Shown piece by piece: positions 1 through 64,000 of a DNA stretch of 64,000 nt. The position numbers were made by a program, and so were the translations under genes. The notes beneath the pieces are model-generated. The model was given only the letters and a program-made list of their open reading frames with translations. It was not told the origin of the DNA and did no database searches. Every line of letters begins with the position of its first letter. Positions within the stretch are counted from its first letter, which is position 1. This stretch comes from Chiloscyllium plagiosum. Its lineage: Eukaryota. The stretch lies in NCBI RefSeq assembly GCF_004010195.1, contig NC_057746.1, positions 6,889,747-6,953,746 of the forward strand, read 5' to 3'.

Positions 1-2499
1 ACCGCCAGCCCCCTCTCTGAGATCATGGACAGACCAACATCGCAAGACGCAGGGACTCATTTACCATCCAGAGAGTGAGAGAGAGAGAGAGAGTGAGAGA
101 GAGAAAGTGAGAGAGAGAGAGAGTGAGAGAGAGAGACAGAAGAAAGCAGCTCCACAGACCCAGAGACAGAACGACAGCCACTGTGTAAATCTACAAGAGA
201 CTCGAGAAGTGTTGTAAGGCTTAAGGGGCCTAAAGGATTAGAGAGAAGATATTTCGTATTGAAGATTATTGTAACTTGTTTCCGAATCAAGTTGGGACTG
301 TTCTGCATTGGTACCTGCTTGTGTTCACAAACTGGAAACCTGGGCAAATTCATTCAGAAACATTCTGGTCAGAAGTGTCTAACAAGGAATGAGACAACAG
401 TTGGTGTCCCTGGGATAAGTAGTGACCAACAGGTCCTCTGACGTCGGACCCACCAGCCTGGTACGCTGAGCAGTAAGTCAGGACTCAAGGGACTGTGGAT
501 TCAGGCAGCTGAACAGAACTTGGCCTAACAGCCAGAGCGAGCAAACGCACAAGTTGGGAAAGGGTAATGGGGTATCGAGGGTCTCTGAGGAAGTCAGCTC
601 GAGGTTTGGAGGGGGTGGGGGGACAGCTATGTTCCCCTCGGGTGTACACACTGTTAGAGATATATTGAACTCCTTGACAGAACCAAAGGTGTGTTTATTT
701 GAACCCCCCGTTGTCCCCGTTCCAGGAATGCTTGATGGGTTCGGTGCGAGGGAGCTTTATTTTGTTTATTTGCAGTTTCAACGAGTAAGAGAAATTTTCT
801 GCTGAATTTTAACCTGCCGTTGTTCCTGCCGTGGGAGTGTTCGATGGCAGGAACACTCGGAGCTGACTGGATATGATTTTCAGTTTACTTTGGGTTGGAA
901 TGAGTACAAGAAAGTTTCCTCTGTATTTCATTCCTTCCCCAGGAGTGTTCGGTGGGGACAGAGTTGAGGGAAAGTCATTTTTTCCAGAGTTGAAGGAACT
1001 TTGTTTTGAATTGAGGGACCTTTGAGTTCCAAAGAATTGAGGAAATATTTCTGTTTAAAAGGAGTAGAGACATTGGCAGCTGTTGACAGCTCTGAATACT
1101 CTCCTGCTCCAATTGAAATGACTGCTAAGTGTGTTAAAGAGTACCTGGCAGAGACTAGGTCAGAAAGCCAGGGATAGCTGTAATACACAGGTGTGGGAAA
1201 CTCTACAGTCAGGCCACGAGAAGGGGTTAAAGACTTATCTCTGCAAAGTGTTTGAAGGGATCACCATGCTCTAGTTCTAAACATCTAAGACTTTAAGAAG
1301 CTGTAATAAGAATCTAGCTAAAGCTTTACCTTAACCACAGCCACTTCCCAGAATGTAATAACATGGAAGAGACACTGGCAATAATACGCTTGTAAGCAAA
1401 ATGGGACAAGTATCCCCTTGTCCAACGTGGGAGGATACTCTCAGACAATATCTTTTTTGAAAAAAGGCCCAAATACACAGATTTTTGTCGCACCCAGACT
1501 GACCCTGCACCATTGGGTTCCATGACCCAAGACATATGGCTAGAAACGCATAATAAGTTAGGAAAGAAGGCAACTGAGGAAACCACAGCACCAGTAGCAG
1601 CATGTAGCCGAGGAGATTTCTGCAGCTGACCAGCTGAGATTAGATCGCTGCGGAAGTGATGAGAAATCACTAGTATAAATTGGAAAAGTTAAAACTTGTA
1701 ATTAAACAACAGGACCCTAGAATACAGGAAAAAAACCTGATCCGTATGGGACAGTTCCAGTCGCAATTTGAAAGAGACGACCTGAGTAAGAGGAGGACCA
1801 TGGGGGAGCAGGAGACAGCCTCAGTGTACATAGACAAGCTGGAACAACAGTGTAAGGAGCTTCAAGCAGCTGTAAGATTCTCTAACTCTGCAACGCAGAG
1901 CAATGCATGTCAGGCCCCAGTGTGGAACATTCAAAGTGCCAGGAACAAATATAATCTCGAGTGAACCAGGTCTCTGCCCAGAATTGGATAATGTGGGTCT
2001 TTGGGGTCCTACCTCCCCAGGGAGATAACGAGAGACCCCGCACTGACACATCCACATGCAATCCACCTTCAGCCTACAAATGAGGATCCCCACTGTTTCT
2101 CCTGGGCAATGGCAGCTTCAACCTCTACCCCTGACCCCTAGCCAAAACTGGAGCCCACAAATCATGTAGTCACCTCACATCAAACAATTGGAGACTGCAT
2201 TACGTATCCATCACCCATTCCAGCCGCATCACCAAAAAGGGGACACTGTTTGATTCCATCTCTGCCCTAAACACGTTTTTTGGTGAGTGCTACCGACAGT
2301 CAGTTATATACAGACTGGGTGCTGCTAAGCAAAGCAGATTAATCACCATGTGATTAGTCCAACAGGCCACTCTGTCCTTCCCAAGGACCAACAAGTAGGG
2401 AGGAGGAGATCTATGATGAGATGAAGGCGGTGATCCTCACTGCTGTGGGATAGGATAAGGCAGACCCAATGAAGGCGCCATACAAGTGCAGTCGTCAAC
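1..2499 (+). mobile_element. LTR retroelement 5' part: LTR (<1-455), leader and decayed gag-like region
   Basis: 1-465 is a near copy of 5871-6335; LTR ends in CA followed by gccTGG; downstream broken coiled-coil gag-like frames (1680-1964). Confidence 0.55.
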
Positions 2500-3173
2500 N
2501 NNNNNNNNNNNNNNNNNNNNNNNNNNNNNNNNNNNNNNNNNNNNNNNNNNNNNNNNNNNNNNNNNNNNNNNNNNNNNNNNNNNNNNNNNNNNNNNNNNNN
2601 NNNNNNNNNNNNNNNNNNNNNNNNNNNNNNNNNNNNNNNNNNNNNNNNNNNNNNNNNNNNNNNNNNNNNNNNNNNNNNNNNNNNNNNNNNNNNNNNNNNN
2701 NNNNNNNNNNNNNNNNNNNNNNNNNNNNNNNNNNNNNNNNNNNNNNNNNNNNNNNNNNNNNNNNNNNNNNNNNNNNNNNNNNNNNNNNNNNNNNNNNNNN
2801 NNNNNNNNNNNNNNNNNNNNNNNNNNNNNNNNNNNNNNNNNNNNNNNNNNNNNNNNNNNNNNNNNNNNNNNNNNNNNNNNNNNNNNNNNNNNNNNNNNNN
2901 NNNNNNNNNNNNNNNNNNNNNNNNNNNNNNNNNNNNNNNNNNNNNNNNNNNNNNNNNNNNNNNNNNNNNNNNNNNNNNNNNNNNNNNNNNNNNNNNNNNT
3001 ATCTGATCTATTTATTCCTGACACTCCCTGTGTCTGTGTGAACAAAGCTCCACAGTCTCCAATCTGTCCTCCTGCTCTAACACTACACTGTCACATTCCA
3101 GATTTCACATCTTCAAATTCTCCCGTTACTGGACGTTCCCAAGTATCACACTCCCCACTCTCCTCCCACTGGA

Positions 3174-4895
3174 TGTGAGGATATGGGCCTCTGGGAGGTA
3201 GGACAAAATGGATAAAGGACCTACAAAGAATGGCTTCTGCATTGCTAAATTAGATTGCACTGAACTAGACAGAAATAAGAAACCACAGACTGATGTCATT
3301 CCAATAAAAAACAGAAATTACGATTAATTCTAAATTGCAGTTAGAGACAAAATGGTTCCCTGCGCCTACGTGGCTATCTGCAGCTAGTCTCTAAAGGTAC
3401 ACATAAAAAAACTAACCACCCTTTGCAAACTGCGAGTCCTCCTAGAGGAAATACTAAACCACATTTTGCAAGCTGCAAATCTTTGTAAAGGTGACATAAA
3501 TCATTATGACTTAATCAATATCATTGGTTCAACCAACTACCCATGAAGTGATTGGTTATAACTATGTGAACATGCTCCATGTCTGATGATGAATAATGTA
3601 GATAAACCGTATGCAGGCTCTGTAAGGTTGTTGGATTCCTTTGATTGCCAAGAAGTTTTCATACTTCTGGGTGAATCAGAATCTGCCAACCCAGCGCTGG
3701 AACACACAATAAACGATTGTTGGCGTGTTGGACAAAGAGTGTGTTAACTGACCGATCGCGGAACTGGGTGACCCACAGATCATCATTTGGTGCCGTGACT
3801 CAACTCACTACAGACAAACCATCGGCAGCAGTGTAAGTGCCTTGAGTCCTTCACGATTAGGTGTTGAGGAATGGGCCACTCAGATGTGAGTATTTCCTCC
3901 TCCGTTTGGTTTTCCTCTCTCTTGTTTCGGGGTGGGCTCGACTCCTCGCTGATTTTGGTCCTGATCCAACCCGACAAAGTATCAGTCACAGAAATTTACA
4001 TTTTAAGAAGTTTTGACATTGAATACTGGTTTTAGAGTTGTACATCAATTGGAGACTTTGTGGAGGGGAATGTTGAGGAAAAAAGGCCTTAAAGATGATA
4101 AGTTTTGAATTATACGTGGCATTTAAATTGAGACACAAAAAGGTGGTTTGGCTTCCAAAACAGAAGTCCAACGGGACACCGGTCCGTGGTTCAGATTCCG
4201 AAATGGAATACTGATGGGACGCTGACTCTATGATAAACAGATTTGATCTTATTGTGTGATGAGAGTACATAGAACATAGGACAATACAGCGCAAAACAGG
4301 CCCTTCGGCCCTCGATGTTGCGCCAACCTGTGAACTAATCTAAGCCCATCCCCCTACACTATCCCATCATCATCCATGTGCTTATCCAAAGATTGTTTAA
4401 ATCTCCCTAATGTGGCGGGGTTAACTACATTGGCAGGCAGGGCATTCCACGCCCTTACCACTCTCTGAGTAAAGAACCTGCCTCTGACATCTTTCTTAAA
4501 TCTATCACCCCTCAATTTGTAGTTACACCCCTTCGTATAAGCTGATGTCAAGAAATATCACGATATATGGTCATGGTACGGTAAACAGAGATTATACAAA
4601 ATGTGGCTCGGATTCCAAAATGGAATGCTGACGGGACACTGACCCTGTGATTAGTTAGTCATGAAAGAAATTACTGAGAAGTTGTGTTTTTTGTTCATTA
4701 AAGGCAGATTACCTAGGGAAAATCTTGTAATAACTTGGACGAACAGAAATATAAGGTAACATTTGTAGGTCCCAAGGATATACGCACGTAGTTAAAGAAA
4801 ACATAAATCAATATAAATTCGGGAAGAAAATCTTGTGCTTGGATAATAGACCGATTGCAGAACCAAGTGACCTACAGATCATCAGATGCGGACAT
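3174..4895 (+). mobile_element. Endogenous retrovirus-like 5' LTR (3174-3785), tRNA-His PBS and leader, truncated
   Basis: TG...CA termini, AATAAA near 3709, TGGTGCCGTGACTC at 3788-3801 complementary to the tRNA-His 3' end; a CR1 fragment is nested at 4265-4550. Confidence 0.7.
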
Positions 4896-4988
4896 TGACA
4901 CCTCTCCACCCACAGGGCCAGCCCATTCCTACTCACTTTACCCTCTTCATTCTCTAACACAATTCCCCAGTCTCTCCCCACACTTCGG

Positions 4989-5056
4989 CACCCAGGGTCC
5001 CTTCCCACAGCATGTACCTCCCCATTCTCACCCAGGGTCCCTTCCCACAGCATGTA
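4989..5056. repeat. About 40-bp tandem repeat running into a gap (intron after the TM exon)
   Basis: cacccagggtcccttcccacagcatgta occurs twice, 40 bp apart, immediately before the Ns. Confidence 0.7.
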
Positions 5057-5343
5057 NNNNNNNNNNNNNNNNNNNNNNNNNNNNNNNNNNNNNNNNNNNN
5101 NNNNNNNNNNNNNNNNNNNNNNNNNNNNNNNNNNNNNNNNNNNNNNNNNNNNNNNNNNNNNNNNNNNNNNNNNNNNNNNNNNNNNNNNNNNNNNNNNNNN
5201 NNNNNNNNNNNNNNNNNNNNNNNNNNNNNNNNNNNNNNNNNNNNNNNNNNNNNNNNNNNNNNNNNNNNNNNNNNNNNNNNNNNNNNNNNNNNNNNNNNNN
5301 NNNNNNNNNNNNNNNNNNNNNNNNNNNNNNNNNNNNNNNNNNN

Positions 5344-5416
5344 ATGACAGCAACAATTAGCAGGAGAGCAACGACAATACCGATTTTAACCGGGAGCTTG
5401 GAGCTGCTCTTTGGTT
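5344..5416 (-). CDS. UAA: MHC class I heavy chain exon 5 (connecting peptide/transmembrane), cut by an assembly gap
   Basis: ttctcttccag acceptor, then phase-1 (E)PKSSSKLPVKIGIVVALLLIVAV running into Ns; the phase matches the exon 4 donor. Confidence 0.85.
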
Positions 5417-5525
5417 CTGGAAGAGAATTATCCAACAAGAGACAGTCACACATCAGCAATCCAACAGAGTATACACTGGACAGGGACACACTCGCAGCCC
5501 CCTGGCTGCTGAGACACAGACAGAT

Positions 5526-6335
5526 TGTTAACTTGGCCAAACACCAAGGGATGCTGGGTACATAGGCCAAGAAAAAGCTTAAAATCCCAAAGCCACACAC
5601 CAGGCCCAGTGCAGACACAGCAACCAGGTGCTAATGACATCAGTGTAACGTAAAAGGCAAACGGTTTCCTGGACAGACATGTCCCAAACAATTTAAGCCC
5701 CAAACAGAGGGCCCAGACAGAAAGGTACAGAGTCCAGTTACACAAAGACACCAGCAGTAACAAACTATCCAAATGGCTGACAAGGTTTCAAACTATTAAG
5801 GGTGTCTCCCTGATTGACCAGAACAATAGGACATTCCAGAAAACGATCTAAAAGGTATAAAACCAGGGTTCACCTCCAGCCCCCTCTCTCAAATCATGGA
5901 CAGACCATCATAGCAAGATGCAGGGACTCATTTACCATCCAGAGAGTGAGAGAGAGAGAGAGAGAGTGAGAGAGAGAAAGTGAGAGAGAGAGAGAGTGAG
6001 AGAGAGACAGAAGAAAGCAGCTCCACAGACCCAGAGACAGAACGACAGCCACTGTGTAAATCTACAAGAGACTCGAGAAGTGTTGTAAGGCTTAAGGGGC
6101 CTAAAGGATTAGAAAGAAGATATTTTGTATTGAAGATTATTGTAACTTGTTTCCGAAGCAAGTTGGGACTGTTCTGCATTGGTACCTGCTTGTGTTCACA
6201 GACTGGAAACCTGGGCAAATTCATTCCGAACATTCTGGTCAGAAGTGTCTAACAAGGAACGAGACAACAGTTGGTGTCCCTGGGACAAGAAGTGACCAAC
6301 AGGTCCTCTGACGTCGGACCCAACAGCCTGGTACG
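5526..6335 (+). mobile_element. LTR of the same family, in MHC-I intron 4, antisense to the gene
   Basis: TGTT...AACA termini (5526/6325), TATAAAA at 5856, internal (GA)n; followed by only 10 bp of internal sequence. Confidence 0.65.
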
Positions 6336-6449
6336 GTCAGAATTCAGCCAAAATCAGAGTGGTGCTGGAAAAGCACAGCAGGTCAAGTAGCATCTGAGGA
6401 TCAGGAAAATCAATGTTTCAGGCAAATGCCCTTCACCTGGATATCATTT

Positions 6450-9400
6450 TAGCACTGATCCGCCTCCTGCAGAGAGGGACTGGATCCCCACCCTGTGGTC
6501 AGCACTAATCCCCCTCCAGGGGAGAGGGACTGGATCCCCACCCTGTGGTCAGCACTGATCCCCCTCCTGGGGAGAGGGACTGGATCCCCATCCTGTGCTC
6601 AGCACTGATCCCCCTCCTGGGGAGACAGGGACTGGATCCCCACCCTGTGCTCAGCACTGATCCCCCTCCTGGGGAGAGGGGGACTGGATCCCCATCCTGT
6701 GCTCAGCACTGATCCCCGTCCTGGGGAGAGAGGGACTGGATCCCCACTCTGTGCTCAACACTGATCCCCCTCCTGGGGAGACAGAGACTGGATCCCCATC
6801 CTGTGCTCAGCACTGATCCCCCTCCTGGGGAGATAGGGACTGGATCCCCATCCTGTGCTCAGCACTGATCCCCCTCCTGGGGAGAGGGACTGGATCCCCA
6901 TCCTGTGTTAAGCACTGATCCCCCTCCTGGGGAGAGGGACTGGATCCTCATCCTGTGCTCAGCACTGATCCCACTCCTGGGGAGACGGACTGGAACCCCT
7001 CCCTGTGCTCAGCACTGATCCCACTCCTGGGGAGAGGGACTGGATCCCCACCCTGTGCTCAGCACTGATCCCCCTCCTGGGGAGACGGGGACTGGATCCC
7101 CACCCTGTGCTCAGCGCTGATTCCTCTCCTCGGGAGACAGGGACTGGATCCCCACCCTGTGCTCAGCACTGATCCCAATCCTGGGGAGACGGACTGGATC
7201 CCCTCCCTGTGCTCAGCACTGATCCCACTCCTGGGGAGAGGGACTGGATCCCCATCCTGTGCTCAGCACTGATCCCCCTCCTGGCGTGACAGGGACTGGA
7301 TCCCCACCCTGTGCTCAGCACTGATCCCCCTCCTGGGGAGAGAGGGACTGGATCCCCACACTGTGCTCAGCCCTGATCCCCCTCCTGGGGAGATGGACTG
7401 GAATCTAACTCTGTGCTCAGCCCTGATTCCTCTCCTCGGGAGACAGGGACTGGATCCCCACCCTGTGCTCAGCACTGATCCCCCTCCTGGGGAAACAGGG
7501 ACTGGATCCCCACCCTGAGCTCAGCACTGATCCCCCTCCTGGGGAGACAGGGACTGGATCCCCACCCTGTGCTCAGCACTGACGCCCACCTGGGGAGAGA
7601 GGGACTAGATCCCCACCCTGTGCTCAGCACTGATCCCCCTCCTGGGGAGAGGGGGACTGGATCCCCACCCTGTGCTCAGCACTGATCCCTCTCTTGGGGA
7701 GAGGGACTGGATCCCCACTCTGTGCTCAGCACAGATCCCTCTCCTGGGGAGAGAGACTGGATCCCCACCCTGTGCTCAGCGCTGATTCCTCTCCTCGGGA
7801 GACAGGGACTGGATCACCACCCTGTGCTCAGCACTGATCCCCCTCCTGGGGAGACAGGAACTGAATCCCCACTCTGTGATCAGCACTGATCCCTGTCCGG
7901 GGGAAAGAGGGACTGGATCCGCATCCTGTGCTCAGCACTGATTCCCCTCCTGGGGAGAGGGACTGGATCCCCATCCTGTGCTCAGCACTAATCCCTGTCC
8001 GGGGGAGAGAGGGACTGGATCTGCATCCTGTGCTCAGTACTGATCCCTCTCCTGGGGAGAGAGACTGGATCCTCACCTTGTGCTCAGCACTGATCCCCCT
8101 CCTGCGGAGAGGGACTGGATCCTCATCCTGTGCTCAGCATTGATCCCTCTCCTGGGGGGAGTGACTGGATCCCCATCCTGTGCTCAGCACTGATCCTCTA
8201 CCTGGGGAGAGGGCCTGGATCCCCACCCTGTGATCAGCACTGATCCCTCTCCTGGGGAGAGAGACTGGATCCTCACCTTGTGCTCAGCACTGATTCCCCT
8301 CCTCGGGAGACAGGGACTGGATCACCACCCTGTGCTCAGATCTGATCCCTCTCCTGGGGAGAGGTACTGGATCCCAACCCTGTGATCAACACTGATCCCC
8401 CTCCTGGGGTGACAGGGACTGGATCCCCACCCTGTGCTCAGCACTGATCCCTCTCCTGGGGATAGGGACTGGATCCTCATCCTGTTCTCAGCACTGATCC
8501 CCCTCCTGGGAAGAGGGACTGGATCCCCACCCTGTGCTCAGCACTGATCCCCCACCTGGGGAGAGGGACTGGATCCCCATCCTGTGCTCAGCACTGATCC
8601 TCCTCTTGCGGAGAGGGGGACTGGATCCCCATCCTGTGCTCAGCACTGATCCCCCTCCTGGGAAGAGGGACTGGATCCTCATCCTGTGCTCAGCACTGAT
8701 CCCCCTCCTGGGGATAGGGACTGGATCCTCATCCTGTTCTCAGCACTGATCCCCCTCCTGGGAAGAGGGACTGGATCCCCACCCTGTGCTCAGCACTGAT
8801 CCCCCTCCTGGGGATAGGGACTGGATCGCCATCCTGTGCTCAGCACTGATCCCTGTCCTGGGAAGAGGGACTGGATCCCCATCCTGTGCTCAGCACTGAT
8901 CCCCCTTCTGGGGAGACAGGGACTGGATCCCCATTCTGTGCTCAGTACTGATCCCCCTCCTGGGGGGAGGGCCTGGATTCCCACCCTGTGCTCAGCACTG
9001 ATCCCTGTCCTGGATCCCCACCCTCTGCTCAGCACTGATCCCTCTCCTGGGGAGAGAGGGCCTGGATCCTGACCTTCTGCTCAGCACTGATCCCCCTTCT
9101 GGGGTGATGGACTGGAATCCCACTCTGTGCTCAGCCCTGATTCCTCTCCTCGGGAGAGAGGGACTGGATCCCCACCCTGTACTCAGAACTGATCCCTCTC
9201 CTGGGGATAGGGACTGGATCCTCAGGCTGTGCTCAGCACTGATCCGGGCACAGGCCCTTCTTAACCCTAACCCTAACCCTGTGCCCGAAACGTCGAATCT
9301 CCTGTTCCCTGGATGCTGCCTGACCTGCTGTGCTGTTCCAGCAATAAAGTTTCAACTTTGATCTCCAGCATCTGCAGACCTCACTTTCTCCTCAGCACTG

Positions 9401-11570
9401 ATCCCCCTCCTGGGGATAGGGACTGGATCCCCATCCTGTGCTCAGCACTGATCCCCCTCCTGGGGAGACAGGGACTGGATCCCCACCCTGAGCTCAGCAC
9501 TGACGCCCTCTTGGGGAGAGAGGGACTGGATCCCCACCCTGAGCTCAGCACTGTTCCCCCTCCTGGGGATAGGGACTGGATCCTCACCCTGTGCTCAGCA
9601 CTGATCCCACTCCTGGGGTGAGTGGGACTGGATCCCCACCCTGTGCTCAGCACTGATCCCCCTCCTGGGGAGAGGGCCTGGATCCCCACCCTGTGCTCAG
9701 CACTGATCCCTCACTTGGGGAGAGGGACTGGATCCCCACCCTGAGCTCAGCACCGATCCCCCTCCTGGGGAGAGAGGGACTGGATCCCCACCCTGTGCTC
9801 AGCACTGATCCCCCTCTTGGGGAAATGGACTGGAATCCCACTATATGCTCAGCGCTGATTCCTCTCCTCGGGAGACAGGGAATGGATCACCACCCTGTGC
9901 TCAGCTCTGATCCCTGTCCGGGGGAGAAGGGGACTGGATCCCCACCCTGAGCTCATCACTGATCCCCCTCCTGGGGAGACAGGGACTGGATCCCCACCCT
10001 GACCTCAGCACTGATCCCCCTCCTGGGGAGACAGGGACTGGATCCCCACCCTGAGCTCATCACTGATCCCCCTCCTGGGGATACAGGGACTGGATCCCCA
10101 CCCTGAGCTCAGCACTGATCTCCCTCCTGGGGAGACAGGGACAGGTTCCCCACCCTGTGCTCAGCACTGACGCCCTCCTGGGGAGAGAGGGACTGGATCC
10201 CCACCCTGTGCTCAGCACTGATCCCCTTCCTGGGGATAGGGACTGGATCCTCATCCTGTGCTCAGCACTGATCACCCTCCTGGGGATAGGGACTGGATCC
10301 CCACCCTGTGCTCAGCACTGATCCACCTCCTGGGGAGACAGGGACTGGATCCCCACCCTGAACTCAGCACTGATCCCCCTCCTGGGGAGACAGGGACTGG
10401 ATCCTCACCCTGAACTCAGCACTGATCCCCGTCCTGGGGAGAGGGGGACTGGATCCCCACCCTGTGCTCAGCACTGATCCCTCTCTTGGGGAGAGGGACT
10501 GGATCCTCACACTGTGCTCAGCACTGATCCCTCTCCTGGGGAGAGAAACTGGATCCTCACCTTGTGCTCAGCACTGATCCCCCTCCTGGGGAGATGGACT
10601 GGAATCCCACTCTGTGCTCAGCGCTGATTCCTCTCCTCGGGAGACAGGGACTGGGTCACCACCCTGTGCTCAGAACTGATCCTCCTCCTGGGGAGACAGG
10701 GACTGGATCCCAAACCTGTGATCAGCACTGATCCCCCTCCTGGGGTGACAGGGACTGGATCCCCGCACTGTGCTCAGCACTGGTCCCTCACTGGGGGAAA
10801 GAGGGACAGGATCCCCACCCTGTCGTCAGCACTGATCCCCCTCCTGGGGAGAGGGACTGGATCCCCACCCTGTGCTCAGCACTGATCCCTCTCTGGGGAG
10901 ACAGTGACTGGATCCCCACCCTGTGCTCAGCACTGATCCCCCTCCTGGGGAGAGAGGGACTGGATCCTCACCCTGTGCTCAGCACTGATCCCCCTCCTGG
11001 GGAGACAGGGACTGGATCCCCACTCTGTGCTCAGCACTGATCCTGCTCCTGGGGAGAGAGACTGGATCCGCACCCTGTGCTCAGCACTGATCCCCATCCT
11101 GGAGAGAGAGGTACTGGATCCTCACCCTGTGCTCAGCACTGAACCCCGCCTGGGGAGAGGTACTGAATCCTCACCCTGTGCTCAGCACTGTTCCCCCTCC
11201 TGGGGAGAGAGACAGGATCACCACCCTGTGCTCAGCACTGATCCCTTTCCTGGTGAGAGTGGCACTGGATCCCCACCCTGTTCTCAGCACTGATCCCTGT
11301 CCTGGTGGGAGGGGGACTGGATCCCCACCCTGTGCTCAGCACTGATCCCCATCCTGGAGAGAGAGGGACTGGATCCTCATTCTGTGCTCAGCACTGAACC
11401 CCTCCTGGGGAGAGGTACTGGATCCTCACCCTGTGCTCAGCACCGATCCCCCTCCTGGGGAGAGAGGGACTGGATCCCCACCCTGTGCTCACTGGGGAGA
11501 GAGGGACTGGATCCCCACCCTGTGCTCAGCACCGATCCCCCTCCTGGGGAGAGAGAGACTGGACCCTGAC
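6450..11570. repeat. About 50-52 bp GC-rich minisatellite, roughly 100 copies, in MHC-I intron 4
   Basis: Unit cctgtgctcagcactgatccccctcctggggaga(ca)gggactggatccccac repeated continuously over 5.1 kb. Confidence 0.97.
9246..9390 (+). mobile_element. Short hammerhead-type Penelope-related insertion containing (TAACCC)3
   Basis: Interrupts the minisatellite with TSD ctcagcactgatcc (9232-45/9391-404); carries gcccGAAACGTC and the family tail ...ctccagcatctgcagacctcactttct. Confidence 0.8.
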
Positions 11571-11590
11571 TCACTGAGGAAAATCCTTAC

Positions 11591-11854
11591 CATAAAAGAC
11601 GACCAGCTTCTGCCCCAATCCATTGTGTTCCACCTCGCAGGAATACTTGGCCTGGGAATGTGGGTCAAACTCCATCCGTTTGCTGATCTGGTAGGATCCA
11701 TCGTGATTGGGTCGGATTCCAGTCGATTGTAATTCATCAATCTTCACTCCATCCCGGAACAGATTCACTTCAATGGCCTGAGGGTAGAAGCCAGTGGCGA
11801 AACAGGAGAGATCTTTATTTTCCCTCACAGGGGTCAGTGTTACAGAGGGTTTAA
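11591..11854 (-). CDS. UAA: MHC class I heavy chain exon 4 (alpha3, C1-set Ig domain)
   Basis: VKPSVTLTPVRENKDLSCFATGFYPQAIEV...PNHDGSYQI...YSCEVEHNGLGQKLVVFY; 264 bp; (TC)n-cag acceptor and gtaagg donor. Confidence 0.95.
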
Positions 11855-12011
11855 CTGGGAGAGAGAGAGAGTGAGAGAGAGAGAGAGTGAGGGAGAGAGA
11901 GGTTAGACAGGGACACAGAGACTCTCAACCCCTCACCCCCACTCACCATCCCTCCTCACCCACCCCATCCCTTCCTCCTCCCGCTCGACCTCTCTCTCTC
12001 TATCTGATTAC

Positions 12012-12284
12012 CTGGTTTCAGTTCTTTCTCTCCATACTGAAGGTATTTTTTCAGCCATTCAATACACTCCTGCTCCAGGTAACCCTTCTTCTGTTTGTTT
12101 AATCCTGAGTCCTTGTCCCATTTATTTTTGGTGCTCTCCCCCCAGCTTACAGGGGTCACCCACACCATCCTGTCCTTGTCAAAGCTGATGAAATCCCGTC
12201 CATCCCAGCCGTGCTGATGAAACCCGCTGATGGGGACATTATCTTGGAGCTCACAGCCGTATACCAGCTGGTAGGTGTGGATCC
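12012..12284 (-). CDS. UAA: MHC class I heavy chain exon 3 (alpha2)
   Basis: GIHTYQLVYGCELQDNVPISGFHQHGWDGRDFISFDKDRMVWVTPVSWGESTKNKWDKDSGLNKQKKGYLEQECIEWLKKYLQYGEKELKP; 273 bp; cag/gtaat splice sites; both Cys plus T143, K146, W147, Y159 and Y171 present. Confidence 0.95.
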
Positions 12285-12304
12285 CTGTGGATCACAGAGA
12301 GAGA

Positions 12305-12765
12305 GAGAGAGAGCCAATTACAGGGGGGATTCACACATAGAGAGCCAATCACAGGGAGGGATCACCCACAGAGCCAATCACAGGGAGGTATCTCACACAG
12401 ACAGGGACCGTCAATCACACAGAGGGATCACACGTTGAGAACCAATCACATGGAGGGATCATGCAGACAGAGTCAATCACAGGTAGGGAATCACACACAC
12501 AGAACCAATCACAGGGAGGGATCTCACACAGAGAACTAATCACAGGGAAGGATCACACACACACAGGGACCGCCAATCACATGATATTTTAACAGTGGAG
12601 TGTCTCATTAATACCTGAAATAAACCATAGAAAAACTCTCAGCATCTTCCTTTTTCTGAAGACACTATGATACAGAATGTAATATAAGGCCATTAAAGAT
12701 GTCACACTCACAGAGCCAATCACAGGGAGGGATCACACACAGAGAGCCAATCACAGCCCCCACCC
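12305..12765. repeat. Degenerate about 30-bp CCAAT-containing repeat in MHC-I intron 2
   Basis: agagccaatcacagggagggatcacacac repeated about 9 times (12305-12582) and twice more (12710-12765). Confidence 0.85.
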
Positions 12766-12815
12766 CCAAAGGATCACCCCCTCCCTCCGCAGGGGGTGAC
12801 CCCCTAGTCACTTAC

Positions 12816-13076
12816 CCCTGGTCTGGTTGGTCCTCTCCATTAGCGTCTGGATAGCGACCTTTCCCGACGACTCCCAGCCCCGCAGTTTCTGTGTGTTCTG
12901 ATCCCAGTAATCAGCTGCCACATTCTTCGTGATCCAACGCTGCCGAGGGGTGTACTGCTGGATCTTACTATCATAGTAAACAAACTGCTGATCATCCACA
13001 TAACCCACATCAGTGTACTCAGGGAATTCCGACAAGGAACTGACGGCAGTGTGCAGGTATCGCAGGGAGTGAGTCA
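12816..13076 (-). CDS. UAA: MHC class I heavy chain exon 2 (alpha1), classical UAA-like
   Basis: (V)THSLRYLHT...GYVDDQQFVYYDS...PRQRW...DYWDQNTQ...MERTNQTR; tttcag acceptor and gtaagt donor; 261 bp; Y7, Y59, R84 and the N86 sequon (NQT) are present. Confidence 0.95.
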
Positions 13077-13134
13077 CTGAAATAAAACACAGGCACAGGT
13101 CATCCTCTCCAGGCTCGGCCCGAGATTCAATTCA

Positions 13135-14105
13135 CCAATAAATACACCCCAAAATACAGAGCTCCTTGTAAATAAACCCTAAAACACAGGGCCCCATGTA
13201 AATAAACCCTAAAACACAGTGTACACTATAAATAAACCCTAAAACAGACAGCCCCCTGTAAATAAACCCTAAAACACAGGGCCCCCTGTAAATAAACCCT
13301 AAAACACAGAGCTCCCTGTAAATAAACCCTAAAACACAGGGCCCCCTGTAAATAAACCCTAAAACCCAGGGCCCCCTGTAAATAAACCCTAAAACACAGG
13401 GCCCCCTGTAAATAAACCCCAAAACACAGGGCCCCCTGTAAATAAATCCTAAAACACAGGGCCCCCTGTAAATAAACCCTAAAACACAGGGCCCCCTGTA
13501 AATAGACCCCAAAACACAGAGCCCCCTGTAAATAAACCCTAAAACACAGGGCCCTCTGTAAATAATCCCTAAAACACAGGGCCCCCTGTAAATAAACCCT
13601 AAAACACAGAGCCCCCTGTAAATAAACCCTAAAACACAGAGCCCCCTGTAAATAATCCCTAAAACACAGGGCCCCCTGTAAATAAACCCTAAAACACTGA
13701 GCCCCCTGTAAATAATCCCTAAAACACAGGGCCCCCTGTAAATAATCCCTAAAACACAGGGTCCCCTGTAAATAAACCCTAAAACACAGGGCCCCCTGTA
13801 AATAATCCCTAAAACACAGGGCCCCCTGTAAATAAACCCCAAAACACAGAGCCCCCTGTAAATAATCCCTAAAACACAGGGCCCCCTGTAAATAATCCCT
13901 AAAACACAGGGCCCCCTGTAAATAAACCCCAAAACACAGAGCCCCCTGTAAATAATCCCTAAAACACAGGGCCCCCTCCAAATAATCCCTAAAACACAGG
14001 GCCCCCTGTAAATAAACCCTAAAACACAGGGCCCCCTGTAAATAAACCCTAAAACACAGGGCCCCCTGTAAATAAACCCTAAAACACAGAGCTCCCTGTA
14101 AATAG
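13135..14105. repeat. 30-bp minisatellite (about 32 copies) at the 3' end of MHC-I intron 1
   Basis: Unit gtaaataaaccctaaaacacagggccccct in perfect 30-bp register. Confidence 0.97.
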
Positions 14106-14534
14106 ACCCCGATACTGAGCCCGCAGACACACTGTGTGAAGCAGGGACCCCAGCGATCAGTGGCCCAGTGTGAAGCCTGTGTACAGCCAAGGGTCAGACC
14201 ATGTGGAGACCCCCCGGTGCTGATCAGCTACAGAGATCCCTCAGAGACAGTCATGTTTGTATTATAACATGCCTTCTTGTTTTTCTGACCTGTAGTTATA
14301 CTTTGTATCGCTGTAATGTACCTTTTTCTTCTTCATTCTTTTTATTCCATAACTAAGGAACATCCCTCAATACTTTGTCTGTAAGATAGTAGTCAGCTGG
14401 TGATATCATTGCACTGTAACCAATGTAAAGCTGAATAAACTGTACATTGTACCTAAAATGGCGCTCTAAGTGGTGACCTATCAACTTTGCATTGAATTGA
14501 GAACATATGACAATAAAACTAATTCAATTCAATA

Positions 14535-14835
14535 CATTTATCACTGGGCTATTAGTCTGGAGACTCTCATAATGTCCTGGGGACACAGGTTCGAATCGAA
14601 GCCCAGCAGATGGTGGAATGTGCATCTGTAGAATCTGGAATTAAGTGTGTATCAATGACCACAAATCCATTATTAGGAAAAGCTCATCAGGTTCACTAAT
14701 GTCCTTTAGGGAAGGAAATCTACCTTCCTTACCTCCCCTACATGTGACTCCAGACCCACAGTAATGTGGTTTACTCTTCACTGCCCTGTGGGCAATGCAG
14801 GCCCAGTCAGAAATACCCACATTCTGTGAGTGAAT
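14535..14835 (+). mobile_element. Second tRNA-derived SINE family; copies at 23385-23680 and 38120-38840
   Basis: ggttcgaatc B-box and shared core ggttcactaatgtcctttagggaaggaaa...tgtgactccagacccacag. Confidence 0.65.
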
Positions 14836-16739
14836 ATAATTATGTAATAAAAATCATACTTTAAAAATATTATTAGAAAAATGAAATGTTCCCTGTGAAA
14901 TTCAGACCTTTTCAAGTGAGTGAGGTATGTGGAACAGATTTCAAATCGTGAATAATCAGAAATCACTGAGTTGAGTTGAATTTGAAAACCTGGCTGCTCT
15001 CACAATGGTGCTGGTGGATTTGAAACGTTAACATTTTGGTCCTTCTTTAACTTGCTGTATGCACGATGTAGCAAATCCCTCTTGTCAGGCCATAACCAGA
15101 ATAGAGGCAAGTAAATGGGATGGTTATGAGCAACCAATTCAGCTGCAGACAGTGGGTGAGCCGGGGAACTGTTTGTAACATGTGCCTCGATAATAAAAAT
15201 GTTGGGAACCACTGCCCTGATGAAATAGTGTTATTTATCTCCAGGGACAGCATACAATGGGATGGAGTTATATTCCATCTGTACAGACCCTGTTCAGACT
15301 ACAGCTGGAGAACTATGTTCAGTTCTGCACACTGCAGCTCAGGGAGGAGGTGCTGGCCTGGGAGGGAGTGCAGCGTACAGTCACCTTAATGTGCTTGGAA
15401 ATTAAATGGTTAAATTCAGAGGGTCTGTAATCCTTTCATTGAGAAGATTGGGGTGAGTGAATGGAAGGGTTTAAAATATGAATGATACTATATTCCCAAA
15501 ACTGAAGTGAACAACTGAGCATGTAATTCCAACTTAACTTTACCCCATCTCACCTCCACCTGCTCCTGAAACCTTCATTCTGGAGACGACTATTCCGAAG
15601 GCCTCCTGACTGGAATCTCACAGTTCACCCTCCAATTCACCCCAGCTCCAGTTGAAATACACCCAACCCCAACTCCCCCATTCCCCCATCTCCCATCTCC
15701 TGCTCATTGACCTCCACTGGCTCCTGGTCAAACAACAACACCATTTTATATTTTTATACTTGTTTTCAAGTCCCTTTGTGACCTTCCCCCCTCCCCCACC
15801 CCCGAGTCTCTATCATTTCTTACAAACCCACAACCCTTTCAGAGACCACTTCAACAACTCTCCCTCTTGCTGCACCCTCAGCTATCAAAGGCCCAGTCTA
15901 GGGAATTCCTTCCCTAAACCTCTCCGTCTCTCCAGCTCACCTTCCACCTTTCAGGCCTACCATTTAACTCCCCTCTTTGACCTTAGAATAGAATCCCCTA
16001 TTGTGTGGAAACAGGCCTTTCGGCCCAACAAGTCTAAACCGACCCTCCAAAGAGTAACTCACTCACACACATCCCCCTACTGTATTACTCCTATATTTAC
16101 TCCTGATCAATGCATCTAACCTACACATCCCTGAACACTATGGGCAATTTAGCATGACCAATTCACCCAACCTGCACATCTTTGGACTGTGGGAGGAAAC
16201 CAGAGCACCTGGAGGAAACCTACGCAGACACGGGGAAAATGTGCAAAATCCACACAGACAGTTGCCCAAGGCTGGAATTGAACCCAGGACCCTGGTACTG
16301 TGAGGTAGCAGCACGAAACACTGAGCCACCCTGTCTGAACATCTTCTTGTGGGGCTCAATGTCTGACTATTTTATAACAATCCCAAGAGGAACTTTCAAC
16401 ACAGGTTTCAGATCCAGAGGAACTACTCCCTCTGCTGGGAGCAGACATAACCGGTGACATAATCTGAACATTAACCCTCGACTGTTCAGGAGAGGAATCA
16501 GGAAACAGTTACTCACACATTCTCCTCACAAAGCTGGAGAAACTGGGGAATAATTGCAGTTTTTGGTACAGAAGGATATAGGCTTTTACAAAAAAAAACT
16601 GCAGATTTTGGAAATCTGAATCCAAATTGAAAGTGCTGGAAATCCCTAGTAGCTTTGTTTGTCTGTGTGAAGAGAAAAGCAGTTGGTATTTCTGGGCAAT
16701 GATCGATGATCAACCTGTGACTGCTGTTCCCTCTCTATA

Positions 16740-16945
16740 ATGTGGAGGAGCCGGTGTTGGACTGGGGTGGACACTGTTAAAATCACACAACACCAGGTTA
16801 TAGTCCAACAGATTTATTTGGAAGCACTAGCTTTTGGAGCGCTGCTCCTTCATCAGATAGCTGTGAAGCAGGTTCAGAAGACACAGAATTTATAGCTAAA
16901 GGTTACAGTGTCATGCAGCTGAAATGATATATTGAACAAACCAGG
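16740..16945 (-). mobile_element. Family-2 hammerhead short repeat; related copies at 25737-25925, 27362-27790 and 35155-35210
   Basis: Minus strand CTGATGA-A-GGAGC-AGC-GCTCC-(A/G)AAAG-CTA at 16856-16828; shared flank aaaatcacacaacaccaggttatagtccaacag. Confidence 0.65.
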
Positions 16946-17279
16946 AGATTGAGCAAAGCTGGGGAATGAGTGACAGGTCAGCTCTGATCGAATTGGACAT
17001 TGGTGGGACTGACTGGAGGGAACAAACCTTTGTTGACCCCTCTCTCCACCCTCAGCACACTCATTCTCAGACCCTAACATCAACTCTCTTTCTACTGTCT
17101 CATCACCCTAAGCCCCTCACCCACACACCATCTCTCTCCCTCCAGCCTCATCACTCTGTCCCTCAGTCACCTACACAGTCTCCCAGTCTCTCTCACCAGC
17201 CCCTGATCCCAGTGTCAACTTACCCCCAACCAGTTCTTATTGTCTGTTTCTTTCCCCACTCCAGCACTAAGGCCCTTTC

Positions 17280-17480
17280 TGACCCCACTGACCTGGGGTT
17301 AATGCCCCAATACCCAGTCTGGTATTGAGACCCTCTCTGTGCCCATTACCCACTGACTGAGGATTAATGCCCAGTACACAGCCTGACACTGAGACCCTCT
17401 CTGTGCCCATTACCCACTGACCAAGTGTTAATGCTCCAATACCCACACTGACACTGAGATCCCCTCTATGCCCATTACTC
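17280..17480. repeat. About 60-bp tandem repeat (3-3.5 copies) at the start of intron 1; also at 26260-26460
   Basis: cccactgac...ttaatgcccaatacccag...tgagaccctctctgtgcccattac repeated. Confidence 0.75.
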
Positions 17481-17482
17481 AC

Positions 17483-17534
17483 CTGCAGATGCCCCTCCAC
17501 ACAGAAGGATGAGAAGTATGAGTCTCATCATCAT
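17483..17534 (-). CDS. MHC class I heavy chain exon 1 (leader), copy A, proximal
   Basis: Minus strand reads MMMRLILLILLCGGASA+G, then donor gtgagt (phase 1). Joins exon 2 in frame (G+TG = Val). Not in the ORF track. Confidence 0.85.
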
Positions 17535-18082
17535 TATTATTTTCCTTCTCCGAGGTTGAAGAACAGTCTGTATTCACTGCTTTTGAAAGAGTTGATCTTG
17601 GAGCTGGACAGATGCTGCCATTCTCCTGCTCTGCCTCTCTCTGTGTGTGCTCCAACCCAGAGCTCCACCCTAGTCCAATACCAGCTCCGTCATGTGAAAC
17701 AGACATGACAAAAACCAGGAAGTGCTGCTAAAAATTTATAAAATCTTGTTTTGTCTCTGGCTGGAGGATTGTGTTCTGTTCTAGGCCCTCCCATTTCAGG
17801 AGAGGGGTAAAGGCCTTACAGAGAGTGTGGACAGTTATTTGGATGATACACTGGGTGAAGGATACATTTCTGATCATACTCCAGCAAGGAGGGGTCACAC
17901 TGAAGGAGCTTTACAGAGGATGGTGTCAGGACAGGAGAGTGTTAATAATGAGGGAAGATCTACATTCAAACAGAGGAGACGAATGGGAGATTTATTGAGG
18001 GTTATAAAATCAGAATGGGACCCCCACAGAGAGCGAGGAAGGACATTTCTACATACATATTGGAGTTGGCCACTCCACCCCT

Positions 18083-18176
18083 CAAATCCTGATGAAGGGC
18101 TTAAGCCCGAAATATCGACTCTCCTGCTGCTCAGATGCTGCCTGACCTGCTGTGCTTTCCCAGCACCACTCTCTCA
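18083..18176 (+). ncRNA. Minimal hammerhead-ribozyme motif in a short repeat (family 1)
   Basis: CTGATGA-A-GGGC-TTAA-GCCC-GAAA-T-ATC at 18089-18116; paralogous degenerate copy at 31720-31760. Confidence 0.6.
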
Positions 18177-18959
18177 ACAAGAACGTACTTCATCTTCAAT
18201 GGACATATTCAAGGATCTCGGGAAGAGAGTTCCAAACATTCATGGACCTCGGAGGGAATGGTTTGCCATATTTTTGTTTTGAATGAGCAAGTCCTTACTT
18301 TTAAACAGTGACTCCCTATTTCTAGACTCTCCCACAAGAGAGCACACCCTTTCTACACCTGCCCTGTCAAGAGACCTCAATATCGAACATGTTTCAATCA
18401 AGTTGTCTCTTACACTTTGAAACTGCATGTCTCCCCTGTCCAACCTTATGTCATAAGGNNNNNNNNNNNNNNNNNNNNNNNNNNNNNNNNNNNNNNNNNN
18501 NNNNNNNNNNNNNNNNNNNNNNNNNNNNNNNNNNNNNNNNNNNNNNNNNNNNNNNNNNNNNNNNNNNNNNNNNNNNNNNNNNNNNNNNNNNNNNNNNNNN
18601 NNNNNNNNNNNNNNNNNNNNNNNNNNNNNNNNNNNNNNNNNNNNNNNNNNNNNNNNNNNNNNNNNNNNNNNNNNNNNNNNNNNNNNNNNNNNNNNNNNNN
18701 NNNNNNNNNNNNNNNNNNNNNNNNNNNNNNNNNNNNNNNNNNNNNNNNNNNNNNNNNNNNNNNNNNNNNNNNNNNNNNNNNNNNNNNNNNNNNNNNNNNN
18801 NNNNNNNNNNNNNNNNNNNNNNNNNNNNNNNNNNNNNNNNNNNNNNNNNNNNNNNNNNNNNNNNNNNNNNNNNNNNNNNNNNNNNNNNNNNNNNNNNNNN
18901 NNNNNNNNNNNNNNNNNNNNNNNNNNNNNNNNNNNNNNNNNNNNNNNNNNNNNNNNNNA

Positions 18960-21900
18960 CACAGGGATCCCTGTAAATAAACCCCAAAATGAAGAGCCCC
19001 CTGTAAATAAACTCTAAAACACAGGGCCCCCTGGAAATAAACCCTAAAACCCAGACTCCTGTAATAAACCCTAAAACACAGAGCCCATTGAAAATAAATC
19101 CTAAAACACAGAGCTCCCAGTAAATAATCCCTTAAATGCAGATCACCCGGTAAATAAACCCAAAAACACAGGGCCCTGTAAATAAACTCTGAAACACAGA
19201 GCACCCTGTAAATAAACCCCAAAATACAGAGCCCGCATTAATAAACCCTAAAATGCAGAGCCCCCTGTAAATAAACCCCAAAACACAGGGCCCCCTGTAA
19301 ATAAACCCTAAAACACAGGGCCCCCTGTAAATAAACCACAAAACACAGAACACCCTGAAAATAAACCCTAAAACACAGGGCCCACTGTAAATAAACCCTA
19401 AAATGCAGAGCCCCCTGTAAATAAACCCCAAAACACAGGGCCCACTGTAAATAAACCCCAAAACACAGGGCCCACTGTAAATAAACCCGAAAACACAGGG
19501 CCCACTGTAAATAAACCCGAAAACACAGAGCCCACTGTAAATAAACCCGAAAACACAGAGCCCACTGTAAATAAACCCCAAAACACAGGGCCCACTGTAA
19601 ATAAACCCCAAAACACAGGGACCCTGTAAATAAATCCTGAAACACAGAGCTCCCTGTAAATAATCTGTAAATGTAGAGCCCCTGTAAATATACCCTAAAA
19701 CACGAAGCCCCCTGTTAATAATCCCTAAAACACACAGCCTCCTATAAATAAACCCTAAAAAGCAGGGCTCCCTGTAAATAAACCCTAAAACACATGGTCC
19801 CCTGTAAATAAACCCGAAAACAGAGCTTCCTGTAAATAAACTCTGAAACACAGAGCACCCTGTAAATAAACCCCAAAATGCAGAGCCCCCTGTAAATAAA
19901 CTGAAAAATACATAGCCCCCTGTAAATAATCCCTAAAACACAGGATCCCCTGTAAATAAACCCTAAAACACAGAGCCCCCTGTAAATAAACCCGAAAACA
20001 GAGCTTCCTGTAAATAAACTCTGAAACACAGAGCACCCTGTAAATAAACCCCAAAATACAGAGCCCGCATTAATAAACCCTAAAATGCAGAGCCCCCTGT
20101 AAATAAACCCCAAAACACAGGGCCCACTGTAAATAAACCCCAAAACACAGGGCCCNNNNNNNNNNNNNNNNNNNNNNNNNNNNNNNNNNNNNNNNNNNNN
20201 NNNNNNNNNNNNNNNNNNNNNNNNNNNNNNNNNNNNNNNNNNNNNNNNNNNNNNNNNNNNNNNNNNNNNNNNNNNNNNNNNNNNNNNNNNNNNNNNNNNN
20301 NNNNNNNNNNNNNNNNNNNNNNNNNNNNNNNNNNNNNNNNNNNNNNNNNNNNNNNNNNNNNNNNNNNNNNNNNNNNNNNNNNNNNNNNNNNNNNNNNNNN
20401 NNNNNNNNNNNNNNNNNNNNNNNNNNNNNNNNNNNNNNNNNNNNNNNNNNNNNNNNNNNNNNNNNNNNNNNNNNNNNNNNNNNNNNNNNNNNNNNNNNNN
20501 NNNNNNNNNNNNNNNNNNNNNNNNNNNNNNNNNNNNNNNNNNNNNNNNNNNNNNNNNNNNNNNNNNNNNNNGTGTTGCTGGAAAAGCGCAGCAGGTCAAG
20601 CAGCATCCAAGGAGCAGGAGAATCGATGTTTCGAGCATGAGCCCTTCTTCAGGAAAACACAGAAGCCCCCTGTAAATAAACCCTAAAACCCAGGGCCCTG
20701 TAAATAAATCCTGAAAAACACAGCCCCCTGTAAATAATCCCTAAAATACAGGGCCCTGTGGAAACAAACCAGAAAACTCCCTGTAAAAAAAACCCTAAAA
20801 ACACACAACCCCTGTAAATAAACGCTGAAACACAGGGTCCTTTAGAAATGAACACTAAAATACAGGGCTCCCTGGAACTACATCTGAAAAAACAGGGCTC
20901 CCTTGAAATAAACACTTAAAACACAGGCCCCCCCCCCCGTAAAAAAACGAAAACCCAGAGCCCTGTAAATACACCCGAAAACGCACCGTCCCCTGTAAAT
21001 ACACCCGAAAACGCACCGTCCCCTGTAAATACACCCGAAAACGCACCGTCCCCTGTAAATAAACGCTGAAACACAGGGTCCTTTGGAAATGAACACAAAA
21101 ATACAGGGCACCCTGTAACTACATCCGAACAAACAGGGCTCCCTTGAAATAAACCCTTAAAACACAGGGCCCCCTGTAAATAAACCCGAAAACCCATTGC
21201 CGCCTATAAATAATCCCTAAAACACAGTCCCCTGTAAATAAAAGCTAAAATAAACAGCCCCCTGTAAATAATCCCTAAAACACACAGTCCCCTGTAAATA
21301 ATCCCTAAAACCACAGGGCCCTGTGTAAATAAACCCTAAAACACACAGTCCCCTGTAAATAAAGCCTAAAACACAGAGCCCGCTGTAAATAATCCCTAAA
21401 ATACAGGGCCCTGTGGAAACAAACCAGAAAACTCCCTGTAAAAAAAACCCTAAAAACACACAACCCCTGTAAATAAACGCTGAAACACAGGGTCCTTTAG
21501 AAATGAACACTAAAATACAGGGCCCCCTGGAACTACATCCGAACAAACAGGGCTCCCTTGAAATAAACCCTTAAAACACAGGGCCCCCCCGTACATAAAG
21601 CCAAAAACCCAGGGCCACCTGCAAATAATCCCTAAAACACACAGCCCCGAGTAAATAAACGCAAAAACACACAGCCCCCTGGAAATAATCCCAAAACATA
21701 GGGCCTTGTGTAAATAAACCCTAAAACACAGTCCCCTGTAAATAAACCCCAAAACACAGAGCCACCTGGAAACAAACCCGAAAACCCAGGGCCCCCTGTT
21801 TAAAAAAAACCCTAAATGCAGAGCCCCCTGTAAATAAACCCTAGGTGTGGACTTGTAGGGCCGAAGGGCCTGTTTCCACACTGTAAGTAATCTAAATCTA

Positions 21901-22945
21901 AATCTAAAATGCAGAGCCCCCTGTAAATAAACCCAAAGACACAGGAATTCCTGGAAATAAACCATAAAACCCAGGGCCCTGTAATAAACCCAGGTTCCCC
22001 TGTCAATAATCCCTAAAACACAGAAACCACTGTAAATAATCCCTAAAACACAGGTCCCCCTGTCAATAATCTATAAAACACACAGCCCCCAGTAAATAAC
22101 CCCTAAAACACAGAACCCCCTGTAAATTATCACTAAAACACAGAGCTCCCTGTAAATAAACCCTAAAATACAGAGCCTCCTGTAAATAATTCCTAAAACA
22201 CAGGGTCCCTTGTAAATAATCCCGAAAACACAGCTTCCTGTAACGAATCCTAAGAACATAATGCCACTTGTAAGTAAACCCTAAAACACAGGGCACCCGT
22301 AAATAACCCCTAAATCACAGAACCCCCTCTAAATAATCCCTAAAACATAGAGCCCCCTGTAAATAAACCCTAAAACCACAGAACCCCCTGTAAATAAACC
22401 CTAAAAACAAGGGTGTCCTGTGAATAAACACTAAAACACAGGGCCCTCTGTAAAATAAATCCGAAAACACAGGGCCCCCTGGAAATACACCCTTAAACCA
22501 CAGGACCCTTGTAAATATACCCTAAAACACAGGGCTCCCTGTAAATAAACCCTAAAACACAGGGCTCCCTGTAAATAAACCATAAAACACACAACTTGCT
22601 GTTAGTAAACAATAAAACACAGAGTTCCCTGTAAATACACCCTAAAAAAAAGAAAGACCCCAGTAAATAAACCCTAAAACACAAGTGCGCCCTGTAAATA
22701 ATCCCTAAAACACACAACTCCCAGTAAAATAAACCCTAAAACACAGAGCTCCCTGTAAATACACCCTAAAAAAGAAAGCCCCCAGTAAATAAACCCTAAA
22801 ACATGGGGCACCTGTAAATAAACCCTAAAATACAGAGCCCCTTGTAAAAAAAATCGTAAAACTCAGAGCCCTCAGTAAATTAAACCCCAAAACACAGAGC
22901 TCCCTGTAAAAAACCCTAAAACACAGAGCTCCCTGTAAATAGACC
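18960..22945. repeat. Second, longer and more degenerate array of the same 30-bp minisatellite
   Basis: Same unit with many indels; spans a gap; ends in the same unique flank (aatagaccccgatactga...) as 14101. Confidence 0.95.
20572..20654 (-). mobile_element. Family-1 hammerhead short repeat inside the minisatellite
   Basis: Minus strand cCTGAAGAagggctcatgctcGAAACATC plus the family tail. Confidence 0.7.
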
Positions 22946-25900
22946 CCGATACTGAACCCGCAGACACACTGTGTGAAGCAGGGACCCCAGCGATCAGTGG
23001 CCCAGTGTGAAGCCTGTGTACAGCCAAGGGTCAGACCATGTGGAGACCCCCCCGGTGCTGATCAGCTGCAGAGATCTCTTAGAGAGACTCTGATGTTTGT
23101 CTTATAACTTTCCTGCTTGTTTTTCTGACCTGTAGTTATACTTTGTATCGCTGTAATGTACCTTTTTTATCTTCATTCTTTTTATTCCATAACTAAGGAA
23201 CATCCCTCAACCCTCTGTACCTAAGATGGCGGTGTGATGGTGACATCGTTGCACTGTAACTAATGTGTAACTGAATAAACTGTACCTTGTACCTTTAAAC
23301 CCAAGATGGTGCTGTAAATGGTGACCTCTCAACTTTGCATTGAATTGAGAACATATGACAATAAAACTCATCCAATTCAATTCATTTATCACTGGGCTAT
23401 TAGTCTGGAGACTCTCATAATGTCCTGGGGACACAGTTTCGAATCGAAGCCCAGCAGATGGTGGAATGTGCTTCTGTAGAATCTGGAATTAAGTGTGTAT
23501 CAATGACCACAAATCCATTATTAGGAAAAGCCCATCAGGTTCACTAATGTCCTTTAGGGAAGGAAATCTACCTTCCTTACCTCCCCTACATGTGACTCCA
23601 GACCCACAGTAATGTGGTTTACTCTTCACTGCCCTGTGGGTAATGCAGGCTAAGTCAGAGATACCCACATTCTGTGAGCGAATATAATTATGTAATAAAA
23701 ATCATACTTTAAAAAAATATTATTAGAAAAATGAAATGTTCCCTGTGAAATTCAGACCCTTTCAAGTGAGTGAGGTATGTGGAACAGATTTCAAATCGTG
23801 AATAATTAGAAATCACTGAGTTGAGTTGAATTTGAAAACCTGGCTGCTCTCACAATGGTGCTGGTGGATTTGAAACGTTAACATTTTGATCCTTCTTTAA
23901 CTTGCTGTATGCACGATGTAGCAAATCCCTCTTATCAGGCCATAACCAGAATAGAGGCAAGTTAATGGGATGGTTATGAGCAACCAATTCAGCTGCAGAC
24001 AGTGGGTGAGCCGGGGAACTGTTTGTAACATGTGCCTCGATAATGAAAATGTTGGGAACCACTGCCCTGATGAAATATAGTGTTATTTATCTCCAGGGAC
24101 AGCATACAACGGGATGGAGTTATATTCCATCTGTACAGACCCTGTTCAGACTACAGCTGGAGAACTATGTTCAGTTCTGCACACTGCAGCTCAGGGAGGA
24201 GGTGCTGGCCTGGGAGGGAGTGCAGCGTACAGTCACCTTAATGTGCTTGGAAATTAAATGGTTAAATTCGGAGGGGAGATTATTTTAACTTGGCCTGTAA
24301 TCCTTTCATTGAAAAGATTCAGGTGAATGAATGGAAGGGTTTAAAATATGAATAATACCATGGGCACAGTGGTTAGCACTGCTGCCTCACAGCGCTCGAG
24401 ACCCGGGTTCGATTCCCGCCTCAAGCGACTGACTGTGTGGAGTTTGCACGTTCTCCCCGTGTCTGCGTGGGTTTCCTCCGGGTGCTCCGGTTTCCGCCCA
24501 CAGTCCAAAGATGTGCAGGTCAGGTGAATTGGACATGCTAAATTGCCCGTAGTGTTAGGTAAGGGGTAAATGTAGGGGTATGGGTGGGTTGCGCTTCGGC
24601 GNNNNNNNNNNNNNNNNNNNNNNNNNNNNNNNNNNNNNNNNNNNNNNNNNNNNNNNNNNNNNNNNNNNNNNNNNNNNNNNNNNNNNNNNNNNNNNNNNNN
24701 NNNNNNNNNCCCCCCCCTCCGAGTCTCTATCATTTCTTACAAACCCACAATCCTCTCAGAGACCGCTTCAACAACCCTCCCTCTTGTGGCACCCTCAGCT
24801 ATCAAGGGCCCAGTCTGGGGAATTTCTTCCCTAAACCTCTCCGTCTCTCCAGCTCACCTTCCACCTTTCAGACCCTTCAATCAACTCCTCTCTTTGACCT
24901 TAGAATAGAATCCCCTATTGTGTGGAAACAGGCCTTTCAGCCCAACAAGTCTATACCGACCCTCCAAAGAGTAACTCACTCACACACATCCCCCTACCAT
25001 ATTACTCCTATATTTACCCCTGACCAATGCATCTAACCTACACATCCCTGAACACTGTGGGTAATTTAGCATGGCCAATTCACCTGACCCACATATGTTT
25101 GGATTGTGGGAGGAAACAGGAGCACCAGGAGGAAACCCACGCAGACACAGGGAAAATGTGCAAAATCCACACAGTCACCCGGGGCTGGAATCGAACCCAA
25201 GTCCTTGGAGCTGTGAGGCAACAGTGCTAACCACTAATGCCCGAAACGTCGATTCTCCTGTTCCCTACATGCTGCCTGACCTGCTGCGCTTTTCCAGCAA
25301 CACATTTCCAACTCAGCCACCATGCCAACCTGTCTGAGTATCTTCTCATTTGGCTCAATGTCAGACTTTATAACAATCCCGAGAGGAACTTTCAACACGG
25401 GTTTCAGATCCAGAGGAACTACTCCCTCTGCTGGGAGCAGACATAACCAGTGACATAATCTGAACATGAAACCTGGTGTGTTCAGGAGAGAAACCAGGAA
25501 ACAGTTACTCACACATTCTCCTCACAAAGCTGGAGATACTGGGGAATAATTGCAGTTTTTGGTACAGAAGGATATAGGCTTTTACAAAACAAAACTGCGG
25601 ATTTTGGAAATCTGAATCCAAATTGAAAGTGCTGGAAATCCCTAGTAGCTTTGTTTGTTTGTGTGAAGAGAAAAGCAGTTGGTATTTCTGGGCAATGATC
25701 GATGATCAACCTGTGACTGCTGTTCCCTCTCTATAATGTGGAGGAGCCGGTGCAAGACTGGGGTGGATACTGTTAAAATCACACAACACCAGGTCCAACA
25801 GATTTATTTGGAAGCACTAGCTTTCAGAGCGCTGCTCCTTCACCAGGCAGTTGTGAAGCAGGATCAGAATTTATAGCAAAAGGTTACAGTGTCATGCAGC

Positions 25901-26645
25901 TGAAATGATATATTAGACAAACCAGGAGATTGAGCAAAGCTGGGGAATGAGCGACAGACCAGCTCTGATCTAATTGGACATTGGTGGGACTGACTGGAGG
26001 GAACGAACCTTTGTTGACCCCTCTCTCCACCCTCAGCACACTCATTCTCAGACCCTAACATCAACTCTCTTTCTACTGTCTCATCACCCTAAGCCCCTCA
26101 CCCACACACCATCTCTCTCCCTCCAGCCTCATCACTCTGTCCCTCAGTCACCTACACAGTCTCCCAGTCTCTCTCACCAGCCCCCGATCCCAGTGTCAAC
26201 TTATCCCCAACCAGTTCTTATTATCTGTTTCTTTCCCCACTCCAGCACTAAGGCCCTTTCTGACCCCACTGACCTGGGGTTAATGCCCCAATACCCAGTC
26301 TGGTATTGAGACCCTCTCTGTGCCCATTACCCACTGATTGAGGATTAATGCCCAGTACACAGCTTGACAATGAGACCCTCTCTGTGCCCATTACCCACTG
26401 ACCAAGTGTTAATGCCCCAATACCCAGACTGGCACTGAGATCCCCTCTATGCCCATTACTCACCTGCAGATGCCCCTCCACACAGGAGGACGAGAAGTAT
26501 GAGTCTCATCATCATTATTATTTTCCTTCTCCGAGGTTGAAGAACAGTCTGTAGTCACTGTTTTTGAAAGAGTTGATCTTGGAGCTGGATAGATGCTGCC
26601 AGTCTCCTGCTCTGCCCCTCTCTGTCTGTGCTCTGACCCAGAGCT
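22920..26645. repeat. Segmental duplicate of 14080-17664 (MHC-I intron 1, exon 1 and 5' flank)
   Basis: Colinear high identity with scattered substitutions and copy-specific insertions; homology ends at cccagagct (17664/26645) and resumes at 18083-18458 versus 31720-32031. Confidence 0.93.
26464..26515 (-). CDS. MHC class I exon 1 (leader), copy B, distal
   Basis: MMMRLILLVLLCGGASA+G then gtgagt; one amino-acid difference from copy A; lies in the duplicated intron-1 block. Confidence 0.85.
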
Positions 26646-26803
26646 GGTGAAATTAACATCAAATCCTCCTTACTGATTGGACACTGCTCACCCACTGAGC
26701 CAATGAGAATAGGAACAGCCTCTAAGTCAGCAGTTTCCGGGTAGAACACTCCTGGGCAGGTTGAGTTTGTCTCGAAATAAACTTGAAAAGTACAGAGAAC
26801 CAT

Positions 26804-26893
26804 CCAATCAGAGAAACGCTGTAACCCACATCACCAGTTACCGGGGAGAATAAACTGAGGCAGGTTTGAGAATCAAAGGAGAAACTGAAAGTG
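26804..26893 (-). promoter_or_regulatory. MHC class I promoter: ISRE plus S-X1/X2-Y module
   Basis: Minus strand: ISRE CACTTTCAGTTTCTC (26893-26879), S-like AAACCT (26867-26862), 16 bp spacer, X CCCGGTAACTGGTG(ATGT) (26845-26832), 20 bp spacer, Y CTGATTGG (26811-26804). Extra CCAAT boxes at about 26676 and 26700. Confidence 0.85.
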
Positions 26894-29488
26894 ATTTGAT
26901 ACAGAACAGGGGGAGGTCATTCAGCCCCTCTGGCCCTACTACACCTTTCCAGCTGATCCTGGCTGCTCAGTATGAGACCCATTTACCCATCTTTATCCTG
27001 ACTCCCCTCAGACCCTAACCCAATAAAAATTAATCCCACTCCGTCTTCCACTCTCTCTCTGTCCCAATGTGCCCAGTCTCCTGACGGGTGACAGTGATTG
27101 ATAGCTGTAATCCTGGGCGTAAAAACACTATCTATCTCTGGGTAAAAACAATGACTGCAGATGCTGGAAACCAGAGTCTAGATTAGAGTGGTGCTGGAAA
27201 AGCCCAGCAGTTTGTCTGCCTGAACTGCTGTGCTTTTCCAGCACCACTCTAATCTACACTCTGTGTCTATCTCTGACCCATTGAATCCAAGTGAACAATA
27301 CAGACAATTTGATTAGATCACCCCCGACAGTCTACACTCTGGGAAACTGAGTTCATACTTTATAATGTGAGACAAAGTTAAAAATCACACAACACCAGGT
27401 TATAATCCAACAGGTTTATTTGGAAGCACTAGCTTTCGGAGCACTGCTCCTTTGTCAGGTGCTAGTGGGGCAGGATCATAGGACACAGAATTTATAGCAA
27501 AAGATCATAGTGTCATAAACTGATGCGATATATTGAACAAACCTAGACTGCTGTTAAATCTTACATTTTTTTAGAACGGGTTGCAGGTTTCAATTCATTA
27601 ATTATACGTAAATCACAGAACTTCCTTTATAATCCACATGACATTTTATAAATTCCAACTTTGGAAATAGAACCAGTCTGACTCAAGGTTGGAATACAGA
27701 CAGACTCTAACCTCACACCTTTAAGGCATTGTCTGAGCTGAGATGTCACTTTCTTTTAAATCAAACCTTAAGTTATGAACATGACTGGGATTCCCGACAG
27801 TGTGGAAACAGGCCATTTGGCCCATCAAGTCCAAACCAATCCTCCAAAGAGTAAACCCCCCCCAACCCAATCCCCTACACTTATCCCTGACTAATGCAAT
27901 TTAGTATGGCCTGCACATCTTTGGATTGTGGGAGGAAACCCAAGCAGACAATGTGCAAACTCCACACATTCAGTGGCCTGAGGCAGGAATCAAACCTAGG
28001 TCCCTGGCACTACAAGGCAGCAGTGCTAACCACTGAGCCACAGTGCCACCCAATCATTGTATCATCTCTACATTTAGCTATCATACCTTCTAAGTAATTT
28101 CTATTATTTGCAAACAGTTGAGGTTGTAGCACTACTTCCTGTGGCACACCAGTTGTTACATCTTGCTAACCGAACAGTGACCCATTTATTGTTCCTGTCT
28201 GCTTCTTATCAGGCAGCCAATCCGCTACCTCGGCCAATCTGTTATCACCTGCACCATTATCTATTATTTTTTCAATAATCTTTCATGTAGCTTCATATCA
28301 AATGCCTTCTGGAAACTGAAGTACAGTTCATCCACTGGGTCACCTTTATCCACAGCAGGTCTTTAATAATAACTTCAAACATCTCCCTATGTCCGAAGTG
28401 AAGCTGACTGGCGTGTAGTTTCCTGTTTTCTGGGTCCCTCCTTTACCTGAATAAAGGAGATACGTGTGCTATCTTACAATTGATCGGGACTTTCCCAAAT
28501 CTAGGGAATTTTAGAGAAGTAAAATCAACAAATCAACTATTAATTAAACAAATAGGTTTGGGCTGCGATGGGAAAAATTTAAAAGGGACCGAAGGGGCAA
28601 CCTCTTCACACAGAGGGTGGTGCGTGTATGGAATGAGCTGCCAGAGGAAGTGGTGGAGGCTGGTACAAGTACAACATTTAAAAGGCACCTGGAAGGCAAT
28701 ATGAACAGTAAGGGTTTAGAGGGATATGGGCCAAGTGCTGGCAAATGAGACTAGATTAGGTTAGGATATCTGGTCGACATGGACTATATGGAGTGAAGGG
28801 TCTGTTTCCATGCCATACATCTCTATGACTCTATCTATGACTCTATAAAATACTACACAGGCTGGAAATCTAATACAAACACAGAAATTGCTGGAGAAAC
28901 TCAACAGATCTGGCTGCATCTGTGGCCCTGACCCAACGTTTTGAATTGTCTCTTTCCACAGGAGAGGTGCAGAGGACTGGAGGACAGCTAAAGTGGTTCC
29001 TCTTTACACAACGGGTGGTATAGGTAGACCAGGGGACCAGTGAGCCTCACATCAGTGGGAGGGAAGCAACTGGAGAAAATAGTGAAGGAAAAAATTAATC
29101 TCCATTTAAAGAGGCAATGTTTGATCGGGGAAAGAACAGCTTAGCTTTGTCAGAGGGAGGTCATGCCTAACAATTCTGGTGAAATTTTTCGAGAATGTGA
29201 CCATGATGTAGATGAGGGTAGAGCAGTTGATGTAGTTCATATCAATTTCAGCAAGGCCTTTGACAAGATCCCACATGGGAGACTGATAAAGGAGGGAAAA
29301 ACTTATAGCAACTTAGCAAGATTGATCCAAAATAGGCTTTTTTTATAGGAGACAGAGGTTGGGGGTAGAGATCTATTTCTACAATGAGAGCCTGGTGTGC
29401 AGTGGGGTACCATCGAGATCAGTGCTGGATCCCTCCTTGTTTGTGATATTCAGAAATTAGGATTGATGGAGGGTGGGAGAGCTGATAG

Positions 29489-30103
29489 TGTAATGGACCA
29501 GACCAAACCCCCTCTAAATATCTGAGGACAATAGCCCAGACCTTACCATTTTCTTATTTTAAAGGCAAGTGCCAGGCAGTGCATTCTGGATACAATTCTA
29601 TTGGTCAAGCTACCAGCAAAACACATTCTATTCATACACAATAGTTAAAATACAGCAAAAGAAAGAATCAGAATAACTCATTGGAAAACATAACAGATTA
29701 ATAGAAACTTTAATGATAAACATTAACTGTTCCAATATAGTAACATGCCATAAACACACCCTTGGCAAAGGCAAATTCAGTAAAACAGATTGTCCAACAG
29801 ACAATTCTAGCAGCAGGGAGAGAACCCTAGCTTTTAGTTGTAATAGAGGAATAAGCTTCTGCATCTAACTTTAAGGTCACAGCAAGCGCTTCTGAAAGTT
29901 AAAACTAAAAAAATTCTGGTTCTGCCAGAGCTTGACCCCACCCATCTAGGTTGCTTCTATTGTTCCAACTTTTAAAAAAATTCCAAGGCCTCACAAGCTG
30001 TTTAGTTTATTGGCTTTGGAGCAGAAAACTCTCCACCTCTCTGTCAACCTTTCCTTATTTAAGAAAGGACAATATACACCTCTTAAAGCCATAGTATCAT
30101 CAC
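29489..30103 (-). mobile_element. Solo LTR related to 46170-47158, inserted in a CR1; a shorter relative at about 39340-39685
   Basis: Begins tgtaatggaccagacc (compare tgttatggaccaggcc) and ends gtatcatcac; CR1 RT sequence resumes on both sides. Confidence 0.65.
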
Positions 30104-30389
30104 TATTAGTTTGTGGAAGATTGATTGAGTGGCAGACAGTGAGAAGGAAGCTGGTAGCTTACAGGAAGATATAACCTATCAGGTCACTGGCAGATCAGTG
30201 GTAGATGGAATTTAACCCTGAAGAGCGTGAGGTGTAGCACTTAGAACAAACAAACAAAGAGGTACTCAAGGGACACTAGGAAGTTGAGAAGAACAGATGG
30301 ATGTTGGGTTGCCTGTCCACAGATCCCAGAAGACGACAGGACAGGGTTAATAGAGTAGTTACGAAGGTATATGGGACACTTGCTTTTAG

Positions 30390-30519
30390 CAGGAGAAAGT
30401 GAGGACTGCAGATGCTGGAGATCAGAGTCGAGAGTGTGGTGCTGGAAAAGCACAGCAGGTCAGGCAGCATCCGAGCAGCAGGAGAATCGATGTTTCGGGC
30501 ATAAGCTCTTCATTAGGAA
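30390..30519 (-). mobile_element. Family-1 hammerhead short element with a 12-bp TSD, inside CR1
   Basis: TSD acttgcttttag at 30378-89/30520-31; core mutated to CTAATGA. Confidence 0.8.
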
Positions 30520-32429
30520 ACTTGCTTTTAGTAGTCAAGACGTAGATAGTAGGAGATTAGATCGGAGAGTCAGAACTTTGGTTAGGTCACAATTAAAAAG
30601 AAACAGAAATTGGTGGAGAAACTCAGAGTGTGTGGGAACAAAGCAGAGTTAATATTTCCCATCCAATGATGCTTCATCAGAGCTGATGTTTTGCACCCAC
30701 TTTATTTTAGTTAGGTCACAGCTAGAGTACTGTGTGTAGTTCTGGTCACTGCATTATATGAAAGATGTGATTGCGCTGGAGAGGGTGCGAAGGAGATTCC
30801 CTGAGATGGAGCCTGAGATGGAGCATTCCAGCAATGAAGAGAGGCCGGAGAAACTGGAGCTGTTTCCTGTGGAGCAGAGAAGGCTGAGAGGGGACCTGAT
30901 GGAGGTGTACAAAATTATGAGGGGCATGTACAGGGTGAATACAGAGCAGCTGTTCCCCTTAGTCAAAGGGTCAATAACAAGGAGACATAATTATAAACTG
31001 AGAGGCAGGAGCTTTAGTTGGGATTGTAGGAAAATCATTTGCATCCAGATGGTGTTGAGGTGTAGAATGCACTGCTTGGGAGGGAAGATGAGGTGGGAAA
31101 TCTCTAAACATACTTGAATCTGCACTTGATGTGTCATAACATTCAGGGCTATGGGACTCGTGCAGCAGTGTTGGAATAGTATAGGTAGTGGTATATTTTT
31201 GGTGGTATAGAAATGATGGGCCAAAGGGTCATCTGTACTGTATGATTCAATGATTCTATGAGCGAAACAGTTAACATTTCAAGTCCAGTATCATTCTGCT
31301 TCAGAAAAAAAATACTTTACATCAGAGGCTGTTGCTAGGCAATGGCAGCATACATTCCAAGCCATCCGTCCAAATAGTTTTAACTATTAATTCATGAAAT
31401 CATAGCTGTTCTCACAATCTAAAAACTCTGAGACCTCTTGATATAACATCATCTGATTTGTCATTAAGTGGAAAATAATTCACAGTGCTTCTTTATATTT
31501 TGACTTTCCAGTTCCCAGGACAACACGTGATTAATCCACTTCAATGCAGAAATGTCCATGTTCCAGCTTTAAATTCTAAAAATAATCCTGTGTTCCCACC
31601 AGAAGACCATTCTGCCCCTCAAACTTGCCCTGTCTTTCAATAAGGATCATAGATGAACCTCAAATCTGTATTCCCACCTACTTCTGGTAAACTTTCATCA
31701 CTTGCTCAAGAAGAATGTGCAAATCCTGATGAAGGGCTTAAGCCCAAAATATTGACTCTCCGTACTTCACCTTCAATGGACATATTCAAGGATTTCGGGA
31801 AGACAGTTCCAAACATTCATGGATCTCAGAATGTTTTGGAGTATTTTTGTTTTGAATGAGCAAGTCCTTACTTTTAAACAGTGACTCCCTATTTCTAGAC
31901 TCTCCCACAAGAGAGCACACCCTTTCTATACCTACCCTGTCAAGAGACCTCAAAATCTTACATGTTTCAATCAAGTTGTCTCTTACACTTTGAAACTGCA
32001 TGTCTACCCTGTCCAACCTTATGTCATAAGGCAACCTGGGGAACTTTCTAGGGACACTGGGAAAAGAGTAGGCCATTCAGCCCCTCAAACCTGTTTCGCC
32101 TTCGATGAGATTACAGCTGATCTGTGGGCTATTCAGAATACCTGCCCATATCCCTTAATACCTTTGCTTAACAGAACATCTCAGATTTAAAATGAACAAC
32201 TGATCAAGTATACACTCATGTTTGTGAAGAGAGTTCCAACCATCTACCTTTTATGAATATTTCTCAGCAAACTACTGCTGTCTCCCATACACCATACGCC
32301 AGAACATTCTGCATCCTGCCTTACCCCAACCCTGCATCCTGCCTCACTCCAACCCTGTGTGAGTAAAAGTATAATTAATGGGTCGTGTTGTCAAACAGGG
32401 AGTCCGAGGCGTTCAGGTTTAGAATTGTG

Positions 32430-34620
32430 TGAAATTTGCATCAGAGGTAGACAGGGTAGTTCAGAAGGCGTTTAATATGCCTGTCTTCATTGCTCAGACC
32501 ACTGAGTGAAGGAATTGGGACGTCATGCTGTGGTTGTACAGGACATTGGGGAGGCACTTTTGGAGTACTGTTTATGGTTCTGGTTTCCCTGTGACAGGAA
32601 TGACATTATTAAAGTGGAGAAGGTTCAGAGGAGAATTACAAGGATGTTGTCGGGACTGGAGGATTTGAGTTATAAGTGGAGGTGGGAGTAGGCTTGGGCC
32701 TTTTCTCCCTGGAGTATAGGAGGTTCAGGGGTGACCTTACAGAGGTTTCAAAAATCATGAAAAGCACAGATAAGATAAATAGCAAAGGTCTTTTTCCCTG
32801 ATGGTAGGGGAGTTCAAAACCAGAGGGCATATTTTTAAGGTGAGAGGAGACAGATTTAAAAGGGACCTGAGGGGCAATGTTTTCACACAGGGGGTGGTTT
32901 GTATGTGGAGTGAACTGCCAGAGGGTGTGGTATATGCAATGTCTATGAGTCTCCCATATTTGCGTGTAGAAATGTTTCCCAATAACTCTCCTAAACAGTC
33001 TCGCCCTAATTCTCAGACTATGCCCTCTGGTTCTAGAATCCTCAAACAATGGAAATAGTTTATCTTTATCTACCCTGTACTTTTCATGTTAATATCTTGA
33101 AGATTTTGATCAGATCACCTCTTAAACTTCTTAAACTTCTAAATACAAGAAAAAACAAGCCTGATTTTATTTTATTTATTTATTGTTATGTGTATCTTGT
33201 TACAAAATACAGTAAACAGTGTTATATAGAGGATAGAACATAGAACATTACAGCACAATATAGGCCCTTCGGCCCTTGATGTTGAGCTGACCTGTGGAAC
33301 CAAGTATAGTGTCGCCATTCTCTGGTGCAATCTTGAACCACAGAAAAACAAAACTTAGAGTATAAAGACAGGAAAAATAAAAGAAATTAGGAAATAAAGT
33401 TCACTGTTACAGTACTCTTTGTGAAGTGTCCAGCTATTGGCCAGGAGCAGCCAGCCATGAGTCTCCTCACCGGGCTGCCTGAACAAGAGTTACCACTCCC
33501 TTGCGCCACCTCACCCTCCCAGACGCTGATGACACCATTGGTCCACACTGGACATCGCCAATGCAGCTGACAAGGAAGTTGGATAAAGGAGAACCAGTGG
33601 AAATAATCTACTTGGATTTCCAGAAGGCTTTTAACTTGGTGCCTCACAGGAAGCTGTTAAAAACGATAAGGAGCTGTCCGAATTCATTGCTACACCAACA
33701 CACCAATAATCAGTATTCCAGCATCCCAACCTCTCTCCGTCCCATCTCACCCACCATTGGAAACATCCTCTCTGTTTCTATTTTATCAATTCCTTGCATA
33801 ATTTTATGTGTTTCTGTAAAGTCTCCCCCCCCCCCTCCTCAGTCTTCTGAATTCCAATGAATATAATCCCAATCTACTCAGTCTCTCCTCATAAGCCAAC
33901 CCCCTCAACTGAGGAATCATCCTAGTGGACCTCCTCTGCAACCCCTCTTGTGCCAGTACATCCTTTCTCAAGTGAGGAGACCAAAACTGCATGCCGTATT
34001 CAAGATGTGACCTCACCAGCACCCTATACAGCTACAACATTACCTCTCTGCTTTTAAACTCAATCCCTTTAGCAATGAAGACAACATTCCAGTTGCCTTC
34101 CTAATCACTTGTTGTACCTGCAGACCAGCCTTCTGTGATTCATGCACAAGGACACCCAGGTCCCTCTGCACAGCAACATGCTGCAACGTTTTACCATTCA
34201 AGTAGTAATCTATGTTGCTGTTACTCCTACCAAAACGGAAGACTTCACATTTATTTACACTGTATTCCATTGCTAGACCTTTGCCCACTCACAAACTATG
34301 TTCCTCTGTAAAGTTTCACAGTCTTCGGCATAGTTTGCTCTGCCACTCATCTTAGTGTCATTCACAAACTTTGACACAGTACACATGGTCCCCAACTCCA
34401 AATCATCTATATGAATTGTAAATAGATATTGTACATGGTCCCAACACCGACCCCTATGTGCACCACTAGTAACTGATTGCCAGTCAGATAGCACTCATTT
34501 ACCCCACTCTGCTTCCTGTCAGTCAAGTAGGGACAAAGGGGTCTTTTTCAGGATTGCAGCTGGTGACCAGTGGATTTCCATGAGAGGTAGTATTGAGATC
34601 ACAATTATTCAACTTATTAC
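32430..34620. mobile_element. CR1 LINE fragments, both strands
   Basis: KVEKVQRRITRML, YLDFQKAF, SKFVNDTK and LVRSHLEY motifs. Confidence 0.85.
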
Positions 34621-34777
34621 ATAATTGAATGGCTGTCCTTGTTCTAATTGGACTGCTGTTCAGTTTATGTACTTGTAGACAGGATCAGTGACACAGCTCC
34701 ACATAATCTCCAGTCTCTGCAGCATCTTCTGTTTGTGAATTGCTGTCCAGACACCAATTTGATCAACAGCTTCACAC

Positions 34778-34886
34778 TTACGTCAGGGACTTTCCAACTG
34801 AGACAAACATCAGGGAGGGGCAGGGAGCACAGTAACTGCCAGGGGAAAACCAGATTGAACCAGACTGAGAAACCGAAAGTGGGCGG
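34778..34886. promoter_or_regulatory. Candidate immune-inducible enhancer/promoter (CRE, kB, kB-like, ISRE, GC box)
   Basis: TTACGTCA 34778-85, GGGACTTTCC 34786-95, GGGGAAAACC 34842-51, GAGAAACCGAAAGT 34867-80 and GGGCGG 34881-86, all within 110 bp. Confidence 0.6.
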
Positions 34887-35001
34887 AGACAGTACACAGG
34901 GTCAAAGTGCATGATTACAAAATGTGGAGTGTTTAACAATGCAGACTCTGAGAGAGCTCTCCCCTCAGTCCCATCTCCATGTCCTCTCTTGAGGAGAGAG
35001 G

Positions 35002-35034
<33 letters not shown>

Positions 35035-35474
35035 CGAGACTGATGGACATCCCAATCACTGAGAGAGAGATTGGGGAAGATCCCACTCAGATAGAGAGAC
35101 ACTGAGGGTGTGGGGGCAATGGGAATGACTACCATGCACCAAGGTGTATTTAGTTAAAAATCACACAACACACGTTATAGTCCAACAAGTTTATTTGGAA
35201 GTACAAATTTCAGATAAATGACCTGGAGAGAAAGAGAAAGAGAGAGAGAGAGAGAAAGAGAAAGAGAAAGACAGAGACAAACTAAAGGAGACTCCACTCA
35301 CTGAAAGACAGAGACTGAGGGAATGGAGGGTATCATTGCTATGCATCAGGATATAGTCCTATCCTGATCTCTTGCTCTCGCTCTCTCTGTCTTTGTGGGT
35401 TGGTGTTTTGGGATTCTTCTCCTGATCTGTTCCACTTACGTCACACCCATTTCCCTAGCTCCCTTGGTAGGGTT

Positions 35475-37350
35475 GATAGAACATAGAACATTACAGAACA
35501 GTACAGGCCCTTCGGCCCTCAATTTTGCACCGATCTGTGGAACCAATCTAAAGCTTATCTAACCTACACTATTCCATTCACATCCATATGTTTACGCAAT
35601 AATCATTTAAATGCCCTTAAAGTTGGCGAGTCTACTACTGTTGCAGGCAGTGCGCTCCAAGCCCCTACTATTCTCTGAGAAAAGAAACTACCTCTAACAT
35701 CTGACCTATATCTATCACCCCTCAATGTAAAGCTATGCCCCCTTGTGCTCGCCGTCACCATACTTGGAAAAAGGCTCTCCCTGTCCACCCTATCTAACCT
35801 TCTGATTATCTTATATGTCTCTATTAAGTCACCTCTCAACCTTCTTCTCTCTAACAAAAACAGCCTCAGGTCCCTCAGCCTTTTCTCATAAGACCTTCCC
35901 TCTGTACCAGACAACATCCTGGTAAATCTCCTCTGCACCCTTTCCAAAGCTTCCACATCCTTCCTATAATGTGGTGACCAGAAACCAATACTCCAAGTGC
36001 AGCCACATCAGAGTTTTGTACAGCTGTAGCATGACCTCATGGTTCTGAATTTCAATCCCCCAACTAATAAAAGCTGTGCCTTCTTAACAACCCTATCAAC
36101 CTGGTGAGCAACTTTCAAGGATCTGTGTATCTGGACACCGAGATCTCTCTGCTCATCTACACTACCAAGAATATTACCATTAGCCCAGTACTTTGCATTC
36201 AATATAAGGGGCAGAGCCTTTTCATACAGGACAGTTCATCTCTCTTCCCTCCCTCAATCTCTCTGCCTCTCTCACTCTGGACAATTTTAGGTTCGGTCAT
36301 TCCCCCACCTCTCCCCTTCCCTGTCCCCTTCCCTAAGCCCCACCCTCTGAACCCCATCCCTAATTCCCAAAGGATAGTGTCAGGGTGTTTCTAACTTGTG
36401 GGAGAATCTGTAACTAGGGGTCATTGTTGAAAACTCAGGGGTTTGCTCATTTAGTGAGTTTGCAGATGACAGCAAAATCGACGGTGTAATGGACAGTGAA
36501 GAAGGTTATCGAAGAGCACAACAGCACCTTGATCAGATGGGCCAATGGGCTGAGCAGGAGCAGATGGTGTTTAATTCAGATAAATGTAAGGTGCTGCATT
36601 TTGGAAAAGCAAATCAGAGCAGGACTTATACACTTAATGGTAAGATCCTACGGAGAGTTGCTGAACAAAGAGACTTAGGGGTGAAGGTGTATAGTTCCTT
36701 GGAAGTGGAGTCGCAGGTAGATAGGATAGTGAAGCAGGTGTTTGTTATGCTTCCCTTTACTGGTCAGAGTATTGAATATGGGAGTTGGGAGGTCATGTTG
36801 CAGCTGTACAGGACATTGGTGAGGACATGTTTGGAATACTGTGTTCAATTCTGGTCTCCCTGCTGTAGGAAAGATGTTGTTACACTTGAAGGAGTTCAGA
36901 AAAGATTTACAAAGATTGGAGGGTTTGAGCTATAGGGAGACGCTGAATAGGCTGGAAGTGTTTTCCCTGGAGTGTCAGAGGTGGAGGGGTGACCTTATAG
37001 AGGTTTATAAAATCACAAGGGACATGGATAGGTGAATAGCCAAGATCCTTTTCCCAGGGTAGCAAAGTCCAAAACAGGAGGGCATAGGTTTAGGGTGAGA
37101 GGGGAAAGATTTAAAAGTGACCTAAGGGGCAGCTCTTTCACCCAGAAAGTGGTGTGTGTATGGAATGAGCTGCCAGAGGAAGTGGTGGAGGCTGGTACAA
37201 TTACAGCATTTAAAGGGCATCTGGGTATGTAAATAGGAAGGGTTTACAGGGACATGGGCCAAATGCTGGCAAGTGAGACTGAGATGCCTGGTCAGTGCAG
37301 ATAAGTTGGATCGAAGGGTTTACCCCTGTGCTGTATGACTCTATGATTCC
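35475..37350. mobile_element. Two back-to-back CR1 3' fragments (35475-36205 minus; 36450-37350 plus)
   Basis: LERVQRRFTRML...RGDLIETYKI and FADDSK...CKVLHFG...LEYCVQFWSP, each with its tail. Confidence 0.9.
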
Positions 37351-40008
37351 AAGACCCCATTTCAAACAGAGATGGGGAGAAATCTGAAACAAAAGCAGAA
37401 ACTGCGGACAATACTCAGTAGATCTGGCAGCATCCATGACTTGCCCAGTTTCCCCAGTAATCTGTGTCTCTGTTTCAGATCTGCACCATCCTGCAGTTGG
37501 TCATTGATCCTGGGGACAGATCTGTTCTCTCACAGGGTCATGTGTCTTTACAGCTCTCCCTGTGCAGAGTCTTTCAGTCCTGTTTAAGACCAAGGNNNNN
37601 NNNNNNNNNNNNNNNNNNNNNNNNNNNNNNNNNNNNNNNNNNNNNNNNNNNNNNNNNNNNNNNNNNNNNNNNNNNNNNNNNNNNNNNNNNNNNNNNNNNN
37701 NNNNNNNNNNNNNNNNNNNNNNNNNNNNNNNNNNNNNNNNNNNNNNNNNNNNNNNNNNNNNNNNNNNNNNNNNNNNNNNNNNNNNNNNNNNNNNNNNNNN
37801 NNNNNNNNNNNNNNNNNNNNNNNNNNNNNNNNNNNNNNNNNNNNNNNNNNNNNNNNNNNNNNNNNNNNNNNNNNNNNNNNNNNNNNNNNNNNNNNNNNNN
37901 NNNNNNNNNNNNNNNNNNNNNNNNNNNNNNNNNNNNNNNNNNNNNNNNNNNNNNNNNNNNNNNNNNNNNNNNNNNNNNNNNNNNNNNNNNNNNNNNNNNN
38001 NNNNNNNNNNNNNNNNNNNNNNNNNNNNNNNNNNNNNNNNNNNNNNNNNNNNNNNNNNNNNNNNNNNNNNNNNNNNNNNNNNNNNNNNNNNNNNNAATCT
38101 CTTTATGAGCCACAATAGGATAGGTGATAGCCTACTGGCATTGTTGCTAGTCTATTAATCCAGAGATCCAGAGAATGTCCTGGGGGCATAGTTCGAATCC
38201 GACGGGCAGATGTTGGAAGTTGAATTCAGTTAAAATGAAAATTTGGAGTTTCGATCATAGAATCCCTACTTTGTGGAAGCAAGCCATTTGCCCAATTGAG
38301 TCCATGCTGACCTCAGAAGATTGAGAGCAATCCCCCCACCCTCCCAGACCCACCCACTCCCTGCAATGCTGAATTTATCTTGGCGAATCCAACGAGCCTG
38401 TACACTATCTCTGCACAGTATGAGCAATGTAGCAGGCCAATCCACCTAACCTGCACATGTTGGACTGTGGGAGGAAAATGGAATACTTGAAAGAAACTCA
38501 AGCAGACATGAGGAAATATTGCAAGCTCCACACAGACAGTCGCCCGAGTTTGGAAATGAACAGAGGTCCCTGATACTTTGAGGCATCAGTTCTAGTCACT
38601 GAGATACTGTGCTGCTCCTATGTGCCAGCGTCTAATATTCACCATGAAGTCGTTGTTGGAAAACCCACGTGTTTCAATAAAGCCCTTTAAGGAAGGAAAC
38701 AGCTTGTTGTACCTGGCCAACACCTGACCTCAGACTCACAACAATGTGATTTGATCGTTAGCAGCACAGTACCCAATTAAGGATTGGAAATGAATGCTGG
38801 CTTGGCCAGCGATGCTCATAGCCTGTAAATGAATTAAAAGAAGAGTTCGAACCATCTGCCCAGTAAAACTCAGGAATGTGACTCAATGTTCATTCTTTAT
38901 TAGATGGCAGCGTCAACACCGCTCAGGAAACTTGATGCCATCCACAACAGCATTGCTTGATTGCCATCTTCGCCATTGGTTTTAACATTGTCCCCTCCGT
39001 CACTGTGTCACAGTGGCACCAACTGATACAATGTGCAAGTTATAATGCAGGAAATGCCATTTGAAGATTCAGAGGGTATCTTACATGCATGCCCATGGCT
39101 TTTAGTACCAAGAAAGGCTACAGCAGAAAACCCATGACAGAAAAAAAACATAATTCAGACATTCGACGCCAGACTGCTGATGATGGGAAAGTGCAAGCAT
39201 TTTGACGTTCACTCACTATTACAATGTCAAAAACATTACAATTTCCATTGTAATCAGAATCTGGGCTACTCAAAAGCATGCACTGCAGTGACTCATATTC
39301 TCACAAGAGTATTCAATGAAAGTGAAAAAAAACGTTTTGCATGTCAGTGACGATCAAATGAATACATTTCATTACAATGAGGCGAGGAAATTGGATTTAA
39401 TGTTGAGTATATAAGATAAAAATCCCTGACTGGCTTTAGTGAATAGCCGGACTGCCAAAAAGCAAACCGAACCAGAATAAGCTGAGCTGGGAGAACTGGC
39501 CACTCCCCTGTCATTGTACAAGTTATTTTTAAAACAGGCTTTTTCCAGAGGCAGTGTCTGTTCGCTATAATCAAACTGGCCCAGAAAGCCATTCAAGCCA
39601 TGACTTTTCAGAATCTGTGTCTTTTACGATCACGCTGAAAAAATTGGACAACATAACCCTGTTAAAGGAGCAGCATCAGCACAACAGGTAGGAAAATGCT
39701 TAATAGAAAACATGAATGGTGAATGATCGAATAGCTGTGGATGTCAGCTTAGTCCTCCAGCCTTCTATTTGTACATCCAGTGATGATGCCATGAATTGAG
39801 TTTCAGTGACGCTGTTGTACATTTAGAGAAATTCTATGTCTGTGATCACATGAATTTTATTTCTCTGTTGAATTATGCTATACCTTTTACTGATCGATAT
39901 AGACAGTAATTAGATCAGAACGATAAAATATCGCAATCACAAATGATCAGTGTAAGGATAAACGTTCACAGAGAATAGTGACGACAAAACATCCATTAAC
40001 TGACTTAC

Positions 40009-40078
40009 CAGACACACCAAAAATGGCAAGAATAGGGTAATATAGTTGTTCTATCTGAGTAATTATTGCAGTTCTCAT
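40009..40078 (-). CDS. Exon 1 of a second GPR139-like GPCR (exon 2 not visible)
   Basis: MRTAIITQIEQLYYPILAIFGVS+G then gtaagt; same 70-bp length, phase and YYP..A..GV motif as 60273-60342. Confidence 0.8.
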
Positions 40079-43024
40079 TGCTTTGAAGTCAAGGAATTAG
40101 GTTTAAGAAAGTTCAGATAAAATCTGCTCACAAGACACAGTCCTGTAAGTGTAGATGATTGTAACTGTACATATACATCTGAGGGAGGTCTGGAGAGATA
40201 ATGAGAATTGACACAAATGCGATTGTCTGATTACTTTATCCCCAAGGTAATGTCTTCATTTTGACACAAATATCTACAACCTGATGAAATTCAGTCTGGG
40301 ACTTTTCTACTCACTTTTGTTTTTGGTGTTTGCATTCCGAAAGATATCCATTGGCAATGGCCTGTTTATTAACAGAGTAATGTGATGCTACAATTCAGAT
40401 TTCCAAACAACAGTACATCAGTATTCTTTGATGTTTTACTGAGTGTTGAATAAATTCAAGTATGTTTAATTTGTTTAAATATTCTTTCAAATATTAAATG
40501 ATATGGGTGATATGGTGGCACTGTGGTTAGCACTGCTGCCTCACAGTGCCAGAGACCCGCGTTCAATTCCTGCCTCAGGCAACTGTCTGTGTGGAGTTTG
40601 CACACTCTCCCAGTGTCTGTGTGGGTTTCCTCCGGGTGCTCCGGTTTCCTCCCACAGTCCAAAAATGTGCTGGTTGGGTGAATGGGCCTTGCTAAATTGT
40701 CCGTGGTGTTAGGTGAAGGGATAAATGCAGTGGAGTGGGTCTGGGTGGGTTGCTCTTCGGAGGGTCGGTGTGGACTTGTTGGGCCAAAGGACCTGTTTCC
40801 ACACTGTAAGTAATCTAATCATTAACAGTTCACGAATGTGATATTGTTCTCATTTCGTTATTCATTTCTGGATGTGTCCCTTCATACATCTGATGTCCCC
40901 AGTCAGTCAGAAGCATTACAGGACACAATGAACCCCGAAGAAATCTGAACACTGACACTGAAAGACAGTCTCTTGGTGCCACGACAGCATTGTAGTGGAT
41001 GAGGGCCATTACCTGCACAGTCATCAACTCCAGATCACCCTAGTCCTGGTACGAGATAGATTATCTAACAAGATGCATTTCCAATCCCTCCTGTTTGAGA
41101 ATGCATAATTCTTGCAGAAAGACAACTACTTGATCTTTATCAATTATATTATTGCCAGTTGTTTGTCAGGCGAAAACATATTTTAGGAGCCCTGACTGTG
41201 TCTCAGCCCTAGTCTTTCTCTCCATGTGTAGATACTCTGTTTGGTTGACCATTATAGCCAAGTCCCTGTTTGCCACTCAATTACCTTTTCATATTCCATG
41301 CAATACTTAGATTTCCCTTGCATGGTAAGTGACAGTGGTTTCTCATGATATCTATTTGATCCTACTAATATTTCCACCACAGTCTGACTCGTTTAGCCTG
41401 ATTTAAAATTACAATATCAGCCTGACCGTTGTCTTGAGTGTCCTGTTTCTGCTTCACTTAATTCTCCGTATTCCTTCAAACAAAAGTTTGGCATTGATTT
41501 GTCTCTCTTATGGCAATAATTGGAGAGCGCTTGAAAGTCTAATCTTTACAGACAGCCACTTGTTCAATTGCAGTTCTTTTCTGGGTAACTTTGAGTCCAA
41601 TTTGTTCAACTGTTATTCAATCCTAAACCCGTTTTAATTCGTCTCCTTCAGCTTCATAACAAATAATGTCCTATGAAATTTTGATTATGATTTGCCTCCC
41701 ATTTCTCCAACATCTTACTGATATATCACCTGGTATATCACCTGGCCAATGTTCTGAAGTTCCAGGCTAATTCTTTGAGAATCTATGTCCAAATCCCAGC
41801 AAAGCACTTTCTCGAATTAAATCAAAATCATTGGATATGCATGGATTTAAAAGTCAGTGCAATAATTTCCATGAAACTATCATTAAATTACATTCATATT
41901 TTGAGAGAGGCATTCTGCTTTTCTTCCTAGGTGTAGGCATGTACAATTAAAGTCCATAGTGATGTCTGTTCAATGAATTCACGACAAATCGCTTTGTTGC
42001 ATGTGGTTGCTTATGGTGGTCAATAAATGCTGCCTGAGTTTGTGCTCCTCACATTAGATAAACAAAGGATGTATCAATATGTTGACAGTTAAAGCATATC
42101 TTGCAAACAGTGATAACAATTTAGTGCAGTGAGAAGTTCGAACAGAGGAGAAATGTGACTCACACGTTTAATCCTAATGTTAGCTACCACTGACTTGGAC
42201 AGAAATAATTGTAAAGCAAACTTGTGAAGTTTGTGTTGATCTGCTCACAGAAACAGGCAGTGTAACTCAGAGCAACTGTCTCAACTTTGAGCCTTAAATA
42301 ATGAATACAAAGAGACAGACAAGTCCACATCTGAAATTAGAGGAATGGATGGAAGGAAAGAGATCATGAGATCCTTGGAATGAGTCGAATGTGCAATGGA
42401 TTGCGGTAATTAAAACACAGCAGAACAGACAGTCCGAAGAAGGTGCTCGGGTCCACATTATGGATTTATACCACTTAATTAATACCAATTCATCATCGAT
42501 GCTCAGCGATAGGGTTGTATTCCTTCCATAGGATCTGCTGCAGGAATTCACTGTGGCTCCATCGAAGTCAATCCCACGCCAGCGATTGTTACTATCTGGA
42601 AGGACAAAGGCAGTGGATTCATGTGAATATCACCATCTGCAGGTTCCTCTCCGTGGAACTAAATCACCTTTCCTTCACTGCAACCAGCTTAAAATGCAGG
42701 ATTGGGTAGACCTGTGGCACATAGACTGCGCGACTCAGCAAGAATCCAGAAATGTGTGAAGTAGTGTTGTGTCTGTGAGCGATTGGCTTGGAATAATTTT
42801 TTCGAGCCAGGAGTGTAGGTCGCATCTGAGTGTTCTGAAAAGAAGAGCAGAAGTCTAACATGGATATGTTGTACATGATTTCCAGTCAATGATATGTAGC
42901 TAGGACATTCTGAAAATCAGTAATGCAGGCCAGTCAGGTCAGTGAATTTCTGCAAGTCATCTCTATCTTGAAGAAAACGTTGAATAGATTTTGGTGCTAA
43001 GCAGAAATACAGATACGCAGCTCC

Positions 43025-43365
43025 AAAATGAATGAGCGGTGCACGAAGCAGCGACAATCTGACTGAGCAGCGCTTAAAACAACCTCAAAGTGAGATCAGT
43101 GCATTAAACATTCGGGATGTGACTGAACAGCTTGTTGAGCAGTGTCAAGCGACTGACCAGTGTATTACAACGTGCCAATGTTACTGAACAATGCAATAAA
43201 CTGTGTCAATGCAGTTGAGCCATGAATTGGCAGCACTGGTGTGACTGAGCAGCACGTTAGAAGCATTAATATGACTAAATAGTGCACGAAACAGCACCAA
43301 TATGACTGAGGAATAGATCAAACAGCGTCAATGTGACTGAGTAATGCATTAAACAACGTCAAATA
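43025..43365. repeat. Old degenerate about 30-bp tandem repeat
   Basis: Consensus approximately aaacagcgtcaatgtgactgagcagtgcatt, about 11 copies. Confidence 0.7.
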
Positions 43366-43539
43366 GATGAAGCCAGTCTGACTCGGGATCTACTTTCTTT
43401 TGCTCACTATTGTGTGCCATATGTCATTTCTGTGCATCTAATTTCCAGATGAGGCACTTCCTTGCACATTAATATGTTTTGTAACTATTTCCCGTTTAAA
43501 CATGAGAAACTCCCTTAACATTGCTTTCTTTGTGTTGAC

Positions 43540-43940
43540 AATCTGTTTGAGAGAACGCTGCCACTTTTTAACCTGAAGATCTTATGACCTTTGGGAGCCT
43601 ACAACCACACGGATTAACATTGAATTCGCCAGTTTCTATATGCACCCAACCCCCACCCCATCCCAGATCCAACCCTCTGACTGAGCACTGCCCTCTTGAC
43701 CTGACCTATCGTCCCCTTTCCTTCACCCTATCCACTCCACACTTCCCACCGACCTATCACAGTCACCTCCTATCTGCATCCACGTCGCGCCCTTGCACTA
43801 CCCTTTCCACCGATTTATTTCTCAGCCGCCTTTCCCTACATAGTCCTGATGAAGGGTCATTCCTGAAATGTCGACTCTCGTGCTCCTTGGATTCTGCCTT
43901 TCCTGCTGTACTTTTTCCAGCACCACATTTTATCCACTCA
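43540..43940 (+). mobile_element. 3' end of a Penelope-like element terminating in the family-1 hammerhead module
   Basis: Decayed GSLQPHG(I)NIEF C-terminal motif, pyrimidine-rich UTR, then agtc-CTGATGA...GAAA-T-GTC-gact (43842-43876) and the family-1 tail. Confidence 0.65.
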
Positions 43941-44169
43941 CACCGTGATGCATCCGGGAAGTATACTTTCCATAGTACTACTATAAAAGTTAGTCAGAGT
44001 CTTTAAAGACATGCCGAATTTCCTTAGCCTCCTGAGGAATTAAAGCATTGTTGTTATTTCTTGACCATCTGTTAACCAGGGAACCTGATGAACTCGACAA
44101 TCTCCACCTCAACACCACTGATGCAGACTGGGGCGTGCCCTCCATCTTGGTTCCTGAATTCAATATTGG

Positions 44170-45620
44170 AATAGTTAAGGGGAAAGCTGTTCGATATAAG
44201 AAAACTTATGAACAGAATGAAAGTTTACATAGAGAAAATGAGCAGTTGCGTGCAGAGAGGGCAAGGTTATGTGGAAAACTGGCAGAACAGGAGCAATGGA
44301 GTCAGATAAACGTGTTGCACACGGTTCAGTTTCTGACTCCATGGAAGAAGGCTTACCAAGAACACTGGAGCACATACAGTGAAACAGATAGTGTACAACA
44401 TGCTGTCAAAGAGCTGAATGAAAAACGCATGAACTTACAGGCTGGTGGCCAAGTTTTGTGTCAAGCAGGCAGATAAAATAGGATCATTTTGGCTGATCAC
44501 TCGAAGTGCCATTATGAGATTCATTAACTAAACTCCCATCTGTCTATACAGAAAGGAATGATGTGTGTATTTGGGAGAGTTCAGTCTGAGTGAGATGGTG
44601 ATTACAGACTGGACTGGGGGAGAGCTCGAAAAGAAAGCCGGTGTTATGCAGTACTTGGTGATGTTTGGGAACCCCCATCTCCCTTTCAGGCAGCAATGAT
44701 TCGCTCAGCATCCCCAGCATCGGCCCCTTGCCTGAATGGATCCAGTGACTACTAGTTACATGGAATGTGAGGACTTGCAATCAATCACCTATACAACTGT
44801 TGTCTATGGTAATGCAGTGAGAGAAAATTGGATCTCCACTTTTGCACCCACTGCAGACCCTTCTGTGTTTTTTGAAATCACTTGTCAGCAACGACATTGG
44901 CTTAATGGTAGAGAAAAAGCAAAATGAACGCTAACACGTGTGTCAACGTTGCAATTCAGTTTGCTTCACGCACTTCTCTGTGTGAAGGGGGAGGGCAATC
45001 AGAAGATATGAACGAAGCTATACTAACTGCGAATGGGTTATAACAGGGCCATCCAGTAGAAGGTTTAAATGGGTCAAGGTAAACAATAGGGAAGTATCCG
45101 AGTGGATATGAAAGACAGTTGTGTATTCATTTTACTCAGGTTTTTGAGGATAGGGATCGTAGCAGGTTAACTGGAAAGGATAGTTCTAATTGATGAGACA
45201 TTTAGTAGCGCTGGTTGGAATGGGGCAAGAAGTTGCATGAGAATTTTGACCCCAAAACATAGCACACATTATGACATGTGGTTGGTAAGCTTAATGATTC
45301 AGGCTCGGTAAAAGGATGATAAAGGGGTGCATAAAAGCAAAGGGAATAAGAGTAGGAACTGATTCCTGTAACAGGGTCAGTGTGGAGAAATGAAGGAGGC
45401 AGAGGAAAAAATTGTGATGCTAATCTGTGAGGTTTCCTGCCTCCATATACAGTGCCTGTGGGTGGCAGTAGAGGTGAACCACAAGGGCACATTGGAGCTC
45501 AGGTGCATTGTTGTAATTGCCTTCGACTAGGTCACTTCATTTGGAATTGTAGAGCACTTTGCCAGTACCCACATACACAGGCACAGAGACAAGGACAGGC
45601 ACAAGAACAAAGAAAGTAGA
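44170..45620 (+). mobile_element. Decayed LTR-element gag
   Basis: Coiled-coil frame (ENEQLRAERARL...) and CX2CX4HX4C knuckle CCNCLRLGHFIWNC at about 45509-45550. Confidence 0.65.
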
Positions 45621-46555
45621 CTCATAGAATCACGCAGTTCAATTGGTCCACACCAACCTGATATGCTAAAAAGAATTATCCCCATTGATCGCATTTGGCC
45701 CATATCCCTCTAAACACTTCCTATCCATGTTGCTGTCGAAATGTCTTTCAAGCATTATATTGTACCGGTCTCCACCACTTCCTTTAGCAGCTCGTTCCAT
45801 ATACACACCAGCCTGGTTGTGAAACTGTTGCCTCTCTGTTCTTTTTTAAATCTTCCCCCTCTCAATTTAAACCAATGGCCTCTAGTTTTGGGTTCCTTTA
45901 CAATGAGAAAAAAACCCCCTTGCCTATTCACCTTATCTATGCCCCTCAAGATTTTATAAACCTCCATAAAGTCACCTATCAGTCGCCAATGCTCCAGGGC
46001 AAAACATACTTCATGGAGCAGGGCAACAAAAATTGTAAGCACTATTCCAAAATTGGTCTCACCAATGTGGTGTACAGCTGCAACATGGTTTCTCATGTCA
46101 ATCCTAAACGCACTGACCAATGAATGCCTTCGTTACTATTTACCGGCAACACCAATTGCAAGGAGCTATTGTTATGGACCAGGCCAGACTCCCTCAAAAC
46201 GTTTCAAGAAGGTAGACCAGACCTTAGCTCTTCTACTTGTTTTAATCAGGTTTGAAAGGATATTCCAAGAGTGATGCCACTGGCCTAAATACACAGTTTT
46301 GTTATAAAAACAAGAGTTATTTGCAAGTTTCCCTAATGAAACGCGAACAAAAGTGAACAAAATATCGAATAACTTAGGTATTTAAAAACTCAATCAAATC
46401 TCTTGCAACTTCACCATGCTGTTCCAAGTCCTTGCGAGAACACCATGAAAATCCCTGAGGAAAGAAAAAGGTAAAATCAAACACAAGATCTAACAGGAGG
46501 GAGAGAGAGGAGGGGGCAGCAGGGAGACACAGCATGGAATACCTTCTTCCATGTA

Positions 46556-46872
46556 AGATTAGATTAGATTACATTACAGTGTGGAAACAGGCCCTTCGGC
46601 CCAACAAGTCCACACCGACCCACCGAAGCGCAACCCACCCATACCCCTACATTTACCCCTACCTAACACTACGGGCAATTTAGCATGGCCAATTCACCTG
46701 ACCTGCACATCTTTGGACTGTGGGAGGAAACGGAGCACTCGGAGGAAACCCACGCAGACACGGGGAGAAGGTGCAAACTCCACACAGTCAGCCGCCTGAG
46801 GCGGGAATTGAACTCGGGTCTGCGGCGCTGTGAGGCAGCAGTGCTAACCGCTGGGCCACTGTGCCGCCCACC
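46556..46872 (-). mobile_element. HE1-type tRNA-derived V-SINE; other copies at 15985-16335(-), 24360-24601(+), 24900-25330(-), 27795-28050(-), 38258-38620(-), 40510-40820(+), 49511-49828(-), and a fragment at 21843-21906
   Basis: A/B-box head, conserved gtgtggagtttgcac...gcgtgggtttcctcc core and (taatc)n tail. Confidence 0.9.
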
Positions 46873-48280
46873 GTAACTGTTTCTTTGACCAGTAGACTCA
46901 CACAGATTGCTTGCTAACCTCAAAACCAAACCAAACCAGAGCAAAGCTGAGCTGGGAGAACTGGCCACTCCCTCTTCATTGGACAAGTGTTCATTGTAAA
47001 CGCTTGAAAACATTTCGCCTGAGGCAATATCTGTTATCTATAATCAAATTGGCCCTAAAATCCATGTAAACCAGACCTCCCGTAACTTATATGTTTACGA
47101 CACCTCTGAAAACAAACCAAGGACAACATAACCTTGTTTAAGAAGCAGCAGCATCACACCCCCCCCCTTCAAAAAATGAACCATCAATATCCAAAGACGG
47201 CTTCAGTTTTAAACTCCATAATATTTAATTGTTTGTACACTGCAACATCAATATACATTACATTGACTATAAATATGCAAACATGTAATCTAAATTCCAT
47301 TCCATCTTGTTTTACTCCCACCATCGAATACTTCCCCTTCTCATCCAAGTCTTGACAATGCATTGGCAATCACGTTTTCTCGTCCTACCACATGTACAAT
47401 TTTCAAATTAAATAGCTATAACAACAAGCTCCATCTAAACAGCCTAGAAGTTTTTGTCTTTACATTTTTCCGCAAACTTCAATGGGTTATGATCAGTATA
47501 TATGATTGTCTCAGTTATGTTACTGATAACATAAATATTGAAGGTTGTAACACTGACACCAAGCTCAAAGTCTCCTTCTCAATTGTCGAATGTTTCTGCT
47601 GATGAATGCTCAATTCCCAGGAAAAATACCCCTTAGGTCTTTGGATCTTCTCGTCATCTTCCTGTCAAAGCACAGCACCGACACCCACATCACTTGCATT
47701 GATAGCCACCTTGAATGGCTTCACATAATTCGGTGTGGCAGTGGTTAACACAGCTTTCAGGCTGTCAAATGACTTCTGCCAGTTCACTATCCACTGAAAC
47801 TTCTTGTCTTTCTTTAGTAATTCAGTGAGTGAAGCAGCCACACTGCTAAAGTATGGTACGAACGTTTGATAAAAGCCACTCCATTCCAGGAATTGTAGCA
47901 TGGCTGTTTTTGTCGATGGCATGGGAAACTCCTGAATGATCTTTGTGTTTGCATTCCGTGGTGCCATCTGTCCACGTCTAATAACATTGCCCAAGAAAGT
48001 GACTTGCACTTTGGCAAATGTATGTTTAGCCAGGTTTATCACAAAGCATGTCCCCCGAAGTCGATCAAACAATTTTGATAAATGTTGCAAATGTTCCTTC
48101 CATGTGTGAATGAAAATCATCAGGTCATCCAATATATACGACACAATTGGGTAATCTGGAATGTCCTTACTGGTTAGTTTCTGAAATGTGGCTGGGGCAT
48201 TTTTCATACTAAATAGCATGAATGTAAATTGATATAATCTATTCGGCTTTACAAAAACAGAATTGTCTTCACTCTTTTGG

Positions 48281-48484
48281 GAGAAAGTGAGGACTGCAGA
48301 TGCTGGAGATCAGAGCTGAAAAATGTGTTGCTGGAAAAGCGCAGCAGGTCAGGCAGCATCCAAGGAGCAGGCGAATCGACGTTTCGGGCATAAGCATTCC
48401 TGAAGAAGGGCTTATGCCCGAAACGTCGATTCTCCTGCTCCTTGGATGCTGCCTGACCTGCTGCACTTTTCCAGCAACACATAT
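48281..48484. mobile_element. Family-1 hammerhead element, inverted (fold-back) form, 13-bp TSD; duplicate at 51236-51439
   Basis: TSD ttc(a/g)ctcttttgg at 48268-80/48485-97; intact core CTGAAGA-A-GGGC-TTAT-GCCC-GAAAC-GTC at 48400-48427; about 70-bp inverted arms. Confidence 0.85.
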
Positions 48485-51400
48485 TTCGCTCTTTTGGACA
48501 GGTCCAACTTAGAAATATAAGTTCCTTGTCCCACCTTTTCAACACAGTCGTTCAAACATGTAATTGGATATGCATCAGTCTTTGGGATTGCATTGACCTT
48601 GATATTGTCCACACATAAACATTGGTTGCCATCTAGGTTTGGCAGCAGAACGATGGGTGAGCTCCAATCTCTATAACTCACTTCGAATATGTCTTCCAAG
48701 AGCATGCATTCAATCTTATTTGCAACCGGTGCCAACTTTAGCAGCTCGTTCCATATACACACCAGCCTGGTTGTGAAACTGTTGCCTCTCTGTTCTTTTT
48801 TAAATCTTTCCCCTCTCAATTTAAACCAATGGCCTCTAGTTTTGGGTTCCTTTACAATGAGAAAAAAAAAACCCTTGGCTATTCACCTTATCTATGCCCC
48901 TCAAGATTTTATAAACCTCCATAAAGTCACCTATCAGTCGCCAATGCTCCAGGGCAAAACATACTTCATGGAGCAGGGCAACAAAAATTGTAAGCACTAT
49001 TCCAAAATTGGTCTCACCAATGTGGTGTACAGCTGCAACATGGTTTCTCATGTCAATCCTAAACGCACTGACCAATGAATGCCTTCGTTACTATTTACCG
49101 GCAACACCAATTGCAAGGAGCTATTGTTATGGACCAGGCCAGACTCCCTCAAAACGTTTCAAGAAGGTAGACCAGACCTTAGCTCTTCTACTTGTTTTAA
49201 TCAGGTTTGAAAGGATATTCCAAGAGTGATGCCACTGGCCTAAATACACAGTTTTGTTATAAAAACAAGAGTTATTTGCAAGTTTCCCTAATGAAACGCG
49301 AACAAAAGTGAACAAAATATCGAATAACTTAGGTATTTAAAAACTCAATCAAATCTCTTGCAACTTCACCATGCTGTTCCAAGTCCTTGCGAGAACACCA
49401 TGAAAATCCCTGAGGAAAGAAAAAGGTAAAATCAAACACAAGATCTAACAGGAGGGAGAGAGAGGAGGGGGCAGCAGGGAGACACAGCATGGAATACCAT
49501 CTTCCATGTAAGATTAGATTAGATTACATTACAGTGTGGAAACAGGCCCTTCGGCCCAACAAGTCCACACCGACCTGCCGAAGCACAACCCACCCATACC
49601 CCTACATTTACCCCTTACCTAACACTACGGGCAATTTAGCATGGCCAATTCACCTGACCTGCACATTTTTGGACTGTGGGAGGAAACCGGAGCACTCGGA
49701 GGAAACCCACGCAGACACGGGGAGAAGGTGCAAACTACACACAGTCAGCCGCTTGAGGCGGGAATTGAACCCGGGTCTGCGGCGCTGTGAGGCAGCAGTG
49801 CTAACCGCTGGGCCACCGTGCCGCCCACTGTAACTGTTTCTTTGACCAGTAGACTCACACAGATTGCTTGCTAACCTCAAAACCAAACCAAACCAGAGCG
49901 AAGCTGAGGTGGGAGAACTGGCCACTCCCTCTTCATTGGACACGTGTTCTTTGTAAACGCTTGAAAACATTTCGCCTGAGGCAATATCTGTTATCTATAA
50001 TCAAATTGGCCCTAAATTCCATATAAACCAGACCTCCCGTAACTTCTGGGTTTTATCACCTCTGAAAACAAACCAAGGACAACATAACCTTGTTTAAGAA
50101 GCAGCATCATCACACCTCCCCCTTCAAAAAATGAACCATCAATATCCAAAGACGGCTTCAGTTTTAAACTCCATAATCTTCAATTGTTTGTACACTGCAA
50201 CATTAATATACATCACATTGACTATAAATCTGCAAACATGTAATCTAAATTCCATTCCATCTTGTTTTACTACCACCATCGAATCCTTCCCCTTCTCATC
50301 CAAGTCTTGACAATGCATTGGCAATCACATTTTCTCGTCCTACCACATGTACAATTTTCAAATTAAATAGTTATAACAACAAGCTCCATCTAAACAGCCT
50401 GGAAGTTTTTGTCTTTACATTTTTCCGCAAACTTCAATGGGTTATGATCAGTATATATGATTGTCTCATTTATGTTACTGATAACATAAATATTGAAGGT
50501 TGTAACACTGACACCAAGCTCAAAGTCTCCTTCTCAATTGTCGAATGTTTCTGCTGATGAATGCTCAATTCCCAGGAAAAATACCCCTTAGGTCTTTGGA
50601 TCTTCTCGTCATCTTCCTGTCAAAGCACAGCACCGACACCCACATCACTTGCATTGATAGCCACCTTGAATGGCTTCACATAATTCGGTGTGGCAGTGGT
50701 TAACACAGCTTTCAGGCTGTCAAATGACTTCTGCCAGTTCACTATCCACTGAAACTTCTTGTCTTTCTTTAGTAATTCAGTGAGTGAAGCAGCCACACTG
50801 CTAAAGTATGGTACGAACGTTTGATAAAAGCCACTCCATTCCAGGAATTGTAGCATGGCTGTTTTTGTCGATGGCATGGGAAACTCCTGAATGATCTTTG
50901 TGTTTGCATTCCGTGGTGCCATCTGTCCACGTCTAATAACATTGCCCAAGAAAGTGACTTGCACTTTGGCAAATGTATGTTTAGCCAGGTTTATCACAAA
51001 GCATGTCCCCCGAAGTCGATCAAACAATTTTGATAAATGTTGCAAATGTTCCTTCCATGTGTGAATGAAAATCATCAGGTCATCCAATATATACGACACA
51101 ATTGGGTAATCTGGAATGTCCTTACTGGTTAGTTTCTGAAATGTGGCTGGGGCATTTTTCATACTAAATAGCATGAATGTAAATTGATATAATCTATTCG
51201 GCTTTACAAAAACAGAATTGTCTTCACTCTTTTGGGAGAAAGTGAGGACTGCAGATGCTGGAGATCAGAGCTGAAAAATGTGTTGCTGGAAAAGCGCAGC
51301 AGGTCAGGCAGCATCCAAGGAGCAGGCGAATCGACGTTTCGGGCATAAGCATTCCTGAAGAAGGGCTTATGCCCGAAACGTCGATTCTCCTGCTCCTTGG

Positions 51401-51975
51401 ATGCTGCCTGACCTGCTGCACTTTTCCAGCAACACATATTTCGCTCTTTTGGACAGGTCCAACTTAGAAATATAAGTTCCTTGTCCCACCTTTTCAACAC
51501 AGTCGTTCAAACATGTAATTGGATATGCATCAGTCTTTGGGATTGCATTGACCTTGATATTGTCCACACATAAACATTGGTTGCCATCTAGGTTTGGCAG
51601 CAGAACGATGGGTGAGCTCCAATCTCTATAACTCACTTCGAATATGTCTTCCAAGAGCATGCATTCAATCTTATTTGCAACCGGTGCCAACTTTAGAGGG
51701 CTATGCCTATGCCTATTGTCACAGCATCGCTTATATCCTCATCATGCATAATTATGTTTGTACTTCTGAACTTATTTCCACATATCTCCCCATGCGATAC
51801 CAATAACTCTTTCAGGTCACCTCGATTTTCCTCTGAAGGTAACTCAGTAATTTATCACAATTTTGGACAACTTCTTCTTTATCCAATTTAATTTGAGGAG
51901 TGTTCAATTCAGGATCTTCTAAAATTGATCCTCCATTTTGTGTTGTAACACATTCTCGTTTGATTTCCTTCCCTG

Positions 51976-54900
51976 TGTTATGAAGTTGAAGTCGTTTACT
52001 ATACCTTTAAGAAAGAGTGAATGCTGCTTTGCACTGAGAGCTCACAAGCATCTGTCATATGACTAGCTAGCAGTCTCAGAGTGTAATGGAAAGTTGCAAA
52101 TATATAGCATTTGGATGTGAACTAGATACCTGAGTTGTTTCGACAACAATTCGAATCTAACCAATTGGTTTAAATTTTACCCCAGGATACTTAAACCCAA
52201 TCGAGTTTGGATTTATTGTTTTTGCAAATTTCGAAGCAATGAGATGATCCAATGTTTGGGGTGGAAAGAAGCAGACAGTTTGAAAGTTAGACAGAAAGTC
52301 AACTGCTATCGAGATTAAACTACCATCAAGAGTGACTGCCATTCAAAATACGTTCGATCCAAGGCACCTTTTTCATATGAGACATCTTCACAGTAAAAGA
52401 CAGAAGACGACCCCGAGAGATCTCTCAGCCGAAATAAGACAGGCACTGACGGTAAAAGCCGATGTGCGATTTTGAAATTAAGTTGATGCCATTTTAATAA
52501 CTTCTTTTTATTGGTACCGTATATTGTTATAAAGTTGGAGGCAGATAATAACCAGCTAAGAGAAAAAGAGAACAGAGTTGGAAATAGTTGCTGTTTAATG
52601 TTGACTTTTAGTGTTAAAGAACAAATCAATATTTTTTCTTTAAGTAATGAAATTTGGCAGTTCTCTATCACTCATACTTTAACAGATTGCGAAGCGAGAT
52701 GAGCTTCTCTGGGTGTTTGGTTTAATCAACAGAATGGTTCACTGCTGCGTCATAACAGTTTGGGGGCTCAGACTGTGATTTAGACAGATCCAGTCTCAGA
52801 TTTGGGACAGATTGAATAGATTTGGGGTAAAAAAGATCCCAGCAGATTTAAATAGTTAAGATATTTAAATAAAACGGAGGTGAGACAATTTGTTTAATTT
52901 TGATTAGTTGTGGTTGGTTAAATTAAAAGGGAGAAAATGACTCTTCAGATTACTGGGGTTTGAAGATGAGTCCCAAATTTACTAAGAAAGTTTAGAAAGA
53001 CAAAAAAAAACCCTCCGTACTTTTAGAATTGTGTTTAACCAGGTACCCAAGTAAAGCTGAAAAGTAAGGGAGTTAGTCAAGCACTTACGCACGTCAGCAA
53101 TACAGACAAGTGCAGCAGAGTTTGAAAACCCCATAATACAATGGAAGAAAATCGAGTTAGAAGATAAAGAAAGGGAAATAGAAAGAGAGAGGAGGAGAAA
53201 GCATTGTCATATACAAATATATTAAAACACTGCCACATTTTGATGAGAAAGATGCTGAAGCCTTCTTTATTTCATTTGAGAAATTGGCTTGATAGATGGA
53301 GTGGTCAGAGAACATGTGGGCAATGCTCGTTCAGACTAAACTGGTAGGCAGATCCAGTGACGTATTTGCAGTGCTGTCAGATGAAGTTTCAAGAGATTAT
53401 GAAGAGGTCAAAGGGACTATTTTAAGTGCTTATGAATTGGTATCAGACGTGCCCAGACAGAAACATACAGAAGGAACCAGGTCAGACTTATGTTGATTTT
53501 GAAAGTATTAAACAGAGTGATTATGATAGATGGTTGTGGGACTTAAAAATAGACTGGACCTTTGCAGCTCTCGGGGAGATTATATTGCTGGAGGAGTTTA
53601 AAAACTCACTTCCAGAGATGATAAGAATCCACTTGGATGAACAGAAAGCTCAAGAAGTGTGAAGAGCGGCAGAGATGGGAGATGAATATGCTTTGGTGCA
53701 AAAGATGAAATTTAGCCTCCGACAAAGGAGGGATGGAAATTGTGATCCTACATTACAAAACAAAGAGTAGAGCACACTGGTAATAGTTTACCACAGAATA
53801 AAGCAGAAGTCCAATATCATGAAAGGGAGGTGAATGGCTTCCGATGTTTTCACTGTGGTAATGTGGCACACGTGAAATCAAAGTGTAGGGGCTGGATGTA
53901 GAGTTAGTGCCTGACTTCGCCTCTGTGGGTAACGTTTACTCAGAAAGGACAGGGGGAGAAGAGGAAGACGTTATAATATTGAGAGATAAAGGATCTAATC
54001 AGTCTTTTATCGGAAGAGATGATCGTATTTGCATTCTTTCTGACCTGTTACCGGAGAGAGTGCACTAATTTGTGGGACAGATGGACAGAAATTTTGCATT
54101 CCCCTCTGTAAGATCAAGTTGGAGTACCAACTCAAGACTGAGAAAGTTACAGTCGGAGTGACTGACAGATTGTCAGTTCCAGGAATACAGTTTATTCTTG
54201 GAGATGATTTGGCAGGATCCAAGGTGGGAGTGACACCTCTTGTTGTGGAGAAGCCCAAAGCAGATCAAGAAACTGAAGAGTTAAAACAGAACTATCCTGG
54301 TATTTTCCCAGACTATGTAGCAACCAGATCCCACTGTCATAAGTTACAGCACGAAGCACAATGTAAATAGGAAGATGAAGGAGTTGAGGTTCAGTCAGCA
54401 AATGCCCTGTTTTACGTACTGTCAGGATTACCAGTACGTTTGGGATAACGCTATCCCTTACGTATTGTTTACCAATGGAGATGACCCAAACTAATTGATT
54501 TAGTCTATTGGCCTTGACTTAATTTTCAGCTACGAAGTGAGAGGGCTTTGAAATTAAGGAAAGAGAAATTGGCAGGATCAAAGTCGGAGATCTCACATTT
54601 GGATTACTTATTGGAGGTGAGGGAGCGATGAAGTCATGTAGCTGAGTTCGCTAAGTAGCACCTGAAGAGGACACAGCATAGAATGAAGCAGGTGGCAGAT
54701 AAACACACTGTAATTCAGATGTTTTCCCATGAGGATGACGTATTAATATTCTTACTAGTTAATGATATAGAAGATGGTATTAGCAATAACATTAGCAAAT
54801 TTGCTGATGATACAAAGCTGGGTGGCAGGGTGAAATGTGATGAGGATGTTAGGAGATTACAGGNNNNNNNNNNNNNNNNNNNNNNNNNNNNNNNNNNNNN

Positions 54901-56490
54901 NNNNNNNNNNNNNNNNNNNNNNNNNNNNNNNNNNNNNNNNNNNNNNNNNNNNNNNNNNNNNNNNNNNNNNNNNNNNNNNNNNNNNNNNNNNNNNNNNNNN
55001 NNNNNNNNNNNNNNNNNNNNNNNNNNNNNNNNNNNNNNNNNNNNNNNNNNNNNNNNNNNNNNNNNNNNNNNNNNNNNNNNNNNNNNNNNNNNNNNNNNNN
55101 NNNNNNNNNNNNNNNNNNNNNNNNNNNNNNNNNNNNNNNAACCAGAGGACACAGCTTAAAAACACGGGGTAGACCATTTAGGACAGAGGTGAGGAGAAAC
55201 CTCTTCACCCAGAGAGTGGTGGCTGTCTGGAATGCTCTGCCCCAGAGGGCAGTGGAGGCCCAGTCTCTGGATTCATTTAAGAAAGAGTTGGACAGAGCTC
55301 TCAAGGATAGTGGAATCAAGGGTTATGGAGATAAAGCAGAAACAGGATACTGATTAGGAATGATCAGCCATGATCATATTGAATGGCGGTGCAGGCTCGA
55401 AGGGCTGAATGGCCTCCTCCTGCACCTATTGTCTATTGTCTAGTGGTAGGAGATCACTTCAAAGCCAAGTTTAGTGGTCCCTGTCAAATTGAGAAATAAA
55501 TTGAGTCAGGTAAACTATCTGGTAAAAATGTCAGATAGAAAAAAAATTGCATTCAATATTTCATGTAAAAATGTTGAAACCTTATTACAATAGACAGAAG
55601 GAAGTGGATAAGCACGTGTTAGTTACTGCCCCACAGAATGAGGAATTAAATCCAGATGTTGTAGAGTTTGATGTGCCTCAAAATATGTCAAACAATGACG
55701 AAGCCCTTGAGGGCTGGGAAAGGCGAGTGAATAACTGTCTCAGGAGCAAAAAATGCAGTTGAATGGATTGCTGCAGCAACATGAGGACAGATGAAAGAAT
55801 ACAATGAGGTGTGCTATTCTGCATGAGGTGGAAATACTGTTCCAATAAAAAATCATCCCTATCGGCTTCATTCTTTCAAAGCCAGACAGGTCCAGAAAGA
55901 GGGGGAGGCGATGTACAACGAAGAAATCATTGAACTGAATCAGAGCGAGTGGATTTCCTCGATTGCATTAGTTCCCAAACCGGATGGGACTCAATGACTT
56001 TGCGTGGACTATTGGAAGGTTAACGCGGTAACAAAGGCAGACTCATATCCAATACCAGGAATTGAGGGCTGTGCAGAGAGAGTTGGACAAGCCAGTTGCA
56101 GCCCAAAGTTGGTCTGACTGTGTGGTAATTGGCAGGTCCTTTTATCAGAGAAAGCAAAATACGTTTCTGCATCTGTAACCCCAAATGGGCGAGATAAAAT
56201 CAAGTGATGACTTTTGGAATGAATAACACACCAGCCACATTCCAAAGAATCATGAGCAGAGTTGTGGCTGGTTTAACAAACTGTGTACTCTATCTGGATG
56301 ATGTAATGATTGTTAGTGAGCCATAGAACGATCACATGATACAGTTGGCAGTGTTCTTTGAACGATTGGGAAATGCAAAACTAGTAATAAACTTAGAGAA
56401 AACAGAATTTGCGACGGGAGAAATGACATTCCTGGGACATAACATCAGTCATGGAAGGTTGACCCCAAGTAATGCAAGGACGAAGGCCAT
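51976..56490 (+). mobile_element. Gmr1-type Gypsy LTR retrotransposon, decayed
   Basis: LTR 51976-52757 with TGTTATGA...TCATAACA; tRNA-Pro PBS TGGGGGCTC at 52761; SCAN-like gag, CFHCGNVAHVKSKC knuckle, protease remnant LRDKGS, and an integrase remnant placed before RT (LCVDY..., YLDDV). Confidence 0.85.
54757..55442 (+). mobile_element. CR1 3' fragment nested in the Gypsy element
   Basis: ISKFADDTKLGG...; (tattgtc)n tail. Confidence 0.85.
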
Positions 56491-56639
56491 CTCTCCCTGT
56501 GTATGAACAAATGTGCTTTATAGCAGGCAGATTAGTTTACCCCCATTAACGCAAAATGCACAACACAGTAGGAACAAAACAAACAAAATAAAAACACATG
56601 CTTGTGGTATCGAATTTGGAGAAGATTTGTCGCTCAGTT

Positions 56640-58635
56640 TGATTCTGGATGTAGGTTTGCTCGCTGAGTGGGAAAGTTTGGTTTCAGACGTTTCGTCACA
56701 GTACTAGGTAACATCATCAGTGAGCCTCCGGATGAAGCACTGGTGGTATGGTATCACAACAACATTAAGCAGGAAAAAGGAAGGAACACACTCAATATAC
56801 AAGAAAGGAAAGCATTAAAACAACTTTAAAAAAGACAAAATAACATTGTTATCCTACCTGCAGATGAAGTGCACCTGACAATCATTTTAAATCAAAGAGA
56901 GTACATTGAGAAACCGAACGCACTACAAACACTTACCAACAATAAATGTTGGTAGACCAGAACCACAACCAGAAAAATACTGGCATCCCTACTCAAAACA
57001 CTTCAGAAATCTGGAGAAATAAACAAGACTAACTTACAAGAAAGCAATCCAGATGGATCCAACACACCACGTTTCTATGGATTACCCAAAATTCACAAAC
57101 CATGAGCCTGCCTTAGATCCCGGAATAGCAACATACAGATTAGCCCAGAAGCAACACCAAAGACTAAAACACTTAGTAGAAGGCTAAAACGAATCCATTC
57201 ACTCCACACAAGAATTTCTGAAGACCGTCAAAGACACCAAGGTATAAAAGGACGAAACAATGGTCTCCTTTGTCGTAACAGCCGTGTTCATGTCCACCAA
57301 CAGCAACCTGGCCAAAGAAACATTGACTGCACTATCAGTAGGACCAAAGGCACAAACATCAATCAGCACCAACTTCATTAGCAAAGTCAGTATCGTCAAG
57401 CTTGTGGACCTACACATTACCACCCCTTTCATCTTGAACAATGAAACTTACATTCTAGATTAGAGTGGTGCTGGAAAAGCACAGCAGTTCAGACAGCATC
57501 CAACGAAACTTACATGGGATCTCCGAGACCAGGGTTTTAAGCTGAGGCAGAAATGCAGAGACTTGAACAAACAACTTTTACAACCATCCAACCCAAACTT
57601 TGGGTCCCCTACGTGGATGACACCTTTGTCATCATTCAATGAAACAAATTAGAGGAAACTATCAATAATACCCTTACTGGCGAAAACAAAATCACTAAAG
57701 AGGAGATAACAAACAATAAAACTGACATTTCTAGATGTCGCAGTAGATGGAACAGCCAAAGGGGAACTTCAAACAAGTGTCTCCAGGAAAACAACACATA
57801 CGGACAAATACTAAACTACATCCCAACATCCACAAACGAAGCTGCATTAGAACATTATTCCAACGAGCCACCACACACTGCAACACAGAGAAATTATGAA
57901 GACCAGAGGAAAGTCACAGAGACAGTGCATTCAAAATGAAAGAGTACTCAACAAAGCCAAACAACAGACAGAACACATCTAGAAATGTAGCCACTCTCCT
58001 CGTCATCAAAAGTATCTCGGAAATGACTGCCAGACTGCTCAGACCACTTGGTATGATGGTAGCCCATAAACCCACCAACACACTCAGACAGCAGCCAATG
58101 AACTTGAAGGACCCTATACAGACAACAAGAAAAACTAATGTCATGTTCAAAATACAATGCAAGAACAGTAACAAACATTACATTGGACAAACAGGCAGAT
58201 CATTAGCCTCCAGAAAACATGAACATCAACTAGTCACAAAAAGACATGGCCCACTCTCAGTCGTACCTTTACATACAAATGAGGAAAGACACTACTTCGA
58301 CTGGGACAACACATCCCATCCTCGGAAAAGCCAAACAGAGACATGTGCGAGAAGTTCAAGAAGCATGACATTCCAACCGGAACTCGAGCCACAAGCACGT
58401 TGACTTGAATACCATTTACCAACACCGAGAAAAAGATCAGGAAAAGACATCACCCCAGGAAATGATGTAACCACATGAAATGACGTTGCCAACCAAAGGA
58501 AACCTCGACACATAAATAAAAAGGGATCCATTCCACTAGTGTTTCACCTAGGATCTCACTGCTGATGTTAACTTGTATGGTGACGAAACGTCTGAAATCA
58601 AACCTTCCATCTCAGCGAGCAAACCTACACCCACA
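56640..58635 (+). mobile_element. Penelope-like retroelement (decayed RT plus GIY-YIG endonuclease) with inverted terminal repeat
   Basis: Fragments PRFYGLPKIHKP, MVSFVVTAVF, YVDDTFVI, FLDV and KHYIGQTGR; 56644-56746 is the reverse complement of about 58533-58632. Confidence 0.9.
56680..56726 (-). ncRNA. Minimal type-I hammerhead ribozyme in the Penelope inverted repeat
   Basis: tca-CTGATGA-T-GTTAC-loop-GTGAC-GAAAC-GTC-tga; the sense copy at 58559-58592 has a core mutation (CTGCTGA). Confidence 0.7.
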
Positions 58636-58829
58636 TTCTCGTGTCAGGAAAAAAAAATAGAGAAGGCATGTCAAATAAGTACATTTCTCTTGCATAGAAA
58701 TGTAGAAACAGAGTAAGTAGGAACAAGAGCAGCCCATTCAGCTCGAGAAGCCTGCTTCCCCATTCAGTAAGTTGCACCCCGACCTGGGTGTCATGGTTGA
58801 CCAGTTGCTGAATGTTGGCAGGCACGTGC

Positions 58830-59990
58830 AGCAGTGCGAGGAAAGCTAAGGGAATGACTGTTTTAATAAGATGATTTGAGTAGACGATTTGAGTGAAGGT
58901 GTAGAGATTTCTTGCTCAAGGAAAATAGGGTCTTGGTGCGGCTGCACCTTGAATTCTGTGTGCAGTTTTGGTCTTCTCATCCAAGGAATGACATTCTTGT
59001 GATTGAGGGAGTCCAGCAAAGGGTGACTAGACTAATTCGTAGGATGGCAGGACTGACATATGACGAAAGAATGGTTGATTGGGCTTGTACTCATTGGAAT
59101 TTAGAAGAATGGGAGGGGGAATCTCAAAAACATATAAACCCCTGCTGGGATTGGGCAGGCTCGATGCAGGAAGAATATTCCCAAAGCCAGGAAAGTCCAT
59201 TATCGGGAGTCACAGTCTAAGAATAAGGGGTAAGCCATTCAGGGCTGAGATGAAGGAAAATGCCTTCACTCAGTGAGTTGTGGAATTCTCTCCCACAGTA
59301 AGCTGTAGGGGGCAGTTTATTTGATATATTCAAGAGGTTGCTGGACGTGACCTTTGCGGCTAAAGTGATGGAGGGGTATGGAGAGAAAGTAGGAATGGGA
59401 TATTGAAATTGCACGGTCAGCCATGATAATATTGAATGATGATGCAGGCTCGAAGGGCTGAATGGCCTCCTCCTGCAACCATTTCCTATGTCTGCGAATG
59501 GTTCAATATTGTCATGGCAGCGGCTTCAACTCACTCCCAATTCCATCGCTCTCCCCAAACCACTTGACCCCTGTAGACTTAAGAATTAATTCTCCTTGGA
59601 AATATTCAACGTTTTGGCTGCAACTGCATTCTGTTGCAGAGAATTCTACAGACTTCCCACTACCTGGGTGAAGAAATTTCTCTTTATCTCAGAGTTAAAT
59701 GCCCTACCCCGGAATCATGTGAGCCTGTGACCCTCTAGTGCTAGTTTCCTGGTTATCAGGAGCATCATGGTGAAAGTTCATTGGGTTCCATGAGATTCCC
59801 ACCCATTCTACTAAATTCCAGTAAATATAGTCCGAATAAATCTAATCTCTCTCTTTTGACATGAGTCCTGTCATACAGTCAGTTAAAACGTCCCTCCCTC
59901 TATTACCAAGCCATCCTTCCTCAGATATGGAGACCAAAACTACACACCATAATGCATATGTGGTCTCACGAAGGCCCGAGATATAGAATT
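58830..59990. mobile_element. CR1 fragments (58830-59500 plus; 59520-59990 minus)
   Basis: LVRLHLEFCVQFW and GLYSLEFRRMGG motifs. Confidence 0.8.
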
Positions 59991-60272
59991 CTCCATCATT
60001 ATTGTAGGTAGGAATGGAAAGGTCGAACTCATTGTGTTTGTCAGGTCTGATAACCATTTGATTCTTGTCACATGAAAGCATTATTAAATAAAAGCGATTG
60101 AAGCAGTTTAATGTGGCTTGCCTTAAGGCTGTTTGTTCAATGGAGTGAAACTGATGCCAGTCATTGTGCAATGCTGAATCATCACTTGTAAGTACCGCCA
60201 ATTATAAATATGTGAACAGATGAACTTGCATCTTTTCATAAAGCTAACATAGGATTCCTCTTTACTGCGACC

Positions 60273-60342
60273 ATGGGAGAACCACTGATCCTACAAATCA
60301 AGTACATTTACTATCCTGTGCTTGCACTGATTGGCGTTCCTG
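60273..60342 (+). CDS. GPR139-like rhodopsin-family GPCR, exon 1
   Basis: ccATGG start; MGEPLILQIKYIYYPVLALIGVP+G, then gtaagg; supplies the first half of TM1 and splices in frame to 61513. Confidence 0.85.
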
Positions 60343-61512
60343 GTAAGGCACTTCTCGCTGGTAGCAGAACTTTCAATGTAGTTGTTACTGGTGTCAGAAT
60401 CAGGATACTGTTGCTTATTTTGAAGTGTTTGATTTGTGCACTGTAATAATTAGAATCAAAGAATCTGATCCAATTTCCAATTGTCAATTTTGTTAATCGA
60501 GAGGACGTAGTCTCTTCAAAGTCCAGTCCTGAATGAAGTTGCCTATGACTTGAGAGACAACATTTTACTTTTAAATCAGCATCAAGCTGTAGACAAGTGG
60601 AAAAGTTCTCAAAGTGACGTCCAGCTTCTTTGGGGAAGGGGAAAGGGAAATTCCATGTTAATGTTGTAACACTGGGAGAAATTGGTGAGATTCTGCCCTC
60701 TGGTAAAGACTCTGACACCCTGCTGGTGCACCAGAGCCACCCTGTCCTTGTCTTCATTCCCACAGCCCACACTGGCTGCCAACCCAGCAATGCAGATGAG
60801 AATATCAAACAGAGAGAAACTGTGGGTGTGCAGGTGCATTCAATGGTAACAACATTGAAAGGAGCCTTAACACACCAGCTCATGAGATGAAGCTGCTATT
60901 ACAAAAGTTCATGAATAAGGACTTTAGGAGCCATGTCTGATGGTGTTTGCATTTCCCATACCAGCAGGATCTCAAATCTTTCTGATAGACCCACATTCCC
61001 CTTTTGCAAATTTATCACTTGGAAAGAACTAGTATCAAGCCAAGCCACTGAGAAGGTGACAAGAGGGCCCTGCTTATTCAGCAGTACTCCAAGTCACATT
61101 CACATACTACAGCTTGAGTTGAAGTTTATTGTTAAACATTTCAATTCCAAAATCCATATGATCACTTTTTGCTCATCATGAAGCTAGCCGGAAAGTTGTG
61201 TTCCTCTGGGTTAATTTGCGTTGTTCCATCATAGTCTCTCGAAGCGATTCTGCCATGGAGTGTTGAACTAATCACAGTACTCCCTGTCCAGGTGATGGTA
61301 TTTTACAAAGATGGCAATGGCTGCACCTATCATCTTAAAGTTATTCAGAAAGTCCAGTGATTTGAATCCACAAGAACTGTAAATGCTGTGCTCACCCAAA
61401 AGACTGTGGAAAGAGAGTGTTTTGCCAATGAAGGACAAATATTAAAAATTACAGGTGAAATCCTCTTACATTGAAGAGTTTCTATGATCATTTATTTGTG
61501 TTCATTTTGCAG

Positions 61513-62417
61513 CTAATTTTCTGACAATCACTATACTCTCCCGAGGAAAGTGTGGTCTCTCAAAATGCATCACCCGTTACCTGGTGGCCATGGCAGTAGC
61601 TGATCTAATGGTTCTGATATTTGAAGTCATTCTGTTTGAGATTGAAGATGCTTATTTCCCAGATACCTTTCTGAACTATACCCCTCTTTGTAGCCTCAAT
61701 GTGGTATTTCTTTATATATCTATTGATTGTTCTGTTTGGCTAACTGTGACTTTCACCTTTGATCGATTTGTTAGCATTTGTTCCCGAAAATGGCAACCCA
61801 AATATTGCACTGAGAAAAATGCCACATTGGTGATAGCAGTGGTATGTGTTTTATGCGTTCTTAAAAATTCTCCATTCTATTTCATATTTGAGCCTGTGGA
61901 AATAATTGAAAATGTCCCATGGTTCTGCTCTGTAAAAGCAGAATTTTATGTCTTACCACAATGGGCAGCTATTTTGTGGGTTGACACAGTTTTAACCCCA
62001 TTTGCACCATTTGTTTTAATCGGGCTGCTCAACATTGTGACCATCAGACACATTGCAGTAACCAACAGATTGAGGAGGAAACTCCAAGGAAAGCGGGATA
62101 CTCGTGATCATACTGACCCTGAGTTGGAAAAAAGAAGGAAGTCCATCATTTTACTTCTCGCAATATCTGGCACTTTCTTACTGTTATGGATGGTTATATT
62201 TATGTTTTTCATATCTGTGCAGTTTACAGACACACAATTTTTAGAAAAAAATTACAATGACCCTTATACCATTTCTGAACAATGTGGGTATATGCTTCGG
62301 AATTTGAGTACTTGTACAAACACCTTTATTTATGGAGTTTCACAGGGAAAGTTCCAAAATGAGTTAAAGAATTTTGTTCGTCGTCCTCTGGCGATCATTT
62401 GTAAAATAAGGAAGTAA
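61513..62417 (+). CDS. GPR139-like rhodopsin-family GPCR, exon 2 (324 aa spliced product)
   Basis: ttttgcag acceptor; ANFLTITILSRGKCGLSKCITRYLVAMAVADL..., FTFDRF at the DRY position, YCT in ICL2, NTFIY at the NPxxY position; multiple hydrophobic TM segments; open to TAA at 62417. Confidence 0.92.
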
Positions 62418-63459
62418 GTCAGTAGAATTAATATGGAAAGGTCTTTGATTGCAGTCGCAGTGTTTGTATCGCTAAGCCAAGAGGCGTGTGTTCAAGTGCC
62501 ACCTATTCCAGAGATGAGCTATAACATCTCTGATCAGTTTGATGAGAAGCATGTAGGAATTAAATGCAACTGCATCCATTAGACTTTGCTCCATAGAATC
62601 ACAGGCTGGAATGGACAGAGTAAGGAACTATTTATTTCCTATGTCAGTCGTCACAATGTTGTAGCAAAAACAGACTTCGTCCCATTATTTAACATCATAT
62701 ACAGTGGCAATTTTGATGCCAAAGTAATCACTTTTCGCACCTGACATAAAATGTACAAGATCTATAATCATCTATCTCTGACTGGTCTCTTCTTCCCATT
62801 TGTTTTAGTGACATCCTTCAATAGTAACCTGCTAGAAGAAGTTTATTTCTTTGTTGAAATTGCCAACTGTTCCATTCAATTCATGGATATTCTTGAAGCA
62901 TTGATACTGTTTAAGTCAGCGTAAAGGTCCTGCCTGGCCTAAAGTATTCTTAACAATTTACAGTTTTCCCCCAAAGTAAAGAGTAAACTGCACTGACAAT
63001 AATATAACTGAACTAATTTGGTTAGCGTTTCGCTGGATTGTTCTCAGTCGTTTGGTTTGTTCCATATGTCATCATTTCAATGGGATATGTTCCTCTTCCT
63101 AAACTGATGGCATTAACAGTTATCACCGTTAAGGTTCAAGACTGTTTTAAATCAAGACTCAATCACAGAATACTTACAGCACAGAAATCGATCTATCAGC
63201 TCTTCTTGGCTGTACTGGCTCTTCCAAACGACATTTCACTTAGTATTCTCCGGCCTACTGTCTGTAGCAATGCACATTGTTGTCTTTAAACCAATTGCCT
63301 AGTCGCCACTTGAATGTCTCACTAAAAACTGTCTCCACCTTAATCCAGACCTTCACCATGTGCTCCATCTGAAACCAAACTAACGTCTCAGTCAAGTTCA
63401 GCATGTTCGCCCTTCCTGTTCGATTGTATGCTCCTATTAATCAAGGTTATGATATTGTA

Positions 63460-63658
63460 CTGAGAGAAAGTGAGGATAGCAGATGCTGGAGATTAGAGTC
63501 AAAACGTGTGGCCCTGGAAAGCACTGCTGGCCTGGCAGCATCTGATGAGCAGGAGAGTCAATGTTTCGAACATAATCTTTTCATCAGGAGTGACGAGCAG
63601 CACTCCAGCTCCTCAGATGCTGCTTGACCGTCTGTGTTTTTCCAGCACCACACTTTTT
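63460..63658. mobile_element. Family-1 hammerhead element, inverted form, about 15-bp degenerate TSD
   Basis: ggttatgatattgta (63445-59) versus ggctatgatgttgta (63659-73); minus-strand cCTGATGAaaagattatgttcGAAACATT. Confidence 0.7.
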
Positions 63659-64000
63659 GGCTATGATGTTGTATCCCGGTTCGCATTGACATTTTGCATT
63701 GCCTCCGCTTCCAGCAATCTCAAAGGCAGGAGGTTCCTAGTCAAAGTCTATGTGCGCCCTGCATGTTTGGCAGAAATTATCCAGTCCTCTGTGAACACAG
63801 GATCAATCCAAGGTGACTGGAAGATTACAAATGCGATTCCATTATTCAAGAAAAAGGCAAAGATAACCCGGGATCTACAGACCTGGTACTTTGAAGGAAT
63901 TATTGGGAAAATGTACATTTAAAGAAAAGTAAGGTAACATAAGGCAGTCAACGTGGCTTTCTCAAGGAAAGTCATGCCTGACAAAGTTGATTGCATTCTT

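Follow-up and report, generated by a model that had tools for sequence, protein, structure and literature searches.

Hammerhead-bearing repeats of a shark genome as terminal repeats of Penelope-like elements, many of them possibly copied from the leader of uncleaved RNA

A stretch of 64,000 nucleotides from Chiloscyllium plagiosum (contig NC_057746.1, positions 6,889,747 to 6,953,746; here called the window) is strewn with short repeats that carry the core of a hammerhead (HHR) ribozyme, raising the question of what these repeats are and how they were made. In the original prediction they were independent non-coding, ribozyme-processed, retrozyme-like RNAs that Penelope RT had mobilised. Positions within the repeats are counted here from C3 of the hammerhead core, which is position 0, with the predicted cut falling between +27 and +28. 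The copies in the window, assigned to families A to D, are as follows.

6345-6441, minus strand: family A pLTR (terminal repeat) stub, -2 to +83, core box base changed.
9246-9391, plus strand: family A stub, +13 to +124, in front of which lie an inverted piece of 15 nt and, at 9262-9279, three telomeric repeats; TSD within a minisatellite.
16741-16945, minus strand: 3' end of family B, putatively the second Neptune-type PLE (Penelope-like element); G12 lost.
18083-18178, plus strand: family A stub, boxes intact.
20572-20655, minus strand: family A stub, boxes intact, abutting an assembly gap.
25234-25310, plus strand: family A stub without CUGANGA; no insertion at the paralogous site near 16320.
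25737-25926, minus strand: family B 3' end, duplicate of that at 16741 in a 1.3-kb segmental copy.
27140-27263, no strand assigned: family A head-to-head pair without HHR, 12-bp TSD (27129/27264).
27367-27780, minus strand: family B 3' end, -168 to +91, plus an inverted upstream piece.
28848-28925, minus strand: family C tail fragment.
30391-30519, minus strand: family A solo stub, -3 to +125, tail present, 12-bp TSD, G5 lost.
30593-30730, minus strand: 3' end of family C, putatively an older Neptune-type PLE.
31266-31340, minus strand: family C stub, heavily decayed.
31720-31761, plus strand: family A fragment, downstream flank common to the 18083 copy, G12 lost.
35127-35206, minus strand: family B tail fragment.
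37367-37493, no strand assigned: family C head-to-head pair without HHR.
43589-43931, plus strand: family A copy, 5'-truncated and including 280 nt of parental 3' UTR, the link within the window to the long element.
48280-48484, no strand assigned: family A head-to-head insertion, with long arm and tail on the minus strand, short arm with intact HHR (48395-48430) on the plus strand, and a 13-bp TSD.
51235-51439, no strand assigned: family A head-to-head insertion, second copy of that at 48280 through a 2.96-kb tandem duplication (45782-51696).
56612-58655, plus strand: family D, a decayed, putatively Poseidon-type PLE with RT remnants and a GIY-YIG ORF piece (57900-58403); its 3' pLTR lies near 58500-58633 and its inverted 5' pLTR at 56612-56751, with an intact HHR at 56680-56728 on the minus strand.
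57454-57500, minus strand: family A fragment, +39 to +97, within the family D element, 15-bp TSD.
63460-63662, no strand assigned: family A head-to-head pair, older, TSD at about 63445/63659.

All twelve family A repeats and the five other motifs of the original prediction lie where it had placed them, but they are not a dozen separate copies, some being segmental duplicates: the insertions at 48281 and 51236 are made one by the tandem duplication (98.5%), and the motifs at 16830 and 25820 sit inside the 1.3-kb duplication (94%). The three predicted families A, B and C are real, whereas family D was overlooked, as were the A copy at 43589-43931, the B copy at 35127 and the C copies at 28848 and 37367. 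The five predicted TSDs are found, at 30378, 48268, 57439, about 63445 (with 1-2 mismatches) and 9232 (inside a minisatellite of 50-52 bp), and the TSD at 27129/27264 is a sixth; the presence of TSDs indicates that the repeats moved as units.

The hammerhead motif is real and enriched. The box pattern CTGANGA-N(1-30)-GAAAC occurs 9 times in the window against 1.98 ± 1.39 in shuffles, and a strict minimal-HHR descriptor, run on the window, on 585 kb of arbitrary genome stretches and on 5 Markov controls, finds 27 minimal HHRs in the arbitrary DNA compared with 0-1 in each control. Six motifs of the window pass this descriptor, two of them absent from the original prediction. That most copies carry all or part of the core can be upheld for the motif itself, but most are no longer intact: among the named copies only 18083, 20572 and the plus-strand arm of 48281/51236 pass, a box base is changed in 6345, 30390, 31720, 31270 and all three family B motifs, and CUGANGA is missing from the copies at 9246 and 25237. 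Two further candidates, at 12185 and 57218, match the box pattern and fail the descriptor.

Over the four families the core boxes are constant, while stems I and II and the palindromic stem III differ yet pair, as the descriptor matches show. Family A has stem II GGGC/GCCC with ACGU, family B stem II GGAGC/GCUCC with AGCU, family C stem I AGUU/AACU and family D stem I UCA/UGA, so that the geometry of minimal type-I hammerheads of the Penelope kind, as proposed, is held with different stems. Retention of the boxes while the stems change but still pair points to selection on the HHR, which would act in the master elements and not in the stubs; the latter do not appear to have been released by the predicted HHR cleavage. 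Monomer MFE folds show no extra stability relative to shuffles (z -0.1 to -1.1). An Rfam scan for hammerhead, tRNA and 5S gives no match at E<=5, with weak miRNA-hairpin matches alone, on inverted arms, and ARAGORN finds no tRNA. The repeats are not tRNA or 5S SINEs, given the lack of such matches, nor MITEs, as their inverted arms are unequal and come from the end of a PLE.

Neither are the repeats particular to this region, for which a very high density had been claimed. Profile searches with the four families give 27 matches in the window, or 44 per 100 kb with duplicated ones counted, against 371 matches in 120 genome stretches of 10 kb (1.16 Mb), or 31.9 per 100 kb and 0-10 per 10-kb stretch, which places the window at the genome-wide norm. 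Extrapolation from the 371 matches to the genome of 3.56 Gb gives an estimate of ∼1.1 million copies. Genome-wide there are 48,069 exact matches to the 30-nt intact family A core and 0 to the control.

The origin of the repeats is seen from their surroundings elsewhere in the genome. Family A lies downstream on the same strand in 18 of 20 RT-selected loci (four of the 20 resemble copies of one duplicated segment), most about 0.4-0.7 kb from the RT probe, and an inverted family A copy lies upstream in many of them. Conversely, 5 of 20 loci selected by family A have a common pyrimidine-rich upstream sequence, two of the five perhaps being one place. At one locus (L002) the family A upstream sequence leads into RT, a C-X4-C-X2-C linker and GIY-YIG, and another (L036) is a whole decayed unit, comprising a pLTR from -12, an ORF start, RT, endonuclease and pLTR. 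The N-terminus of the ORF comes after +125 and matches full-length homologues, which bear RT, PF26215 and GIY-YIG. Elements with RT and GIY-YIG end, on the 3' side, in the stub sequence, which in the whole unit also stands directly before the ORF. A single ORF with RT then GIY-YIG is present, interrupted by stops or frameshifts in all copies seen, as are direct and inverted pLTRs, an optional tail and a TSD. Among named sequences the RT is closest to those of carpet sharks (82-86% identity) and rays.

The other families tell a similar story. Family B forms a staircase of 5' truncations that reaches endonuclease sequence in L047 and L058, family C reaches it in 3 of 20 loci, and family D is represented in the window by its decayed 2-kb element, with no zinc linker and an inverted 5' pLTR. 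Against Pfam, two short RT pieces are unmatched and other pieces give weak RVT_1 and GIY-YIG matches only; a PDB search returned nothing. The C-X4-C-X2-C linker is found in translations of families A and B and is absent in D. A CX2-5CxxC linker between RT and endonuclease is described as the mark of the Neptune clade (PMC8557442), and by this linker criterion, rather than by a tree with named references, A and B would be of Neptune type and D of Poseidon type; family C we call Neptune-like from its similarity to A alone.

Each family shows a continuum from stub to longer 5'-truncated copies, and the subfamilies of the stubs are those of the long copies. We conclude that the repeats are almost certainly the pLTRs of four protein-coding PLE families. 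The proposal that Penelope RT made them is borne out, since the stubs are pLTRs of coding elements, whereas their status as independent non-coding, ribozyme-processed RNAs is not, each family being the pLTR of a coding element with its continuum of longer copies.

How the stubs arose is best judged from their ends, which were scored by per-copy class because subfamilies diverge upstream of -4 to -10. Arbitrary DNA yields 71 young cores, of which 26 continue into the parent UTR, 25 are head to head, 17 are flank-bounded (a few of these being unrecognised extended copies) and 3 are at gaps. With the gap cases excluded, 42 of 68 young copies stop within about 14 nt before the HHR, away from the cut site. 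Head-to-head arms begin at -10 to 0 in every case (51/51). Stub 3' ends fall at two fixed places, about +81 to +95 and +125, and 49 of the 51 arms fit a pairing of one long arm (near +125) with one short arm (below +108, mostly +81 to +95). Head-to-head stubs are often inside one TSD, and a TSD was called in 63 of 70 young insertions. Some arms extend to -6 to -10, upstream of the start proposed below, and family D copies mostly run far upstream.

That the 5' ends of the stubs lie ∼30 nt upstream of the predicted cut implies copying from uncleaved RNA. Many stubs of the four coding PLE families were probably made by copying the front 85-130 nt of such RNA. Transcription would begin four bases ahead of the HHR core, at A(-4), where the context TCATTCC resembles an initiator. 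The enzyme would nick both target strands and prime inside the 5' leader, at two internal sites. The resulting short cDNAs would run off the RNA 5' end, at times gaining an extra base copied from the cap, and would then be joined to the target or to one another by microhomology. Twin priming at the two sites could thus account for the pairs of long and short arms. Longer copies would have been primed at the downstream pLTR and truncated at the 5' end in the ordinary way. That the RNA has a defined 5' end is likely, and copying of its cap is plausible though unproven; for the full leader-copy mechanism we put the chances at even or slightly better. About evenly balanced is the wider reading, in which twin priming at two internal sites would have turned the capped 5' leader of Penelope mRNA into complete cDNAs that account for a large share of the ∼one million stubs; the genome would then preserve, as a fossil map, where transcription and the two RT reactions started and how the inverted pLTR arose, with free 3' ends occasionally extended by telomerase before sealing.

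The main rival holds that the stubs are plain, early-terminating 5' truncations from the downstream pLTR, whose pile-up reflects microhomology of ATTCC with AT-rich nicks or a pausing RT rather than any special 5' end of the RNA. We consider this unlikely, though several observations speak for it: longer copies do form a continuum, many solo junctions overlap the TSD by AT, ATT or GATT, and the anole endonuclease is reported to favour ATT (PMC11167929). However, the other ATT words of the element gather no ends, and head-to-head arms, which join each other and not the target, start in the same -10 to 0 window.

The junction bases bear on both readings. In the youngest subfamily a non-parental purine precedes A(-4) in 3,225 copies compared with 514 before T(-6), with G/A at -5 of 2,397/828, a 2.9-fold excess of G over A, and G/A at -7 of 27/73 among the 100 matches listed (19/23 without the mirror-junction class). 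In 20 solo cases this G is inside the TSD in 13, a lone extra base in 2, at the end of filler in 4, and without a TSD in 1. Since it is thus mostly in the TSD and rarely a lone untemplated base, target preference or ATT microhomology could account for the G and the pile-up alike, and plain truncation gains further from the second subfamily, which has G in 1 of 10 non-parental cases among the matches listed. Against this, 8 of 24 inverted cases have short untemplated spacers that end in G, compared with 2 of 10 ending in A; the 24 inverted G cases, a tally that omits 6 cases with G at -6, comprise 4 lone spacers, 4 ends of 2-nt spacers, 7 ends of longer filler and 9 derived from the other arm.

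The one informative RNA run (poly(A) single-cell reads) has no discrete start or end; its depth drops roughly fivefold at -4 and the loose ends are mixed, as expected if genomic stubs are transcribed as passengers. The pyrimidine tract and AG that precede the HHR in B, C and some A copies suggested a 3' splice acceptor, a candidate set aside as no exon-1 sequence was seen on stubs.

We regard as very improbable the reading in which the short units move in trans as non-autonomous, retrozyme-like RNAs in their own right, the HHR having excised them as dimers or circles. The real HHR geometry in four families, the constant 3' ends and TSDs, the roughly 48,000 exact intact cores and the reported derivation of Xenopus retrozymes from PLE pLTRs (bioRxiv 10.64898/2026.07.22.740005) would all suit it. 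Yet tandem arrays are absent, with only 3 of 88 cores having a same-strand neighbour within 600 bp and no run of three; the 30 nt upstream of the cut are retained, 5' ends falling at -10 to 0, with no gathering of inverted arms at +28; stubs and long copies have their subfamilies in common; and the hairpin of head-to-head copies hides the HHR, the 48281 insertion folding as a single long hairpin of -157 kcal/mol that buries it. Equally improbable is an origin of head-to-head stubs by self-priming on an antisense transcript, by which Arkhipova et al. account for head-to-head palindromes in rotifer Penelope elements (PMC3846280) and to which the palindromic junctions seen here would conform, since many junctions have spacers or unequal arm starts and the long/short arm rule fits two start sites on a sense template (PMC11167929).

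A separate observation concerns the copy at 9246, in which three telomeric repeats lie between the inverted piece and the main arm. Telomeric repeats in this polarity occur at 8 loci genome-wide, 7 of them as filler inside an insertion; the opposite polarity gives 10 matches, of which 3 of 5 inspected are inside an insertion, one with about 11 repeats. Such filler is rare, at a rough estimate of about 1 in 10,000, and has no strand bias; the presence of both polarities rules out its addition solely to the cDNA strand. It resembles the telomeric insertions described at repaired breaks (PMC2246262), and telomerase may have acted on a free 3' end.

As ribozymes these motifs are of a known kind and mostly dead copies, and their value is mechanistic. 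For the formation of pLTRs, tails and inverted 5' copies by PLEs, tens of thousands of young stubs yield exact predictions: that the RNA begins at -4, that RT initiates near +88 and +125, and that cleavage is dispensable. Hammerhead tallies across genomes of such animals mostly count retroelement debris.

We found no literature on these shark Penelope stubs in what were mostly open-access main texts; the supplements to PMC4209133 and the bioRxiv report may list shark families. Hammerhead-bearing PLE pLTRs as such have already been published by Cervera and De la Pena (2014), whose account has minimal HHRs of PLE pLTRs cleaving poorly in vitro and occurring mostly as single, dispersed motifs, probably truncated PLE copies, as here (PMC4209133). 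The cores match theirs in CUGANGA, one extra base, a short stem II with G10.1-C11.1, a palindromic 15.2-16.2, a short stem I and opposite-strand pairs. Unlike the present case, the main part of that account includes no shark, sharp 5' boundary or long/short arm rule, and the copy number here is far above the 4,000-9,000 that it gives for coelacanth and Xenopus.

Like the EN+ PLEs described so far (Neptune, Penelope/Poseidon), the elements show 5' truncation, a pLTR, an inverted 5' copy, an optional tail of 30-40 bp and a TSD, whereas most insertions here, unlike those described, consist of the pLTR alone (PMC8557442, PMC3846280). The Poseidon protein of Anolis carolinensis extends both target strands in vitro without needing HHR cleavage, and its RT initiates at two internal positions that flank the tail, close to the beginning of the transcript (Frangieh et al. 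2024, PMC11167929). In the anole element the ORF begins inside the HHR, whereas the family A stub lies upstream of the ORF start; cap-ended short products and genomic head-to-head joining fall outside the subject of that study, as far as its main account goes. With metazoan non-LTR retrozymes the repeats have in common a type-I HHR, PLE ancestry and large TSDs, but retrozymes are described as head-to-tail units of 150-450 bp with mostly canonical HHRs and circular RNA, whereas the shark copies are dispersed or head-to-head stubs with minimal HHRs (PMC7229834; bioRxiv 10.64898/2026.07.22.740005).

In insertions at six other loci of the genome (L135:2135-2655, L178, L199, L238, L245 and L282), the hammerhead-bearing terminal repeat (pLTR) continues into the ORF's beginning and then jumps either to the 3' UTR or again to the hammerhead motif (HHR), an arrangement that suggests template switches from one end of the RNA to the other.

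A single low-depth contig from sequencing run X3 closes back from the predicted cut site onto position -4, counted from C3 of the HHR core (joint 7515 to 7483 of locus L130); this joint is one record and alone constitutes no evidence.

Telomeric repeats occur as filler at the 5' junctions of Penelope stubs, both at window 9246-9280 and at loci L327, L329-L331, L334, L335, L337, L338 and L340. The filler lies between the pLTR arms or within the target-site duplication, in both polarities, and in L331 telomeric repeats flank the joint on either side, head to head.

Several further features are located in the window:

6451-11563; 13139-14109, 18969-22946: large minisatellite arrays, 50-52-bp and 30-bp
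45782-51696: tandem duplication (2.96-kb, 98.5%) containing Gypsy-like RT/RNase H fragments
56612-58655: decayed Poseidon-type element in which the 5' pLTR is inverted and a minimal HHR remains intact
61488-62417, + strand: stop-free 309-aa frame matching a rhodopsin-family 7TM receptor model (E 2.6e-21)

The Gypsy-like fragments within the tandem duplication are the insertion site of the family A head-to-head pair, and the 30-bp array belongs to a larger duplicated block. The Poseidon-type element, of family D, shares its contig with close copies (L088, L089), located 16 and 32 kb downstream. The 309-aa frame is probably a single-exon orphan GPCR.

In families B and C and in older family A copies, an AG with a pyrimidine tract, resembling a splice acceptor, is found 2-9 nt upstream of the HHR core. 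In Drosophila Penelope, according to PMC4209133, helix I is the end point of an intron.

Follow-up and report, generated by a model that had tools for sequence, protein, structure and literature searches.

A conserved class Ia-like gene with a putatively old loss of its ISRE-SXY promoter beside a promoter-bearing relative in the bamboo shark Chiloscyllium plagiosum

The 64,000 nucleotides of Chiloscyllium plagiosum DNA analysed here (the window) probably hold parts of two MHC class I genes of the UAA lineage, both on the minus strand: gene B, which would be the dominant one and whose body is missing, and gene A, which is conserved, lacks an SXY promoter and would encode a minor, near-monomorphic molecule. 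The sequence of A is that of a conserved class Ia-like gene from which the SXY promoter was apparently lost long ago, and a minor near-monomorphic class I molecule is its most likely product. The features of the locus are as follows, in window coordinates.

5344-5416, minus strand: exon 5 of gene A (connecting peptide/transmembrane), interrupted by an N gap; tblastn with P0001, AG acceptor
6451-11563: 52-bp minisatellite in intron 4 of gene A, 99 copies (TRF)
11591-11854, minus strand: exon 4 of gene A, alpha3 (C1-set); tblastn, splice sites, Pfam
12012-12284, minus strand: exon 3 of gene A, alpha2; tblastn, splice sites, Pfam
12816-13076, minus strand: exon 2 of gene A, alpha1; tblastn, splice sites
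13139-14109: 30-bp array at the 3′ end of A intron 1, immediately before exon 2, 32 copies (TRF)
14110-17482, minus strand: A intron 1, about 95% identical to B intron 1 (alignment)
17483-17534, minus strand: leader exon A (coding part), donor intact; used by the public model P0001
17535-17664, minus strand: A 5′ UTR and start region, common to B (8 of 130 bases differ)
17665-18082: filler of 418 bp where the promoter would be; weak matches to common repeats only
18083-18458: upstream block common to A and B (31720-32031 in B)
18459-18958: 500-N gap, one of three with exactly 500 N
18969-22946: 30-bp array closing B intron 1 (TRF)
22947-26463, minus strand: B intron 1, with a SINE (24363-24600), a gap (24602-24709) and an 86-bp insert (25238-25323)
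26464-26515, minus strand: leader exon B (coding part), matching the P0009 leader at 16 of 16 residues
26516-26645, minus strand: B 5′ UTR and start region; B letter at 26561 (17580 in A) in 11 of 11 RNA reads
26646-31719: B-specific 5,074 bp (promoter and repeats), without counterpart in A
26676-26704: further CCAAT boxes of B
26804-26890, minus strand: candidate ISRE-S-X-Y module of B; motif match only
31720-32031: upstream block common to B and A (18083-18458 in A)

Gene A encodes an MHC class I heavy chain (Pfam MHC_I 6.6e-50, C1-set 5e-16), with leader, alpha1, alpha2, alpha3 and transmembrane exons separated by phase-1 GT-AG introns; an N gap masks the transmembrane end and the cytoplasmic exons. 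Its protein is the public Chiloscyllium plagiosum model P0001, and its alpha exons are the single set found in the window by tblastn with 12 shark class I proteins. The exon 2 of B would be expected directly after the array at 18969-22946, where the gap lies. We read this 500-N gap as a scaffold join whose true length is not fixed by the N count; because it lies between A and B, their order and distance in the window are not fixed either.

The first-pass annotation had described a duplicated leader exon with a common intron 1 and about 130 bp in common upstream of the ATG, and our alignments bear this out. The leaders (17534-17483 in A, 26515-26464 in B) differ at 2 of 52 bases (17505/26486 and 17510/26491) and have an identical GT donor; intron 1 differs at 62 of 1382 aligned bases (14110-15491), 55 of 528 (15793-16324) and 50 of 1140 (16325-17482), and homology extends into the 30-bp array that ends the intron in both copies. 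Upstream, the copies diverge at 17664/26645 and homology returns at 18083/31720, exactly as annotated, with 15 of 271 bases differing in 18184-18458. What had been called repeat debris in place of about 5 kb of B measures 418 bp against 5,074 bp, and the two segments have no match at word size 7. The common upstream block opens in A with a short repeat, and the left flanking duplication survives in B only. Both insertions assigned to B are present: the SINE is not a clean one, because a 108-N gap adjoins it and the opposite stretch of A, about 300 bp (15492-15792), has no visible counterpart, and the 86-bp insert is a truncated piece of a common repeat, its hammerhead label being unconfirmed by Rfam, which gave no match at gathering score in 14000-32100.

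Gene B carries, as had been proposed, a candidate ISRE-SXY module, with an ISRE-type motif at 26881-26890 followed by S (26868-26862), 16 bp, X (26845-26832), 20 bp and Y (26811-26804), and this is the only such module in the window. The motifs were matched to ISRE, S, X and Y consensus strings, and the module conforms to the spacing given in PMC4374748, where 16 bp separate S from X and 20-22 bp separate X from Y. The whole piece that holds A (3000-18458, with only 924 bp of contig upstream of the A ATG) contains no such module and no ISRE or Y-box match. The first 80 bp of the filler contain TATA-, ETS-, CCAAT- and half-CRE-like words, which were rejected as a promoter because they are short, and the CCAAT was discounted because it sits in a 24-bp repeat-end match (E 0.022). 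As far as the ISRE-SXY module goes, the earlier statement that A has lost its promoter is correct; yet A is no decaying copy, because its alpha1 and alpha2 domains are nearly invariant across three species.

Orthologues of A come from two other hemiscylliid sharks. Over 177 alpha1/alpha2 residues, P0004 has 4 differences from P0001 and P0005, a Hemiscyllium model with an irregular leader-alpha1 junction, has 10; the sister-type proteins P0009, P0010 and P0011 differ among themselves at 32, 64 and 69 of 177. An A-type protein occurs in all four hemiscylliid gene sets of the cluster, two C. punctatum entries have identical alpha1/alpha2, and by these figures, which compare species and one pair of entries, A does not have the high alpha1/alpha2 polymorphism of a class Ia gene. 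The termini of peptides bound by class Ia molecules are anchored by Y7, Y59, R/Y84, T143, K146, W147, Y159 and Y171, and all eight residues are present in P0001, P0004 and P0005, as in 6LUP. The sister type differs from A by 27-58% in alpha1/alpha2; in alpha3, A shares 89-90% identity with the sister Ia-type genes and at most 65% with any other shark class I group analysed.

Domain trees, built by a quick method from few columns with 60 or 58 of 72 rows, place the A orthologues in a clade of their own for alpha1 (99) and alpha2 (97), and with the hemiscylliid sister type and nurse shark UAA/NC1 for alpha3 (8 rows, 98). In the alpha1 tree P0011, published as a 'class IA' cDNA of this species, joins sequences from Heterodontus and Mustelus at 100; because it lacks Y59 and W147, any assignment of alleles to B is tentative. 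Within species, A and the sister gene share leader residue 9 and alpha3 residues 207, 214 and 261, and since leader residue 9 is Ile in A where same-species cDNAs show a Val/Phe pattern, gene conversion is not complete. By protein-model locations, P0004 and P0009 lie on one sequence of 81,297,441 bases, and P0005 and P0010 on one of 49,326,738 bases. On the 35-Mb sequence, no full-length sister-type model appears among the best 120 of 670 matches, and none of 10 matches to shorter sister-type fragments is named for Chiloscyllium plagiosum.

We compared reads and contigs with positions 16340-18458 for four of the 24 matching runs (X1, X9, X16 and X21). Both A junctions are spanned by DNA contigs, that at 17664 in X1 (17550-17833, 1 other letter) and X16 (17623-17834, 8 other letters and 24 gap letters), and that at 18083 in X1 (17932-18114) and X16 (17938-18147). 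The same junctions are thus present in DNA from a further sample and from a second species, in which 88 of 1759 bases of the non-coding pieces differ; X1 and X16 also carry B-type intron letters. Contig depths in X1, which do not equate to copy number, are 5.5 and 4.8 at the A junctions, 9.3-9.9 in the intron and 10.3 in the middle of the filler.

The joining of leader to exon 2, which the first-pass annotation had singled out for a check in RNA, is answered in part. In X9, whose RNA-like status is a guess, no matching run being on record as RNA, the leader is covered and the unique intron bins are not, and in all four contigs listed with a loose end at 17483 that end is another exon 2, reading VSGSLRYF where A has VTHSLRYL and differing at 7 of 23 letters. 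In X21 every one of 11 RNA reads has the B letter at 17580, the sole informative 5′ UTR site shown; A-type leader RNA at that site amounts to 0 of 11 reads (upper bound about 24%). All X9 depth at 17580 is likewise B-type, so that B-type expression dominates in both runs. X21 RNA depth is zero upstream of about 17690, with no reads in 17689-18043; X9 has a trace depth of 0.85 in the bin 17689-17759 and zero at 17657 and 17662. Indirect evidence suggests that the body of A is transcribed: in X9 the share of the words of 11575-13130 is 0.35, where alpha3 alone could account for about 0.15 and all exons for 0.46; the types of the runs compared are given as 'DNA?' or 'RNA? guess'. The RNA-guess runs X23 and X24 hold next to none of these words and were left out of the evidence. 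At 17223, a single X21 read and a B-like X1 contig carry the A letter; therefore, not every A/B difference is locus-specific. RNA letters present in neither window copy occur at 17541, 17567 and 17570, and 7 of 11 reads lack 3 bases at 17533.

Three arrangements had been put forward in the first-pass annotation, and the one that fares best is that of two tandem class I paralogues with the exons of B unassembled, which is supported by the A orthologues, the sister protein on the same sequences, the recurring junctions and the RNA. A single gene transcribed from B and spliced onto exon 2 of A is contradicted in its simple form by the X9 leader contigs, which enter a different exon 2. We give a low probability to a modified form, in which the paralogues are real, the A mRNA is a read-through from the ISRE-SXY of B with the B leader spliced past the B body onto A exon 2, and the A leader is a passenger kept by gene conversion. 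One promoter and leader would then serve two bodies by alternative splicing, mostly the variable classical one and at a low rate the invariant downstream one. Such splicing would accommodate a conserved A body with words in the RNA-like run yet no A-type 5′ UTR letter, the assembly's placement of B on the 5′ side of A and in the same orientation, and the irregular junction of P0005; however, the B poly(A) site would have to be bypassed, the order of B and A depends on the 500-N join, the leader and donor of A are intact, the four contigs with a loose end at the donor lead elsewhere, and 11 reads are too few to argue against a minor A leader. If it were true, a monomorphic class I molecule would be tied to classical output as a reporter of class I transcription for NK-like cells, with no need of its own promoter.

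That A is silent, a promoterless duplicate whose reading frame survives by chance or conversion, appears improbable. The missing ISRE and Y box and the 0 of 11 A-type reads agree with silence, but the two Chiloscyllium species differ at 4 of 177 residues against about 19 expected under neutrality (a rough figure, its non-coding yardstick of 88/1759 being assumed to fit this pair), and conversion is not what maintains alpha1/alpha2, because these domains are so different from the sister type. The remaining arrangement of the annotation, two ancient allelic haplotypes of one locus put in tandem by scaffolding, is unlikely: A and B do lie on separate pieces bordered by 500-N gaps, alpha1 lineages are common across shark orders, as with P0011, and the A-junction contigs of X1 have about half the intron depth, as if A were on one haplotype only, but the filler middle stands at B-type intron depth in the same run, the A junctions recur in a second species, and the A-type protein is found in all four hemiscylliid gene sets of the cluster, with identical alpha1/alpha2 in the two C. 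punctatum entries. Both protein types also lie on one chromosome-scale sequence in each of the two other species examined, a placement that argues against haplotig duplication. Least probable is a reading of B as a third paralogue or as an orphan fragment with promoter and leader, the expressed leaders coming from a further copy outside the window. The RNA letters seen in neither copy and the lack of a sister-type model among the matches described above would suit this origin; against it, the stray letters behave like alleles, making up only some of the X1 and X9 depth, the gene sets of the two other species each show only two genes of the A/sister alpha3 clade, and B stops exactly in the array that precedes exon 2.

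Under the two-gene reading that we prefer, B would represent the front of the variable, dominantly expressed gene, from promoter and leader to intron 1, with a contig that stops in the 30-bp array and alpha exons that lie outside the window. A would be a duplicate that arose in, or was homogenised within, the bamboo and epaulette shark family, and that after duplication shed about 5 kb, from a break lying immediately upstream of the common start region, and with it the ISRE, S, X, Y and CCAAT boxes. It would have retained a fixed peptide-binding domain after the promoter was lost, while leader, intron 1 and alpha3 were kept alike between A and B, probably through gene conversion. We expect that A would be made at a low level, independent of NLRC5 and interferon, from a residual start region of its own, and that, paired with beta2m, it would bind a narrow range of peptides and would serve NK-like or innate-like T cells in the manner of chicken BF1 or HLA-E/G.

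In many non-mammalian vertebrates a single dominant class I gene is accompanied by minor neighbours, and how the latter come to be turned down is known mainly from birds and mammals. A and B would provide a clean case in a cartilaginous fish, in which a breakpoint common to two species removes the whole ISRE-SXY region from a gene with a nearly fixed groove and all anchors. They would also form a matched promoter pair for asking whether sharks control class I through NLRC5 and interferon, and A is a candidate invariant ligand of shark NK-like cells. The annotated class I model at this locus probably does not represent the classical gene, the body of which appears absent from this part of the assembly. 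A literature search that reached few subscription papers returned no account of the A lineage or of class I promoter loss in sharks; minor class I genes with promoter defects are already known in ducks and mammals.

Nurse shark UAA (PDB 6LUP) and UAA-NC1 (P0012), the latter reportedly described by Ohta et al. in 2002, share with A the alpha3 clade and the identical eight anchor residues. Orthology of A with NC1 was ruled out, as identity is 55% in alpha1, 71% in alpha2 and 74% in alpha3 and the two stand apart in all three trees. Like A, the elasmobranch 'MHC-Ia-like' genes are extra UAA-related genes close to a single bona fide class Ia gene, in species-dependent copy number; the accessible part of PMC10751288 presents them as unpublished data, without promoter or bamboo shark analysis (Chiloscyllium has no match in one supplement), and with zinc-finger genes around them, of which none is seen in this window. 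Shark UDA, UEA and UBA resemble A as conserved class I genes of the shark MHC, but are ancient lineages in separate clusters according to the same part of that source. HLA-G and opossum UK/UF/UM, as far as the available portions of PMC3987962 and PMC1351924 describe them, are low-polymorphism or non-classical class I genes without working SXY/ISRE, as is A; HLA-G retains degenerate elements and has mapped alternative control regions, of which none is known for A. In the excerpts of PMC10845735 and PMC9586880, duck UBA, UCA and UEA beside the dominant UAA, and chicken BF1 beside BF2, are lower-expressed minor neighbours, the duck minors having promoter defects and BF1 having fewer alleles and a reported role as an NK ligand. 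These pairs parallel A and B in joining a dominant class I gene to a weaker minor neighbour, whereas A has had its ISRE-SXY region replaced entirely and its groove hardly varies among three species.

The class I locus is oriented on the minus strand and comprises one gene body within the window, that of gene A, and two copies of the leader exon. The exons are located as follows:

26515-26464, minus strand: leader exon B, upstream of the gene body
17534-17483, minus strand: leader exon A, upstream of the gene body
13076-12816, minus strand: gene A exon 2, GT-AG sites
12284-12012, minus strand: gene A exon 3, GT-AG sites
11854-11591, minus strand: gene A exon 4, GT-AG sites
from 5416, running into a gap, minus strand: gene A exon 5, GT-AG sites

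The two leaders differ at 2 of 52 bases, and A and B also share intron 1, the 130 bp that precede the ATG and a block at 18083-18458 (A) and 31720-32031 (B). Divergence in the common blocks is ~4-6%, and 10% in one SINE-rich block. Both leaders begin with three in-frame ATGs (17526-17534); their number is polymorphic, since 7 of 11 reads of the single-cell RNA run X21 and contigs of the DNA read runs X1 and X16 carry a 3-base deletion at this site. The window is split by three gaps, each of exactly 500 N (at 2500, 18459 and 37596), which we read as scaffold joins. Large minisatellites of 52 bp (6451-11563) and 30 bp (13139-14109) lie on either side of the alpha1-alpha3 exon block; they break assemblies and could delimit conversion tracts. 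Positions 1-465 and 5872-6335 (intron 4 of A) differ at 15 of 462 bases, similar to the divergence between A and B. The copy at the window start lies beyond another 500-N gap and may represent the partner gene's intron 4 in a downstream position, or merely another repeat copy. Elsewhere in the window, 45782-48741 and 48736-51696 form a head-to-tail duplication of ~2,960 bp (98.5% identity) with a broken reverse-transcriptase piece, either a recent event or an assembly echo. A further gene lies on the piece past the third 500-N gap:

60270-62417, plus strand: rhodopsin-family GPCR gene (7tm_1, E 2.6e-21 for 61488-62414), its short first exon probably near 60270

Between the common blocks, A carries a filler of 418 bp and B a segment of 5,074 bp, with no mutual similarity. 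B's segment contains an ISRE-type motif together with S, X and Y boxes at spacings of 16 and 20 bp, called by motif strings that we take to define this module. It is the sole such module within the window, and none was found on A's piece. The spacing of the S, X and Y boxes matches that given for NLRC5 targets in an excerpt of PMC4374748. The upstream common block opens with a short repeat, which has a 13-base near-duplicate on its right in A and on its left in B. A's filler starts at the left edge of this repeat, so that B's arrangement would be the older and A's the derived one, judging from this one junction.

Searching read runs with 11575-13130 retrieved 24 runs, which are thus selected for holding that sequence; at least half of its words occur in 8 of the 24, from six samples of organism A (a label unrelated to gene A). 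Reads of four runs were compared over 16340-18458. Both X1 (organism A) and X16 (organism B, a second species) yield DNA contigs across both filler junctions, which rules out an assembly chimera as the source of the promoter replacement. The replacement in A is therefore older than the separation from this second species, whose non-coding pieces are ~5% divergent (88 of 1759 bases). B-type intron letters are also present in contigs of X1 and X16. A result against reading A and B as paralogues is that the junction contigs reach about half the depth of the intron contigs in X1, although the filler is at full depth in its middle and depth is not a copy number.

The alpha1 domain of gene A is 100% identical to the public model P0001 (Chiloscyllium plagiosum according to its source), which uses leader A. 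P0001 clusters at 90% with three other entries, two from C. punctatum and one from Hemiscyllium ocellatum, giving four members in all. Of 177 alpha1/alpha2 residues, 4 and 10 are changed relative to P0001 in the full-length orthologues; by a rough yardstick, ~19 of 177 changes are expected without selection where 4 are seen. All eight positions that we take to be the peptide-anchor residues, compared with the nurse shark UAA structure 6LUP, are kept in A orthologues. The tail of P0001 after the start of TM is unlike that of its orthologues and is probably an artefact of the gap 5057-5343. At residues 26, 41 and 59 of P0001, presumably groove-floor positions ~9, 24 and 45 in HLA numbering, the A orthologues and Pristiophorus P0002 have His, Asp and Tyr in common, a set of residues that may lock in an acidic B pocket.

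A sister type, comprising P0009 (C. punctatum), P0010 (Hemiscyllium) and the C. plagiosum cDNAs P0011 and P0125, shares the leader with A and matches it by 89-90% in alpha3, 42-52% in alpha1 and 67-73% in alpha2. It is highly variable (32-69 of 177 residues differ). In quick domain trees of 86-91 columns (60, 60 and 58 of 72 aligned rows, near-duplicates and partial rows dropped), A orthologues are separate in alpha1 and alpha2 and fall within the UAA clade in alpha3; A and nurse shark NC1 do not group together. The sequence closest to A's alpha1 comes from Pristiophorus (60%, support 89, unstarred), a hint that the duplicate A has preserved an old alpha1 lineage in frozen form. Leader and alpha3 residues are shared within species between the two genes, a pattern suggesting that the flanks are kept alike by conversion as the grooves grow apart. 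P0011, deposited as 'MHC class IA' of this species, has F59 and L147, as does P0125; its alpha1 groups with Heterodontus and Mustelus sequences (support 100) and is an old lineage, possibly not the classical allele type. That this cDNA, published as class IA, is without two anchors counts against our main reading and leaves a tentative allele set for B.

Run X9, labelled 'DNA?', behaves as RNA, with a depth of 3,600-6,100 on the leader and zero depth in intron bins that are unique. The loose end that it shows at the leader donor is a different exon 2, the same in all four contigs (7 of 23 letters differ), and a search for this exon 2 across the window found it absent. X21, a raw single-cell run of which 2% was read, carries B's letter at 17580 in 11 of 11 reads and has none within 17689-18043; the small number of intron reads in it match B at 7 of the 8 A/B sites shown. 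Position 17573 is uninformative, being G in all X1 contigs. RNA depth fades at ~17620-17690 with no sharp start called, placing the breakpoint close to the start region. We consider it fairly probable that B is the front part of a dominant UAA-type gene and that A is a minor, near-invariant paralogue, which would be transcribed weakly without NLRC5 or interferon control and would present a narrow peptide set. A result against this reading is that no A-type leader RNA was seen in the RNA reads examined. One promoter common to both genes, with A fed by read-through splicing, is unlikely. Somewhat less likely again is a silent A. Of the words in the exon 2-4 stretch, X9 contains a share of 0.35 (alpha3 alone, ~0.15), and the share is 0.27-0.34 in five further runs that are small or RNA-guess; protein conservation is a stronger argument for expression of A than these word shares.

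That A and B are neighbours depends on the gap between them, which also counts against the main reading. Two haplotypes placed in tandem would be an improbable account; in C. punctatum and Hemiscyllium, the A type and the sister type lie on the same chromosome-scale sequence. That B is an orphan or third copy appears slightly more doubtful still. Some UTR letters in the RNA match neither copy in the window, a further result against the main reading. A 30-bp array ends B's piece, and the same array sits directly before exon 2 in A. The feature is real, in part an assembly effect (the missing body of B) and in part biology (the old promoter loss and conserved groove of A).

In the literature searched, which omits much shark MHC work, no account of A's lineage or of its promoter loss was found. 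An excerpt of PMC10751288 mentions, as unpublished data, that sharks have additional class Ia-like genes next to their one class Ia gene, and passages of PMC6523485 give general background only. Among known systems, as described in extracts of the respective sources, duck minor class I genes have promoter defects (PMC10845735), BF1 has lower expression and less variation and serves mainly as an NK ligand (PMC9586880), and HLA-G and opossum class I genes are without a working SXY (PMC3987962, PMC1351924).
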